From contig CAWEBU010000003.1 of the NCBI GenBank assembly GCA_963807405.1, positions 422,158 through 486,157 of the forward strand: a DNA stretch of 64,000 nucleotides, in the 5' to 3' direction. The translations under genes were made by a program, and so were the position numbers. Origin of the DNA: an uncultured Acidobacteriota bacterium (GTDB lineage Bacteria; Acidobacteriota; Vicinamibacteria; Vicinamibacterales; UBA2999). A model generated the notes under the pieces. That model had not been told where the DNA came from and did not search any database. It saw only the letters and a program-made list of their open reading frames with translations. This document shows positions 1 through 64,000 of the stretch, piece after piece. How positions within the stretch are numbered: the stretch's first letter is position 1; each line of letters opens with the position of its first letter.

Positions 1-1008
1 GGTGGGCGGGATGTTCCAGCCGCCGCTCGTGCTGTAGTGGATCTCCGGCTGCGGCGGCAGCAGCACCAGCAGTCCCTTGAGCGGCGTCAGCTCGTCGTCG
101 CCGAAGAGCGCCTTGGCGCCCAGCCCGGTGCAGTTGACGATGAGGTTCTCGGACAGCGCCATCACGTCGCGCGGCGACGCGAACGTGCGGACGACGATCC
201 GGCCGCCGAAGGCCAGCACGTCGTCCATGAGCGCCGGCAGATAGATGTTCGGCTCGATCCGCAGCTCCGGACGCTCGATGGCGTAGGTGGTCGGGAAGGG
301 ATGCTCGCCGGGCTGCAGCAGCACCTGCTCGCTCTGGAGGTGGCGCGGCAGCAGCGCGTTCTCGCCGCGCGCCGACTCGGCCGACTCGGTGGGCGCGTAG
401 TTGGTGATCCAGGAGATGCCGTAGCGCGCGCCGGCCATGAACTGGAGCTGGCGGTAGCCGATCTCGGCTGCCTGCACGAGCTGCGCGCTCCACTCCGGCG
501 TGCGCTTCGAGAACTCGACCAGCCCGGAGGTCGGCGTCCAGGCGGCGAGCGAGAAGTTGGAGGTGACGTCAGGCGGCACGTTGGCGGCGTAGATCGTCAC
601 GGCGAAGCCGCGCCGCTGCAGCTGGCGGGCCATCGTCAGCCCGACGACGCCGGCGCCGAGCACGGCCGCGCGGCGCTCGCCGTGGGCCAGGGCCATGTCG
701 GCCGCCATGGTCGCGGTGCCCCACGACAGCGACATGCCGGAGCCGCCGTGACCGTAGTTGTGGATCACGGTCTTGTGGTCGAGCGTCGCCGACTTGAGCA
801 CGAAGCCCGTCGGGCGATACGGCCGCAGTCCCACCGTGCGGCGGATGACACGCTCGGCCGACACGCGCACGAGCGGCAGCTGCACCATCGGCCGCCGGGG
901 CGGCGCTGCCGCGGCCGGCGCCGTACGCGCCATCCGAGGGGCGCACGCCCCCAATCCCAGACCGGCCAGCGCCAGTCCGGCGTTCCCGAGCAGCGCACGA
1001 CGATTCAC
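1..1008 (-). CDS. FAD-dependent oxidoreductase, D-amino acid oxidase family, with Tat/lipoprotein-like signal (runs off the window edge)
   Basis: Manual translation from GTG 1008: MNRRALLG...LGAC signal, VGLRPYR, IHNYGHGGSGMSLSWG, Rossmann motif AVLGAGVVGL. Absent from the ORF track because it is open at the edge. Confidence 0.8.
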   Translation of the reverse strand, partial: MNRRALLGNAGLALAGLGLGACAPRMARTAPAAAAPPRRPMVQLPLVRVSAERVIRRTVGLRPYRPTGFVLKSATLDHKTVIHNYGHGGSGMSLSWGTATMAADMALAHGERRAAVLGAGVVGLTMARQLQRRGFAVTIYAANVPPDVTSNFSLAAWTPTSGLVEFSKRTPEWSAQLVQAAEIGYRQLQFMAGARYGISWITNYAPTESAESARGENALLPRHLQSEQVLLQPGEHPFPTTYAIERPELRIEPNIYLPALMDDVLAFGGRIVVRTFASPRDVMALSENLIVNCTGLGAKALFGDDELTPLKGLLVLLPPQPEIHYSTSGGWNIPPT

Positions 1009-1029
1009 GGCAGTCCCTTTCCGGTCCGG

Positions 1030-2454
1030 CTAGCGCGAGCGCGCCAGATCGACGACGACGTCGTAGTAGTAGCGGACGAACCGGTAGAGCTCCGACTCGT
1101 TGATGCGTTCCTGATCGCTGTGCGCGCCGAAGCCCTTCGGGCCGTCCTCGATGTCGATGGCCGGTCCGACGCCGTAGCACTGCACGCCCTTGGCCCGCAG
1201 GTAGGCCATGTCGGTGGCGCCGGTGCTCATGGCCGGCAGTGTGATGACCTTGTAGTGCTTGGTGACGTTGGCCTCGATGGCGGCGAAGGCATCCGTGTTC
1301 AGGCGCGAGATGCCGCTCGGACGCGTGTCGCGGGCGCCGTAGCTCACCTCCACGGTGGGGTCGTTGACGACCTTCTTCACCATCTCGAGGAAGGCGGCCG
1401 GATCCTGGTCCGGCATCATGCGCACGTCGAGCGTGGCCTTCACTTCCGACGGAATGACGTTGGTGCGGTAGCCGGCATTGATCATGGTCGGCGAGATCGA
1501 GGTGCGGATGGTCGAGGCATGGCGCGGCTCGTTGTCGAGGAAGTACTCGTCGGCCGCATCCTGCACCTTGACGTCGGGGCTGAGGATGGCGCGATAGCGG
1601 TCCGCCGCCGCCGGGTCCGAGATGCTGGCCAGGCGCTTGAAGTAGGCCGCGGTCGTCTCGTTGAAGCTGATCGGCGGCTTCCACTTCGCCACTGCCGAGA
1701 CGGCCGTCGTCAGCTTGACCACCGCGTTCGTGCGCAGCGGCACTGAGCCGTGGCCGGCCGTGCCGCGGGCCGTCAGCTCGATGGCACGCGGGATCTTCTC
1801 CAGGGTCTGCACCGACGCGAAGGTGACCTTGCCGCCCTGGCGGTTGAAGCTGCCGCCCTCGGCCAGGCAGTACTCGGCGTCGATGCTCGGAAAACGCTCG
1901 GCGTCGGTCATGTGGGCGATGCCGAAGCGGACGGCGCCCTCCTCGCCGGCCTCGAAGAGCGCGATCACGTCACGGTCGAGGCGGACGTTCTGACGCTTGA
2001 GCATCAGGAGCGCCATGACGGTGGCCGCCACGTTGTCCTTGTCGTCCACCGTGCCGCGGCCGTAGATGTAGCCGTCCTGGCGGAGCGCGCTGAAGGGGGG
2101 ATGCGTCCACTTCTTGGCGTCGATGTTCACCGTGTCGGTGTGCGCCATGAGCAGGAGCGGGCGCTTGGCGCCGGTGCCCTTGAGGCGGGCCACCAGGTTC
2201 GGCCGGTTGGGGTCGAGGGCGAAGGTCTCGGTCGGGATGCCTTCCTTCTCGAGCACGGCCCGGATGTAGTCGACGACCGGCTTCTCGACGCCGGGGGGCG
2301 TCGTCGGCGGGTCCGTCGAGTCGATCTGGACGATGGCCTGGAAGTGCCGCAGGGTCTCAGCGTCGACGGCGGCCCAATCGATGGCGGCCGGCGTTTGCGC
2401 CGAGGTGGCGCCGGTGGCGGCAACGATCAGGGCGAGCAAAGCCAGTCTTCTCAT
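1030..2454 (-). CDS. M20/M25/M40 family metallopeptidase, secreted
   Basis: Signal peptide; motifs AHTDTV, GRGTVDDK, GEE, GHGS, GATD, AHSDQE. Confidence 0.9.
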   Translation of the reverse strand: MRRLALLALIVAATGATSAQTPAAIDWAAVDAETLRHFQAIVQIDSTDPPTTPPGVEKPVVDYIRAVLEKEGIPTETFALDPNRPNLVARLKGTGAKRPLLLMAHTDTVNIDAKKWTHPPFSALRQDGYIYGRGTVDDKDNVAATVMALLMLKRQNVRLDRDVIALFEAGEEGAVRFGIAHMTDAERFPSIDAEYCLAEGGSFNRQGGKVTFASVQTLEKIPRAIELTARGTAGHGSVPLRTNAVVKLTTAVSAVAKWKPPISFNETTAAYFKRLASISDPAAADRYRAILSPDVKVQDAADEYFLDNEPRHASTIRTSISPTMINAGYRTNVIPSEVKATLDVRMMPDQDPAAFLEMVKKVVNDPTVEVSYGARDTRPSGISRLNTDAFAAIEANVTKHYKVITLPAMSTGATDMAYLRAKGVQCYGVGPAIDIEDGPKGFGAHSDQERINESELYRFVRYYYDVVVDLARSR

Positions 2455-2629
2455 CCGCGGGATGGTAGCCGAGATCCCGTCCGCGCGGAAAGCGCCACGG
2501 CGGCCAATTCCGTGCCGGCACTGACGGTTTTGTTGCCAGCGGGCGCGTCGCGAGCCGGCCGGTGGCGCCCGCGTCGGGCAAATCCGCGACGCCGGACTGG
2601 CAACACGATTGCAATCTCGTCAGATCGTC

Positions 2630-3427
2630 ATGCCTTCGTCACCCCGCGTCGGCCTTGCCTGCCCCCGACCCAGCGAACGCGCCACGATTGCCGACTGGCT
2701 GCGTTCGGTGGGTGTCGAGCCCGTCGTCCTCGTGGACGCCTGCTTCGTTGCCACTGGACTGAGCGGCCAGCCGCCGGTGCTGGTCGTCGCCGACGCCAGC
2801 CTGCTCACGCCCCACTTCATCCAGGCGATGCGCCGGGGTGATCCCAACCGTCCCATTCTCGCCATCGGCGACGACGGCGACCCGAACGAGGAAGCCCTGG
2901 CCCGCAAGGGCGTGTCCTTCCACGTGCGGCCGCTCAGCGAGGCGGCGCTGGTCCTGGCGGTCTCGCTGGCCCAGGCCGAGAGCCGGACGGCCCGCCGCTC
3001 CGCCCGCAAGACGGTGCCGCGCCTGGCCACCACGATCGAGGGCACGCCGGCCGTGCTGCTCGACGTGAGCCGGGAAGGCCTCCGTCTCGAGGTCGACGCG
3101 GCCGGCGGCGCCCGGCTCTCGCCCCAGTTCGTGGTGCACGTGCCGCTCCTCAAAGCGGGCGTGCCGGTCCAGCGGGTGTGGGTGAAGTCAGCCGCGGGCG
3201 GCTCGACCCGCAAGGTGCAGTGCGGCGCCACCCTGCTCGCCACCGACGACCGCACGACCCAGGCGTGGCACCGCCTGACGGATCCGGGCGGCGGACACAT
3301 CGTGGCGCCGCGTCCCGCGGCCGCCAAAGTGAGCAGCGACGGGCTCTTCGGCCGCGTGTCGTCGCTCCTCTCGCACGCGCCACTCGTCGGCTCGCTGGGC
3401 CAGCGGTCCTGGCGTCAGCGCTCGTAG
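2630..3427 (+). CDS. Atypical receiver-like domain plus PilZ domain protein
   Basis: N-terminal REC-like pattern (LVVAD, PILAI, VRPLSEAAL); PilZ motifs RRSAR and DVSREG. Confidence 0.6.
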   Translation: MPSSPRVGLACPRPSERATIADWLRSVGVEPVVLVDACFVATGLSGQPPVLVVADASLLTPHFIQAMRRGDPNRPILAIGDDGDPNEEALARKGVSFHVRPLSEAALVLAVSLAQAESRTARRSARKTVPRLATTIEGTPAVLLDVSREGLRLEVDAAGGARLSPQFVVHVPLLKAGVPVQRVWVKSAAGGSTRKVQCGATLLATDDRTTQAWHRLTDPGGGHIVAPRPAAAKVSSDGLFGRVSSLLSHAPLVGSLGQRSWRQRS

Positions 3428-3555
3428 CGCCGGCCTCACGCTCGGCGCCACGCCGCCGTGACGGCCGCGCCGGGCGGCCCGCGGGCAGGGTCGTGGCGGC
3501 TGCGACACAAGTATTACAGTCGCCTCCGGCCGATCCCGGTAGCCTTGATGGGCGT

Positions 3556-4461
<906 letters not shown>

Positions 4462-4523
4462 GACGCGCGGCCGGCGTCCGCGACGCCAGCGGCTAGGGGC
4501 TAGCCGCTAAGTACAATCCCCCC

Positions 4524-5429
4524 ATGACCCGCCGCCAGACGGCCACTGTCGTCTTCATCGTGCTGTGCGTCGTGCTGGTGGCAGCGGCCGTGTCGCTGAA
4601 CATCGGCTGGATGCTCGGCACCGGCCGGCAGCTGCTGCCGCTCGTCCTCGGCGCGCTGGCGTTTGCCCTGATCATCGCCGGCATCATCGTCTACACCGTG
4701 TTCCTGGTGCGCGAGCTCCGGCGGACCGAGCAGCAGGACAGCTTCCTCAACGCGGTGACGCACGAGCTGAAGACGCCGATTGCCTCCATCCGCCTGTATC
4801 TCGAGACCCTCCAGGCGCGCGAGACGTCCGAGGCCCAGCGGCGGGAGTTCTACCGCGTCATGCTCGACGACACCGCGCGCCTGCAGTACACGGTCGAGCA
4901 GGTGCTGCGGGCCGGCGTGGCCAGCCAGCGGCGCCGGCTGGCGCACCGGGCACCGGTGGACCTCGGCGCCCTGGCCCGCGAGTGCATCGAGGTGACGCGG
5001 CGGCGCCACCATCTCGACGGCGACGCCCTGAAGCTGGCGGCTGACGCGCCGGGCGATCCGATGATCGTCGACGGCGACATCGACGAGCTGCGCACGGCCA
5101 TCGGCAACCTGCTCGACAACGCCGTGAAGTACTCGGCCACCGGCATCCACGTGACGGTGGAACTGGCCGCCCCGACCCCGGCCACGCTGTGGGTGCGGGT
5201 GCGCGATCGCGGCGTCGGCATTCCGCGCCGCCAGCTGCGCCGCATCTTCAACCGCTTCCACCGCTTCCAGGCCCGCGGCTTCAGCGTGAAGGGCACCGGC
5301 CTCGGCCTCTACATCGTCCGCTCGATCGCCCGGCAGCATGGCGGACGCGTCTTCGCCGAGAGCCAGGGCGAGGGCACCGGCAGCACCTTCACCCTCGAAC
5401 TGCCCAAGGCGGCGGCGGACCGGCTGTGA
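4524..5429 (+). CDS. Sensor histidine kinase (2 TM, HisKA + HATPase)
   Basis: THELKTP H-box, NLLDNAVKYS N-box, DRGVGI, GTGLGL. Confidence 0.93.
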   Translation: MTRRQTATVVFIVLCVVLVAAAVSLNIGWMLGTGRQLLPLVLGALAFALIIAGIIVYTVFLVRELRRTEQQDSFLNAVTHELKTPIASIRLYLETLQARETSEAQRREFYRVMLDDTARLQYTVEQVLRAGVASQRRRLAHRAPVDLGALARECIEVTRRRHHLDGDALKLAADAPGDPMIVDGDIDELRTAIGNLLDNAVKYSATGIHVTVELAAPTPATLWVRVRDRGVGIPRRQLRRIFNRFHRFQARGFSVKGTGLGLYIVRSIARQHGGRVFAESQGEGTGSTFTLELPKAAADRL

Positions 5430-6151
5430 GCCGCATCCTGATCGTCGAGGACGAGCGGCATCTGGCCGATGGCCTGCGCTTCAATCTCGAGGCCGACGGC
5501 CACGAGGTGCGGATCGCGGGCGATGGCGTGGAGGCGCTGGAGGTGCTGCGCGAGTCGCGTGGGCACTACGACGTCGTGGTGCTCGACGTGATGCTGCCGC
5601 GGATGGACGGCTTCGACGTGGCCCGGACGCTGCGGGCCGAGAGCGACTTCGTGCCGATCCTGATGCTGACCGCGCGGGCCCGTCCGGAGGACGTGCTGCA
5701 GGGCTTCGAAAGCGGCGCCGACGACTACCTGCCGAAGCCGTTCGAGCTGGCGATCCTGCTGGCGCGGGTCAAGGGCCTGCTCCGGCGCCGGCAGTGGCTG
5801 CGCGGTCCCACCGAGCCGGCGAAACCCGTGGCCGCGCCGCCCGCCCCGGCCGAAGTCCTGGAGTTCGGCGGACACCGCCTCGATCTGCGGGCGCTCGAGC
5901 TCCATGCCCGCGGCCGGGCCTACCGGCTGACGATGATGGAGGCCGACCTGCTCGCCTACCTGGTGCGGCACGCCGGTCAGGTCGTGGCGCGCAAGGCCAT
6001 CCTGGGCGATGTGTGGGGGCTGCACGAAGACACCGACACGCGCGCCATCGACAACTTCATCGTGCGCCTGCGGCGCTATCTGGAAGCGGACCCCGCCAAG
6101 CCCACGCTCATCGTCACCGTGCGCGGCGTCGGCTATCGCCTGCAGTTGTAG
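5426..6151 (+). CDS. OmpR/PhoB-family response regulator
   Basis: GTGA overlap with the kinase; ILIVEDE, LDVMLP, DDYLPKPF, TVRGVGY. Confidence 0.93.
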   Translation: MSRILIVEDERHLADGLRFNLEADGHEVRIAGDGVEALEVLRESRGHYDVVVLDVMLPRMDGFDVARTLRAESDFVPILMLTARARPEDVLQGFESGADDYLPKPFELAILLARVKGLLRRRQWLRGPTEPAKPVAAPPAPAEVLEFGGHRLDLRALELHARGRAYRLTMMEADLLAYLVRHAGQVVARKAILGDVWGLHEDTDTRAIDNFIVRLRRYLEADPAKPTLIVTVRGVGYRLQL

Positions 6152-6285
6152 ATTTGTAACGGGGTCTGTCACGGTCACCGGTTGTAACGGGGTCTGTCAC
6201 GGTCACGGAGTCGTGACAAGCGGTGACCGTGACAGACCCCGTTACAACCGTCAAGCGGTGACCGTGACAGACCCCGTTACAAATC
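6151..6285. repeat. REP/REPIN cluster 1 (2 forward + 2 reverse copies, long palindrome)
   Basis: TTGTAACGGGGTCTGTCAC at 6154 and 6182; reverse complement at 6229 and 6264; lies between convergent genes. Confidence 0.92.
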
Positions 6286-6288
6286 CAC

Positions 6289-7429
6289 CTAGTCCAGCGC
6301 CATCCAGATGAACGCCGTCGTCTGCGTCGCGCGGAAGTTGTCGTCGCTCACGAGCATCACCGTGCGCTCACCCCGGGGGCCGGGCGGACCGAAGGCGATG
6401 CCCTCGATGTTCGAGAGCGTGGACAGGAGCGGCGGCAGCCGCGCCCGCCAGTCGGCCAGATCGAGCACCAGGCGTTTCTGCGCCGGCACCGGCGCGTGGC
6501 CCGCCAGCGACGGCAGCCCCGAGACGTCGTCGGCGCCCAGCAGCGACACTTCGTAGAGCCGCACCGGGTTGTAGGCCGGCGCCCCCCCGGCGCCGCGCAG
6601 ACACGCGCGCTCGACGGCGAGCAGCACCGTGTCGGAGAGCGCGAGCATCGCCGAGAGGCCGTTGTTGCCGTCTTCGCACACCGGTCCGTAGTCCGCCACC
6701 GACGCCGTCGGCTCGAGCTGGTAGGTCCACTCGCGCCCCGGCGCCCAGGCGCCGGCCGCGCCCGGCACGAACTCGACGAGCCGCACCAGCCCGCCGCGCG
6801 TCGCGTCCGAGAGCGGGCCGTCCTGCGCGAGCGGCTGTTCGAGACCACTGACGAGACGTCCGTCAGGCGTGCGCGTCAGGCTCTCGAGACCGAGGTTGTG
6901 CCGCACGCCGACCGTCCGGTCGGCGGGATCGATGGCGAAGTGCGGCCGCGGCCGCACCACGGTGGTGACGACGCCGTCGCGCGTCGCGAGGAGCACCCGG
7001 GGCTGGCGCGCCACTCCGCCGCGATCGATGTGGCCCTCGTGCGCGACGGCGAACGAATCCGTCCGGAAAGATCGCGAGCCCCTCCATGTCGAGCGCCGTG
7101 AGGGTGTCGGCCGGCAGACCGGGCGCGAGGGTGAGACGGCTCATCGCCGTCGGCTGCACGCCGAGGGTGGCGCCAAGAGCGATGTCCAGCCACACCAGTC
7201 TGGGCGCGCGGATGTCGTCACTCGCCCCCACCCAGCGGCCGCTCATCCCGTCGAAGGCCAGGTCGGACAGACTGCCCACGGGCAGGCCGTCGATGGCCGG
7301 CAGCGTGCCGGCGACGGCGGCAAACGCCCCCAGCAGTCGCAGGGTCGGTCCGGGCCGAGGCGCGCCGACAGCCGGCGCGGGAGTGCGTGACGAGCACGCG
7401 GCCATCCCGCACATCAGCAGCGCGGTCAC
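6289..7429 (-). CDS. Esterase-like activity of phytase family protein (one apparent frameshift near 7057; start uncertain)
   Basis: GSLSDLAFD and DMEGLA in one frame; NLGLESL, NGLS, NIEGIAFG, VSDDNF in the next. Confidence 0.75.
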
Positions 7430-7496
7430 GAGGCGCTGCAGGAATGGCGCTATGCTCAGGAGGTTCGGCCGATTCATCATCTTTCTGGAGGTTCTG

Positions 7497-8021
7497 ATGC
7501 AAGTTACACGCACGCTCTGTCTCGCCGTGGTCGCCGCCGCCGTGGCGGCTCCCGCGTTCTCGCAGACCAACCCCGCCACGGCTGCCGCCACGGCGCAGTT
7601 TGGCATGATCAGCGGCGTCCTCGAGAAGACGGCGGAGAAGATTCCCGAGAATCTCTATACCTACAAGGCGACGCCGGAAGTCCGGTCCTTCGCACAGCTC
7701 ATCGGCCACATCGCCGACAGCCAGTTCGGCATGTGCGCCACGGCGGCCGGCGAGAAGCCGCCGCAGAGCGGCATCGAGAAGACCAAGACGTCGAAGGCCG
7801 ACCTGGCCAAGGCCCTGGCCGACTCCAACGCCTACTGCAAGACGGTGCTGGCCGGCATGAACGACCAGAAGGGCATGGAAGTCATCAAGTTCTTCACCGG
7901 CCCCTCGCCGCGTCTGTCGGTGCTGGCCTTCAACGTCGCGCACAGCTACGAGCACTACGGCAACCTCGTGACCTACATGCGGCTCAACAAGATCGTGCCG
8001 CCCTCGAGCGAGGGCCGGTAG
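7497..8021 (+). CDS. DinB family protein, secreted
   Basis: GGAGG RBS; signal peptide; VRSFAQLIGHIA, HSYEHYGNLVTYMR. Confidence 0.85.
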   Translation: MQVTRTLCLAVVAAAVAAPAFSQTNPATAAATAQFGMISGVLEKTAEKIPENLYTYKATPEVRSFAQLIGHIADSQFGMCATAAGEKPPQSGIEKTKTSKADLAKALADSNAYCKTVLAGMNDQKGMEVIKFFTGPSPRLSVLAFNVAHSYEHYGNLVTYMRLNKIVPPSSEGR

Positions 8022-8061
8022 CACGCACGTGGATGCACCGCGCGACCCCGTCAGACCCCTG

Positions 8062-9078
8062 ATGGGCGAACGTCAGCGGCGGTGTGTCTGGCGCCGCGGT
8101 TCCTTGCGCCTCCTTGCGCTCGGGATCGCGGCGATGCTTTTCGAGGGCTGCGCGCCCGTCTACTGGCTGGGCACGCGGGTGCTCTACGACAAGGCGCCGA
8201 GTCCGCCCAACGTCGAGCTGAACGTACCCTACGACCCTGCCGCCCCGGACGATCCCAAGCGCCAGCTCGATCTCTATCTGCCCGACGGGCGTGACTTCCC
8301 CACCGTGGTCTTCGTGCACGGCGGCGGCTGGGCGTGGGGCGATCGCACGCAGACCTTCGGCGGCGCCGACGTCTACCGCAACATCGGCCGCTTTCTCGCC
8401 GGTCACGGCATCGCGACGGCGGTCATCGGCTACCGGCTGGTGTGGCCGCTCGACTGGCAATCGCAGGTCGGCGACGTGGCGCGCGCGGTGTCGTGGGTGC
8501 AGAGCCACATCGTCGACCGCGGCGGCAGCGCCAGCCGTCTGTTCCTGATGGGCCACTCGGCCGGGGCGCAACTGGCCGCGCGCGTGGCCACCGACCCCAT
8601 CTGGCTGGCGCGCGAGCAGGGGACGGTCGGCGGCATCTGCGGCGTGGCCGCGGTGAGCGGCGCCGCCTACGACCTCGGCGACATCGACACCTATCGCGAC
8701 GGCTTCGACCCGCTCTATTTCGCCGAGCGCTTCGGCGGCAGCCGTCTCGATGGCTCGTGGTGGCGCGACGCCTCCGTCCTGCCGTTCCTCGACGCCGGCG
8801 ATCCGCCCTTCCTCGTCGTCTCCGCGACCGGAGAATCCCGCGGCCTCAAGCGCCAGTCGTCACTGCTCCACCGGGCGCTCGGCCAGGCCGGCGTGCCCTC
8901 GACGATGGTCACGGTCAAGGGCTCGAGTCACGAGCGGATCATCCTGGAGCTCAGCCGCGACGACAAGACGGCGGGGCCGGCCGTGCTCGCCTTCATCGCC
9001 GACACGCCGTGCCCGCGCGCGGCCGCGCCAGCGGCCTATCGCGCGGCTAGTCGTGCGGCGTGGCGCCGGGTGGAATGA
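8062..9078 (+). CDS. Alpha/beta hydrolase (HSL/BD-FAE-like esterase); start uncertain
   Basis: VHGGGW and GHSAGA motifs. Confidence 0.85.
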   Translation: MGERQRRCVWRRGSLRLLALGIAAMLFEGCAPVYWLGTRVLYDKAPSPPNVELNVPYDPAAPDDPKRQLDLYLPDGRDFPTVVFVHGGGWAWGDRTQTFGGADVYRNIGRFLAGHGIATAVIGYRLVWPLDWQSQVGDVARAVSWVQSHIVDRGGSASRLFLMGHSAGAQLAARVATDPIWLAREQGTVGGICGVAAVSGAAYDLGDIDTYRDGFDPLYFAERFGGSRLDGSWWRDASVLPFLDAGDPPFLVVSATGESRGLKRQSSLLHRALGQAGVPSTMVTVKGSSHERIILELSRDDKTAGPAVLAFIADTPCPRAAAPAAYRAASRAAWRRVE

Positions 9079-10252
9079 AGGCGCTGTGTTCCTCGCCCAG
9101 GCGCCGGGCGTAGTCGTCCACGAGCGCTGCCACGCGCGCGCGATCGGGTGAGGCCACGATCAGACCGGCGTGGTAGGGCTTCGACAGGCGCCACACCACC
9201 TCCGGCGCGTCGAAGGCGCTCAGGTCGGGCGTCTGGTCCTTGGCGAGCGACGTGATGAGCCCCGCGTAGTCGCGCCGCAAGCTGGGCACAGCGAACGGCG
9301 CCTTGCCGCCGGCCAGTTCCACCTTCGCCCACTCGGCCCACAGGTTCATGCCGGTCGCCGCTTCCACCAGTTCCACGATATGCGCCCCGCCGACGCGCGC
9401 CGAGGTCTCGAGGAAATACCAGCGGTCGTCGTGGCCCTTGATGAACTCGGTGTGCGACACGCCGCGCACGAGTCCCAGCGTCCGCAGGACCTCCCGGTTG
9501 AACGCCTGCAGCGCCGTGTCGTCGTGGCCCCCACGCTCGATGAGCTCGGTCGTGAACACGCCGCCGCTGTGCGAGACGTCGAAGGGCGGCCGCCCGTAGC
9601 AGCTGGCGATCGACACCAGCACCTCGCGCTCGTAGACGACGCTGTCCACGTGGTAGACGTCGCCGGCCACGAACTGCTCCAGCAGGTGGTAGGACGCGCG
9701 GTCGCCCAGGCCGTCGATGAGCGGCCAGAGCTCGGCTTCGGAGGTCACCTTGCTGATGCCGATGGTGCCGGCTTCCATGCGCGGCTTGAGCACCCACGGG
9801 GGCGGCACCCGGGCACAGAACTCGCGCAGCCGCGCCTCGTTCAGCACGTGCACGAAGGCCGGCACCCGCAGGCCGAACTCCTCGGCCCGCATGCGCATGG
9901 CGAGCTTGTCGCGGAAGTGACGGGTGGTGGTCTCGCCCATGCCGGGCACCCGCAGGTGCTCGCGCAGGGCCGACGCCTTCTCCAGGTCGAAGTCGTCGAG
10001 CGGCACCACGCGGTCGATCGGCGTGCGCCGGGCCAGGTGACTGGCGCCGAGGATGAGGTCGTCGAGCCGCCACCTCTTGTCGTCGTCGTGGACGAAGAAG
10101 ATGTCGTCGAGGCTCTCGCGCGGCCAGTCGGCGTCTCGCAGGCTTTCGGACGTCACGAGATAGACCCGTGCGCCCTGCCGCTTGGCCTCCCGCAGAAACG
10201 CCTGGCCCTTGTGATACGACGCGATACAGAGGATGGAGAGAGGTGCTGCCAT
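9047..10252 (-). CDS. ATP-grasp domain protein (carboxylate-amine ligase-like)
   Basis: FRDKLAMR, WVLKPR, LLEQFVAG, HTEFI, FLETSARVGG. Confidence 0.85.
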   Translation of the reverse strand: MAAPLSILCIASYHKGQAFLREAKRQGARVYLVTSESLRDADWPRESLDDIFFVHDDDKRWRLDDLILGASHLARRTPIDRVVPLDDFDLEKASALREHLRVPGMGETTTRHFRDKLAMRMRAEEFGLRVPAFVHVLNEARLREFCARVPPPWVLKPRMEAGTIGISKVTSEAELWPLIDGLGDRASYHLLEQFVAGDVYHVDSVVYEREVLVSIASCYGRPPFDVSHSGGVFTTELIERGGHDDTALQAFNREVLRTLGLVRGVSHTEFIKGHDDRWYFLETSARVGGAHIVELVEAATGMNLWAEWAKVELAGGKAPFAVPSLRRDYAGLITSLAKDQTPDLSAFDAPEVVWRLSKPYHAGLIVASPDRARVAALVDDYARRLGEEHSAFIPPGATPHD

Positions 10253-10293
10253 GTCGAAACAACTCCGCGGGCCTGCATGCTACCATCCCTCGC

Positions 10294-11112
10294 GTGAGCG
10301 TCTTCGACGAGACTCCAAAAGAGCCGTCCAGCCGCGCGCCCGTCGTGGCCGGCGGTGTCGCGGTGGTGCTGCTCCTGGCCGGTGGCGCGTACCTGATGAT
10401 GGGCAGTGACGACGAGCCCGCGGTCGCCACCGACGCCCCGGCGGCCGCCCGTGAGCCGGCCGCCCGGCCCGCCCCGAAGGCGGCAGCCCCGGCTCCGGAA
10501 CCCGACCCGCCAGCCGAACCGTCCCCGAGGGCCGCGGCGCGGCGTGCCCCGGCTGCGGCCTCCGCCCCGGCGGTCGAGGCGGCTCGTGCTGACGCCGCCA
10601 CCCTGACCATCGAGTCGGATGTCCCGGGCGCGTCGGTGTTCGTCGACCGCGAGTTCGTCGGCACGGCGCCGGTCACGCTCAGGAACGTCACGCCCGGCGC
10701 CAAGCGCGTCAACCTTTCGGCCGAGGGGTTCGACGGCGTCCAGCGGTCCATCGACGTGACGCCGGGAGAGACCACCGTGACGGTGCGCCTCAAGGAAGTA
10801 CGACTGAACACCACGGTGGCGGTATCGCACAAACACGGCATGGGTGGCTGCGAGGGCACGCTCCGGGCCACCATCGACGGGCTGTCCTACGACACCACCA
10901 ACAAGAACGACGCCTTCACCCTGCCCTACGCCCGGATCGAGAGCTTCGAGGTCAATTACCTCGAGAAGAATCTCAAGGTGAAGCAGCGCGGCGGCAAGAC
11001 CTGGAACTTCACCGACAAGGACGCCGACAACGCCGACCGGCTGTTCGTCTTCCACCGCGACGTCACGGCGGCCCGTGACAAGCTCGCCAAGGGCTACACG
11101 GCCGCCCGTTAG
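10294..11112 (+). CDS. PEGA domain membrane-anchored protein
   Basis: TM helix, Pro/Ala linker, LTIESDVPGASVFVD...GTAPV PEGA pattern. Confidence 0.8.
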   Translation: MSVFDETPKEPSSRAPVVAGGVAVVLLLAGGAYLMMGSDDEPAVATDAPAAAREPAARPAPKAAAPAPEPDPPAEPSPRAAARRAPAAASAPAVEAARADAATLTIESDVPGASVFVDREFVGTAPVTLRNVTPGAKRVNLSAEGFDGVQRSIDVTPGETTVTVRLKEVRLNTTVAVSHKHGMGGCEGTLRATIDGLSYDTTNKNDAFTLPYARIESFEVNYLEKNLKVKQRGGKTWNFTDKDADNADRLFVFHRDVTAARDKLAKGYTAAR

Positions 11113-11241
11113 ACGCCGCGCGCCGGGGAAGGTTCCGGCGGCCATACAAGGCGCGGATCCCCTTGATTCGGCGTGTCACGAGCCCTATTCTGTTGCTACG
11201 GTGCCGTCATCCCGGCGACCGAGTGAGAGTCACATCCAGCC

Positions 11242-12144
11242 ATGATGAAGCGCGTTCTCCTGTTCGCGGCCACCAACATCGCGATCCTGCTCGCCATCTC
11301 GATCATCCTGAGCCTGCTCGGCATCGGCGGCTACCGCCTGCCCGGTGGCGGGCTCGACTACGGCGCCTTGATGGTCTTCTGCCTCATGTGGGGCATGGTC
11401 GGTTCGTTCATCTCACTGCAGCTCTCGCGCTGGATGGCCAAGCGCATGACGGGCCTGCAGCTGGTCGACGGCAAGACAGGGAACGAGGAAGCGGACTGGG
11501 TCTACCGCACCGTGGAGCGTCTGACCACCCAGGCGCAGCTGCCGATGCCGGAAGTGGGCATCTACAACTCCCCCGAGGTCAACGCCTTCGCCACCGGCCC
11601 GAGCAAGTCGCGCAGCCTGGTGGCGGTGTCGACGGGCCTGCTCCGGGGCATGAAGCGTGAAGAGACCGAAGCGGTGCTGGCGCACGAGGTCTCGCACATC
11701 GGCAACGGCGACATGGTCACGATGACCCTCATCCAGGGCGTGGTCAACGCCTTCGTGATGTTCGCCTCGATCGTCGTCGCCAACATCGTCCGCCAGATGA
11801 TCCAGGGCAACCGCGACGACCGCGGCGGCGGGGGCGGCGGCTACATGATCGAGTTCATGGTCCGCATGGTGCTGCAGGTGGCCTTCGGCTTCCTCGGTAT
11901 GTTCGTGGTGGGCTGGTTCTCGCGGTCGCGGGAGTTCCGCGCCGATGCCGGCGCGGCGTCCCTGTCCGGACGCCAGGGCATGATCGCCGCGCTGCGCCGC
12001 CTGCAGGGCAGCCAGGCACTCGTCGAAGACCACGAGCCGGCGCTGGCGACGATGAAGATCTCCGGCGGCAAGAGCTGGTTGTCGCTCGCCGCGACCCATC
12101 CGCCCCTCGAAGACCGCATCGCGGCGCTCGAGAACCTGCGATGA
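11242..12144 (+). CDS. htpX: Zinc metalloprotease HtpX (M48)
   Basis: MKRVLLFAATN N-terminus, NAFATG, AHEVSH, SREFRAD, THPPLEDRI. Confidence 0.95.
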   Translation: MMKRVLLFAATNIAILLAISIILSLLGIGGYRLPGGGLDYGALMVFCLMWGMVGSFISLQLSRWMAKRMTGLQLVDGKTGNEEADWVYRTVERLTTQAQLPMPEVGIYNSPEVNAFATGPSKSRSLVAVSTGLLRGMKREETEAVLAHEVSHIGNGDMVTMTLIQGVVNAFVMFASIVVANIVRQMIQGNRDDRGGGGGGYMIEFMVRMVLQVAFGFLGMFVVGWFSRSREFRADAGAASLSGRQGMIAALRRLQGSQALVEDHEPALATMKISGGKSWLSLAATHPPLEDRIAALENLR

Positions 12145-12635
12145 GCGCCGGTCGCGTTCGTGCCGGGCTCGGGATCTGCACGGCCGCCCTGGTGGCGGCC
12201 GTGAGCCTGCTGTCGACTCCCGCCGTGGCGCAGACGCCCGATCATCAGGCGGCCCGCGCCGCCGTCGAGCACTTCCTCGACGTGCTCGGCAAGCGCCAGC
12301 TCGAGGCCCTGCCGGCGCTCTTCGACCCCAAGGCCACGATGGTGGTGGTGCGGCAGCGTGACGGGCAGTGGAGCCACACGGTGTCCACCGCCGACGAGTT
12401 CGTCGCCACGCTCAAGGGCCAGGCCAACCCGACGACGTTCACCGAGCCGCTGACCAACGTCAGTGTCCATGTCGAGGACGGCCGCCTGGCGTTCGTCCGC
12501 GCGGACTTCACGGTGGTCATCGGCGGTGAGGTCCGCTCGCACGGCGTGGACTACTTCACGCTCGTGAAGGACGGCGGCGCGTGGAAGCTGGTGAACGGGT
12601 CCTACACGTCGAAGACCGGCGCCCCGCCGAAGTAG
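12141..12635 (+). CDS. NTF2/SnoaL-like fold secreted protein
   Basis: Signal peptide; HGVDYFTLVKDGGAWKLV pattern; ATGA overlap with htpX. Confidence 0.75.
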   Translation: MSAGRVRAGLGICTAALVAAVSLLSTPAVAQTPDHQAARAAVEHFLDVLGKRQLEALPALFDPKATMVVVRQRDGQWSHTVSTADEFVATLKGQANPTTFTEPLTNVSVHVEDGRLAFVRADFTVVIGGEVRSHGVDYFTLVKDGGAWKLVNGSYTSKTGAPPK

Positions 12636-12694
12636 CCAGATCTGCGCGCGGACGCGGCATAGAATAGCGGCACGGCCGGGAGCCGTGTCCGCAC

Positions 12695-13930
12695 ATGATT
12701 GCCGAAACCATCCACGCCGAAGGCCACCTCATCGACTCGGGTGACCTGCAGGCCATCCTGACCACGGTCGTCGCACACGAAGCGACCTACGAGATCCTTC
12801 ACTTCGATGTCGGGCGCACCAACGCCGACGTCTCGCGTCTCTCGATGCAGGTGTCGACGGCCTCCCAGGAGGCGCTCGACCACCTGCTGGGCACGCTCTC
12901 GACCTTCGGCTGCTACGTCAAAGGCGCCCCGGACGCGGTCGCGCGGGTCAACGACATCGCCGGCGCGGCGCCGATCGACTTCTACTCGACGACCAACCAC
13001 CTGACCCAGATACTGATCGGCGGGGCATGGGTGACCGTCGAGTCGCAGCGCATGGACGCCGCGATCGTGGTCGACGGCACGCGGGCGTTCTGCCGCAAGC
13101 TGCGCGACCTCCAGCAGGGTGACCGCGTCGTGTGCGGCATGCAGGGCATCCGCGTGAAGCCGGATCTGCAGGACCGCGACAAGCCGACGTTCGGCTTCAT
13201 GAGCAACGACGTGTCGTCGGAGCGCCGGGTCGAAGTGGCCGTGGCGCGGGTGGCGGCGCTGCTGCGCGAGGCACGGGCGAGCGGCGGCAAGATCGCGTTC
13301 GTCGCCGGGCCGGTCGTCGTGCACACGGGCGGCGTCGAGTACTTCAGCGAGCTCATCACGCACGGCTTCGTCGATGTCATCCTGGCCGGCAACGCCCTGG
13401 CCGTGCACGACATCGAGGCCGCGCTCTCGGGCACCTCGCTCGGCATCGATCTCGATACCGGCCGGCCGGTCGAACACGGCCACCGCAACCACATGCGCGC
13501 CATCAACGCCATCCGCCGTGCCGGGGGAATCGGGGCCGCCGTGACCTCGGGCCTGCTGACGCGCGGCGTGATGCACGCCTGCCACGTGCACGGCGTGCCC
13601 TACGTGCTGGCCGGCTCCATTCGCGACGACGGTCCGCTGCCGGAAACGGTGATGGACCTCGCCGAAGCCCAGAATCTCTACGCCGCCGCCCTGGCGCCCG
13701 TGACCGTCGTCATCATGCTGTCGTCGATGCTGCACAGCATCGGCGTCGGCAACATGGTGCCGTCATGGGTCAAGGTGGTCTCGGTCGATATCAACCCCGC
13801 CGTCGTCACCAAGCTGAGCGACCGCGGCTCGACGCAGACGATCGGCGTCGTCACCGACGTCGGGCTGTTCCTGCACCAGCTCGCCGTCGCCCTGCGAGGC
13901 ACTGATCCCGATGTTCACGACGCTGATTGA
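12695..13930 (+). CDS. TIGR00300/LOR-SDH family protein (putative ornithine cyclodeaminase)
   Basis: EGHLIDSG, FYSTTNH, FGFMSNDVSSER, GNALAVHDIE, LAGSIRDDGPLP, TKLSDRGS. Confidence 0.9.
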   Translation: MIAETIHAEGHLIDSGDLQAILTTVVAHEATYEILHFDVGRTNADVSRLSMQVSTASQEALDHLLGTLSTFGCYVKGAPDAVARVNDIAGAAPIDFYSTTNHLTQILIGGAWVTVESQRMDAAIVVDGTRAFCRKLRDLQQGDRVVCGMQGIRVKPDLQDRDKPTFGFMSNDVSSERRVEVAVARVAALLREARASGGKIAFVAGPVVVHTGGVEYFSELITHGFVDVILAGNALAVHDIEAALSGTSLGIDLDTGRPVEHGHRNHMRAINAIRRAGGIGAAVTSGLLTRGVMHACHVHGVPYVLAGSIRDDGPLPETVMDLAEAQNLYAAALAPVTVVIMLSSMLHSIGVGNMVPSWVKVVSVDINPAVVTKLSDRGSTQTIGVVTDVGLFLHQLAVALRGTDPDVHDAD

Positions 13931-14759
13931 TCCGCAGACACTCGCCGCTCACCTCGCCGATCCGCGCTGGGTCGTGCTCGACGCCCGCTTCGATCTGACG
14001 GCGCCCGAGCGCGGCGAGGCCCTCTACCGCGAAGGGCACATCCCCGGCGCCCGCTACGTCAGCCTGGATGCGCACCTGTCGGGCGACAAGTCGGGCACGA
14101 GCGGCCGGCATCCGCTGCCGGCTCCCGAGGTGGCGGCCGACCGTTTCGGCGCGCTCGGCATCGGCCCGACCAGCCAGGTCGTGCTCTACGACGCCGACAT
14201 GGGGATGTTCGCGGCCCGTGGCTGGTGGATGCTGCGCTGGCTCGGCCACCAGGCGGTGGCGGTGCTCGATGGCGGGCTGGCGGCCTGGCAACGGGCCGGC
14301 CTGCCGGTGACCGCTGCCGAAGAGCGCTGGACGCCGGCCCGGTTCGACGCCCGCCTGGCGGACGACCGGCGCGTCCCGGCCAGCGACGTCGAGGCCCATC
14401 TCGGCGAGACCGCCCGCATCCTCGTCGACGCGCGCGCCAATGACCGTTTCCGTGGCGAGAACGAGACGCTGGATCCGGTGGGCGGCCATATCCCCGGCGC
14501 CGTGAACCGCTTCTTCCAGGCCAATCTGACCGCCGAGAAGACGTTCAAGCCAGCCACCGCGCTGCGCGACGAGTGGTCGTCCATCGTGGGGGGGCCCGAT
14601 GCCTCGAACGTGGTGATGTACTGCGGCTCCGGCGTCACCGCCTGCCACAACCTCCTCGCCCTCGAACACGCCGGCCTCCAGGGCGCGCGCCTGTTTCCCG
14701 GCTCGTGGAGCGAGTGGTGCGCCGTGCCCGACCGTCCGCGCGCCACCGGCGACTTGTAA
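13911..14759 (+). CDS. Tandem-rhodanese sulfurtransferase (SseA/3-MST-like)
   Basis: GHIPGA twice, GRHPLP, YCGSGVTAC, GSWSEW; stop codon lies inside a REP copy. Confidence 0.92.
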   Translation: MFTTLIDPQTLAAHLADPRWVVLDARFDLTAPERGEALYREGHIPGARYVSLDAHLSGDKSGTSGRHPLPAPEVAADRFGALGIGPTSQVVLYDADMGMFAARGWWMLRWLGHQAVAVLDGGLAAWQRAGLPVTAAEERWTPARFDARLADDRRVPASDVEAHLGETARILVDARANDRFRGENETLDPVGGHIPGAVNRFFQANLTAEKTFKPATALRDEWSSIVGGPDASNVVMYCGSGVTACHNLLALEHAGLQGARLFPGSWSEWCAVPDRPRATGDL

Positions 14760-14884
14760 CGGGGTCTGTCACGGTCAGGAGTTGTAACGGGGTCTGTCAC
14801 CGTCTCCGCCCGACCCGATCCTTTGGGGGTGGTGACGGTGACAGACCCCGTTACAACTCCTGACCGTGACAGACCCCGTTACAA
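14754..14884. repeat. REP/REPIN cluster 2 (2 forward + 2 reverse)
   Basis: Forward copies at 14754 and 14782; reverse copies at 14838 and 14866. Confidence 0.92.
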
Positions 14885-14994
14885 CTCCAACTGCGCCGGC
14901 GTCGCCGCTCGTCCCAGGCAACGCGCGGCCGGTGCCAACGTTCCGGCGCGGCGCTCCGTCCAACCTCTCGATTGCCACTAATCGGGAGAACACC

Positions 14995-16164
14995 ATGAAT
15001 CTTCGTTTCGTTGCCGCCCTGGTCCTGGTCGCGTCCGCTGCCGCTGCCGCCAGCGCCACCGTCTTCGCTGCCGACGACCACCACCGGAGCGATGACGCCC
15101 TGCACGCCCACCTGCAGGACATCGCCCGCGACGTGCGGCACGCCGTCCACGACAGCCTGCGCGAGGCGCGACACGAGATCGGCGCGACGATCCGCGAGGT
15201 CGCGCGCGAAGTGCGACGCTCGGTGCGGGGATCCCGCGAGCAGGCGGCGCGCGACTGGCAGAGCGACCGCGTCGAGCGCGAAGTGGCCCGGGCACGCGCC
15301 CGCGAGGTCCGTGCACGCGCCCGCGAAGTCCGTGAGCACGATCGCGACGTCCGCGAACGCACGCGGACGGAGGAACGCGATGCCCGCGACCGCGAGCGCG
15401 CGGCGCGCGCCTTCCGCCAGGTGTCCCCCACCGACGATCCGTGCGCCGACCGCCGCGGCGACCGTGACCGTGGCCACGCCTGCGAGGTCCGCGACACGCG
15501 CCTCGGGGCGCCCGGCAGCGCGCTCGCGGTAGACGCGACGCCGAACGGCGGCATCCGCGTCGAGGGCTGGGACCAGCCGGACGTGCTCGTGCGAGCCGTC
15601 GTGCAGACGTGGGCCGAGACCGACGCCGAGGCCCAGCAGCTGCTGACCGCCGTGCGCGTCAATGCCGCCGGCGCCCGCGTGACGGCCGAGGGGCCGGCTC
15701 GGGAAGACGGCCGGCGCCGGCATGGCTGGTCGGTCAGCTACCGGATCTGGGCGCCCCGCCAGACGGCCCTCGATCTCGTCGCCCGCAACGGCGGGGTCTC
15801 TGTCGTCGCCATGCAGGGCGACGCCCGCTTCACGACCACCAACGGCGGCGTGACGCTCGACGATATCGCCGGACACTTCGTGGGCCGCACGTCGAATGGC
15901 GGTGTCACCGTCCGTCTCTCCGGGGCACGCTGGGAAGGCGCCGGCCTCGACGTCGAGACGACCAACGGCGGCGTCAACCTGACGCTGCCGCGCGACTACT
16001 CCGCCGCCCTCGAGGTCAGCACCGTCAACGGCGGACTGCGCTCCGACTTCCCGGTCGCCCTGCCCGACGGCCGCCCGCGCGACCTCCGCACGACCCTCGG
16101 CAGTGGCGGGCCGCTCATCAAGGTGCGCACGGTCAACGGCGGTGTCAGACTGTCGGCGCGCTGA
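14995..16164 (+). CDS. DUF4097-like (adhesin-like beta-repeat) secreted protein with charged helical N-region
   Basis: GGGAGA RBS; signal peptide; repeated (T/V)xNGG(V/I) motifs. Confidence 0.8.
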   Translation: MNLRFVAALVLVASAAAAASATVFAADDHHRSDDALHAHLQDIARDVRHAVHDSLREARHEIGATIREVAREVRRSVRGSREQAARDWQSDRVEREVARARAREVRARAREVREHDRDVRERTRTEERDARDRERAARAFRQVSPTDDPCADRRGDRDRGHACEVRDTRLGAPGSALAVDATPNGGIRVEGWDQPDVLVRAVVQTWAETDAEAQQLLTAVRVNAAGARVTAEGPAREDGRRRHGWSVSYRIWAPRQTALDLVARNGGVSVVAMQGDARFTTTNGGVTLDDIAGHFVGRTSNGGVTVRLSGARWEGAGLDVETTNGGVNLTLPRDYSAALEVSTVNGGLRSDFPVALPDGRPRDLRTTLGSGGPLIKVRTVNGGVRLSAR

Positions 16165-16203
16165 GGCGCGCCCCTCCACTGGGCGCGTGAGACGAGTCGG
16201 GGA

Positions 16204-16288
16204 GGGGTGTCTCCGGGGATGTCCCCGGGGAGATGTCTCCGGGGTCTGTCACCATCGTCAAATGTCTTCGTGACAGACCCCGTTACAA
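16204..16288. repeat. REP cluster 3 (degenerate forward units, one partial forward core, one full reverse copy)
   Basis: GGGGTCTGTCAC at 16241; full reverse copy at 16270-16288. Confidence 0.8.
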
Positions 16289-16295
16289 TTGGCCG

Positions 16296-16787
16296 ATGGC
16301 GCGGATCGTCGGTATCTGGGTGAAGCGGAGCCATGGCGGCGTCATGGACGCGCGCGAGGCCGGGCGGCTGGTCGAGGGACGGGGCCTCGAGGGCAACGCG
16401 ACCCAGGGCGGCCGCCGCCAGGTCACGATCATGGCGCTCGATCGCTGGCGCGCGCTGACCGCCCACCTGCCGGGTCCGCCCGACCCGGCGATCCGGCGCG
16501 CCAACCTGCTGGTCGAGGGCATCGACCTCGAGGACGCGCGCGGGCGCGTGCTGGCGGTGGGCGATGCGCGCGTGCGGATCTTCGGCGAGACCCGGCCCTG
16601 TCACCAGATGGACGAAGCCTGCCCGGGCCTGCTGGCGGCGCTCTCCCCGCCGTGGGGCGGCGGGGCGTTCGGCGAGGTGCTGACGGGGGGCGCCATCCAC
16701 GTCGGCAGCACGGTGGCGTGGGAGCCGGCGACGGCGACGGGCGCCGTCACAGCCCGAAGAACGCCATCCCCAGCCACGACCGGATGA
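16296..16787 (+). CDS. MOSC domain protein
   Basis: GLEGN, RQVTI, RRANLLVEG, ETRPCHQMD. Confidence 0.85.
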   Translation: MARIVGIWVKRSHGGVMDAREAGRLVEGRGLEGNATQGGRRQVTIMALDRWRALTAHLPGPPDPAIRRANLLVEGIDLEDARGRVLAVGDARVRIFGETRPCHQMDEACPGLLAALSPPWGGGAFGEVLTGGAIHVGSTVAWEPATATGAVTARRTPSPATTG

Positions 16788-17424
16788 TCTCGAGGTGCGG
16801 CTTGACGAGGAGCCGATTCGCCGCCGGGGCATCGGGCAACGTCACCTCCGGGACCTGCAGGCTGGTGTCGCGTGCCACCCGCTCCAGGCGACGCTCGAGG
16901 TCACGCGCGTCGTAGCGCACCGCGTCGAGACCGGCCGCCTGATACACCCGCAGGCGCACCCACGAGAACTCGTCGCGCGAGAAGCCCGCGGCGTTCATCG
17001 CCGCCACCTGCGCACGCCAGGCATCCAGATAGAGATCCGACAGGCCGGTCACGCCGTCCAGCAGTTCGGAGAGCGACGGCACGCGGGCCGGTTCGTCAGG
17101 CGCCCGCCGCGTCAGCTCGCGATAGCGGGCGGCAAAGGCCTCGCCGGGCGTGCCGAGCGCCGTGCGCACGGCCTCCTGCACGGTGATGAAGCGCGCCAGT
17201 TGATCGGCGGTGAGCTCTCCGGACGACGGCGGCTCGAAGGGATCGGTGTGGACCAGCTCGCGGTCGATGTCGACCGCGTCGCCGAGCCGCGCGACGCCGG
17301 CTTTCATGTCGGACACCGTCGTGACGATCGGCTCGACGTAGTTCCAGGCGAGGTAGCCGGTGACGCCGGCGACGGCGCCGAGCAGCAGGAGGCCGGACAG
17401 GCATCCCGCCATGAACTGTGTCAT
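16747..17424 (-). CDS. Hypothetical membrane-anchored protein
   Basis: N-terminal TM (GCLSGLLLLG), host-like codon usage, TACTAT-N6-ATG upstream. Confidence 0.7.
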   Translation of the reverse strand: MTQFMAGCLSGLLLLGAVAGVTGYLAWNYVEPIVTTVSDMKAGVARLGDAVDIDRELVHTDPFEPPSSGELTADQLARFITVQEAVRTALGTPGEAFAARYRELTRRAPDEPARVPSLSELLDGVTGLSDLYLDAWRAQVAAMNAAGFSRDEFSWVRLRVYQAAGLDAVRYDARDLERRLERVARDTSLQVPEVTLPDAPAANRLLVKPHLEIIRSWLGMAFFGL

Positions 17425-17458
17425 GGCGCGATAGTACCAGCGGCGTGCCCCGCGGCGC

Positions 17459-19939
17459 TCAGACCTCGCCGCGCATCGCCTCGGTCGGGTCGATGGTCGT
17501 CGCGCGGCGGGCCGGAATCGCGCTCGCCGCCACCGCCACGAGCACGAGCACCAGGCTGACGACCGCGAGCGTCAGCGGATCGGTCGGCGCCACCCCGTAG
17601 AGCAGCGAGCCGAGCGCCCGCGTCAGCGCGTAGGAGGCGACGAGCCCGACACCCAGACCTGCCGCGGCCATCACGAGTCCCTCACGAATCACCGCCCACC
17701 GCAGTTCCCCGGGCGCCGCGCCCAGGGCCATGCGAATGCCCAGCTCCCGGGTCCGCCGGGCCACGCTGTAGTTGAGCACGCCGTGCACGCCGACGGCCGC
17801 CAGCACGAGCGCCATCGCCGCGAACACCCCGAGCAGCAACGTCGCGAAGCGCTGCTCGCCGATCGACCGGGAGAAGGTGTCGGTCAGCGGCTCCACGCCG
17901 AAAACCGCCAGCTGCGGGTCACGGTCGTGAATCACCCGCGTGGCCGACGTCGCGAGCGTCGTCGGGTCGAGCGAGGTCCGGAGCAGCAGCACGCCGGCGC
18001 CGGAGGCGGAGGGCGCCTGGCTGAGCGGCACGTAGACGGCAATCGGCGACGGCTCGGTGACGCCCTGGAAGCGCTCGTCACGGGTGATGCCGACGATGGT
18101 CCGGTCGACGCCCCAGAACGACACCTGCTCGCCGAGCGGATCGCGGGTGCCGAAGAGGCGTCGGGCCGCCGTCTCGTTGATGAGCACCACCGGCGTTCCC
18201 GCCGTCTGGTCGCTCTCGGCCAGCGCCCGGCCCCGGGCCACACTCAGCCCGACCGTGTCGAAGTAGCCGGGCGACACCCGGCGCACCGAGATCTCGGGAA
18301 ACCGCTCGTCGCGTCGCCCGACGATGCCGAACGAGTTGGTGAAGCCTGGGTCCAGCGGATGGTTGCCGGCGATGGCCGCGGCCGAGACGCCGGGGAGCGC
18401 GCGTGCCGCCTCCAGCAGAGCGCGGTTGAAGGCGTGCTGCTCCTTGAAGTCGGGGAAGACGCGGAAGTCGGCCGGGTAGCGCGAGCTCGGCAACTGGAAC
18501 TCGGCCTTCAGCACGCCGGCCGACGAGAAGCCGGCGTCCACCTGCTGGATCTGCCACAGCGTCTGGATGAGGAGACCGGCGCCGGTGACGAGGACGACCG
18601 CCAGCGCCATCTCCGCGACGACGAGTGCCGTGCGCGTGCGCTGTGCCGTCACGCCGCCCGTGGCGCGCCCGCCGCCCTCGGCCGTGAGCGCCGTCTGCGG
18701 CTCGACGCCGAGCGCCTGCAGCGCCGGGACCAGGCCGAAGACGATGCCGGCCACGAGCGCCGCCAGCGCGGTGATGCCGAGCACCCGCAGGTCGATCGAC
18801 ACGGAATCGAGGCGCGGCAGGTTGGCCGGCGCCTGCGCCAGGAGCACGCGCAGCACCGCGAACGCCAGGGCCACGCCGGCCAGCGCCCCGGCCGCCGTCA
18901 TCACCAGCGTCTCGACGACCAGCTGGCGCGCCAGGCGCCACGCGCTCGAGCCGACCGACACGCGGATGGCGAACTCACGGCTGCGCGCGGCGCCCCGCGC
19001 GAGCAGCAGGTTGGCCACGTTGACGAGGGCCACGAGCAGGACGAGCGCGACGGCGCCCCACAACACGAGCAGCGCCGGACGGACGGGACCGAACACGACC
19101 GACTCGAGCGGCTCGACGAACACGCCGCGGCCGCGGTTCTCGGGAAAGGCCTGCTCGAGATCGGCGGCAATCGCCGCCAGCTCGGTCTGGGCGGCGGCCG
19201 CGGTCGCTGACGGCGCCAGGCGGCCCAGCACGAACAGCGGATGTGTCTGGCGCGGCCACTCCTCGACATCGGCCACGAGCGGGGTCCACACGTCGACGCC
19301 GACCCGCAACCCGCGATCCGCGAACGACCGGGCGTAGGCGGCCGACCCGAGCACCTGGTGGATGCCGAAGTCCGAGCCGTCCGCCACCACCCCGACGATC
19401 TCGTGCGGCAGGTCGTCGAGGTCGATCGTCTGGCCGACGATGTCGAGGCGCCGCTCGAACAGCCGGGCCCACAAGGCCTCGCTGATGACGGCGACCCGCT
19501 CCCGGCCCGGCTGCTCGTCGCCGGCACCGAACACGCGGCCGAGCCGCGTGGTCACGCCGACGAGCGGCAGGAACGACGACGACACCTGCAGCGAGGCCAG
19601 CCGGATCGGATCGCCCGCCGGCGGCGTCAGGTTCCGCTCGGTCGCCATGAAGGCGGCCAGGGACTGGAACTGACGGGTGCGGGCGCGGAAGTCGAGGTAG
19701 TCGGGCAGCGAGGCCGGTTCGCGCGTGGTGCCCGAGCCGCGGTCGGTCTCCCACACCATCATCACGCGGGCGGCATCCTCGATCGGCGTCCGCCTGAGCA
19801 GCACGCTGTCGACCACGCTGAAGACGGCCGCATTGAGGCCGATGCCGAGACCGAGGCTCAGCACGGCGGCCACGGCGAAGAGCGGCTGCGTGCGAAACTG
19901 GCGCAGCGCGAAGCGCAGGTCGGACAGAAGTCCTGTCAT
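17459..19939 (-). CDS. ABC permease, ADOP/MacB-FtsX duplicated type
   Basis: DLRFALRQ, LGLGIGLNAAVFS, NVANLLLAR, RRTRELGIRMALGA, PARRA..DP. Confidence 0.92.
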   Translation of the reverse strand: MTGLLSDLRFALRQFRTQPLFAVAAVLSLGLGIGLNAAVFSVVDSVLLRRTPIEDAARVMMVWETDRGSGTTREPASLPDYLDFRARTRQFQSLAAFMATERNLTPPAGDPIRLASLQVSSSFLPLVGVTTRLGRVFGAGDEQPGRERVAVISEALWARLFERRLDIVGQTIDLDDLPHEIVGVVADGSDFGIHQVLGSAAYARSFADRGLRVGVDVWTPLVADVEEWPRQTHPLFVLGRLAPSATAAAAQTELAAIAADLEQAFPENRGRGVFVEPLESVVFGPVRPALLVLWGAVALVLLVALVNVANLLLARGAARSREFAIRVSVGSSAWRLARQLVVETLVMTAAGALAGVALAFAVLRVLLAQAPANLPRLDSVSIDLRVLGITALAALVAGIVFGLVPALQALGVEPQTALTAEGGGRATGGVTAQRTRTALVVAEMALAVVLVTGAGLLIQTLWQIQQVDAGFSSAGVLKAEFQLPSSRYPADFRVFPDFKEQHAFNRALLEAARALPGVSAAAIAGNHPLDPGFTNSFGIVGRRDERFPEISVRRVSPGYFDTVGLSVARGRALAESDQTAGTPVVLINETAARRLFGTRDPLGEQVSFWGVDRTIVGITRDERFQGVTEPSPIAVYVPLSQAPSASGAGVLLLRTSLDPTTLATSATRVIHDRDPQLAVFGVEPLTDTFSRSIGEQRFATLLLGVFAAMALVLAAVGVHGVLNYSVARRTRELGIRMALGAAPGELRWAVIREGLVMAAAGLGVGLVASYALTRALGSLLYGVAPTDPLTLAVVSLVLVLVAVAASAIPARRATTIDPTEAMRGEV

Positions 19940-20036
19940 GTCACCCCACCCGGCGACTTAGATGGGCGGCCCGGTCAAAGGGTTGTGCCCGCCAGGAAGG
20001 CCATGCTACCCCGTCCGGAGGGCCGCCGGCCGGCCG

Positions 20037-22430
20037 TCAGTGCCGCAGCGCCACCATCGGATCGACGCGCGAGGCCCGCCGTGCAGGTATCGCCGCCGCC
20101 GCCAGGCCGGTGGCCAGCAGCAGCGCCGCCACGGCCAGGAACACGCGCGGGTCGGTGGCGCTGACCTGGAAGAACATCAGGCGCATGGCGCTCGCCAGCG
20201 CCACGGCGAGGCCGACGCCGAGGGCCACGCCGACGGCCACCTGCGAGGCGCCCTGCCGCAGCACCATCCACAGCACGTCGGCCCGTTCGGCGCCCATGGC
20301 CAGGCGCACGCCGATCTCCTGCGTGCGCTTGCTGACCGAGAACGCCATCACGCCGTAGAGGCCGACGGTGGCGAGGAACAACGCCGCCAGTCCGAAGACC
20401 GTGAACAGGGTGCCGAACACGCGCCAGGCCCAGGTGCTGTCGTCGAGCAGGCGCTGCACGGTCACGACGTTGTAGATCGGCAGGTTGCGGTCCAGACCGG
20501 AGACGGTCTGCCGCACCGCGCTCGTGAGCGCCAGCGGATCGCCCGCCGCGTGGACCAGGACACTCACCGACTGGCTCGGCCGCTGCGCGAGCGGCAGGTA
20601 GAGATGCTGCAGAAGGGACTCGCCGGGATCGATGTCGGCCACGTCCTGCACGATGCCGACGATGGTGTGCCACTCGCCCGATTCACTGCTGAACGTCCGC
20701 ACCTGGCGGCCGAGGGCGCCCTCGGGGAAGAAGCGGCGCTGGAACTCCTCGTTGACGACGGCCACCTTCGGTGCCTCGGCCCCGTCAGCCGCCGTGAACA
20801 CGCGCCCCTGGCGCGGGCTCATGCGCAGCACCTCGAAGAAGCCATCGGACACACTCGTGACCTTGGCCCGCGGGTAGTCGCGTTCGTCGGGAAAGGCCTG
20901 GCCCGGCAGCACGACCGCGATCTCGGGGGCGGTCGGCGGACTGGAGGTGGCCAGTGCCGCCCGGACCACGCCCGGCACGGCGCTGACGCCGTCGCGCAGC
21001 CGCTCGGCGAAACGCGCACGGCTGGGTCCATCGGGATACTCGGTGGCCGGCAGCGTGAGGCGCGCGGTCAGGACATCTCGCGTGGCGATCCCCGGATCGA
21101 ACGCGGTGACGTTGCGGATGCTCTGGACGACCAGGCCCGAGACGACCAGCAGCGCGAACGACAGGGCGACCTCGCCGGTGACGAGCGTGCGCGAGAGGCG
21201 GCCGATACGGAGACTGGTGGTGCCGCGGCCTTCGTCGTTCAGCAGCGGCGCGACATCGCCGCGCGAGGCACGCAGGGCCGGCACCAGCCCGGCGACGACG
21301 GTCGCGAGCCCGGTGATGGCCGTGACGAAGCCGAGCACCACGCCATCGAGTCGCACGTCGATCCAGAAGGGCGGACTGGTGTCGGTGATGCCACGGTTGA
21401 ACATCTCGGCGCCGGCCCAGGCGATGGCGACGCCGAGGGCGGCGCCAATCAGGGCCAGCAGCAGGACCTCGACCAGGGTCTGCCGGACGATCTGCGAGCG
21501 CAGGGCCCCGAGCGCGGTACGCACGGCCACCTCGCGCGTCCGGTCGGCCGCCCGCGCCAGGACCAGGTTGGCGACGTTGACGCAGGCGATGACCAGCACC
21601 AGCAGCACCGCCGCCAGCATGACGCTCAGCAGGGTCACGACCTCGGCGCCGATGAACTCCTCGACATAGGGCTTCACCTCCACGGTGAGGCCGTCGCGAC
21701 GCCGGGGATCGTCCGCCGCCACCTGCGCGGCAATCGTCGCCAGCTCGGCCGAGGCCTGATCGCGGGTGACGCCGTCGCGCAGACGGCCGATGACCTCGAC
21801 GGTGGGCCGCGTGTCCTTGCCCTCGAGGGCCGCGTTCACGGACAGGGCCATCCACAGCTCCTGCACCACGGGGTAGGCGAAACCCGGCGCCATCACGCCA
21901 ATCACCGTCATCGCCGTGCCGTTCACGCGCAACGACTGTCCCAGCGCGTCGGGCCGGCCCTGGAGGCGGTCGCGCCACAGCCGATCGCTGACGATGACGA
22001 CCGGCTCGGCGCCCGGTGCCCCGTCCGCATCACGGAAGTCGCGACCGAGCGTGGGCGTCGTTCTGAGCATCCGGAACGTGTCCGGCGTGATCCAGGCGCC
22101 GCGATACCGTTCGGGCGTGCCGTCGGGCCCGACCACGTTGGCGCTCGTCATGTAGCACGCCGTCAGGTACTCGAAGCTCGACTGGCGCTCGCGCCAGGCC
22201 GCGAACTCCCACTGCGTGGCATCGAGGTCGTCGCTCCCGGCGATGTCGAACGGAGCGGCGTGGAGGATGCGCTCGGATGCCTCGAACGGCAGGCCGCGCA
22301 GGACCGCCCCGTTCAGGATGCTGAACATCAGCGTGGTCAGGCCGATCCCGAAGGCGAGCGCCACGACGGCCAGGAGGGAGGTCATCGGCTGGCGGCCGAT
22401 CATGCGGAAGGCGAGCCGAAGGTCGGACAT
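20037..22430 (-). CDS. ABC permease, ADOP/MacB-FtsX duplicated type
   Basis: MSDLRLAFR, ACVNVANL, RTQEIGVRLAMGA, PARRASRVDP. Confidence 0.92.
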   Translation of the reverse strand: MSDLRLAFRMIGRQPMTSLLAVVALAFGIGLTTLMFSILNGAVLRGLPFEASERILHAAPFDIAGSDDLDATQWEFAAWRERQSSFEYLTACYMTSANVVGPDGTPERYRGAWITPDTFRMLRTTPTLGRDFRDADGAPGAEPVVIVSDRLWRDRLQGRPDALGQSLRVNGTAMTVIGVMAPGFAYPVVQELWMALSVNAALEGKDTRPTVEVIGRLRDGVTRDQASAELATIAAQVAADDPRRRDGLTVEVKPYVEEFIGAEVVTLLSVMLAAVLLVLVIACVNVANLVLARAADRTREVAVRTALGALRSQIVRQTLVEVLLLALIGAALGVAIAWAGAEMFNRGITDTSPPFWIDVRLDGVVLGFVTAITGLATVVAGLVPALRASRGDVAPLLNDEGRGTTSLRIGRLSRTLVTGEVALSFALLVVSGLVVQSIRNVTAFDPGIATRDVLTARLTLPATEYPDGPSRARFAERLRDGVSAVPGVVRAALATSSPPTAPEIAVVLPGQAFPDERDYPRAKVTSVSDGFFEVLRMSPRQGRVFTAADGAEAPKVAVVNEEFQRRFFPEGALGRQVRTFSSESGEWHTIVGIVQDVADIDPGESLLQHLYLPLAQRPSQSVSVLVHAAGDPLALTSAVRQTVSGLDRNLPIYNVVTVQRLLDDSTWAWRVFGTLFTVFGLAALFLATVGLYGVMAFSVSKRTQEIGVRLAMGAERADVLWMVLRQGASQVAVGVALGVGLAVALASAMRLMFFQVSATDPRVFLAVAALLLATGLAAAAIPARRASRVDPMVALRH

Positions 22431-22503
22431 GGGCTGCGATACGCACATCACCGGACGGTTGTTCCTCGCCGCGGACGGCCGCCCGGTCGGCTACAGTAGA
22501 GCG

Positions 22504-23085
22504 ATGAGCATGTCAGTCCGTTTCGTTCGCACCGTCGCCCTCGCGGCCGCCCTGGCCGCCGTGCTCACGCCGACCCCGGCCTCGGCCGACCTGCGGGCCA
22601 CCGCCTTTGCCGGCGCCACCCGCATCAACGACACCAACAAGGGCACCTACGGGGCCGCCGTCACCTTCGGGGGCCTGCTCGGCATCGAGTTCGACGCCTC
22701 GCGCATTGCGCTCGGCAGCCTCGACAACATCGACTTCGTCGACGTCAAGGCCAACGTCACGACCTACATGGGCAATCTCGTGCTGCGCGCACCGACCGGC
22801 CCGATCCAGCCCTACGCGTCGGCCGGTGTCGGCGTGGTGCGGGTCACCGGCGACGTCAACGTGCCGTTCGTCGGCAGCCTGGTGAGTGCCAGCGCCCAGG
22901 ACGTGGCGTGGAACCTGGGCGGCGGCGTCTACATCCTGCCGACGCCGACCTTCGGCCTGCGCGCCGACGTGCGCCGCTTCCAGACCGGCGACGTGTCGTG
23001 GGACGACATCACGGGCCTGGGCGATCTGCCGCTGCCGAAGTTCGACTTCTGGCGGGCGACGGCCGGCGTCACGATCAAGTTCTGA
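22504..23085 (+). CDS. Outer-membrane beta-barrel protein
   Basis: Signal peptide, QPYASAGVG, WNLGGG, C-terminal Phe (GVTIKF). Confidence 0.8.
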   Translation: MSMSVRFVRTVALAAALAAVLTPTPASADLRATAFAGATRINDTNKGTYGAAVTFGGLLGIEFDASRIALGSLDNIDFVDVKANVTTYMGNLVLRAPTGPIQPYASAGVGVVRVTGDVNVPFVGSLVSASAQDVAWNLGGGVYILPTPTFGLRADVRRFQTGDVSWDDITGLGDLPLPKFDFWRATAGVTIKF

Positions 23086-23112
23086 CCCCGCCTCCCCGCC
23101 TCCGCCTCCCGA

Positions 23113-25128
23113 TTACTCCAGGTTGTCGATCGGCACCGGCGCCAGCGTGTCGGCCGGCGTGAAGCCGAAGACCTTGCCGTAGAAGTAGAGCTCCGACTCG
23201 AGGGCGCGCACGATGTTCTCCGCCTTGCGGAACCCATGCTGCTCGCCTTCGAAGGTCACGTAGGAGACCGGCAGGCCCTTCTTCCGTACGGCGTCGGCCA
23301 TCATCTCCGACTGCTGCGGCGGCACGACCTTGTCGTCGAGGCCCTGCAGCAGGATCAGCGCGCAGTTCAGACGGTCCACGAAGTGGATGGGCGAGCGGTC
23401 GCGATAGGTGGCCTGCATCGCCGGATACGGTCCCACCAGCGAGTCCATGTAGCGGGACTCGAACTTGTGCGTGTCGGTGGCCAGCACTTCGAGGTCGCTG
23501 ATGCCGTAGTAGCTGGCGCCGGCCTTGAACGTGTCGTGGAAGGCGAGCGCGGCCAGCGTCGTGTAGCCGCCGGCGCTGCCACCGCGGGTGATGAGGCGCG
23601 CCGGGTCGGCCTTGCCCGCCGCCACCAGGTAGTTGGCGGCGTTGACGGCATCCCGCACGTCCACGATCCCCCACTGCCCGTTGAGGCGGCGGCGATAGGC
23701 GCGGCCGTAGCCGGTGCTGCCGCCGTAGTTCACGTCGACGACCGCGAAGCCACGCGTCGTCCAGAACTGCACCTCGGAATCGAAGACCGCGTCGGTCGCC
23801 CCGGTCGGCCCGCCGTGGCTGAGCACGAGCAGCGGCGGCAGCGTGCCGGCCGGCGCCGTGAACCCCGGGTTGGTCGGCGGGTAGTAGAAGGCGTGGGTCT
23901 CCTGGCCGGCGCTGTCGAAGGTCACCGCTTCGGGCGCCGCCACGAAGGCCGCGTCAAGGGTGTCCTGGCGCGATCGCCGCAGGATCTCGGCTTCGACACC
24001 GGCGAAGCTGACCCGCGTCACGGCCGGACCCTCGGTGGATGAGCCGCCCACGAAGTAGGCCTCGCGCGAGGTGGCCACCAGCGATTCCAGCGGATCGAGC
24101 GTCAGGTCGAGCGGCTCCATCCGCCGCGGCTCGAGCGACAGCAGGCCCATGCGCCAGCGTCCCTGCTCGGTCCACGTCGCCACCAGCCGGGTGGCCGACT
24201 GGAAGGCGTAGGTCGTCATGCCGAAGGACCACTGCGGCTTGCCGAAGTCAGCCTCCATGGGATGGATCGGCTCGACGGCGCTGCCCCGCTGCCGGTAGAG
24301 ATTCCACCAGCCCGTACGGTCCGACACGAAGAAGAGCACGCCATCGGGCGACCATGACGGCTGGAACACCGATTCGTCGGCGCCGCCGGCGACCAGCGTC
24401 GGCGTCAGCGGCCGGCCCGCGGCGTCGAGGTCGGCCACGTAGAGCGCGGTGCCGTCCCACGGCATGTTGGGATGGCTCCACTGCAGCCACGCCAGGCGCC
24501 GGCCGTCGGGGCTGAGGATCGGATCGGAGTAGAAGTCCGCGCCCGACGCCAGGACGGTGCCCGCCGAGGGCGCCCCGCCGCCCAGGGGCACGGCGACGAT
24601 CGCCGCAGGCGGCTGACCGTCGCCGCCGGTGTGGTCCTCGCGCACGCACAGCAGACGGCTGCGCGCGGCATCGACGCGGCACTGCGCGTAGAAGTAGCCC
24701 TCGGGCGTGAGGGCCTCTTGCGGCCGGCCGGCGGCGAACGCGTAGAGCTTCTGATCGGCGAAGTTCGAGGCATAGACGACGCCCCGGTGCACGGTGTAGG
24801 CGGCACCGCCGTACTCGTGCACCCGGCTGCGCACGTTGAAGTCGCGCGGCGAGACGTCGACCGGCGGCGCCCCCGCCCGCTTGCGCACGAGCACGTTGCG
24901 TCCGCCTTCCGAGGCGCGGCCTTCGAGCCAGTAGAGATCGTCGCCGTCGACCACGATCTGCCCGAGCCTGAGCGCGCCGGCCGTGGCCCGCGCCGCCGTG
25001 AGCGGCGAGGCCCAGGCGCCGTAGGGCGCTTCTGCCGGGGCCGGCCCGCTGGTTGTCGTCGTGTCGTTGCCGCACCCCACCGCCATGGTCAGAACCCCCA
25101 CCGCCGCCGCGCATCGCATGGCAGACAT
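23113..25128 (-). CDS. S9 family peptidase (prolyl oligopeptidase/acylaminoacyl peptidase), lipoprotein
   Basis: HGGPT, GGSAGGY, QGLDDKVVP, EQHGF; lipobox AVGC. Confidence 0.93.
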   Translation of the reverse strand: MSAMRCAAAVGVLTMAVGCGNDTTTTSGPAPAEAPYGAWASPLTAARATAGALRLGQIVVDGDDLYWLEGRASEGGRNVLVRKRAGAPPVDVSPRDFNVRSRVHEYGGAAYTVHRGVVYASNFADQKLYAFAAGRPQEALTPEGYFYAQCRVDAARSRLLCVREDHTGGDGQPPAAIVAVPLGGGAPSAGTVLASGADFYSDPILSPDGRRLAWLQWSHPNMPWDGTALYVADLDAAGRPLTPTLVAGGADESVFQPSWSPDGVLFFVSDRTGWWNLYRQRGSAVEPIHPMEADFGKPQWSFGMTTYAFQSATRLVATWTEQGRWRMGLLSLEPRRMEPLDLTLDPLESLVATSREAYFVGGSSTEGPAVTRVSFAGVEAEILRRSRQDTLDAAFVAAPEAVTFDSAGQETHAFYYPPTNPGFTAPAGTLPPLLVLSHGGPTGATDAVFDSEVQFWTTRGFAVVDVNYGGSTGYGRAYRRRLNGQWGIVDVRDAVNAANYLVAAGKADPARLITRGGSAGGYTTLAALAFHDTFKAGASYYGISDLEVLATDTHKFESRYMDSLVGPYPAMQATYRDRSPIHFVDRLNCALILLQGLDDKVVPPQQSEMMADAVRKKGLPVSYVTFEGEQHGFRKAENIVRALESELYFYGKVFGFTPADTLAPVPIDNLE

Positions 25129-25229
25129 CTGGGCATCTTACTTGCGGAGCCGTGGCGGCACCCGGGCTTCCGCGCGTGGGTCCTGGCGCCTGTTCCCGGT
25201 TCCTCGTGCCGTGCAGTTATAGTGTCGGC

Positions 25230-26162
25230 GTGGCGAAGCTGGGCGTGGTCGTGCCGGTCTACCGGGGAGAAGCAACACTCGAGGAGCTGCACCGGCGGCT
25301 CACCGAGACCCTGGCGGCGCTGACCGAGGACTGGCAGATCGTCTACGTGGACGACGGCAGCCCCGACCGGTCGTGGCCGATCGTGGAGGCCCTGGCCGCG
25401 CAGTCACCGCGCGTGACGGCCTTGCGCCTGATCCGCAACTACGGCGAACACGTGGCCATCACGGCCGGACTCGACCACGTGGATGCCGACTACGTGGCGA
25501 TCATCGCCTGCGATCTGCAGGACGATCCGGCGGCCCTGCCGGCGCTCGTCGCAGCAGCCGAGACGACCGGGGCGGACCTCGTGCTGACGCGCCGGCTGCG
25601 TCGTCAGGACGCCCTCGTCAAACGCACGCTCGCCCGTCTCTTCTATGCCTTCGTGCTGGTGTTCGCCAAGGTGCACTACGACCATCGCGTCGGCAACTAC
25701 CGCCTGCTGTCACGCCGCGCCGTCACGCTCTTCTGCCAGTACCGCGAACGCACCCGCAACGCCAACGCCATCATGGCGATCATGGGCGTGCCGACGACCA
25801 CCGTGGACGTCCAGCACCACGCGCGGGCCGGCGGCACCAGCGGCTACTCGCTCTACCGGTCGGCGCGGATGGCCTTCCACGTCCTGGTCGGCTACTCGGA
25901 AGTGCCGCTGCAGCTCGTCGTGATGCTCGGCGTCACCATCACGACCGTCGCCGCGATCGTGCTGGCCCGTGCCGCCGTCACCGCGCCGCACCCGGACCAG
26001 GCGGTACAGGCCATCCACATGGCGACCGCGCTGCTCGTGCTGATCGGCGGCCTCATCATCCTCGCCATCGGCACCGTCGGTGTCTACCTGACCAAGAGCT
26101 TCGTCGAGACGATGAAGCGTCCCTTGTACTTCGTCGCCGACCGAAAGGGGCTGCCGACATGA
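25230..26162 (+). CDS. GT2 glycosyltransferase (GtrB/ArnC-like)
   Basis: VVVPVY, VDDGSPD, RNYG, CDLQDDP, two C-terminal TM helices. Confidence 0.88.
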   Translation: MAKLGVVVPVYRGEATLEELHRRLTETLAALTEDWQIVYVDDGSPDRSWPIVEALAAQSPRVTALRLIRNYGEHVAITAGLDHVDADYVAIIACDLQDDPAALPALVAAAETTGADLVLTRRLRRQDALVKRTLARLFYAFVLVFAKVHYDHRVGNYRLLSRRAVTLFCQYRERTRNANAIMAIMGVPTTTVDVQHHARAGGTSGYSLYRSARMAFHVLVGYSEVPLQLVVMLGVTITTVAAIVLARAAVTAPHPDQAVQAIHMATALLVLIGGLIILAIGTVGVYLTKSFVETMKRPLYFVADRKGLPT

Positions 26163-28358
26163 CCCGTTGCGCCATCCGCTCGTGCGCCGTCGTCCTCGCG
26201 CTGGCCGTCTCCGCCTCGCCGCTGGCCGCGCAGGCGCTGCCCACGGCGGCCTCACCCGAAGCGGTGGGGCTGTCGAGCGACCGCCTGGGCCGGCTCACGC
26301 GCGTCCTGAAGGACGCCGTCGACGCCCGCCATGTCGCCGGCACGGTCACGATGGTGGTGCGCGACGGCAAGGTCGCCTACCTGGAAGCCGTGGGCGTCAG
26401 GGACATCGCCACCGGCGCCGCCATGTCGCCCGACACCATCTTCCGCATCGCCTCGATGACCAAGGCGGTCGTCAGCGTCGGCATCATGATGCTGGTCGAG
26501 GAAGGCCGCCTCGCGATCGCCGATCCGGTGTCGCGCTACATCCCGGCCTTCGCGAAGACGACGGTGCTCGGCACGCTCAACGGACGGGTCGCCGTCGTGC
26601 CGGCCACCCGCGCCATCACCATCCGCGACCTGCTCACCCACACCGCCGGCATTTCGTATGGCATGGGGGCGCTCGAGCCGTACTACTCGCGGGCCGGCTT
26701 CACGCAGTGGTACTTCGCCGACAGGCGCGAGCCGATGACGCCGTGGATCGACAAGCTCGCGACGCTGCCCTTCGACGCCCAGCCCGGCGAGCGCTGGGTC
26801 TACGGCTACAACACCGACATCCTCGGCAACGTCATCGAGCGCATCACCGGCCAGACGCTGGCCGCCTTCATCGAGGAGCGGATCGCCACGCCGCTCAAGA
26901 TGGTCGACACCGCGTTCTTCCTGCCGGCCGGCAAGGAGACGCGACTTGCCGCCGTCCACGTCGTGGGTCCGGACGGCACCATCACCCGCGCCGAAGACGG
27001 CCACGCCGGGCAGAGCGCGGTGCCGCATTCGGGACAGGGCGCCTACGTGCAGGGGCCGCGGGCCGCCTTCTCTGGCGGCGCCGGCCTGCTCTCGACCGCG
27101 CAGGACTACGCCCGGTTCATGCAGATGATGATGAATGGCGGCGAGCTCGACGGCGTGCGCCTGCTCAGCCCCACCACCGTGACGCTCATGACCTCGAACC
27201 ACGTCGGCACGCTGTACCAGAACGGCGCGCTCGGCTGGGGCCTCGGCTTCGAAGTGGTCGAGCAGACCGGCCGCGCCCCGCGCTACGGCGGCAGCGGCGA
27301 GTTCTCGTGGAGCGGCGCCTACAGCACCACCTACTGGGCCGATCCGGCCGAGAAGCTGGTCGTCGTCTATCTGAGCCAGCTGCTGCCGGCGGGCGTGACC
27401 ACCCCCACGAGCCGCGTGCGGACGCTGGTCAATCAGGCCATCATCGGCCCGCCGGAACCGGTGGGCACGCCGGTGCCCGCGACGGCGCCCGCCACGGCCC
27501 GGCAGGGCATCGACCTGTCGTCCGCGACCGATAAGGACGCCGCGGCCATCGCCCGCGACTACCAGGTCGTGCGCGACGTGCGTTACGGCCCGGACAATCG
27601 GCAGGTGATGGATCTGCATCTGGCGAAGGATGTCTCTGGTCTCGGCTCCAGCACCTTCACGATCGTGTTCCTGCACGGCGGCGGGTTCTCCTTCGGCAAC
27701 AAGTCCGACAACACGCGCTACATCACGCCCTTCCTGCGGAAGGGGCTGAACGTCGTCAACATGAGCTACCGGGTCGGGCAGGGCGTCGCGATCGCGACCG
27801 AGGATCTCACCCTGGCGCTGAACCACCTGGCGGCGACGGCCGACACTCACCGTCTGCGCCTGGACCGAGTCGTCGTCGGCGGTTTCTCGGCCGGCGGGCA
27901 GATCGCCAGCACCGTGGCCCTGGCGCGGCAGCGCGCCGCCTACCCGTTCCCGCTGGCCGCCGGCATCGGCTTTGCGGCCATCCTCAACTTCTCCGGCCCG
28001 GTCGACGGGCTGGAGGTCGTCGAGAAGGTATTTCTCGACTACCCGACTGAAGACTTCAAGGCCATCGGCCGGAATCTCTACCCCTCGGGCGGCCGATTCA
28101 CCCGCGACGAGATGCTGCGTCTGTTCACGCCGATCACCGTACTTCGATGAGACGGCGCCGCCGTATTTCCTGTCGCACGGCGGGCGCGACGACCAGATCC
28201 CGGCGTCGACCTTCGAGCGCTTCAAGGCCAGGCTCGCGACCTCCAATGTCCGTCATCACGTCGCGTTCTACCCAGAAGCCGGACACAGCAAGAACGCCGA
28301 GCAGCTTCGGGAGACGTTCATCGACGTGTTCCGGTTTCTGGATGCCCTGCCGCGCTGA
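26159..28358 (+). CDS. Serine hydrolase (beta-lactamase class C-like) fused to an alpha/beta hydrolase; apparent frameshift near 28139
   Basis: IASMTK, LLTHTAG, PGERWVYG; then FLHGGG, GFSAGG; C-terminal SHGGRDDQI..AGH in the shifted frame. Confidence 0.8.
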
Positions 28359-28388
28359 CGCCGATGCCGCCCGCCGGGGCCTCCGCGC

Positions 28389-29289
28389 GTGCTGACGCCG
28401 CTGCCTGACCCGGTCGTCGTGACCTTCGCGGCGCTGGCTGTCGCGATGGTGGCGTTGTGGGCGCCGCGTGTCTGGGCCTCGCCGCACGCCCGCTCGCTGT
28501 GGGTGGCGCCGTTCGGCATCGCGCTGCTGCTGGCCCAGTCCACCGGCATCGTCGAGACACGCGGCCTGATCGCGCTCTTCGTGCTCATCACCGTCACCCG
28601 CGCCGGGCATCACGCCCCGGACGGGCCGCTGCGCGGCTTCGCCCTCGCCGTGATGCTGGCTCTCGGCGCCGGCCTGCTCCTGCATGCGGTACCCGGCTTC
28701 GACAATCCGCGCCTGCTCGACGGCGTGCGGCTCAGCCCCGACTCGGCGCCGTACACGAAGTACCTGAACTTCGACAAAGGCGTGCTGGGACTGTTCCTGC
28801 TGGGACTCTATGCGCCGAAGCGCGACGCTGGCGCGATCGCCTGCCGGCACCTGGTCCGCCGCGTTCTGGCGCTTTGGCGTCATCGCCGCCGTGGTGATGC
28901 TGCTGGCCGTGGCCGCCGGCTACGCGCGCTGGGATCCGAAGCTGCCCTCGTGGTGGACAGCGTGGCTGGCCAGCATGCTGTTCTTCACGGCCCTGCCGGA
29001 GGAGGCCGTCTTCCGCCATGTCGTCCAGGGCGGCCTGCAGGCGTGGCTGGGCCCGTCGCAGCGAGCACGCTGGACGGCGCTCGGGGCCGGAGCGGCCCTG
29101 TTCGGCCTGGCGCACATCGGCGGCGGCGGGATCTACGTGCTGCTGGCCACGGTCGCGGGTCTCGGCTACGGCCTCGTCTACGCCATCACCGGCTCGGTCA
29201 TGGCCGCCGCGGTGGCGCACACCGGACTGAACCTGCTGCACCTTCTGTTCTTCACCTATCCCGCACTGCAGACCGCGACGCCCCTCTGA
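28389..29289 (+). CDS. CPBP (CAAX/Abi) intramembrane metalloprotease; apparent frameshift near 28820
   Basis: YLNFDK, EEAVFR, FGLAH, AHTGLN. Confidence 0.8.
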
Positions 29290-29372
29290 CCGCGGATGCC
29301 CGTCTGACCGCCCACCCGGACCGTCCGTCCGACGGCCGGCGGGGCCGCGGACGGTGGCCGTATACTCGCGCC

Positions 29373-31245
29373 ATGCTGCCCGCCCGTCTCTCCCGCCGCC
29401 TGTTTCTCGGCGTGTCCGCCCTGGCCCTCGCGGCGACCGTGCTCACCGCGCGACAGCCGGCGGCGCCTGCGGTCAATCCCGCCGCGGCCTTCGACGTCCG
29501 CGACGAGATGATCCCGATGCGCGACGGCGTCAAGCTGTTCACGAAGATTTTCACGCCGAAGGATCAGACCGGCCCGCTGCCCTTCGTCTTCCGCCGCACG
29601 CCCTACGGCATCGACGGCGCGGCCGGCTCCTTCACCCGCTACTACAAGGCGCTGGCCGACGAGGGCTACATCTTCGTGTTCCAGGACATCCGCGGAAAGT
29701 TCAAGTCCGAGGGCGAGTTCGTGATGCAGCGCCCGGCCCGCGCGCCCGGCGACACGACCAGCCTCGACGAGGGCACCGACACCTACGACACCATCGAGTG
29801 GCTGCTCAAGAACGTGCCGCAGCACAACGGCCGCGTCGGCATGCTCGGCGTGAGCTACGACGGCTGGACGACCATCATGGGCGCCATCGAGCCGCACCCG
29901 GCCCTCAAGGCGATCTCGCCGCAGGCCTCGCCCGCCGACATGTGGCTGGGCGACGACTTCCATCACAACGGCGCCTTCCGCCTGAGCTACGCCTTCGAAT
30001 ACGCCACGATGATGGAGACCGGCAAGGACGTGAAGAACTTCGAGTTCGATCGCTACGACACCTTCGACTGGTATCTGTCGCTCGGCCCGCTCAGCGCCGT
30101 CAACCGCAAGTACCTGCGGGAGTCGATTCCGACCTGGAACGACTACGTCCGCCATCCCGACTACGACTCGTTCTGGAAGCGGCAGACGCTCGTGCCGCAC
30201 ATCCGCTCGGTCAAGGTGCCGACGCTGAACGTGGCCGGCTGGTGGGATCAGGAAGACTTCTACGGGCCGCTCACCATCTACGAGGCGCTGGAGAAGCACG
30301 ACACGGCCGAACCTCAACTACCTGGTGGTCGGTCCGTGGAATCACGGCGGCTGGACGCGGCGACGGCACGGCGCTCGGCGCCGATTCCGTTCGGCAGCGA
30401 CACCGCGGCCTACTTCCGCGACGACGTGCAGGCGCCGTTCTTCGCCTACTTCCTCAAGGACAAGGGCACGCGCGACTTCCCGGAGGCGCTCACCTTCGAG
30501 GCCGGCACCAACCAGTGGCGCCGCTGGGACCAGTGGCCGCCAGCGCGGCAGACCGAGACCGTCGGCCTCTACTTCGGCGCCGACGAAGCGCTGCGCATCG
30601 GCACGCCGCCGGCTGCCGGCGTCACCGGCTCCGACAGCTTCGTCTCCGATCCCGCGCATCCGGTGCCCTATCGCCAGCGCCCGATCCAGCCCACCTACTT
30701 CCCCGGCGGCTCGAAGTGGTCGACGTGGCTGGTCGAGGATCAGCGCTTCGTGGACGACCGTGCCGACGTCCTGAGCTGGGAGACGGCGCCGCTCACCGCC
30801 GACATGACGATTGCCGGCGAGGTGGTGGCGAAACTGTTCGCGTCGACGACCGGCACCGACGCCGACTGGATCGTCAAGCTGATCGACGTCTATCCCGAGC
30901 ACCATCCCGAGAACTGGAGCCTGGCCGGCTATCAGCTGATGGTGTCGAACGAGGTGTTCCGCGGCCGCTACCGCCAGGGCTTCGAGACGCCGGCGCCGAT
31001 TCCGGCCGGACGGGTCCAGGACTACACCTTCAGCCTGCACACGCAGAACTACACGTTCAAGGCCGGCCACCGCGTGATGGTGCAGGTGCAGAGCACGTGG
31101 TTCCCGCTCATCGACCGCAACCCGCAGACCTTCACGAAGAGCATCTTCGATGCCGAGGAACGCGACTTCGTGACGGCGACCCACCGCGTCCACCGCAGCG
31201 CCGCGCTACCCGTCGCGCGTCGAGGTGCCGGTCGTCCGCCACTGA
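29373..31245 (+). CDS. CocE/NonD family hydrolase (alpha-amino acid ester hydrolase-like); frameshifts near 30310-30380 and 31200
   Basis: PMRDGVKL, RTPY, QDIRGK, GVSYDG, WDQED, VGPWNHGGW, VQSTWFP. Confidence 0.88.
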
Positions 31246-31300
31246 CGCGGCTGGCGCGGCCTCGCCAGCCGCGGTGCCGCCGGCAACGGCAGCGGCCGGT

Positions 31301-32064
31301 CTACGCGCGGTCCGCGATCACCGTGAGGCCGCCCACGGTCAGCACGATGCAGGCGCCCGGGAAGAGCGCCAGCCACGGCTCGGTGGTCATCGCCGACTGC
31401 GCCTGATAGAGCATGCTGCCCCAGGTGGCGGAGGGCGGCTGCACGCCGACGCCGAAGAAGCTGAGCGCCGATTCAACCAGGATGGCGCGTCCGACGGCCA
31501 GCACCGCGGCGGTGCGGATGGCGCCGGCGGCATTGCGCAGCACGTGCCGCCACACCACGCGCACGTGGCTGGCGCCGGCCGCCATCGCCGCCGTGACGTA
31601 GTCGCTGCCGGCCAGTCCGCGCACGGCGGCCCGGGTGACGCGGGCGGTCTCCATCCACCCGACGGCGCCCACCAGCAGCACGAGCGCCGGCACCCCCGGC
31701 TGCAGCGTGGCGGCGGCCACCATCAGCAGCAGCAGCCGCGGCATCGAGAGCACGGCGTCGGTCGTGCGCATCAGCACGGCGTCGAGCCAGCCGCCGACGT
31801 AACCGGCGGCGGCGCCCACCGCCACGCCGACGCTGACGGCCACGAAGGCCGAGAGCAGGCCGATGGCAATCGATACGCGCCCGCCGAAGAGCGCGCGGCT
31901 GAAGACATCGCGGCCGAGGTCGTCGGTGCCGAACCAGTGCGCCAGCGACGGCGCCTCGCGGCGGTTCGCCAGGTCGAGCGCGTCCGGCGCGTAGGGCGCC
32001 AGCAAGCGGCGCCACGAGAGCCGCCAGCGCCAGCACGGCCAGGAACACGGCTGCCCTTCTTCAT
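31301..32064 (-). CDS. Peptide ABC transporter permease (DppC/OppC-like); frameshift near 32005
   Basis: HWFGTDDLGRD, ESALSFFGVG..WGSML. Confidence 0.85.
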
Positions 32065-33024
32065 GGCCGCACCCGCGGATCGAGCCATGCGTGCAGCAGG
32101 TCGGCCACCAGATTGAAGACGATGACGGCCACCGAGCTGGCCATCAGGAGCGCCATCAGCACCGTGTAGTCACGACGGCCGAGCGCCTCGGTGAACAGGC
32201 TGCCGACACCGGGCCACGCAAACACGCTCTCGGTCACGACCGCCCCCGGCACGAGCAGCGCGGCGTCGAGCAGGACGACCGTGGCCACCGGCGCCAGCGC
32301 GTTCGGCAGGGCGTGCCGCAGCAGCCGGGCGCGCGCGGGCAGGCCGCGGGCGCCAGCGGCGGCGACGAAGGGCGAGCCCAGGACATCGACCATCGACGCA
32401 CGCAGGTAGCGCATCCACGCGGCGGCGTGCACGAAGGCGAGCACCGCCGCCGGCATGACCAGGAACGACAGGCGCACCAGCCAGCTCCCATCGGTGGCGC
32501 GCCCGGACGACGGCAGCCAGCCGAGGCCGATGGCGAAGACGAGCTGCAGCACCAGGCCGAGCCAGAACACCGGCAGCGACACCCCGACCGCCGCCACGCC
32601 CGACAGCGTGCGGTCGACCAGCGTCCCCCGGCGCACGGCCGCCACGAGGCCGGCGGGGAGCGCGGCCGCCACCGCCAGCACGAAGGAGGCGAACAGCAGT
32701 TCGGCCGTCGCCGGCAGCCGCTCGAGCACGCGCTCCAGCACGGGACGGCCGTCGCTGAAGCTGTAGCCCCAGTCGCCGGTGACGAAGGCGCCGAGCCAGC
32801 TCAGGTACTGCACCCACAGCGGCCGGTCGAGGCCGAGCGCGCGCCGCAGGCGCTCGAGGTCCTCGGGCCGGACGCCGGGATTCGACGAGGTAGACCTCGA
32901 GCGGCCCGCCCGGCACGAGTTGCAGCAGCCCGAAGGCGATGGCCGAGACGATGAGGAGCAGCGGCACCGCTTCGACGATCCGGCGCAGGGCCAGACGCGC
33001 GAGCGGCCCTACTGAAGCGTCCAC
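32061..33024 (-). CDS. Peptide ABC transporter permease (DppB/OppB-like); frameshift near 32885
   Basis: LVPGGP, GDWGYS, RLPAT, HALPNAL, ESVFAWPGVG, LDPRV. Confidence 0.85.
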
Positions 33025-34655
33025 TCGTGCACGTTCCAGAACGGCCCGGTGTTGGTGGGATTGCCGGTGAAGCCTTGCAGGCGGGCCGGCACGGCGTCGA
33101 GCTTGGTCACGCCGTAGAGCGGGATCTCGATGGCCAGCTCGGCGATCGCGCTGCCTGCGCCTCGCCCAGGATGCGGCGCGCGCTCGCTCTGACCGACCGT
33201 GCGATCGGCGGCGTAGACGAGCCTGGTCAGCGCGTCGTCGGTGACGTAGTTGATGTTGCGGCCGCGCGGCGGCATGCGGTCCGCGGCGAAGAACAGCGTC
33301 AGCTCCGGATCGGCCGGCAGCTGCCACCAGTGCAGCATCGCGTCGAAGTTCCCCTCGAACCACAGCTTGCTGATGCTGGTGCCGTCGATGGAGCTGCACG
33401 GCGGCGTCGACGCCGACGTCGCTGAACTGCCGCTGCAGCACCTGCGCCACGTTCTCGCGCACGGCGAAGCCGGCCTGCGTGATGAGCGTGAAGGCGAAGC
33501 GCCGGCCGTCCTTCTCGCGGATGCCGTCGCCGTTCGCGTCCTTCCAGCCGGCCTCGTCGAGCAGTGCCGCGCACGCGCCGGGTCGAAGGCGTAATGGCGG
33601 ACGTCCGGGTTGTAGGCCCACGACACCGGCTGCATCGGGCCGTCGGTCACCGGCGCCAGCCCGTCGAGGATCGTGCGTCGACGATCAGCTCGCGGTCGAT
33701 GGCGTGGATCAGCGCCCGCCGCACCCGCACGTCGGCGAAGGCCGGGAAACGCCCGCTGGTTGAGCGTGACGTGCTCGTAGCCGTTGCCGTCGATGCGGTG
33801 CACGGACACGCCGGGAATCGCCGCCACCTCGCGGTACTTGTCCCACGGGAACATCGACGACCATGTGCACTTCGCCGCTCTTCAGCTGGTTGATGCGGGT
33901 GTTGGTGTTGGCGATGAAGCGGAAGGTCAGCGTCTTGATGGCACGCCGGCGTGCCCGCCAGTAGTCGGCCACGCGCTCGAGCCGGATGTACTCGCCCGCT
34001 CTTCCACTCCGCCACCCGGTACGGGCCGGTGCCGAGCGGGCGCGCGGTTGTAGTCGTTGGCGGTGTCGATGTCGCGGCCCTCGAGCACGTGCTTCGGCAG
34101 CGTGCCGCGGACGAACTGCAGCTGGTAGGGCGCGTAGACCTCCGGTAGTGCACGCACCGCCGTCAGCGGGTCCGGCGTGTCGACCGACGTGATGCGGTCG
34201 AAGCCGTCGGTGCTCTCCGGGTTGTAGGCCGGGCTGTTGATGGCCTCGACGGTGAACTTCACGTCGGCCGAGGTGTGCGGCATGCCGTCGTGCCACTTCA
34301 CGCTCGGGCCGCAGCTTCCAGGTGACGTCCATGCCGCCGTCGGGCCGCAACGTCGACGCCGCCGTTCTCGAGCGTCGGGACCTCGGCCGCCAGCAGCGGC
34401 ACGATCTCCATCTTCTCGTCGGTGGTCACGAGGCCTTCGACGACGCAGGTCTCGATGTCTTCGAGGATGTGCGTGCTGAAGCGGTTGAGCGTGTCGGGCT
34501 CGCGGTCGTAGCCCGACGACCAGCCGATCGTTGGCGCCGGCCCGCCGCCCCGGCGGCCTGCCGGCCCGCTGGTCCGCTCGTGGACGAGCCGCCGCCACAC
34601 CCGCCGGTGGCCACGGCGGCCGCCAGCACCACTGCCAAGTGCCGCCGCGCGTCAT
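33009..34655 (-). CDS. Peptide ABC transporter substrate-binding protein (family 5); multiple frameshifts
   Basis: Fragments in different frames: EPDTLN, VKWHDG..TSADVKFT, GTGPY, VRRALIHAIDR, WNVHEW. Confidence 0.8.
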
Positions 34656-36365
34656 CGACGCGCTCTCCTCGTCCAGCATCAGCCTGGCGATCAGCGCCAC
34701 CGGAATCGCGCCGTAGCCGAGCACGCGGTCGTGGAAGCGCGCGCAGCGAGAACGCCGCGCCCTGGCGCGCCGCACAGCGTCGACGCGCAGACCGGTGCAG
34801 CCCGCGCGTGCCCAGCCAGTACATCACGGCCGTGCCGGGATACATGCAGTTCTTCACCGCCTCGGCCCGCGCCGCGGCCGGCGCCATGCGCGCCCGCGTC
34901 TGCGTAGAGGCCGGCCGCCTCGTCGGCACGTCATCGCGCCCGTGTGCAAGCGACAGATCGACCACCGCCCGCGCCGCGATGCGGACGCGCGTGTGCTGCT
35001 GCGCGATCTGCTCGAGCGGCGTGAGGAAGCCGATCTCCTCCATCAGATCGCACGACGTAGCAGGCCCAGCCCTCGGCCAGCGTGCCGCCCGGGAACATGG
35101 CGATGCGGCAGGCGCCGTCGACCGCCGCCACCTGTCCGATCCGCGAACGCCGCCGTGTAGGCGTGCTAGTTCTGCACGTGATGTCCGATGGCGCCGTGGT
35201 GCACCACGTGGTTGAGCGTGATGACGCTGTCGTTGCCGCCCGCAGCCGCGCCTCGAGCGCGTCGCCGCTCCAGCCCGTCGAGCGGCGGCACGACGTAGTC
35301 GAAGGTGCCGAACGGATCGAACGGCGCCGGCGAGCGGTAGAACAGGTAGTAGAGGTGCGGCGCCGCGTCGCGGGTGTGCGCGGGAATCGGCACGTAGCGC
35401 ATCGGCGCCGTCCGGCCAGGTGACGAGATCGACGTCGCTGCGCGGCCTGCCGGCAGGCCTGCCACTTCTCGTCGAAGCGCGCCAGATAGTCCTCGGCGGT
35501 GCGGATGCTGGGCCGCCAGCAGCTCCTGCACGGCGGCCCAGCCGCCATGCGGACGCGCCAGCGCGTCGAGGCGCGAGCGTGCGCCTCGTCGAGCGCCGCG
35601 GTGGCCTCGGCGAGCAGCTCCGGGAGCGGCGTGGTCACGCCGTGGCCGCGCGTGAGCGAGCAGCGCCAGGAGTTCGCCGCCGACGCTGCTCGCGCGGCGC
35701 CGCGGGCAGCGCCGCCACCAGCGCCACGAAGCGGCCGAGCGCGTCGGCGGCGCGCGCGGCGGCGGCCCGCCACGGGCCGGCGTCGCCGTAGCCGGCGGAC
35801 CCGGCCACCGTCGTCGACCCAGGCCGGCAGCGCGTCCTCGAAGCAGCGCCATCGCCGGCACGCGCTTCGCGCACCGCCTTGTCGCGCCAGTCGAGCCGGC
35901 GCCTCGCGCAGCGTCGTCGGCGGCGGCTGCCAGGAAGCCGGGCACCGCGTCGAGCCGCTGGCGGCGCGGACTCGAGACGCTGCGCGAGCGGCGCGAAGTC
36001 ACGGGTCACGAGCGACAGCACCGCGAACATCGCTTCGCCGGTCCACAACGTGGGATTGCGGTGGAGGAAGTGGCCGCTCTCGTGCTCGGCGAGCGCGATC
36101 TCGAGCGTGCGCGTCGGCCAGCGCCAGGTCGACCTCGACGTCGGGAACGCCGTGACGGCGTCGTCGGGCACGCGGCCGGCGGCGTCCAGTTCGCGGCGCA
36201 CGCGCCTGCATCGCGTCGGCCTCGGCGTCGAGTCCGGCCGGCGACCAGTCGGGCAGCCGGTCGTCGTGGACGTGCACGCCGGTGAACGTGGCGGTCACCG
36301 GACGCTGCCGGTAGAAGGTGTCGAAGAAGCGGTCGAGCGCGGCCGTGGCCGCCTCGCGCGCCCCT
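34652..36365 (-). CDS. DUF885-like protein; multiple frameshifts, boundaries approximate
   Basis: PVTATFTGVHVHDDRLPDWS, HHGAIGHHVQN, AEGWACY, PGTAVMYWLG, FHDRVLGYG. Confidence 0.65.
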
Positions 36366-37496
36366 ACGCCAGCGGGAGCGTCACCCAGCGCCGTTCCCGG
36401 AACGAGAGCTCGACGGCGTTGATCGTCTCCTGCACCCACGCGCCGTCGTCGAAGTTGCCCTCGTTGCGCGTCGTCGTCGGCCAGGATCTCGCCGATGAAG
36501 CTGCTGATGAGGTTGGCGTAGAACAGCGACCGCCACGACTCCTCGCGCTGCCGCCCGGCGGATAGAAGCTGCTGCGGCACCTCGAGCTCGCGTGAACTCC
36601 ACGTGGTCCGTTGTCGGCCGAGCCTTGATGCGCTCGCAGATGCCGTACTCCTCGACCAGGCGGCAGATGATCGCGCCCTCGCTGCCGTAGAGCCGCGCCT
36701 CGATGCCCGGGTAGTTCCCGACCGTGACGAAGCTCGTCTGGATCGAGCCGAGCGCGCCGTTGGCGAACTCGCCGATGAAGATGTCGCCGTCGTCGATGTT
36801 CATCCGCATCATCTTGCCGGTGGCGCGCACCATGCGCTCGGGGATGAAGTTGCGCATCGTGCCGACGACCTGCGACAGGTCGGCGCCCACCATCAGGTGC
36901 GCGATGTCGATGATCGGCGCGCCGTACCCCTCGAGCGACGAGACGTGCAGGATCGATCTGGTCGGCGTCCGGATCGACCTGGCGCAGCGGGTTCTGCGGG
37001 TCGAGCCACTGCGAGTTCTGCTCGTAGCCGTTGAAGATGAACGGCGTGCCGACGAAGCCGTCCGTCGATCAGCTGGCGGCATGTAGCGCATCGCCGGCGC
37101 GTAGCGGAAGGTGAACCCGAGCTTGGTCTTCAGGCCCTTCGCCCGCGCCAGCTCGGCGGCCCGCCGGGTGTCGCGGAAGTCGAACGCCACCGGCTTCTCG
37201 CACAGCACGTGCTTGCCGGCCTCGAGCGCCGCCCACGACGAGCTCGAAGTGCGTGCTGCTCGGCGTGCACACGTCCACCAGGTCGAGGTCGGCGCGGGCG
37301 ATGAGCGCCTCGTGCGAATCGTAGACGTGGGGAATGCCGAATTGCCGGCGCGGCCTCCTCGGCCAGCGCCTTGCTCGGGATCGGCGATGGCGACCAGCTC
37401 GCACCGCGGGTCGCTGGCGAAGCCGGGCAGGTGCGCGACGCGGGCCCAGGCTCCGGCGCCGAGGACGCCGACACGAACGCGACGGGGTTCAGGCAT
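36364..37496 (-). CDS. Gfo/Idh/MocA family oxidoreductase; multiple frameshifts
   Basis: VGVLGAG, DVCTP, GKHVLCEKP, GFTFRY; reconstructed end RERRWVTLPLA*. Confidence 0.85.
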
Positions 37497-37533
37497 GTGG
37501 AGGCGATGATAGCGCGAGCCGACGCTTGCCCGG

Positions 37534-38361
37534 TCAGGCGCCGTGGCCGGACGGCGCGAGATCGGCCAGGTGATACACGCCGCGCGCCGGCGACGCGGCG
37601 ACGCCCTCGGCGACGAGGGCGCGGTTGCCGAGCCCGGCCTCGGGCCGCGACAGCCCGGTGACGCGCGCCAGTTCGCCCGGCACCGTCATGCCGGCGCTCG
37701 CGAGGAAGGCGTGCGCGATCTCACGACGCGCCGACGCCGGCGTGACTTTCCTGGTGAGCTGGTCGGGAAAGCGTCCGACGGCGAGCGTCCAGATATAGGT
37801 GAACCACGGAGCGTAGAGCACCTCGCTCGGCACGACGAGCATGGCGCCCTGCAGTTCGTCCATCGCCTTGGTGAAGGTGGCGCGGTCGGTCACGCCGGAG
37901 TCAGTGCGCAGATCGCCGGTCGCCATCTCCCACTCCCGGCGCAGCACCTTCAGGATGGCACGCGCCTCGCGGCTCAGGCGGCGAGGCTCGGCGGCCCTGG
38001 TCACGCCGAAGAGCGCGTGGAAGTGCGGGATCAGCCGAGGGGCGAGGAACATGGTCTTGCCGCGCCCGAGCTTGGCGTAATACACCTTGCCGCGGCGGAT
38101 GACGTCGTCCTTGAGCAGCCAGGTGTGGGAGGCCTCGGGATCCTTCTGTACGTTGCGCGGCATGACGGCATCGCGGCGGCCACAGACCGCCACGTAGAGC
38201 GACGGACCGGGTTTGCGGGAATCGGTCAGGCAGGCGGCAAAGCCCACCTGCTCGACGAACTGCTCGGCGTCGTAGGCGGTCTCCACCTGGCGCACGCCCT
38301 CGCGGCGCCAGCGGCGGTCGCGGAAGTCTTCGATCTCGTCGGGCAGGACGTGGCGGGGCAT
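37534..38361 (-). CDS. AlkZ/YcaQ-related winged-helix protein (putative)
   Basis: Intact [21 protein letters not shown] pattern resembles AlkZ-related proteins. Confidence 0.5.
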
Positions 38362-38437
38362 CGCAACGCTTCATGCTAGCCGGTCGCGGCCGGGGGAACC
38401 AGGGCGCCTCGCCGGCGCTATACTCGGGCCGTTCCCC

Positions 38438-41029
<2,592 letters not shown>

Positions 41030-41096
41030 GTCGGCGGGCCACCCTCACTACAATGGCGCCTGTTCGTTCCACTCGCTCGGCATTGAGAGGCTGATC

Positions 41097-41945
41097 ATGA
41101 CTGTGAATCGATGGCTCGCCACGGGTCTCGGGGTCGTGGGACTCGCGCTGGGTGCCGCCACTGCCACCGCGCAGGCCCCGGTCAAGTACGTGAAGTACGA
41201 GCTCGGCGCCACGGCCTCGTGGGGCATCCTCGAGAACGACACGACGATTCAAGCCCTCTCGGGCGCGCCGTGGGCCGGCGGCAAGCCGACCGGGCGCCGC
41301 GTCAAGGCGGCCGAGGTGAAGTACCTGGCGCCGGCCGAGGCGACGAAGGTGATCGCCGCCGGCCTCAACTACAAGAGCCACATCGGCCAGTCGTCGCCGG
41401 CGAAGTACGTCGGCCTGTTCGCCAAGCTCCCGACCTCGCTCGTCGGGCACGGCGGCGACATCGTCTATCCCGCCGACGCCTCCAGCCTCCACTACGAGGC
41501 CGAGATCTGCGTCGTCATCGGGAAGACCGCGCACAACATCAGCGAGGCCCAGGTCAAGGACCACATCTTCGGCGTGACGCCGTGCAACGACGTCAGCGAG
41601 CGCAACTGGCAGCGCGACGACCTGCAGTGGTTCCGCGCCAAGGCTGCCGACACCTTCGGCCCGATGGGGCCGGCGCTGGTCAGCAACGTGGACTACAGCA
41701 AGCTCAAGCTGATCGGCCGTCACAACGGCCAGGTGGTGCAGGAAACGACCACCGATCTGCTGATCTTCGACATCAACAACATCGTCAGCTACACCAGCCG
41801 CTACGTCACGCTCGAGCCCGGTGACGTCATCTTCACCGGCACGCCAGGCACGACCAAGCCGATGAAGCCCGGCGATACCTTCGAGGTCGAGATCGTCGGC
41901 GTCAGCACCCTCAAGAACACGGTGGTGACGAAAGCCGGGCACTGA
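41097..41945 (+). CDS. Fumarylacetoacetate hydrolase family protein
   Basis: GLNYKSH, HYEAE, NDVSER, DTFGPMGP, GDVIFTGTP. Confidence 0.92.
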   Translation: MTVNRWLATGLGVVGLALGAATATAQAPVKYVKYELGATASWGILENDTTIQALSGAPWAGGKPTGRRVKAAEVKYLAPAEATKVIAAGLNYKSHIGQSSPAKYVGLFAKLPTSLVGHGGDIVYPADASSLHYEAEICVVIGKTAHNISEAQVKDHIFGVTPCNDVSERNWQRDDLQWFRAKAADTFGPMGPALVSNVDYSKLKLIGRHNGQVVQETTTDLLIFDINNIVSYTSRYVTLEPGDVIFTGTPGTTKPMKPGDTFEVEIVGVSTLKNTVVTKAGH

Positions 41946-41964
41946 AGCGCCACCGGGCCGGCGC

Positions 41965-43611
41965 CTAGAACCGCGAAGCGCGAATCCAGGTGTCGGACCG
42001 CTGCCACGCCTTGTCGAGTTCGGCTGTGACCTCGGCCACCGGCTTGCCTTGCGCCTCGAGCGCCTGCTTGAGGCCGAGCAGCGACCAGCCGTTGTGCGGG
42101 TGCTCCTCGAGCTCCTTGCGATACGTGGCTTCCGCCTCCGCCGCCATGCCGGCGTCGAGCTGCATCGCGCCCAGCCAGTGCCGCGCGTCGAAGGGCAGCG
42201 GCTCCGGCTCGTCGTACTCCAGCGAGTCGTCCAGCTTCACCGCTTCCTCGAACTTCTCGAGCGCCGTCTTCCGGTCGCCGACGTAGCGGGCGATCTCGCC
42301 CTCGAGGATGTTGGCGGCGATACCGAGCAGTTTGGCCGCCTCGTGGCCGCGGAAGCTCTGCTTCGAGGTCGTGGCGCCCTTCTGCACGCGCGTCAGGTAG
42401 AGGCGGGCGAAGTCGACCTCGCCGGCGCGCAGCTTGGCGTAGCCCTGGGCGAAGTCCCACAGCCCGGCCGGCACCTCGCGCTCGGGGCGCTTGGCCACTG
42501 CCGGGATCTCCTCGAAGCGCCCGAAGCGCAGCAGCGTGAGCACGTGGTACATCGTGTCGCCGGTGCTCTTGGCGTAGTCCTTCCCGGCCTGGATCGCCAC
42601 CGCACCCTGGCTGTCGTTCGACGCCGCGAAGAGCAGCATGTGCAGGTTGTGGTCGGGGTAGATGGCGAAGCCCTCGCCGATGGCCGCCTTGAGATCCGAG
42701 TGCCAGGCCTGGATGTTGGCGCGCACGCCGTCGTTCCAGCGGCCGATCTCGTTCCAGGTGTGCGACGGCATGTGGTTCATGTGGCTGGCCCCGGGCACCA
42801 GGTCGCCGAGGAACTCGGCGCAGGCCGCCGCCTTGCCGGGATCGACCGTGGACTCGGTGGCGTGCACGTAGAGGTGGCAGGCGCCGGGATGCTTGATGTC
42901 CCTGGCCAGCACGCCCTCGAGCACCTTGTGCAGCCGCTGCACGTTGGGATTGTTGATGTCACGCGTGCCGCGGCGCGGCTCGAGCAGGAACAGCGCGTCG
43001 CCGTAGAGCGTCACCGCGTCCAGGTCGTCGGGCAGCGCCTCGGCCACCTTCTTCATGGCATCGGCGTAGGCGCGTTCCTGATCCATGCGGTTCTTCGGAT
43101 CGAAGGTCGGCACGTAGCGCACCTGGATGGCATCGATGAACGCCTGCTCCCACGGCAGCTTCGCGTGCGCCTTGAGCGCCAGCGCCTTCTTGGCGGCGGC
43201 GTAGGCAAACGGCGAGTGCTCGGCCAGGATCGGGCCGTTCAGGTACGAACCCCACGCCCACGCTTCGCCCCAGTAGCAGATGGCGCAGTTGGCGTCGCGC
43301 TGCCAGGCGGCGCGGAACGAGCGCACCGCGTCGAGCTTGGCGAACGAGTACATCATCTGCATGCCCTGCGTGAAGAGCGCCTGGGCTTCAGGGTTGGCGG
43401 TGGTGATGGTCTTCGTGAAGGGCCCGAGGCCCACGGTGTAAATCGGGATGGGCTCGGCGACGTATTTCGGCAGGTCCCCGGGCTTGCTGGATGCCGGGTC
43501 GCCGCCCATCGCCATCATGTCGTGCTGAGCCAGGGCGGGTGTGACACCCATCAGCACCGCCACGCCTGCCGCCAGTGTGGCCACTCGCACGCTATTGGAA
43601 CAACAGCCCAT
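41965..43611 (-). CDS. Secreted TPR-like conserved protein
   Basis: Signal peptide; CAICYWGEAWA, HPGACHLYVH, HMPSH, HPHNGWSL. Confidence 0.75.
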   Translation of the reverse strand: MGCCSNSVRVATLAAGVAVLMGVTPALAQHDMMAMGGDPASSKPGDLPKYVAEPIPIYTVGLGPFTKTITTANPEAQALFTQGMQMMYSFAKLDAVRSFRAAWQRDANCAICYWGEAWAWGSYLNGPILAEHSPFAYAAAKKALALKAHAKLPWEQAFIDAIQVRYVPTFDPKNRMDQERAYADAMKKVAEALPDDLDAVTLYGDALFLLEPRRGTRDINNPNVQRLHKVLEGVLARDIKHPGACHLYVHATESTVDPGKAAACAEFLGDLVPGASHMNHMPSHTWNEIGRWNDGVRANIQAWHSDLKAAIGEGFAIYPDHNLHMLLFAASNDSQGAVAIQAGKDYAKSTGDTMYHVLTLLRFGRFEEIPAVAKRPEREVPAGLWDFAQGYAKLRAGEVDFARLYLTRVQKGATTSKQSFRGHEAAKLLGIAANILEGEIARYVGDRKTALEKFEEAVKLDDSLEYDEPEPLPFDARHWLGAMQLDAGMAAEAEATYRKELEEHPHNGWSLLGLKQALEAQGKPVAEVTAELDKAWQRSDTWIRASRF

Positions 43612-43685
43612 CGATTCCTCCCCTGTCCGTGACGCGCCGGACACGGCCGATCATACTGGAAAGAGATACGTGGGCCGGCCGCTGG

Positions 43686-44654
43686 TCAACCCAACCAGGC
43701 GTGCAGGGTGCACTCGCTGCGCACGTAGTGGGCGCCGACGGCCACGTAGACGCGCACGGTCGGCACGTTGTGGAGCTGGGTCTGGGTCTCGGTGACCTCG
43801 CCGGCCGCGAAGTTGGCGGCCGCCAGCTCGCGAATCAGGCCGGCATAGGCGCCGGGATGCTCGCGCCGGCAGGCGCCGAGACTGCCCGCCCACAGCGTGG
43901 TACCGCCAGCGCTCGACGCCGGCTCGACCCGGCGCGTGCTGGCCCACCCGACCAGTCCGCCCTGGCCGTCGTCGGCCACCATCATGCGATCCGCCATGCG
44001 GCCGTGGCAGCACTGGCGCGCCCACTCGAGATAGAGCGCGTCGCCGCGGTCGCGCGGCAGCCACGGGTCGAGCTGGAAGCGGCCGCGGAACCCCGCGAAG
44101 GCTTCCGCGGTGATGGCCAGCACCTCGGCCTCGTCACGCGGTTCGTAGGGACGCACCTGCCCCACCGCGCGCACCTCCGGCGGCGCCTCGCGGCGCGGGT
44201 GCGTGAAGTAGGTGGCCAGCACGTCCATCGTGCGGAACCCGGCCGCTTCGAGGGCGGCGATCGCCTCCATGTCGGCGATGTCGAGCTTCGCGGTGAGGTG
44301 GAGGATGCCGCGCGCCCGGCACTCATCCAACAGAGCGTCGATGACCGGCGTCAGGAGCTGCCGCGGGGCCGCCGGCCCCCGCAGCAGCCAGTCGATCCTG
44401 GCCATCGGCACGCCGAAGAACGTCGAGTCCCAGGCCAGCGGCCGGCACAGGCCGATCACGGCATCGTCGCCGTCGCCCGCCACGCGCATGAACTGGCCGT
44501 CAACGGCACGGCTGCGCGCGATGTCGGCCAGCAGCATGGCGTGCTGGCGTGGCCGCGACCAGACGCGGTAATCGCGGTACGGCTTGAACGGATAGCGCGA
44601 CGCCACCGCCTCGATGAGCGGCTCGTCGTCCGGCTGCACCTCGCGCGTCGTCAC
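43686..44654 (-). CDS. GNAT acetyltransferase, WecD/RffC-like
   Basis: LAWDSTFFG, RFQLDP..LYLEW, TQLHNVP..VY. Confidence 0.7.
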   Translation of the reverse strand: MTTREVQPDDEPLIEAVASRYPFKPYRDYRVWSRPRQHAMLLADIARSRAVDGQFMRVAGDGDDAVIGLCRPLAWDSTFFGVPMARIDWLLRGPAAPRQLLTPVIDALLDECRARGILHLTAKLDIADMEAIAALEAAGFRTMDVLATYFTHPRREAPPEVRAVGQVRPYEPRDEAEVLAITAEAFAGFRGRFQLDPWLPRDRGDALYLEWARQCCHGRMADRMMVADDGQGGLVGWASTRRVEPASSAGGTTLWAGSLGACRREHPGAYAGLIRELAAANFAAGEVTETQTQLHNVPTVRVYVAVGAHYVRSECTLHAWLG

Positions 44655-44867
44655 GTGGTGATCCTCGTGGCAGGCGAGAGCCGCGGCCAAAGACACGCGG
44701 ACCGGCGTGGCGGAGCGAGCGGCGCGGACGAGGTGAGGACAGCAGATGGCAGGACGACTCTCCCAGAGGGCCACCTCCATCGGTCGCGCGCCGCGGCGGA
44801 CGCGACGGGAGATGTTGGTGCGCGCTGCCTACTATATGCGGCGACGCTCCGCGGGTATGCTGTCGCG

Positions 44868-46340
44868 GTGACGCGCCGCCACTGGCTGGCCGCCCTGGCC
44901 GGCGTTTCCCCGACCCTGCTGGCCGGGCTCGTCCGCCCGGCGCGGACCCAGTCGCGGGCGCCCGCGGATCCCACCGCCCTCGACATCGCCGGACTCGGCC
45001 GCGCCTTCGCCAGCGGCCGCCTGACGCCGCTGGAGGTGACGGCGGCCTACCTGGCGCGCATCGAGCGCGACAACCCCGGACTCGGGGCCTTCGTGACCGT
45101 GTCACGCGAACGCGCGGTGGACGAGACACGCCGGCTGCTCGCCAGTGGCCGTCCGTGGTCAGCGCGACGCGCCCTGGCGGGCGTGCCGGTGGCGCACAAG
45201 GATCTGCTGCGCACGCGCGGCGTCGTGACCGCGGCCGGCTCGCGCCTCTACGAGCACCAGGTGCCGGACGAGGACGCGGCCGTGGTGGCCCGGCTCGCCA
45301 TGGCCGGTGCCGTGATGCTCGGCAAGACCAACACGCACGAGCTCGGCGGGGGTGTCACGACCATCAATCCGTTCTTCGGGACGACACGCAATCCGCGCGA
45401 CCTGACGCGCATCCCCGGCGGCTCGAGCGGCGGCAGTGCGGCGGCGGTGGCCGCCCGCCTGGCGCTCGTCGCGACCGGCAGCGATACCGGCGGCAGCGTG
45501 CGCATTCCGGCGGCGCTGTGCGGCTGCCTCGGGCTGAAGCCGACCTTCGACCTGCTGCCGACCACCGGTCTGCTCGGCGCGTGTCCGACCTTCGACCACG
45601 TCGGGCTGCTGACGCGCACGGCCGAGGACGCCGCGCTGACGCTGGCCGCGCTCGTGCCAGCGCGTGAGGGCGCGGGACCATCGGGTGAGGCGCTGATGGA
45701 GGCCTACCGCGCCGCCGTGACGCGCGGGCTGCGGGGGCTGCGCGTGGGGGTCGTGGCCAGCCAGGCGTTCGACGCGCGGGGCCGTGATCCTGACCCACGC
45801 GTGGCGGTTGCCGTGGAGGCCACCCTGGACGGCATGCGTGGCGCTGGCGCGCGCGTGCGCGGTGTCCACCTCGCCCTTCGCGCCGCCCACTACGACGAGA
45901 TGTTCGGCCCGATCGCGGTGAGCGAGATCCGCGCCACCTATGCCGATGCGTGGCGCACGCGGCCAGATGCCTTCTCGAAGGAGTTCGCCGCCGTGTTCGA
46001 CGGCACCGGACCGACCGCTGGCGAGGTGGTCGCCGCGCGCGCGGCTCGTCACTCCGCGCAGCGAGCGATCGAAGCGATGTTCGACGAGCTGGACGTGCTC
46101 GTCCTGCCCACCGTGCCCGTGGTGGCGCCGCCGATCGCCGGCCCGATCGACGGCGCGCGGCTCCTGCAGAACACCTGGGCCTTCAACGCGGCGCGGGTCC
46201 CGGCCGTGTCGGTGCCGTGCGGGACCGCGTCGGAAGGGTTGCCGGTCGGCTTGCAGATCGTCGGCCGTCCCTTCGGCGACGCGGCGCTGCTCGCCGTGGC
46301 GACGGCGGTCGAACGCCTGAACGGCGCACCCGGCGCATGA
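44868..46340 (+). CDS. Amidase signature family protein with Tat-like signal
   Basis: TRRHWL, GVPVAHKD, GGSSGGS, GSDTGGSVR. Confidence 0.92.
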   Translation: MTRRHWLAALAGVSPTLLAGLVRPARTQSRAPADPTALDIAGLGRAFASGRLTPLEVTAAYLARIERDNPGLGAFVTVSRERAVDETRRLLASGRPWSARRALAGVPVAHKDLLRTRGVVTAAGSRLYEHQVPDEDAAVVARLAMAGAVMLGKTNTHELGGGVTTINPFFGTTRNPRDLTRIPGGSSGGSAAAVAARLALVATGSDTGGSVRIPAALCGCLGLKPTFDLLPTTGLLGACPTFDHVGLLTRTAEDAALTLAALVPAREGAGPSGEALMEAYRAAVTRGLRGLRVGVVASQAFDARGRDPDPRVAVAVEATLDGMRGAGARVRGVHLALRAAHYDEMFGPIAVSEIRATYADAWRTRPDAFSKEFAAVFDGTGPTAGEVVAARAARHSAQRAIEAMFDELDVLVLPTVPVVAPPIAGPIDGARLLQNTWAFNAARVPAVSVPCGTASEGLPVGLQIVGRPFGDAALLAVATAVERLNGAPGA

Positions 46341-46526
46341 ACCGGCACCTGGTCCATCCCGGCGGCGCCGAGCGGCTACAATCGTCGCGATGCGACGCCG
46401 TGCTGTCGGTGCCGTGAGCGCGTTGACACCGCCGGCATCGCTCGCCCTCACACTCCCCCTCGGCCTTTCGCGACGCGACGCCGGCGCGGACACCCGCGGC
46501 ACGACCGCGTCCGACGTGGCGGCCAC

Positions 46527-47852
46527 GTGACGCGAATCGCCGGCTGGGCGGCGGTGGCCATCGCCGCGCGCCTGCTCGTGTCGTGGGCGGCGGCCGAGGC
46601 CGGCGTCTTCGCCGACATGACGCAGTATCACGAGCGCGCCGTGCACCTGGCCGCGAGCGGCTCGCTGTATCCCGATGCGCTGCGCGGGCCCGGCTATCCG
46701 GCGCTGCTCGCCCTCACCTATTCCCTGTTCGGCGTCTCGTTCTGGTGGGCACGGGTGGCCAACGCCCTCATCGGCGGGGTCCTCACGCTGCTCACTGGCT
46801 GGCTCGCCCGGCGGGCCGGGGCCGGCGAGCGGGCCTGGATCGCGAGCGCCCTCGTGGCCGTCTACCCGGCGCTCGTGCTGTCGTCCGTCTACCTGATGCC
46901 GGAAGGCCTCTACACGCTGCTGGCCGTGCTGGTGCTGCTGCTCGTGCGCCATCGCTCGCTGCCGATCGCGGCGGCGGCGGGCGTCGTCGCGGGAGCGGCG
47001 ATCCTGACCCGCTCGGTAGGCGTGACGCTGGTCGTGGTGGCGGGCGCCGTGCATGCGTGGACGCTGGTGACGGGCGCAGCCTCTCCGCGGGTCGCAGGCG
47101 CACGGCTGGGGGTGTTCGTCGGCGCGTGCGTGCTGGTGCTGGCGCCGTGGCTGGTCTTCACGTCGCGGGTGGCCGGCGGGCCGCTGCTCGACACGACCAG
47201 CGGGATGAACGTGCTGCTCGGCAATCACGCCGGCGCCACCGGCCGGCTCGACATGGCGGACGACGTGCCCCTGCGGCAGGCCCACGTGGTGGGCGCGACC
47301 AGCGAGGCCGACGCCAACGCTCGGGCCCTCCGTGCGGGCGTCGCGTGGGCGGTGGCGCATCCGGCGGCGTCGCTGCGCCTGGCTGGCGCCAAGCTCGGCT
47401 ATCTGTTCGGTCTCGAGGGCCGCGAGCACGCCTGGGGCTACTCGGTGGGCTACTTCGGGGCGCGCCGCACGACGACCGTGACGGCGTGGGGCGGGCTGCT
47501 CCTCGTGTCGTTCCCGTTGCTGGTGGTGGGTGCAGTACTCGGCCTGGTCCGCGCCCGCGGCCCGTGGCAGCCCATCCACGTGGCGCTCGCCGCCTTCGTC
47601 ATCGCCACCGCCGCCCTGCACGTGGTCAGCTTCGGCGAGAGCCGCTTCCATCTGCCGCTCGTGCCGGTGTTCGCCGTGGCCGCGAGCCTCGGCGCGGGCT
47701 CCGTGGCCTCGGCCGGACGCGGGCGGCTGGTGATGGGAGTCGTGGTCGTCGCCGTGCTGGCGCTCGTGTGGGCGAGGCAGGCGCCGGAGCTGCTGGACGC
47801 GCTCGCGGCCCTGCGCGCCCCGAACGGCTGGACCACGCCCCGCCCGTATTAG
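46527..47852 (+). CDS. GT-C fold glycosyltransferase (ArnT/PMT family 39-like)
   Basis: Multi-TM; D..YH, R.PGYP, ESRFHLP. Confidence 0.75.
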   Translation: MTRIAGWAAVAIAARLLVSWAAAEAGVFADMTQYHERAVHLAASGSLYPDALRGPGYPALLALTYSLFGVSFWWARVANALIGGVLTLLTGWLARRAGAGERAWIASALVAVYPALVLSSVYLMPEGLYTLLAVLVLLLVRHRSLPIAAAAGVVAGAAILTRSVGVTLVVVAGAVHAWTLVTGAASPRVAGARLGVFVGACVLVLAPWLVFTSRVAGGPLLDTTSGMNVLLGNHAGATGRLDMADDVPLRQAHVVGATSEADANARALRAGVAWAVAHPAASLRLAGAKLGYLFGLEGREHAWGYSVGYFGARRTTTVTAWGGLLLVSFPLLVVGAVLGLVRARGPWQPIHVALAAFVIATAALHVVSFGESRFHLPLVPVFAVAASLGAGSVASAGRGRLVMGVVVVAVLALVWARQAPELLDALAALRAPNGWTTPRPY

Positions 47853-47908
47853 CCCGGGGCGGACGTCGACCGTGGGGCCCGGGTCAGGGGCCCGGTCAGG
47901 GGTCCGGG

Positions 47909-49573
47909 TTACCGCTCGGTTCGCTTGTAGCCGCGGCCGCGCAGCGGTTTCCCCGGACGCGCCCCGGTGTGCTCGCCCTGGTCAATCACGAGCACGCCGT
48001 TGACCAGCACGTAGGGCACGCCCCGGGCGTACGACTTCGGCCGCTCGAACGAGTTGGTCTCGCCCACGGTCGCCGGATCGAAGATGGCGACGTCGGCCGC
48101 GTAGCCGGTCTTCAGCAATCCGCGATCGGTCAGTCCGAGGATGCGCGCCGGCAGGCCCGTCATCTTCCGCACGGCGTCGGGCAGCGTCAGCACGCGCTCC
48201 TCGCGCACGTAGTGCCCGAGCACGCGGACGTTGGTCGAGTAGTTGCGCGGATGCGGCACGCCAGGCGCGTCGAGGTTGATGGCCGACCCGTCGCTGGCCA
48301 CCGCCACCCACGGCAGGCGCATCACCGTGCGCACGTCGTCCTCCGACATGGTGTGGAAGATGCCGCTGACGTTGCCGCCCTCCTCCGCCATGATCTCGAT
48401 GCAGGTGTCCATCGGATCGGCGTCGCCGCGCAGCTTCGCGATCTCGGCGATGCGCTTGCCCTGATATTGCTGGTTCTTCGCGGTGCGGGCCCGCGCCAGC
48501 GCGATGCCGTCCCAGCCGCCGTGCTCGATCGCCCACGTGGCGAAATCCTTGTCGGTCTTCAGGCGCTGGCGGGCGGCGGGATCCTTGAGGCGCGCGGCGA
48601 ACTTGTCCGGACCGCCCTCGCGGATCCACAGCGGAAAGAACGCACTCCAGCCGTGGAACATGGCCGTGTAGGGATACTGGTTGGCCGTGACGTCGAGGCC
48701 GCGGTCCCTGGCGCTCTCGATCTGGGCGATGTACTTGCCGATGGTGCCCCAGAGCGGCACGCCGCGAATCTTGAAGTGGAAGATGTGGACCGGCATCTTC
48801 GCCTGCGCCGCCACGCGGATGGCGTAGTCGAGCTCGCGCGTCTGCTCGTTGCCTTCGCTGCCGGTGTGCGACGTGTAGTTGCCGCCGTAGCCGGCCACGG
48901 TGCGCGCCATCTCGAGCACCTCTTCGGGATGCTCGGGGCCGCCGCTCTCGAAGCGCGTCACCAGCCCCCAGGCGCCTTCCTCCATCGAGCGCGCGACGTA
49001 GCCCGTCATGGCCTTGCGCTGGGCGGGGGTGGACTCAGCGCGGTCGTAGCCCATGACGACGCGGCGCACCTGCTCGGAGGCGATGTGCGCGATCGTGTTG
49101 ATCGAGATGCCCTGCGTCTCGAGCCGGGCGAAGTACTCGGTGAAGGTGCGCCAGTCGGGGGTGACGCCATCGCCGCCCGCCTCCTCGAGATGGTCGCGCG
49201 GCGCCGCCGACGTGCTCTCGCCGGTGACGTCGAGCGTGACGCCCTGCCGCACCTTGCTCTGGGCCGTGCCGTCGGCGACGAGCGGCATCTCCGAATGGGT
49301 GTGCAGGTCGATGAAGCCGGGCGCCACGACCAGGCCGGTGGCGTCCACGGTGCGCCGTGCCGGCTGGCCGGCCAGGGCGCCGATGGCAACCACCCGGTCG
49401 CCGCGGATGCCGACGTCCGCCCGCACCGCCGCCGCGCCGGTGCCGTCGAGCACCTGGCCGCCGGTGATGAGGACGTCGAAGGGAGGGGCCTGGCCCGAGG
49501 TGGACGCCGTCCACGCCGCCACCACGGCCGTCAGCATCGCCCCGGTCCACCGCGCGCGCATCGTCAGGTGCAT
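47909..49573 (-). CDS. N-acyl-D-amino-acid deacylase (D-aminoacylase)
   Basis: APGFIDLHTH, YPYTA, SDG, HPR, GYAADVAIFD; GGAGG RBS. Confidence 0.92.
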   Translation of the reverse strand: MHLTMRARWTGAMLTAVVAAWTASTSGQAPPFDVLITGGQVLDGTGAAAVRADVGIRGDRVVAIGALAGQPARRTVDATGLVVAPGFIDLHTHSEMPLVADGTAQSKVRQGVTLDVTGESTSAAPRDHLEEAGGDGVTPDWRTFTEYFARLETQGISINTIAHIASEQVRRVVMGYDRAESTPAQRKAMTGYVARSMEEGAWGLVTRFESGGPEHPEEVLEMARTVAGYGGNYTSHTGSEGNEQTRELDYAIRVAAQAKMPVHIFHFKIRGVPLWGTIGKYIAQIESARDRGLDVTANQYPYTAMFHGWSAFFPLWIREGGPDKFAARLKDPAARQRLKTDKDFATWAIEHGGWDGIALARARTAKNQQYQGKRIAEIAKLRGDADPMDTCIEIMAEEGGNVSGIFHTMSEDDVRTVMRLPWVAVASDGSAINLDAPGVPHPRNYSTNVRVLGHYVREERVLTLPDAVRKMTGLPARILGLTDRGLLKTGYAADVAIFDPATVGETNSFERPKSYARGVPYVLVNGVLVIDQGEHTGARPGKPLRGRGYKRTER

Positions 49574-49593
49574 GGTCTTGCCTCCGCGCGCGA

Positions 49594-49647
49594 TTGTAAC
49601 GGGGTCTGTCACGGTAAGGGTTTGTAACGGGGTCTGTCACGGTCACC
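49594..49647. repeat. REP cluster 4 (2 forward copies only)
   Basis: Copies at 49594 and 49622, in a divergent intergenic region. Confidence 0.9.
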
Positions 49648-49742
49648 AAAGCCTCTGCCCCCGTGGCATCGGGAGGGGCGGGGCAGATGGCGTGGGTGGC
49701 GGATTCTGCGACACTAGAGCCGTGACTCCAAGGTTCCTCCCC

Positions 49743-52543
49743 ATGCGTACGACCCTCCGTCGGTTCGTCCTCGTCTCCACCTCCACCGTGCTGGCCCTGG
49801 CGGCGGCCGTCACCCTCCTCGGGCAACCGGCGCGCGTCACGACGCCGCGTCTCACGGCCCCCGAGGCGTTCTTCGGCCACCCGATCGGTGCCGACTACGT
49901 GCTGCCGAACTACACGAAGTTCACGGAGTACGTGCGGCTGCTCGACAAGGAGTCCGACCGCATGGTCGTCCAGTCGATCGGCAAGACGGCCGAGGGTCGC
50001 GAGCAGTTGATGGCCATCATCACGCGCCCCCGAGAACTTTGCGAAGCTCGATCGCTACCGCGAGATCGCGCGCCGGCTCGCCCGCGCCGAGGGCCTCACC
50101 GACGACACCGCCCGCGCGCTCGCGAGAGAAGGCAAGGCCGTCATCTGGATCGACGGCGGCCTGCACGCCACCGAGGTGCTCGGCGCGCAGCAGCTGCTCG
50201 AGACCATCTGGCAGTTCGCCAGCAAGACCGACGAAGAGACGCTGCGTATCCTGCGCGACACGATCATCCTGGCCGCGCACGCCAATCCGGACGGCATGGA
50301 GCTGGTCTCCGACTGGTACATGCGCAAGCCGACACCCACCGAGCGCAGCACCGGACAGATCCCGCGGCTCTACCAGAAGTACGTCGGCCACGACAACAAC
50401 CGCGACTTCTACGCGATGAACCAGCCGGAGAGCACCAACATCAACCGCGTGCTCTACCGCGAGTGGTATCCGCAGATCGTCTACAACCACCATCAGACGG
50501 GTCCGACCGGCACGGTGATGTTCTCGCCGCCGTTCCGCGATCCCTTCAACTACGCCTACGACCCGCTCGTCATCAACACCCTCGATCAGGTGGGCGCGGC
50601 CATGCACGCGCGCTTCGACGCCGAAGGCAAGCCCGGCGTGACGACGCGATCGGGCTCGAACTACTCCACCTGGTGGAACGGTGGCCTGCGCACGATGGTC
50701 TACTTCCACAACCAGGTGGGACTGCTCACCGAGACGATTGGCAACCCGACGCCCGAGCAGATCGGCTTCGTGCCCGATCGCCTGATCCCGCGCGGCGACT
50801 ACGCGGCCCCGATTGCGCCGCAGACCTGGCACTTCCGTCAGTCGGTCGACTACTCGCTGACCGCCAACTACGCCGTGCTCGACTTCGCGCAGCGTTACCG
50901 CGAGACGCTGCTCTACAACATCTATCTGATGGGCCGTAACGCCATCCGGCGCGGCTCGACCGACACCTGGACCGACTACCCGAAGCGGGTCGCCCAGGTG
51001 AAAGCCGAGATCGCCAGGGACATGAAGACCGAGGCCAGCGATCCGCGCATGGTGGCGGGCGGCCGCGCCCAGACGGTGCCAGCGAAGTACTTCCAGCTGC
51101 TGCGCAAGCCCGAGTGGCGCGACGCGCGGGCCTACGTCGTGCCGGCCGACCGCGGCGACTTCCTCACCTCGACCAGGTTCGTGAACGCGCTGATCAAAGC
51201 CGGCGTGGTCGTGCATCGCGCCACGGGACCGTTCAGCGCGGGCGGCACGCAGTATCCGGCCGGCTCGTTCGTGGTCAAGGCAGCGCAGGCCTTCGGTCCA
51301 CACGTCCTCGACATGTTCGAACCGCAGGATCACCCGAACGACTTCCAGTATCCGGGCGGACCGCCGATTCCGCCGTACGACAACGCGGGCTGGACACTGG
51401 CCTTCCAGATGGGCGTCGTCTTCGACCGGCATCTCGAGACCGTGGACGGGCCGCTCGAGGCGCTGACCGATCTGGCCAGACCGGCGCCGGGCACCGTGTC
51501 GTCCCCGGCCGGCACGACCGGCTACGCCATCGCCCACAAACACAACGACGCGTTCATCGTCGTGAATCGCCTGCTCAAGGCCGGCGACGAGGTCTACTTC
51601 GTGGCCGATCGCCGCTGGCAGAGCACGGACGGCACGGGCGCCATCTACGTGCCGGCCAGGCCGTCGACGGCGGCCGTGCTGCAGAAGGCCGCGACCGACC
51701 TCGGCATCAGCGCGGTGGGCGTGACGGCACGGCCGGGCGGCACGCTGCACAAGCTGCGCAAGCCGCGCATCGGTCTGTGGGATCAGTACGGCGGCTCGAT
51801 GCCCTCGGGACACGTCCGCTGGCTGCTCGAGCAGTTCGAGTTCGACTTCGAGGTCGTGTTCCCGCAGACGCTCGATGCCGGCAACCTGAACGCGAAGTAC
51901 GACGTGCTGCTGTTCCCCGATGGCGGCATCCCCGAGAACGCGGGCGGCGGAGGCGGGTTCTTCGGGCGTCAGCCGAAGGCCGAAGAGATCCCGGAGCAGT
52001 ATCGGCGCGCATCTCGGCAGCGTGACGATCGACAAGACCGTGCCACGCCTCAAGCAGTTCGCCGAGGCCGGCGGCGTGCTGGTGGCGTTCGGCGGCTCCG
52101 CGGTGCTCGGGCATCATCTTGGTCTGCCGGTGCGCGACCATCTGGTCGAGGTCACGCCGGCTGGCGTCGAGCGCGCGCTGCCGCGCGACAAGTACTACGT
52201 GCCGGGTTCGATCCTGCGGGTGGCGGTGGACAACACGTCGCCGCTCGGATTCGGCTTCGGGACCGAGGTCGACGTGCTGTTCGAAAACAGTCCGGTGCTG
52301 GAGCTGGCCCCGAACGCCGCGCTCGCGGGCGTGCGGCCGGTGGCGTGGTTCGGCGACGAGCCGCCGCTGCGGTCAGGCTGGGCGTGGGGTCAGCACTACC
52401 TCCGCGGAGGGGTCGCCGCGGTCGATGCCTCGCTCGGCAAGGGCCGGGTGCTCCTGTTCGGCCCGGAGATCACGTTCCGCGCCCAGCCGCACGGCACGTT
52501 CAAGTTCCTGTTCAACAGCATCTTCGCTGGCACCGCCGAGTAA
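49743..52543 (+). CDS. M14 zinc carboxypeptidase family protein; frameshifts near 50025 and 52008
   Basis: GLHATE, NPDG, GHDNNRD, NHHQ; C-terminal HGTFKFLFN. Confidence 0.88.
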
Positions 52544-52544
52544 C

Positions 52545-52625
52545 TTGTAACGGGGTCTGTCACCACCATCATTTGTAACGGGGTCTGTCACCACCACGAT
52601 TTGTCACGGGGTCTGTCACGGTCAC
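52545..52625. repeat. REP cluster 5, left flank of the transposase (3 forward copies)
   Basis: Copies at 52545, 52573 and 52601 (the last is the variant TTGTCAC...). Confidence 0.92.
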
Positions 52626-52682
52626 GCGACCGGGCAGATCCTGCAACTGCGCGAACGGCCCGGGACTTGCGAGGCGTCGACC

Positions 52683-53309
52683 ATGCCTCGCGTATCCAGG
52701 ACAGCTGTTGAACGCTCCATCGTGCACGTCGTGAACCGCGGCAACGACCGGCGACGCCTCTTCGCGTTCCGTGGTGACTACGACGTCTTTGTCGGGATTC
52801 TGACCGCTGGCCAACGCCGGGAAGGACTCCGGCTCCTTGGCTATGTGGTGATGCCCAATCACTGGCACCTCGTGGCCTGGCCCGAGTCGGTCCAGCAGCT
52901 GTCGCGATTCATGCAACGCGTGACGTCGGCTCACGCGGCAATTGTTCGCACCCACAGTCACTCCACGGGTCACGGACATGTCTATCAGGGTCGCTACCAC
53001 GCGACGGTAGTGACCAACGACGACCAGTTGATGCGCACGCTGCGCTACGTCGAGGCGAACCCGGTGCGCGCCGGGCTCGTGGCACGCGCGGAGTTCTGGC
53101 GGTGGTCGAGCCTCGACGAGCGCCTTGGCGCGTTACGCCTCATCACCGACCCGCCGGTTCCGTTGCCAGCCCTCAAGGCGTGGCTCGATCTCGTCAATAC
53201 GCCGATGTCCGCGGCCGACCGGCCAGACACTCCCCGCAGGCCTCGACTGGGCGTAGCGGTCGCCATCGACGCGGCGACGAGTGCCGCCGCCGATGCCGAC
53301 CGGCAGTGA
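52683..53309 (+). CDS. REP-associated tyrosine transposase (RAYT, IS200-like Y1/HUH)
   Basis: HVVNRGN, MPNHWHL (HUH), YQGRY, catalytic YVEANPVRAGLV, WRWSS. Confidence 0.9.
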   Translation: MPRVSRTAVERSIVHVVNRGNDRRRLFAFRGDYDVFVGILTAGQRREGLRLLGYVVMPNHWHLVAWPESVQQLSRFMQRVTSAHAAIVRTHSHSTGHGHVYQGRYHATVVTNDDQLMRTLRYVEANPVRAGLVARAEFWRWSSLDERLGALRLITDPPVPLPALKAWLDLVNTPMSAADRPDTPRRPRLGVAVAIDAATSAAADADRQ

Positions 53310-53358
53310 CCGTGACAGACCCGATTACAAATGATGACGGTGACAGACCCCGTTACAA
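53306..53358. repeat. REP cluster 6, right flank of the transposase (2 reverse copies)
   Basis: GTGACAGACCCGATTACAA (variant) at 53312; consensus copy at 53340. Confidence 0.92.
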
Positions 53359-53365
53359 TTGCGGC

Positions 53366-53935
53366 ATGAATTACTACTCCGGCAAAGACCTGGCCGGTGC
53401 CTTCCGCACCGTCCGTCAGAACACCATTCAGACCGCGCAGGACATCCCCGACGACCAGTACGGCTTCGCCGCCGCCGACGGTTGCATGACGGTGGGCGCG
53501 ATGCTGGCCCACCTGGCCGCCACCACCAGCTTCCATCACCAGATGCACGGCATCGACAAGAAGTCGGACGTCTCCATGCAGGACTTCGGCGGCTACATGG
53601 CCGCGGTGCAGCAGATCCAGGGCACGCTCACGACCAAGGCGACCATCCTCGACGCGCTGAAGACGCGCGGCGACGAGTTCGCCAGCTGGCTCGAGACCCT
53701 CACCGACGCGCAGCTCGGCGAGCACGTGACCTTCCCGGCCGGCATGCAGCCGCCGAGCAAGTGCCGCTTCGAGATGCTGCTCGGCGCCAAGGAACACGAG
53801 ATGCACCACCGCGGGCAGCTGATGGTGATCCAGCGCCTGCTCGGCATCACGCCGCACCTCACGCGCCAGCGTCAGGAAGCGATGGCCGCCCGCGCGGCCG
53901 CCGCCGCCGCACCAGCCGCGACACCCGCCAGCTAA
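53366..53935 (+). CDS. DinB family protein
   Basis: TVGAMLAHLA, EHEMHHRGQL. Confidence 0.88.
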   Translation: MNYYSGKDLAGAFRTVRQNTIQTAQDIPDDQYGFAAADGCMTVGAMLAHLAATTSFHHQMHGIDKKSDVSMQDFGGYMAAVQQIQGTLTTKATILDALKTRGDEFASWLETLTDAQLGEHVTFPAGMQPPSKCRFEMLLGAKEHEMHHRGQLMVIQRLLGITPHLTRQRQEAMAARAAAAAAPAATPAS

Positions 53936-55518
53936 CGCTCGCCCGGTGCGTCGCTGGCGCCTCGCGCCCGCGCGCGCCAGATCGCCGCCTGTTCGCGATG
54001 GTCCGCCATCACGGCAGGCGGCAGCTTCCCGAGCGCCGCCAGCGGCACGGCCATGCGGTTGTTCGTCGCCAGCCGGGCGCGCTGCCGCTCCAGGAAGTCC
54101 CAGTAGAGATGGTTGAGCGGACACGCGTCCGCACCGCTCGTCTTCTTCGGCGTGAAGCGGCACCCGGCACACAGACTCGGGCCCATGCGCTGGATGTACT
54201 TGCCGGACGACACGTATGGCTTGCTGCCCACGATGCCGCCATCCGCCCACGTCGCCATCCCCACCACGTTCGGCGTGACCACCCACTCGTAGGCGTCGAC
54301 GTAGGCCTCCCAGAACCAGTCGTTGAGCGCGTGCGGATCGACGCCGAGCAGCGTGGCGATGTTCGAGAGCACCATCAGCCGCGTGATGTGATGGCTGTAG
54401 CCGTGCGCCAGCACCTGCGCGACCGTGGTGTCGAGACAGTGCATCCCCGACGGCGTGCCCCAGTACCAGTCGGGCAGCGGCAGATCGGCCGCGAGCGCGT
54501 TGGCCGTCTGGTAGTGCGCGCGATGTTCCTCGTAGACGTGCCGCACGAACTCACGCCAGCCGATCACCTGGCGGATGAACCCCTCCGCGGACGCCAGCGG
54601 CAGCGCGCCAGCGCGATACGCCGCGTCGGCACGCCAGCACAGCGCGAGCGGATCGAGCAGCCCCAGATTCAGCGGCGCAGCGAGCAGCGAGTGAAAGAGC
54701 ACCGGCTCGCCCACCGCCATCGCATCTTCGAAGGGGCCAAAGGACGCGAGCCGCGCCGCGAAGAACTCGTCCACCGCACGCGCGGCGTCCTCGGCCGTCA
54801 CCGGCCACGCGAACCCCTCGACCGACCCGAGCGAGGCGGGATAGCGCCCGGCCACCAGCGCCATCACCTCGCGCGTCAGGGCGTCCGGCGCAAAGGTGAG
54901 CGGCGCCGGTGCCGGCGGATCGCCCTTCCACGCACGCCGGTTCTCGGCGTCGTAGTTCCACGCGCCGCCCAACGGCTTCCCGCCCTCCATGAGGAGTCCG
55001 GTCTCGGTCCGCACCGCGCGGTAGAACGTCTCGAGCCGGCGTGACTTCGCCTTCGCGAACACGCGATCGTAGACCTCTGAGTCGGTGGCCCACAGCGTGT
55101 TCGGGTGCAGTGTCAGCCACTTCAACGCGCGCAACGGCTCGCGGACCTCGGCCTCGGCCGGTTCGAGCGCATGCACCTCGCCCAGGTCGTAGCGGTCGCG
55201 GGCCTCGGCGAGGGCTCCGTCATACCACTCGTCCGACACGTGGTAGCGCACGGGATGGCCCGCCCGGCCGCGCGCCTCGGCGTCGTGCCGCATCGCACTC
55301 AGGAGCAGCACGAGTTTGTGGGCGTGATAGCGGCGGCGCGCCGGCTTGGCGGTGCTCTCGATGTAGAGCACGCCGGTGTCACCGGGCGGCCCCTGCAGCA
55401 ACGGATGCGCCGGGCGGAGCTGGTCGTAGAACACCATCACCCACCGGCGCGGCCCCTGCCCGGTCGCCGGTGCAAAGCGGCGAATCGCGCGCAGGAACGG
55501 CGTGGCGGTCGCGGTCAC
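53932..55518 (-). CDS. Cryptochrome/photolyase family protein (FeS-BCP, PhrB/CryB-like)
   Basis: DQL, HAHKLVL..SAMRH, GGAWNYDAENR, GFIRQVIGWRE, YSHHITRLM, DAYEWV, KPYVSSG; four Cys (MHC, CAGC, ACP). Confidence 0.9.
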   Translation of the reverse strand: MTATATPFLRAIRRFAPATGQGPRRWVMVFYDQLRPAHPLLQGPPGDTGVLYIESTAKPARRRYHAHKLVLLLSAMRHDAEARGRAGHPVRYHVSDEWYDGALAEARDRYDLGEVHALEPAEAEVREPLRALKWLTLHPNTLWATDSEVYDRVFAKAKSRRLETFYRAVRTETGLLMEGGKPLGGAWNYDAENRRAWKGDPPAPAPLTFAPDALTREVMALVAGRYPASLGSVEGFAWPVTAEDAARAVDEFFAARLASFGPFEDAMAVGEPVLFHSLLAAPLNLGLLDPLALCWRADAAYRAGALPLASAEGFIRQVIGWREFVRHVYEEHRAHYQTANALAADLPLPDWYWGTPSGMHCLDTTVAQVLAHGYSHHITRLMVLSNIATLLGVDPHALNDWFWEAYVDAYEWVVTPNVVGMATWADGGIVGSKPYVSSGKYIQRMGPSLCAGCRFTPKKTSGADACPLNHLYWDFLERQRARLATNNRMAVPLAALGKLPPAVMADHREQAAIWRARARGASDAPGER

Positions 55519-55946
55519 GGCGTGCGCAGGGCCTCGAGGATCAGCCACGACGCCACCAGAGCCCGCGCCGTCCATGCCGCGGTGCGGATCCAGTTGGTGG
55601 CCACGAGACTGTCGATGACGGCGGAGTCGAAGCCGGACGCGAGCCGGGCGTGACGGGGCACCGAGATGAGAAAGGTCGCGCCCCAGACCACGGCGAGGAG
55701 AACGGCGCCCGCCCAGGAGGCCGCGGACGGCCGCGCGACCGCGAGCCAGATGGCACAGCCCGCCTCCAGCAGCATCAGCGGACCGACGACGAGCGTGGTC
55801 AGACGCGAGTGCGCGGCGTGATAGGCCGCGAAGCCGGCGGGACCAACCGCCCGCATCAGCGGATAGTGGACCACCTGCACGAACCAGATGAGGCCCGTCA
55901 TCGCCCAGGTGGCAGCGGCGTGGATGATGATGGTCACCAACAACAT
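55515..55946 (-). CDS. Small 4-TM membrane protein
   Basis: GLIWFVQVVHYP, VPRH, NWIRT; GTGA overlap with the photolyase gene. Confidence 0.75.
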   Translation of the reverse strand: MLLVTIIIHAAATWAMTGLIWFVQVVHYPLMRAVGPAGFAAYHAAHSRLTTLVVGPLMLLEAGCAIWLAVARPSAASWAGAVLLAVVWGATFLISVPRHARLASGFDSAVIDSLVATNWIRTAAWTARALVASWLILEALRTP

Positions 55947-56062
55947 GATGGCATGCCCGCGCAGCGCCGCCGCCGGTGGTCCGGCGGAAGCGCCGCGCAG
56001 GGGAAGCGCGAGGCCGACTCCTGCGGCCTGGCGCACGGAAGTGGGAGCACGACTCACGCGTC

Positions 56063-56725
56063 CTAGGGCACGGCCTGCACGATGAAGTCGAACGTGCCGC
56101 CGCTCACCGAGCCGATCGCGTAGACGAAGTAGCGCACGCCGGCATTGAACGACAGCGTCGCCGGCTGCGTGACGGCCGCGCCCGTGAACGGCACCTGGAG
56201 CTGCAGCGGAATCGCCACGCCCCCGGGCACTTCGAGATCGCCGAAGTAGGGATTCGTGACGGCCAGCTTCGGCACGCCGCCCGCGGTCAACTGCACGGCA
56301 GGCGCCTGTGCGGCGTGCCGCACGCTCACCCGGGCCGCGCCCGGCAGGGGCGCCGAGTTGTCGTTCGTGTAGATGGTGGCGGTGGGAGCGCCCATGCCAT
56401 CGAGATGGGCGACGATGCTGATCTCGCCAGGGCCGGGCACCGCGGCGCCGAGCACCGCGATCACCGGCATCGCCGTCTGCGGGTCGGCGCCCTGCGCGAA
56501 GATCCGGATGTCGACGTTGGCCGGCCCGGCGGTCAGGTCGACGATCTGCTTGGGCTGGAAGTTGGCGACCGTCGGCGTGGCGGGAATGGGCGCGCCGGCG
56601 AGCGTGGCATAGACATCGACGGGGACACCGGGGATGCCGTGAATGATGAAGACGCGTGCCGCTTCAGCGGCCGACGCGGAGACGAGAAGGGCGAACACGA
56701 ACACCAGGGTCGAGACGATACGCAT
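56063..56725 (-). CDS. DUF4397-like secreted protein
   Basis: Signal peptide; ARVFIIHGIPGVPVDVY, ARVSVRHAAQAPAV. Confidence 0.7.
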   Translation of the reverse strand: MRIVSTLVFVFALLVSASAAEAARVFIIHGIPGVPVDVYATLAGAPIPATPTVANFQPKQIVDLTAGPANVDIRIFAQGADPQTAMPVIAVLGAAVPGPGEISIVAHLDGMGAPTATIYTNDNSAPLPGAARVSVRHAAQAPAVQLTAGGVPKLAVTNPYFGDLEVPGGVAIPLQLQVPFTGAAVTQPATLSFNAGVRYFVYAIGSVSGGTFDFIVQAVP

Positions 56726-56906
56726 GGCAGGTACTCCAGTCGAGCCAGTAAGCGGCGTGCGCGAACGGGGTCGTCACGCAGACACGCCAGAACGTCGACA
56801 GCGAGACGATGTCGATGGCGTAACGACGCCAGCGGGAATAGGGAGGTTGCGCGGGGGTTGTGAAATCTGGGGCCGACAAGGCGCGCGTTTCGATAGGATG
56901 AGGTGG

Positions 56907-57875
56907 ATGTCATCTACCCGCCTCGTCGTCGCCTGCGCGCTCGCCGCGTTCCTCCTGTCATTCCCGTCGTTGTCCGCGGTACACGCCCAGCCTCCCGCCG
57001 GATCCGCCCCGGCCGCCCTTCAACCGGACCCTCCGTCCACCTGCTCGAACTGCGCCGAGTGGAACGCGCCGCGTCAGCCCTTCAAGGTCTACGGCAACAC
57101 CTGGTTCGTCGGACCGGCCGGCGTGTCGGCGCTGCTCATCACGTCTGACCAGGGGCACATCCTCGTCGATACGGGGCTGCCGCAGAGCGCGGCCGTCATC
57201 GATGCGAACATCCGCGCGCTCGGCTTCAAGACCACCGACGTGAAGCTCATCCTGACCTCGCACGGCCACTACGACCACGTGGGCGGCGTGCATGCGCTGC
57301 AACGCTACACGCGGGCGGAGGTGGTGGGCAGTCCGCAGACCGCGCGAGCCCTCGCCATCGGCGGTCCAACGCCGGACAATCCGCAGGCACCACCCGCGCC
57401 GCCCCCCGGCGTGGACTACTTCCCCGCCGTCGAGAACGTGCGCGGCGTGAAGGATGGTGAGGTCGTGAAGGTGGGCTCGCTGGCGGTCACCGCGCATCAT
57501 GTGCCCGGCCACACGCCCGGCGCCACGACCTGGACGTGGCAGTCGTGCGAGGGCACGCGCTGCCTGAACATGGTCTACGCCGACAGCATCTCGACGGTCT
57601 CGAACGAGGGCTTCCGCTTCACCGGTGATGGAGCGCGCGCCAGCCTCATCCCGAGTTTCCGCGCCAGCATCAACAAGTTCGCGGCCCTGCCGTGCGACAT
57701 CATGGTCTCGACGCATCCTGCCGCGTCGAACATGGACGCGAAGCTGAAGAAGCGCGCGGCCATGAAGGCCGGCGATCCCGACCCGTTCATCGAGCCGGGC
57801 GCCTGTAAGGCGCTGGCGGCCACATCCATGAAAGCCCTCGACGAGCGGGTCAAGGCCGAGGGCGTGAAGAAGTAG
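56907..57875 (+). CDS. Subclass B3 metallo-beta-lactamase
   Basis: WNAPRQPFKVYGNTWFVG, HGHYDH, PGHTPG, THP; signal peptide. Confidence 0.88.
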   Translation: MSSTRLVVACALAAFLLSFPSLSAVHAQPPAGSAPAALQPDPPSTCSNCAEWNAPRQPFKVYGNTWFVGPAGVSALLITSDQGHILVDTGLPQSAAVIDANIRALGFKTTDVKLILTSHGHYDHVGGVHALQRYTRAEVVGSPQTARALAIGGPTPDNPQAPPAPPPGVDYFPAVENVRGVKDGEVVKVGSLAVTAHHVPGHTPGATTWTWQSCEGTRCLNMVYADSISTVSNEGFRFTGDGARASLIPSFRASINKFAALPCDIMVSTHPAASNMDAKLKKRAAMKAGDPDPFIEPGACKALAATSMKALDERVKAEGVKK

Positions 57876-57938
57876 ACCGGCGGTACGAGACGGACCTGCC
57901 GCGCGGCAGGCCCGTCCGCCAGCGTCACCGGGATCGCC

Positions 57939-60138
57939 TCACACGATCTCGAGTGCGAAGGCCACCGTGTCGCGCAGCCCGCCCTGGTGCAGGAAGCCGG
58001 CGCCGTTGGTGGTCTTGAGCGACAGCGTGAGGTTCACGGCGAAGCTGCACTTGACGTGCGGGCCGAGCAGCGCCGAGAACGCCACGCCCGTCGAGAGCGC
58101 CGCGGCGGCCGGCGGCATGCCGGCGTTGGCGGCGGCGTCTACGACCGGCAGGTTGCCGTTTTCGATGTCCGGAGGCGTGTGCACCGGCCCTTCGAGTCCG
58201 CGGAAGGCCGTCAGTGCGTAGCGGTGCAGGAACATCTCCTCGGGATGGAAGGCACGGTGCCGCACGTGCAGCAGCGCCGTGCCCGGTCCCTCGAGGAAGA
58301 GGCAGGTGCCGACGGGCACCGGACTGCCCGCCACCTGCACGCCCTCGATGTCGCCGGTGCCGGTGCGGTTGTCCCACCACAGCATGTGGGTGAGGCCCGA
58401 GAACGGCACCGTCGGGAACGTGTCGACGCCGCCGGCCTGTGTCCACAGGTGGTACTGGAACGGTGCGTCGGTGCCCGGCCCCGCCGCGCCCGTGGGACGC
58501 AGCCGCTGCCCGGCCGCGTTGAACACCTCCACGGTGAGCAGGTGACGGCCGTTGCCGAACTCGGTCGTGTCGATCTGGCCGTGGAACTGATTGGCCAGCC
58601 ACTCTTCGTTCGACGGCAGATCCGCGTCGTAGGGAATCGTCCACAGGTCGGTCTCGCCGCTCGCCACGGGTCCGGCCGCCAGCGGCACGGCAATCACCTC
58701 GATGCTGCCGCCGGTGAAGCGGAACTTGCGCCACTGCGTGGAGGGTGGCCCGATGCGTTGCGGGGTGCCCACCGGATTCCCGGCCCCGTCGGACCCCTGC
58801 ACGGTGAGCCGGTAGTACTTCGCGCCGGCGCCACGTAGCGGCTCACTGAAGCGATAGAGCAGGTTCAGCGTGCCGCCGAGGTTGCAGTTCCGGAGCGCAC
58901 CCTTGGCTGCCGCGAGCGAAGGCGCGGGGAACAGCAGACCGCTGTTGAAGGCTGGCGCGCTCACGCGGTCCCAGCTGGCCGGCACCGGCGATTCGAGGTC
59001 GTGGCTCTCGGTGCGAGCCGATGAGCTCGAGGAACACCGCCGCGCCTGGGACGGGCGGCGTGTCGCCGCCGCGGCAGGTGATGGCCCGGCGATCGTAGGT
59101 GGTCAGCGTCGGCGTCTCGCCGAGCCCGAACCATTGCCCGGCCGCGCGTCCGTCGTAGATCGTGATGGTGGTGCCGTTGACGAGCTGCTTGACGACATAC
59201 GCGACCTGGTCGTGGCAGTGGATCGGCGTGATGAACGGGAAGCTCCGCCAGCAGACCTGGAACTCGCCATCGGGCTGCAGGAAGCCGGAACCCACGAGGC
59301 GCGGTGTGCCGCAGCGGAAGAAGCGGCGGAAGTACGGCCGCGCCTCGATGTAGGCCGCCTGCTCGGCCGGCGGCAGCGAGCGCAGGGCCACGAGGTCGCG
59401 CCCGGCGTTGAGCAGCAGTTCATCGGGCACGCCGCCGCGCAGGAACGGCGCGGGGTCGGGTCCAGGACCCGGGAAGGGACCGATGGGGTCCGGCCCGATC
59501 GGTCCCGGATCGGGATCCGGGATGGGGATGGGAATCCGCTCGAGCTCGCGGATGATCTCGTCGATGCGTGGATCGAAGACCACGATCGGGCGCCAGCAGC
59601 AGCGCCTGAGGTAGACCTCGACCACCCCCTCGCAGACCGCGTAGCACCGGCGCGGGAAGATCAGGTCGGTGGCGAGACCCGGGGCGAACCTCGAGATGTC
59701 GACGCGAGGCGCGAGCGTGTCGGCGGCGGCGGCGCGGATGCCTGCCCGCGCCGGCAGGTTCGGCGCGAGGAGGTCGGTGAACCACGGAAACGGCCAGCGG
59801 CAGGCGCGCACGCGGCCAGTGACGCAGCGCCGAAGCGGCCACAGGCGCTCCCAGCGCCCACGGGCCAGTTCGATCGTGCCGTTGCCGCGCAGGAGCTCGG
59901 CCACGTGCCGGGCGCGAAGGAGCACGACGGCGTCGCGCGAGAGGGTCTCGCTTTTCTCGTCGGCGGCGGCGATCGCGACGTAGGCCGCCTCCTTCAAGGC
60001 GTCCTCTTTCAGATCGACGTTCCCCTTGTCGTCGACCTTCAGGGTCGTGAGCGGCGCGAGGGTCGCGTCGGTGAGGTGGACGACGAGCGCGGGCGCTTTC
60101 TCGTCGGAGGTGCGATCGACCAGAACGATTCGTGCCAT
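57939..60138 (-). CDS. Large hypothetical protein with Pro-rich linker; apparent frameshift near 59017
   Basis: Two consecutive host-like ORFs (60138 to ~59020 and ~59017 to 57939) join with a one-base correction; GGGGAG RBS. Confidence 0.65.
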
Positions 60139-60291
60139 GGCGGAACTCTCCCCAGGTGGTATTGGCGGCAGTCGGATGGTGCAAGCGCGGCGGGGGATGC
60201 CGGGCCGGCGTGGCCGCGCGGGCGTGCACTCGACACGCGAGACCTCAACACTAGGGGACGGCCACGACCACGCTTTTTTGCAACGGGTTTT

Positions 60292-60375
60292 TTGTAACGG
60301 GGTCTGTCACCGTCACGGGTTGTAACGGGGTCTGTCACGGTCACGGAGTTGTGACGGTGACAGACCCCGTTACAA
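60292..60375. repeat. REP/REPIN cluster 7 (2 forward + 1 reverse)
   Basis: Forward copies at 60292 and 60320; reverse copy at 60357. Confidence 0.92.
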
Positions 60376-60413
60376 CTCCAGGCGCGCTTGCCGCGGGCGC
60401 GGAGGGCGGGGGA

Positions 60414-61082
60414 TCAGGGGCGGGGCGGCGCCGGCACCAGCGCGTCCCACACGTGACCAACGGCCGCGGCGGCCATGCTCTCGATCGACCTGCCGCCCGG
60501 CGTCAGCTGCCCACCGATGGCGAGCATCGCCGTACCGTGCACGCTCGCCCACACGAACACCGCCAGGTCGAGCGGATCGCCAGCGCGCACGAGGCCGGCC
60601 TGCTGCAGCTCGATCAGCGCATCGACAAGGACCTGGAAGGCGGCCTGGCCTTCCGCCGCCAGCTCCGACCGCACCTGCGCTTGCGGCTCATCGCACTCAG
60701 GCGTGTCGGCGCCCGCGGCGAGGTAGTCGCCGAACATCACGCGGTAGTAGGGCGGGTTCTCGAGCGCGAAGCGGATGTAGGCGCGGCCCATCGCGAGAAA
60801 GCCGTCGCGGCCACGGCCGGCGCCGTCCCAGGCGCGCAGCAGCGCGTCGCGAAAGGCGCGGAAGCCCTGCGTGGCCACCGCGGCCAGCAGCGACTGCTTG
60901 TCGGCGAAGTGCCGGTAGAGCGCGGTCCGGGACACTCGCAAGCCGGCCCCGACCTCCCGCAGCGTCAGCGCGTCCACGCCGCGGGCCCGGATCGTGGCCA
61001 CGGCCTGATCCACGAGCGCCTGGCGCAAGTTGCCGTGGTGGTAGGCGTTGCGCCGCTTGCGCTGGGGTGTGGCGATGGGCAC
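60414..61082 (-). CDS. TetR/AcrR family regulator (WHG-type C-terminus)
   Basis: YHHGNLRQAL, LTLREV..VSRTALYRHF, WASVHG; start uncertain. Confidence 0.9.
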   Translation of the reverse strand: MPIATPQRKRRNAYHHGNLRQALVDQAVATIRARGVDALTLREVGAGLRVSRTALYRHFADKQSLLAAVATQGFRAFRDALLRAWDGAGRGRDGFLAMGRAYIRFALENPPYYRVMFGDYLAAGADTPECDEPQAQVRSELAAEGQAAFQVLVDALIELQQAGLVRAGDPLDLAVFVWASVHGTAMLAIGGQLTPGGRSIESMAAAAVGHVWDALVPAPPRP

Positions 61083-61112
61083 GGCGGGCACACCTCCACC
61101 ATACGCGGCCAG

Positions 61113-61164
61113 TGTTGACACGGTCAACATAGAACCTGTAGAGTAATGTTAACGATGGCAACAT
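61113..61164. promoter_or_regulatory. Two palindromic putative TetR operators overlapping a sigma70-like promoter
   Basis: TGTTGAC-ACG-GTCAACA (61113-61129) and ATGTTAAC-GAT-GGCAACAT (61146-61164); TTGACA at 61115, TAGAGT at 61139. Confidence 0.7.
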
Positions 61165-61190
61165 TCACCGCAGCTGATCAGGGGGACACG

Positions 61191-62120
61191 ATGCAGGCAG
61201 GGCAACGACAGCTGATACGGACAGGATGGCTGCTGGCAGGGCTGGGCACCGTCTTCGGCGCATTGATGCTGCTGGATCCGCGCGTCATCGAGGGTGCGCC
61301 GGCGTGGCTCAAGCCGCTCAAGTTCGCTGTCTCGACGTCCATCTACAGCTTCACGCTGGCGTGGATCCTGACCTTCCTGCCGGCGTGGCCACGGCTGGCA
61401 CGGCGGGCCGCCAACCTGACCGCGGCGGTGTTCGTCGTGGAGGTGGCGCTCATCGCCGTGCAGGCGGCGCGCGGCACGACCAGCCACTTCAACACCAGCA
61501 GCGTCGTCGATGCTGCCGTCTTCGGCGCGATGGGCGTGGCCATCGTCGCGCAGACGCTGGCGGCCATCGCCGTCACGATCGCGCTCTGGCGCCAGACGTT
61601 GGCCGACCGCGCGCTGGGCTGGGCCTTGCGTTTCGGCATGACCATCGCCATCGCGGGGGCCAGCGTGGGCGGGATGATGACGCAGCCGACGACAGCCCAG
61701 CTCGCGGAGGCGCGCGCGTCCGGCCGGATGCCGCGTGCCGGTGCCCACACCGTCGGCGCACCGGACGGCAGCCCGGGCCTTCCTGGCACGGGCTGGAGCC
61801 TCGCGCACGGCGACCTCCGCGTGCCGCACTTCGTCGGCCTGCACGCCATGCAGGCCCTGCCGCTGGTGGCGCTCTTCGCCACCCGCGTCCGTCGCGAGCG
61901 GGCACGCGTGCGCGTGGTGGTCAGCGTGGCCGCCAGCTACGCGACGCTGTTCGCAATCCTGCTGGCGCAGGCGATGATGGGCCAGTCGCTGACCGCGCCG
62001 GCCGGACCTGTGGGGTGGGCGTTGCTGACCTGGGCGGCTGCAACCGCCGTCCTGGCCGTCGCTGCGGGACGGACGGACGGCCAGTCGCGCGCTGTCCGGT
62101 ACGTGCGGGAGGTTGCATGA
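61191..62120 (+). CDS. Conserved multi-TM membrane protein
   Basis: WLKPLKFA, SHFN, GDLRVPHFVGLHAMQ. Confidence 0.75.
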   Translation: MQAGQRQLIRTGWLLAGLGTVFGALMLLDPRVIEGAPAWLKPLKFAVSTSIYSFTLAWILTFLPAWPRLARRAANLTAAVFVVEVALIAVQAARGTTSHFNTSSVVDAAVFGAMGVAIVAQTLAAIAVTIALWRQTLADRALGWALRFGMTIAIAGASVGGMMTQPTTAQLAEARASGRMPRAGAHTVGAPDGSPGLPGTGWSLAHGDLRVPHFVGLHAMQALPLVALFATRVRRERARVRVVVSVAASYATLFAILLAQAMMGQSLTAPAGPVGWALLTWAAATAVLAVAAGRTDGQSRAVRYVREVA

Positions 62121-62542
62121 CACCCGAGTCCGTCTTTTCCGCCGCCAGCACCACCGCGCTCGTGAGCTGGCTGCTGCTCGTCGTCCGTCCGCGCGCACGG
62201 TGGGTGCAGGTCGTCACTGGCACCGTGGTGCCGCTCGCATTCGCGGTGCTCTACGTGGCGATCATCTCGCTGCGGCTCGGACGCGGCGAGGGCGACTTCA
62301 GTTCCCTGGCCGGCGTGACTGCCCTGTTCTCCGACCCGTGGGTGCTGCTGGCCGGCTGGGTTCACTACCTGGCCTTCGATCTGCTGACCGGCGCGTGGGA
62401 GACCCGCGACGCGGCCAGGCGCGGAATCCCGCACTGGATGGTCGTGCCGTGCCTGCTGCTCACCTTCACGCTCGGCCCGGCCGGCTGGCTGCTTTACCAG
62501 GGCGTGCGGAGGGTGGGAGTTGCCACGAGGTCGCAGTTGTAA
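62117..62542 (+). CDS. ABA4-like (DUF4281) membrane protein
   Basis: LAGWVHYLAFDL, LTFTLGPAG; stop codon lies inside a REP copy. Confidence 0.85.
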   Translation: MTPESVFSAASTTALVSWLLLVVRPRARWVQVVTGTVVPLAFAVLYVAIISLRLGRGEGDFSSLAGVTALFSDPWVLLAGWVHYLAFDLLTGAWETRDAARRGIPHWMVVPCLLLTFTLGPAGWLLYQGVRRVGVATRSQL

Positions 62543-62648
62543 CGGGGTCTGTCACGGTCACGCGAGGTAACGGGGTCTGTCACCGTCACAACTCCGTGAC
62601 GGTGACAGACCCCGTTACAAACCGTGACCGTGACAGACCCCGTTACAA
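62537..62648. repeat. REP/REPIN cluster 8 (2 forward + 2 reverse)
   Basis: Forward copies at 62537 and 62565 (variant AGGTAAC...); reverse copies at 62602 and 62630. Confidence 0.92.
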
Positions 62649-62688
62649 CGTCTTGCGCACGGCGGGCGGCGCCCGTAGATTAGGCGCC

Positions 62689-64000
62689 ATGAGCATCCGC
62701 AAGAGCCGTCGCGACTTCATGAACCTGACCGGCATCGGCATGGCCGGCCTGGTGGGCGCCCCCCTCACCGGCCGTGCCGCCGGCCAGACGGCCAACCGGC
62801 CCGCCAGCGGCTCATCGGGCGATCTCACGCCTGATCTCGTCGTCGTCAACGCCACGGTCTACACCATGGACACGCGCGCCCCGCGCGCGGAGGCCTTCGC
62901 GGTGAAGGACGGCCGCTTCGTGGCCGTCGGCTCGACCGCCGACGTCCGCAACCTGGCCATCCAGCCGCACCGAGGTCTTCGACGCCAAGGGCCTGACCAT
63001 CGTGCCGGGGTTCATCGACTGCCACAACCACGCCGGCGGCGAGACGCTGCTCTACGATGTGCTCGTCGGCAACCCCTTCGAAGTGGAGTTCGTCAGCATC
63101 CTCAGCATCGTCGGCAAGCTCAAGGCGCGGGCGCAGCAGACGCCGCCCGGCACGTGGGTCGAGGGCTACTTCTTCGACGACACCAAGGTGAAGGACACGC
63201 GCGGTCTGCACATCAGGGACCTCGACGAAGTCTCGAAGGACCACCCGGTGGTGGTGCGCCATCGCGGCGGTCACACGTCCTTCTACAACAGCAAAGCCTT
63301 CGAGATGGCCGGCGTCACCAAGGCCACGCCGAATCCGATGGGCGGCACCTACGACAAGGATCCGAACGGCGAGTTGAATGGCCGCGTGACCGATCGCGCC
63401 ATGGATCCGCTGCGCAAGATCGGCGACCGTCCCACCTACTCCGCCGCCGAGCTCGAGAAGCGCGGACGCGACGGCATCGCCCACATCTCGAAGCAGTTCG
63501 CACGCTACGGGCTCACGAGCGTGCATCACGAAGGCGGCAACCTGGCCGCCATCCAGGAAGTGCGCGCCCGCGGCGAGCTGCTGCATCGCGTGAGCTACGA
63601 GCCACAGAACGCCGTCCTCGACGCCATGATTGCCAGCGGCATCCGGACCGGCTTCGGCGACGAGTGGATCAAGTTCGGCGCCACCTCCGAGCACACCGTG
63701 GACGGCTCCTTCTCAGAGCGCACGATGGCGCTCAGCGTGCCCTATCCGGGCGTGACGCCGCCCTACAAGGGCAACGTCACCGAGACACAGGACGTCCTGA
63801 ACGCGTGGGTCGAGCGCGTGCACCGCGCCGGCATCCAGGTCAACGTGCACGCCAACGGCGACGTGGCGATCGACAGCTTCCTGACAGCGATGGAGCGCGC
63901 TCAGAAGCTCTTCCCGCGCGCTGACGCACGGCCGAAGATCACGCACTGCACGCTCATCACGCCGGAACTCGTCGCGCGCATCAAGGCGCTCGGCGCGGTG
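62689..64000 (+). CDS. YtcJ-like amidohydrolase (amidohydro_3) with Tat signal; frameshift near 62960; truncated by the window end
   Basis: SRRDFM, AEAFAV..GRF, then shifted frame PGFIDCHNH, DGS, HANGDVAID, HC. Confidence 0.88.

What the first reader, a model, noticed from the sequence alone, without database searches (positions are those of the whole stretch)
16270..53368. Repeat ends coincide with -10 promoter boxes of adjacent genes
Seen: the outward end GTTACAA plus a flanking T gives TACAAT exactly 6 nt before the ATG of the MOSC gene (16284-16289, ATG 16296) and of dinB (53354-53359, ATG 53366). On the minus strand the copy at 49594 gives TACAAT just upstream of the GGAGG RBS of the D-aminoacylase. 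The first two match the host's own TAnnnT-N6-start geometry. Inference: either the element targets TACAA in existing -10 boxes, or it acts as a portable promoter part that rewires neighbouring genes.
Basis: partly seen in the sequence, partly recalled or inferred. Interest (0 to 1): 0.7.

Follow-up and report, generated by a model that had tools for sequence, protein, structure and literature searches.

The report
Repeat ends absorb existing promoter boxes
The ends of a repeat family tied to a tyrosine transposase overlap the host's predicted -10 promoter boxes far more often than chance, but related genomes without the repeat keep a box at the same place, so the repeat likely creeps up to and absorbs existing promoters rather than bringing new ones.

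Summary
TACAAT lies 6 nt before the MOSC and dinB start codons and 19 nt before the amidohydrolase start, in each case overlapping the outward end of a 24-nt repeat. The genome has 172 units in 57 loci, and they flank its only Y1 tyrosine transposase (52683-53309), as in TIRtron/REPIN-type systems. A TACAnT forms at 14 of 27 promoter-facing ends against 5 of 64 ends facing 3' ends (p 9e-6). The 'portable promoter' reading is not supported. Orthologues of those 14 genes show a pre-existing TACAAT in 7 and another box overwritten in 4 (in register in 3). In 2 the conserved promoter motif lies elsewhere, and 1 is unresolved. On the other strand the same end supplies the stop codon at 12 of 64 ends. 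Best reading: ends spread outward until a host signal stops them, and fuse where their TACAA or TAA can replace it. Some preference for TACAAT sites is likely. No transcription data were available. The scan had already noted this repeat family elsewhere in this genome, but not the promoter overlap.

The parts
16235..16287 (.). Inverted pair of repeat units (left one degenerate); the right unit 16264-16287 ends in GTTACA
   Evidence: folds as a 13-bp stem, z -3.0
16284..16289 (+). TACAAT, predicted -10 box shared with the repeat end, 6 nt before the MOSC ATG
   Evidence: TACAAT upstream in 18 of 18 genus loci
16296..16787 (+). MOSC-domain gene, predicted leaderless
   Evidence: PF03473 E 6.7e-7
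47909..49573 (-). Amidohydrolase (D-aminoacylase-like) gene with GGAGG ribosome site
   Evidence: PF07969; best NCBIfam hit NF006560 below its cut-off
49593..49598 (-). TACAAT shared with the repeat end; orthologues in G013 and G017 have TACCCT at the same 19-nt spacing
49595..49646 (-). Two tandem repeat units pointing at the amidohydrolase gene
52546..52625 (-). Three tandem units, left inverted repeat of the transposase gene, 2 nt after the stop of the M14 peptidase gene
52683..53309 (+). Y1 (HUH) tyrosine transposase, 208 aa, the only PF01797 match in the genome; motifs NHWH, YVEANP, WRWSS
   Evidence: NF047646 76.6 bits, cut-off 80
53306..53357 (+). Two tandem units, right inverted repeat of the transposase gene
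53354..53359 (+). TACAAT, predicted -10 box shared with the repeat end, 6 nt before the dinB ATG
   Evidence: TACAAT upstream in 17 of 17 genus loci
53366..53935 (+). DinB-family gene, predicted leaderless
   Evidence: PF12867, PF05163
6155..6281 (.). Four-unit inverted array between convergent genes, ends 3 and 7 nt from the stops
14755..14883 (.). Four-unit inverted array; its left end supplies the TAA stop of the rhodanese gene, which ends one codon earlier in most relatives
60293..60374 (.). Three-unit inverted array, ends not fused to a box
62538..62647 (.). Four-unit inverted array; left end supplies a TAA stop, right end lies about 28 nt before a separate TAGATT box
   Evidence: 126-nt hairpin, -106 kcal/mol, z -16.7

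Best explanation
The repeat is a dispersed inverted-repeat family that flanks the genome's only Y1 tyrosine transposase and is likely spread by it; its outward ends likely advance into neighbouring DNA until they meet a host signal that cannot be lost, and fuse with predicted -10 boxes that were already there. Shown: the 24-nt unit ends in GTTACA followed by A-N-T; the ends hug stop codons and -10 boxes; the boxes are older than the repeat; where the native box differed it now reads TACAAT or TACATT. Inferred: new units are added outward with loss of adjacent DNA, and the product survives when the end restores the signal. TACAA gives five of six bases of a box on one strand, and TGTAA gives a stop codon on the other. 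Native TACAAT boxes are favoured, either by short homology with the end or by better survival. Host -10 boxes show no clear conserved -35 motif, so DNA upstream of the box would be replaceable at low cost.
For: Transposase flanked by inverted tandem units, single copy. The two 99%-complete genus members without a PF01797 match have no repeat copy. Enrichment of T at promoter-facing ends, 14 of 27 against 5 of 64. Orthologues of all 14 genes examined: native TACAAT in 7; another box replaced in 4 (TACCCT, TATGAT and CAGAAT at matching spacing, TATACT at a different spacing). Intermediates: at C6:3645562 the repeat ends 8 nt before an intact TATGAT in G009, G015 and G018, and is fused with TACAAT in G000 and, in another clade with a variant unit, in G006 and G016; the 4-nt spacer inside the G000 array equals the outer flank of G009 and G018. 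52 of 64 3'-facing ends lie within 15 nt of a stop, and 12 of them supply it. Eight of 99 ends carry extra short terminal copies, and two distant transposase relatives have tandem GTAACGGG ends too. No clear -35 motif upstream of 343 free boxes.
Against: No start site was measured, so the boxes are predictions. Mobilisation by the transposase and outward advance are inferred from species-level comparisons (about 55-90% protein identity), not from strain pairs. Three incomplete genomes carry repeats without a PF01797 match (G004, G005, G008). Two of the 14 TACAnT ends are not the conserved promoter motif (C6:2129645, C9:1057720), and one (C6:1401190) is unresolved, so creation of a new box is not excluded there. 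One native TACAAT stays unfused about 14 nt from an end (C6:2151132). Gene ends and starts come from my own dicodon model, and 3 of 99 ends fall inside a called frame.
Confidence: 0.6

Rival explanations
1. Sequence-specific targeting: the transposase inserts or converts the repeat directly at TACA(A), or at T-rich dinucleotides, which in a 70% G+C genome are concentrated in -10 boxes and stop codons. The end's GTAA could act as a guide, as GTAG does in REPs.
For: At least 8 of 27 promoter-facing ends neighbour a native TACAAT against about 8% expected (p 0.001). About one in five leaderless TACAAT boxes is fused. 80 of 91 ends read TT directly 5' of GTAAC. In a group 3 REP system, changing the tetranucleotide changed the cleavage dinucleotide (PMC8266576, passages).
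Against: Four fused sites had other hexamers natively. Only 2 of 45 stops near an end have a native TGTAA/TGTAG context, and 14 of 45 have GTAA/GTAG against 21% genome-wide. Unfused intermediates exist. The guide rule has not been shown for this transposase class.
Confidence: 0.25
2. Portable promoter: the repeat carries an outward-reading promoter that creates new transcription for adjacent genes, like the Correia element's Black promoter.
For: The end carries five of six bases of a good -10 box. At the threonine-aldolase-like gene a non-canonical CAGAAT became TACATT, and at the amidohydrolase TACCCT became TACAAT, so expression could change. One site is unresolved.
Against: In 11 of 14 cases a box already existed upstream of the orthologous gene, and in no case was creation from nothing shown. 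No -35-like hexamer lies 16-18 nt upstream inside the unit (read). Elements avoid divergent regions (1 of 42 against 16% genome-wide).
Confidence: 0.08
3. Coincidence: an A/T-rich repeat end meets A/T-rich promoter DNA by chance.
For: Two of the three TACATT ends are chance look-alikes. T occurs at 14% of internal junctions.
Against: Enrichment p 9e-6 in this genome, the same pattern in five relatives, and exact register with conserved boxes.
Confidence: 0.03

Closest known systems
TIRtrons / TIRYT (Di Nocera et al. 2013, PMC3733652; equated with TnpA-Y1 subclass 2.1 by Quentin et al. 2018, PMC6006769)
   Same: Y1 transposase gene flanked by inverted repeats; repeat copies dispersed as singles, pairs and clusters; core close to GGGGWSAS; enzyme motifs NHxH, Y---NP and a downstream SS; Acidobacteria are among the described hosts.
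   Different: Core reads GGGGTCTG (one mismatch). No C-terminal helix-turn-helix was found, whereas all 20 subclass 2.1 TIRYT examples have one. Overlap of the ends with -10 boxes is not described in the sections I read.
REP / REPIN / RAYT systems (groups 2 and 3)
   Same: Single-copy transposase flanked by the repeat; inverted pairs forming long hairpins; enrichment between convergent genes (20 of 42 against 16%); ends that supply stop codons, as GTAG REP ends supply TAG (PMC3733652, section 15).
   Different: Foot is GTAA, not GT[AG]G; hairpins form between inverted units; units are stacked at a 28-nt period; NF047646 score is just under its cut-off.
Correia repeat enclosed element of Neisseria, Black promoter (PMC2649163)
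   Same: The element end holds a partial -10 box that flanking DNA completes.
   Different: The Correia element also brings a -35 and generates new promoters. Here no -35 is evident, no target duplication is found, and the box predates the element.
TANNNT leaderless promoters as in Deinococcus-Thermus (PMC12340547)
   Same: TAnnnT a few bases before the start codon, with no clear -35 in this genome.
   Different: Function is shown there by experiment; here it is only predicted from spacing and conservation.

Membership tests
TIRtron / TIRYT | Y1 transposase with HUH motif and catalytic tyrosine | tested here: met
   PF01797 E 1.8e-11; NHWH and YVEANP in the translation
TIRtron / TIRYT | Gene flanked by inverted repeats that are not GTAG REPs | tested here: met
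   three units left, two right, inverted
TIRtron / TIRYT | GGGGWSAS motif in the inverted repeats | tested here: inconclusive
   GGGGTCTG, one mismatch; relatives at the same slot have exact GGGGTCAG; consensus
TIRtron / TIRYT | Dispersed single, paired or clustered copies | tested here: met
   172 units in 57 loci
TnpA-Y1 subclass 2.1 | C-terminal helix-turn-helix domain (all 20 TIRYT examples in this subclass) | tested here: not met
   Pfam finds only Y1_Tnp in 208 aa; statement
TnpA-Y1 subclass 2.1 | Placement in the subclass by clustering or tree | not tested
   only motifs compared with Table 1 of PMC6006769
Canonical REP/REPIN-RAYT | GT[AG]G tetranucleotide at the foot of the repeat | tested here: not met
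   foot is GTAA
Canonical REP/REPIN-RAYT | Inverted pairs forming hairpins in intergenic space | tested here: met
   42 of 57 loci two-sided; folds
Canonical REP/REPIN-RAYT | REP-associated tyrosine transposase model above cut-off | tested here: not met
   NF047646 76.6 bits against 80
Canonical REP/REPIN-RAYT | Cleavage or mobilisation of the repeat by the enzyme | not testable with these tools
   needs an in vitro assay
MITE / Correia-type element | Target-site duplication | tested here: not met
   direct flank matches in 1, 3 and 0 of 38 two-sided elements at 2, 3 and 4 or more nt; mirror matches in 18, 11 and 6
MITE / Correia-type element | -35 hexamer inside the element in register with the terminal -10 | tested here: not met
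   no TTGACA-like hexamer 16-18 nt upstream, by reading
Leaderless TANNNT promoter | TAnnnT 6-8 nt before the start codon, as a genome-wide peak | tested here: met
Leaderless TANNNT promoter | Transcription start at the start codon | not testable with these tools
   no RNA run was listed

The most novel reading that the evidence does not exclude
The end of this HUH-transposase repeat is a two-faced repair patch. It reads TAA (stop) on one strand and TACAA (-10 box) on the other, so it can delete into genes and promoters and restore the signal in register. Repeated independently in different lineages, this rewrites diverse native boxes (TATGAT, TACCCT, CAGAAT) to TACAAT or TACATT and changes expression of the neighbours, while whole repeat families are swapped at fixed sites when the resident transposase is replaced.
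Probability: 0.25. Interest if true: 0.65.

Novelty: new variant of a known kind. Interest (0 to 1): 0.4.

Why it matters
How REP-like repeats spread without harming compact genomes is still open. This family gives dated snapshots: empty, adjacent and fused alleles at the same promoter, and stops and boxes replaced in register. The natural allele series at C6:3645562 makes the effect on expression directly testable. It also links a little-studied transposase class, for which one survey found no REP-like partners, to a repeat family of more than 100 units. It does not show a new way of creating promoters.

Tried and rejected
RNA evidence: no RNA holder listed, so nothing is concluded from it. 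Target-site duplication: tested and not found; only the variable base N of the A-N-T flank matches between the two arms, in mirror fashion (20 of 38 against 10.5 expected), which I cannot fully explain. Idea that the GTTACAA tail was captured from the dinB promoter beside the transposase: weakened, because two distant transposase relatives (L223, L227) already have GTAACGGGG ends; the extra T was not traced. Idea that the repeat mimics a host extended -10 motif: only a weak G at -2 and C/G at -1 are seen. Idea that TACA is the target everywhere: native TGTAA/TGTAG at 2 of 45 nearby stops. My first, greedy gene calls gave wrong frames at several ends and were replaced by a local frame score. 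Part of the output was cut from view; I rely only on the visible part. Literature: a search for TIRYT gave two relevant papers; searches for REP/REPIN with promoter, Pribnow or leaderless and for repeats in this group listed nothing on this overlap, judged from listings only; the library lacks most subscription journals. Supplements and figures of PMC3733652 and PMC6006769, which list individual TIR sequences, were not read and may hold this repeat's relatives.

Full report
Observation. The three sites are as described. TACAAT lies 6 nt before the ATG of a MOSC gene (16284-16289) and of a DinB gene (53354-53359), and on the minus strand 19 nt before the ATG of an amidohydrolase gene (49598-49593), 7 nt before GGAGG. 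In each case TACAA is the end of a repeat unit. The host geometry is real: with my own dicodon gene calls (4782 genes, 2506 with ATG), TAnnnT peaks 6 nt before the ATG (99 cases; 57 and 55 at 7 and 8 nt; about 11 per offset further away). No clear -35 motif is seen upstream of 343 such boxes away from repeats. In Deinococcus such motifs were shown to act as -10 regions of leaderless genes (PMC12340547, abstract). Here they remain predictions, and no RNA run was listed.

The repeat. The unit is GTGACSGTGACAGACCCCGTTACA, usually followed by A-N-T and one more base, which gives a 28-nt period. The genome holds 172 units in 57 loci (180 candidates, 8 dropped with weak clusters). Most loci are inverted arrays with the TACA ends pointing outward, and they fold into long hairpins. 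Of 42 two-sided loci, 20 lie between convergent genes, 21 between co-directional genes and 1 between divergent genes, against 16%, 69% and 16% genome-wide. The genome's only PF01797 gene lies in this window at 52683-53309, with three units on its left and two on its right. The 18-mer core is found in 16 of 18 other genomes of the genus and in none of 22 outside it. The two 99%-complete genus members without it (G013, G017) also lack a PF01797 match; three incomplete genomes have repeats without a match. Record titles of the closest transposase relatives name Acidobacteriota and Vicinamibacterales.

Is the overlap more than chance? I classed each of 99 outward ends by the coding frame 70-370 nt beyond it, without regard to the flanking base. 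Eight degenerate ends were left out. The base completing TAnnnT is T at 14 of 27 promoter-facing ends and 5 of 64 ends facing 3' ends (p 9e-6); for TACAAT alone the counts are 11 of 27 and 3 of 64. Internal junctions have T in 9 of 65. An in-frame ATG follows 6-8 nt after the box at 7 of 14 T-ends and 0 of 13 others. In G001, G009, G015, G016 and G018 an ATG follows at that distance after 17 of 62 T-ends and 9 of 301 other ends. Those genomes are related and the frames were not checked, so this shows repetition, not independent proof.

Which came first? I examined orthologues for all 14 T-ends. TACAAT is native in 7: MOSC (18 of 18 loci, 9 with a 6-nt spacing and 9 with a leader), dinB (17 of 17 loci), an aminopeptidase at C6:2193920, C6:2129726, pxpA, a CocE/NonD hydrolase at C9:901242 and C9:174669. 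For the first six the repeat-free genomes G013 or G017 show it; for the last, G003, G005 and G007. Not every orthologue has it: several pxpA orthologues follow directly on an upstream gene without a box, and several at C6:2129726 have another arrangement. In 4 a different box is native: TACCCT at the same 19 nt for the amidohydrolase (2 orthologues only), TATGAT or TAGAAT at C6:3645562, CAGAAT at the same 6 nt for a threonine-aldolase-like gene (3 of 4 orthologues), and TATACT at a longer spacing at C6:3397045 (3 of 5). In 2 the TACATT at the repeat end is not the conserved motif: TATCGT or TACAAT lies about 22 nt further on at C6:2129645, and at C9:1057720 the one clear orthologue shares another motif and no TAnnnT. 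C6:1401190 is unresolved. No case shows a box created where none existed, so the portable-promoter reading is not supported.

How the ends get there. At C6:3645562 three states exist: no repeat of this family (G005, G007, G008, G010, G011, G017), repeat ending 8 nt before an intact TATGAT (G009, G015, G018; G001 has AATGAT there) and repeat fused as TACAAT (G000; G006 and G016 with a variant unit). A tree from seven marker proteins separates G000 from G006 and G016 with high support, so two independent fusions are the simplest reading. The G000 allele equals the G009 allele with one more unit added after the same four flank bases, in place of the first part of the promoter (a single example). 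The other strand shows the same behaviour: 52 of 64 3'-facing ends lie within 15 nt of a stop and 12 supply the TAA themselves. The rhodanese gene in this window ends one codon later, inside the repeat, in G000 and G001 than in most relatives. GTAG REP ends are known to supply TAG in the same way (PMC3733652, section 15). No target duplication is found, but the variable base N matches between the two arms in 20 of 38 elements against 10.5 expected. Fused boxes are followed by T in 8 of 11 cases against 1 of 23 free TACAAT boxes, so the A-N-T belongs to the element. From this I infer outward addition of units with loss of adjacent DNA, stopped by selection at stops and boxes, with fusion kept where the end restores the signal. 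Native TACAAT is over-represented next to ends (at least 8 of 27 against about 8%, post hoc p 0.001). That could reflect short homology, direct targeting or better survival, and I cannot separate these.

Comparison with known systems. The arrangement fits TIRtrons: tyrosine transposase genes flanked by inverted repeats with a GGGGWSAS motif, some forming dispersed families, with an Acidobacteria group (PMC3733652, section 16). Quentin et al. equate these with subclass 2.1 and found no REP-like sequences near it (PMC6006769, parts 2-4 of 10 and passages). The enzyme here has the subclass motifs but no helix-turn-helix hit, and the repeat core differs by one base, so membership is likely but not settled. 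It fails two marks of canonical REP-RAYT systems (GT[AG]G foot; NF047646 76.6 against 80 bits). It works partly like the Correia element's Black promoter, where flanking DNA completes a partial -10 (PMC2649163, passages), but it brings no evident -35 and the box is older. PMC5581495 and PMC8266576 were seen as passages only. My searches (listings) showed no paper on this overlap.

Verdict. A real, genus-wide pattern, best read as a known kind of repeat absorbing existing promoter boxes and stop codons. The in-register overwriting of native boxes, seen more than once, is the new part; its effect on expression is untested. Interest 0.4.

Noticed in passing
window 52546-53357 and loci L198-L209: The same slot after the M14 peptidase gene holds different Y1 transposase lineages in related species, each flanked by its own repeat variant. 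G009's enzyme is 85% identical to this one, while that of its sister G011 is 55%. Orthologous intergenic sites elsewhere often carry the variant of the resident enzyme, which suggests cassette replacement followed by turnover of repeats at fixed sites.
   Followed up: partly
window 49743-52543: The M14 peptidase gene has two frameshifts against an intact relative; the aminopeptidase at G000:C6:2193929 is also split. Probably assembly errors, not checked with reads.
   Followed up: partly
L223:1120-1155, L227:1125-1165: Distant transposase relatives (about 40% identity; titles Parcubacteria and Saccharibacteria) have tandem GTAACGGG(G) ends, like the short extra copies at 8 of 99 ends here.
   Followed up: partly
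window about 14930-14965 and G000:C9 near 1057690: A motif CAAC...CGTCCAAC is conserved upstream of two genes across relatives and resembles an ECF sigma promoter (recalled, not tested); in G001 the repeat end abuts it directly.
   Followed up: no
L018 and L031 (G018), L019 (G007): The second MOSC locus in G018 is identical upstream to that of G007, which may be contamination of one assembly.
   Followed up: no
loci L083, L111, L116, L149: Several relatives carry a different low-complexity tandem repeat (GGGACTAG-like) at sites where other species have the inverted repeat.
   Followed up: no
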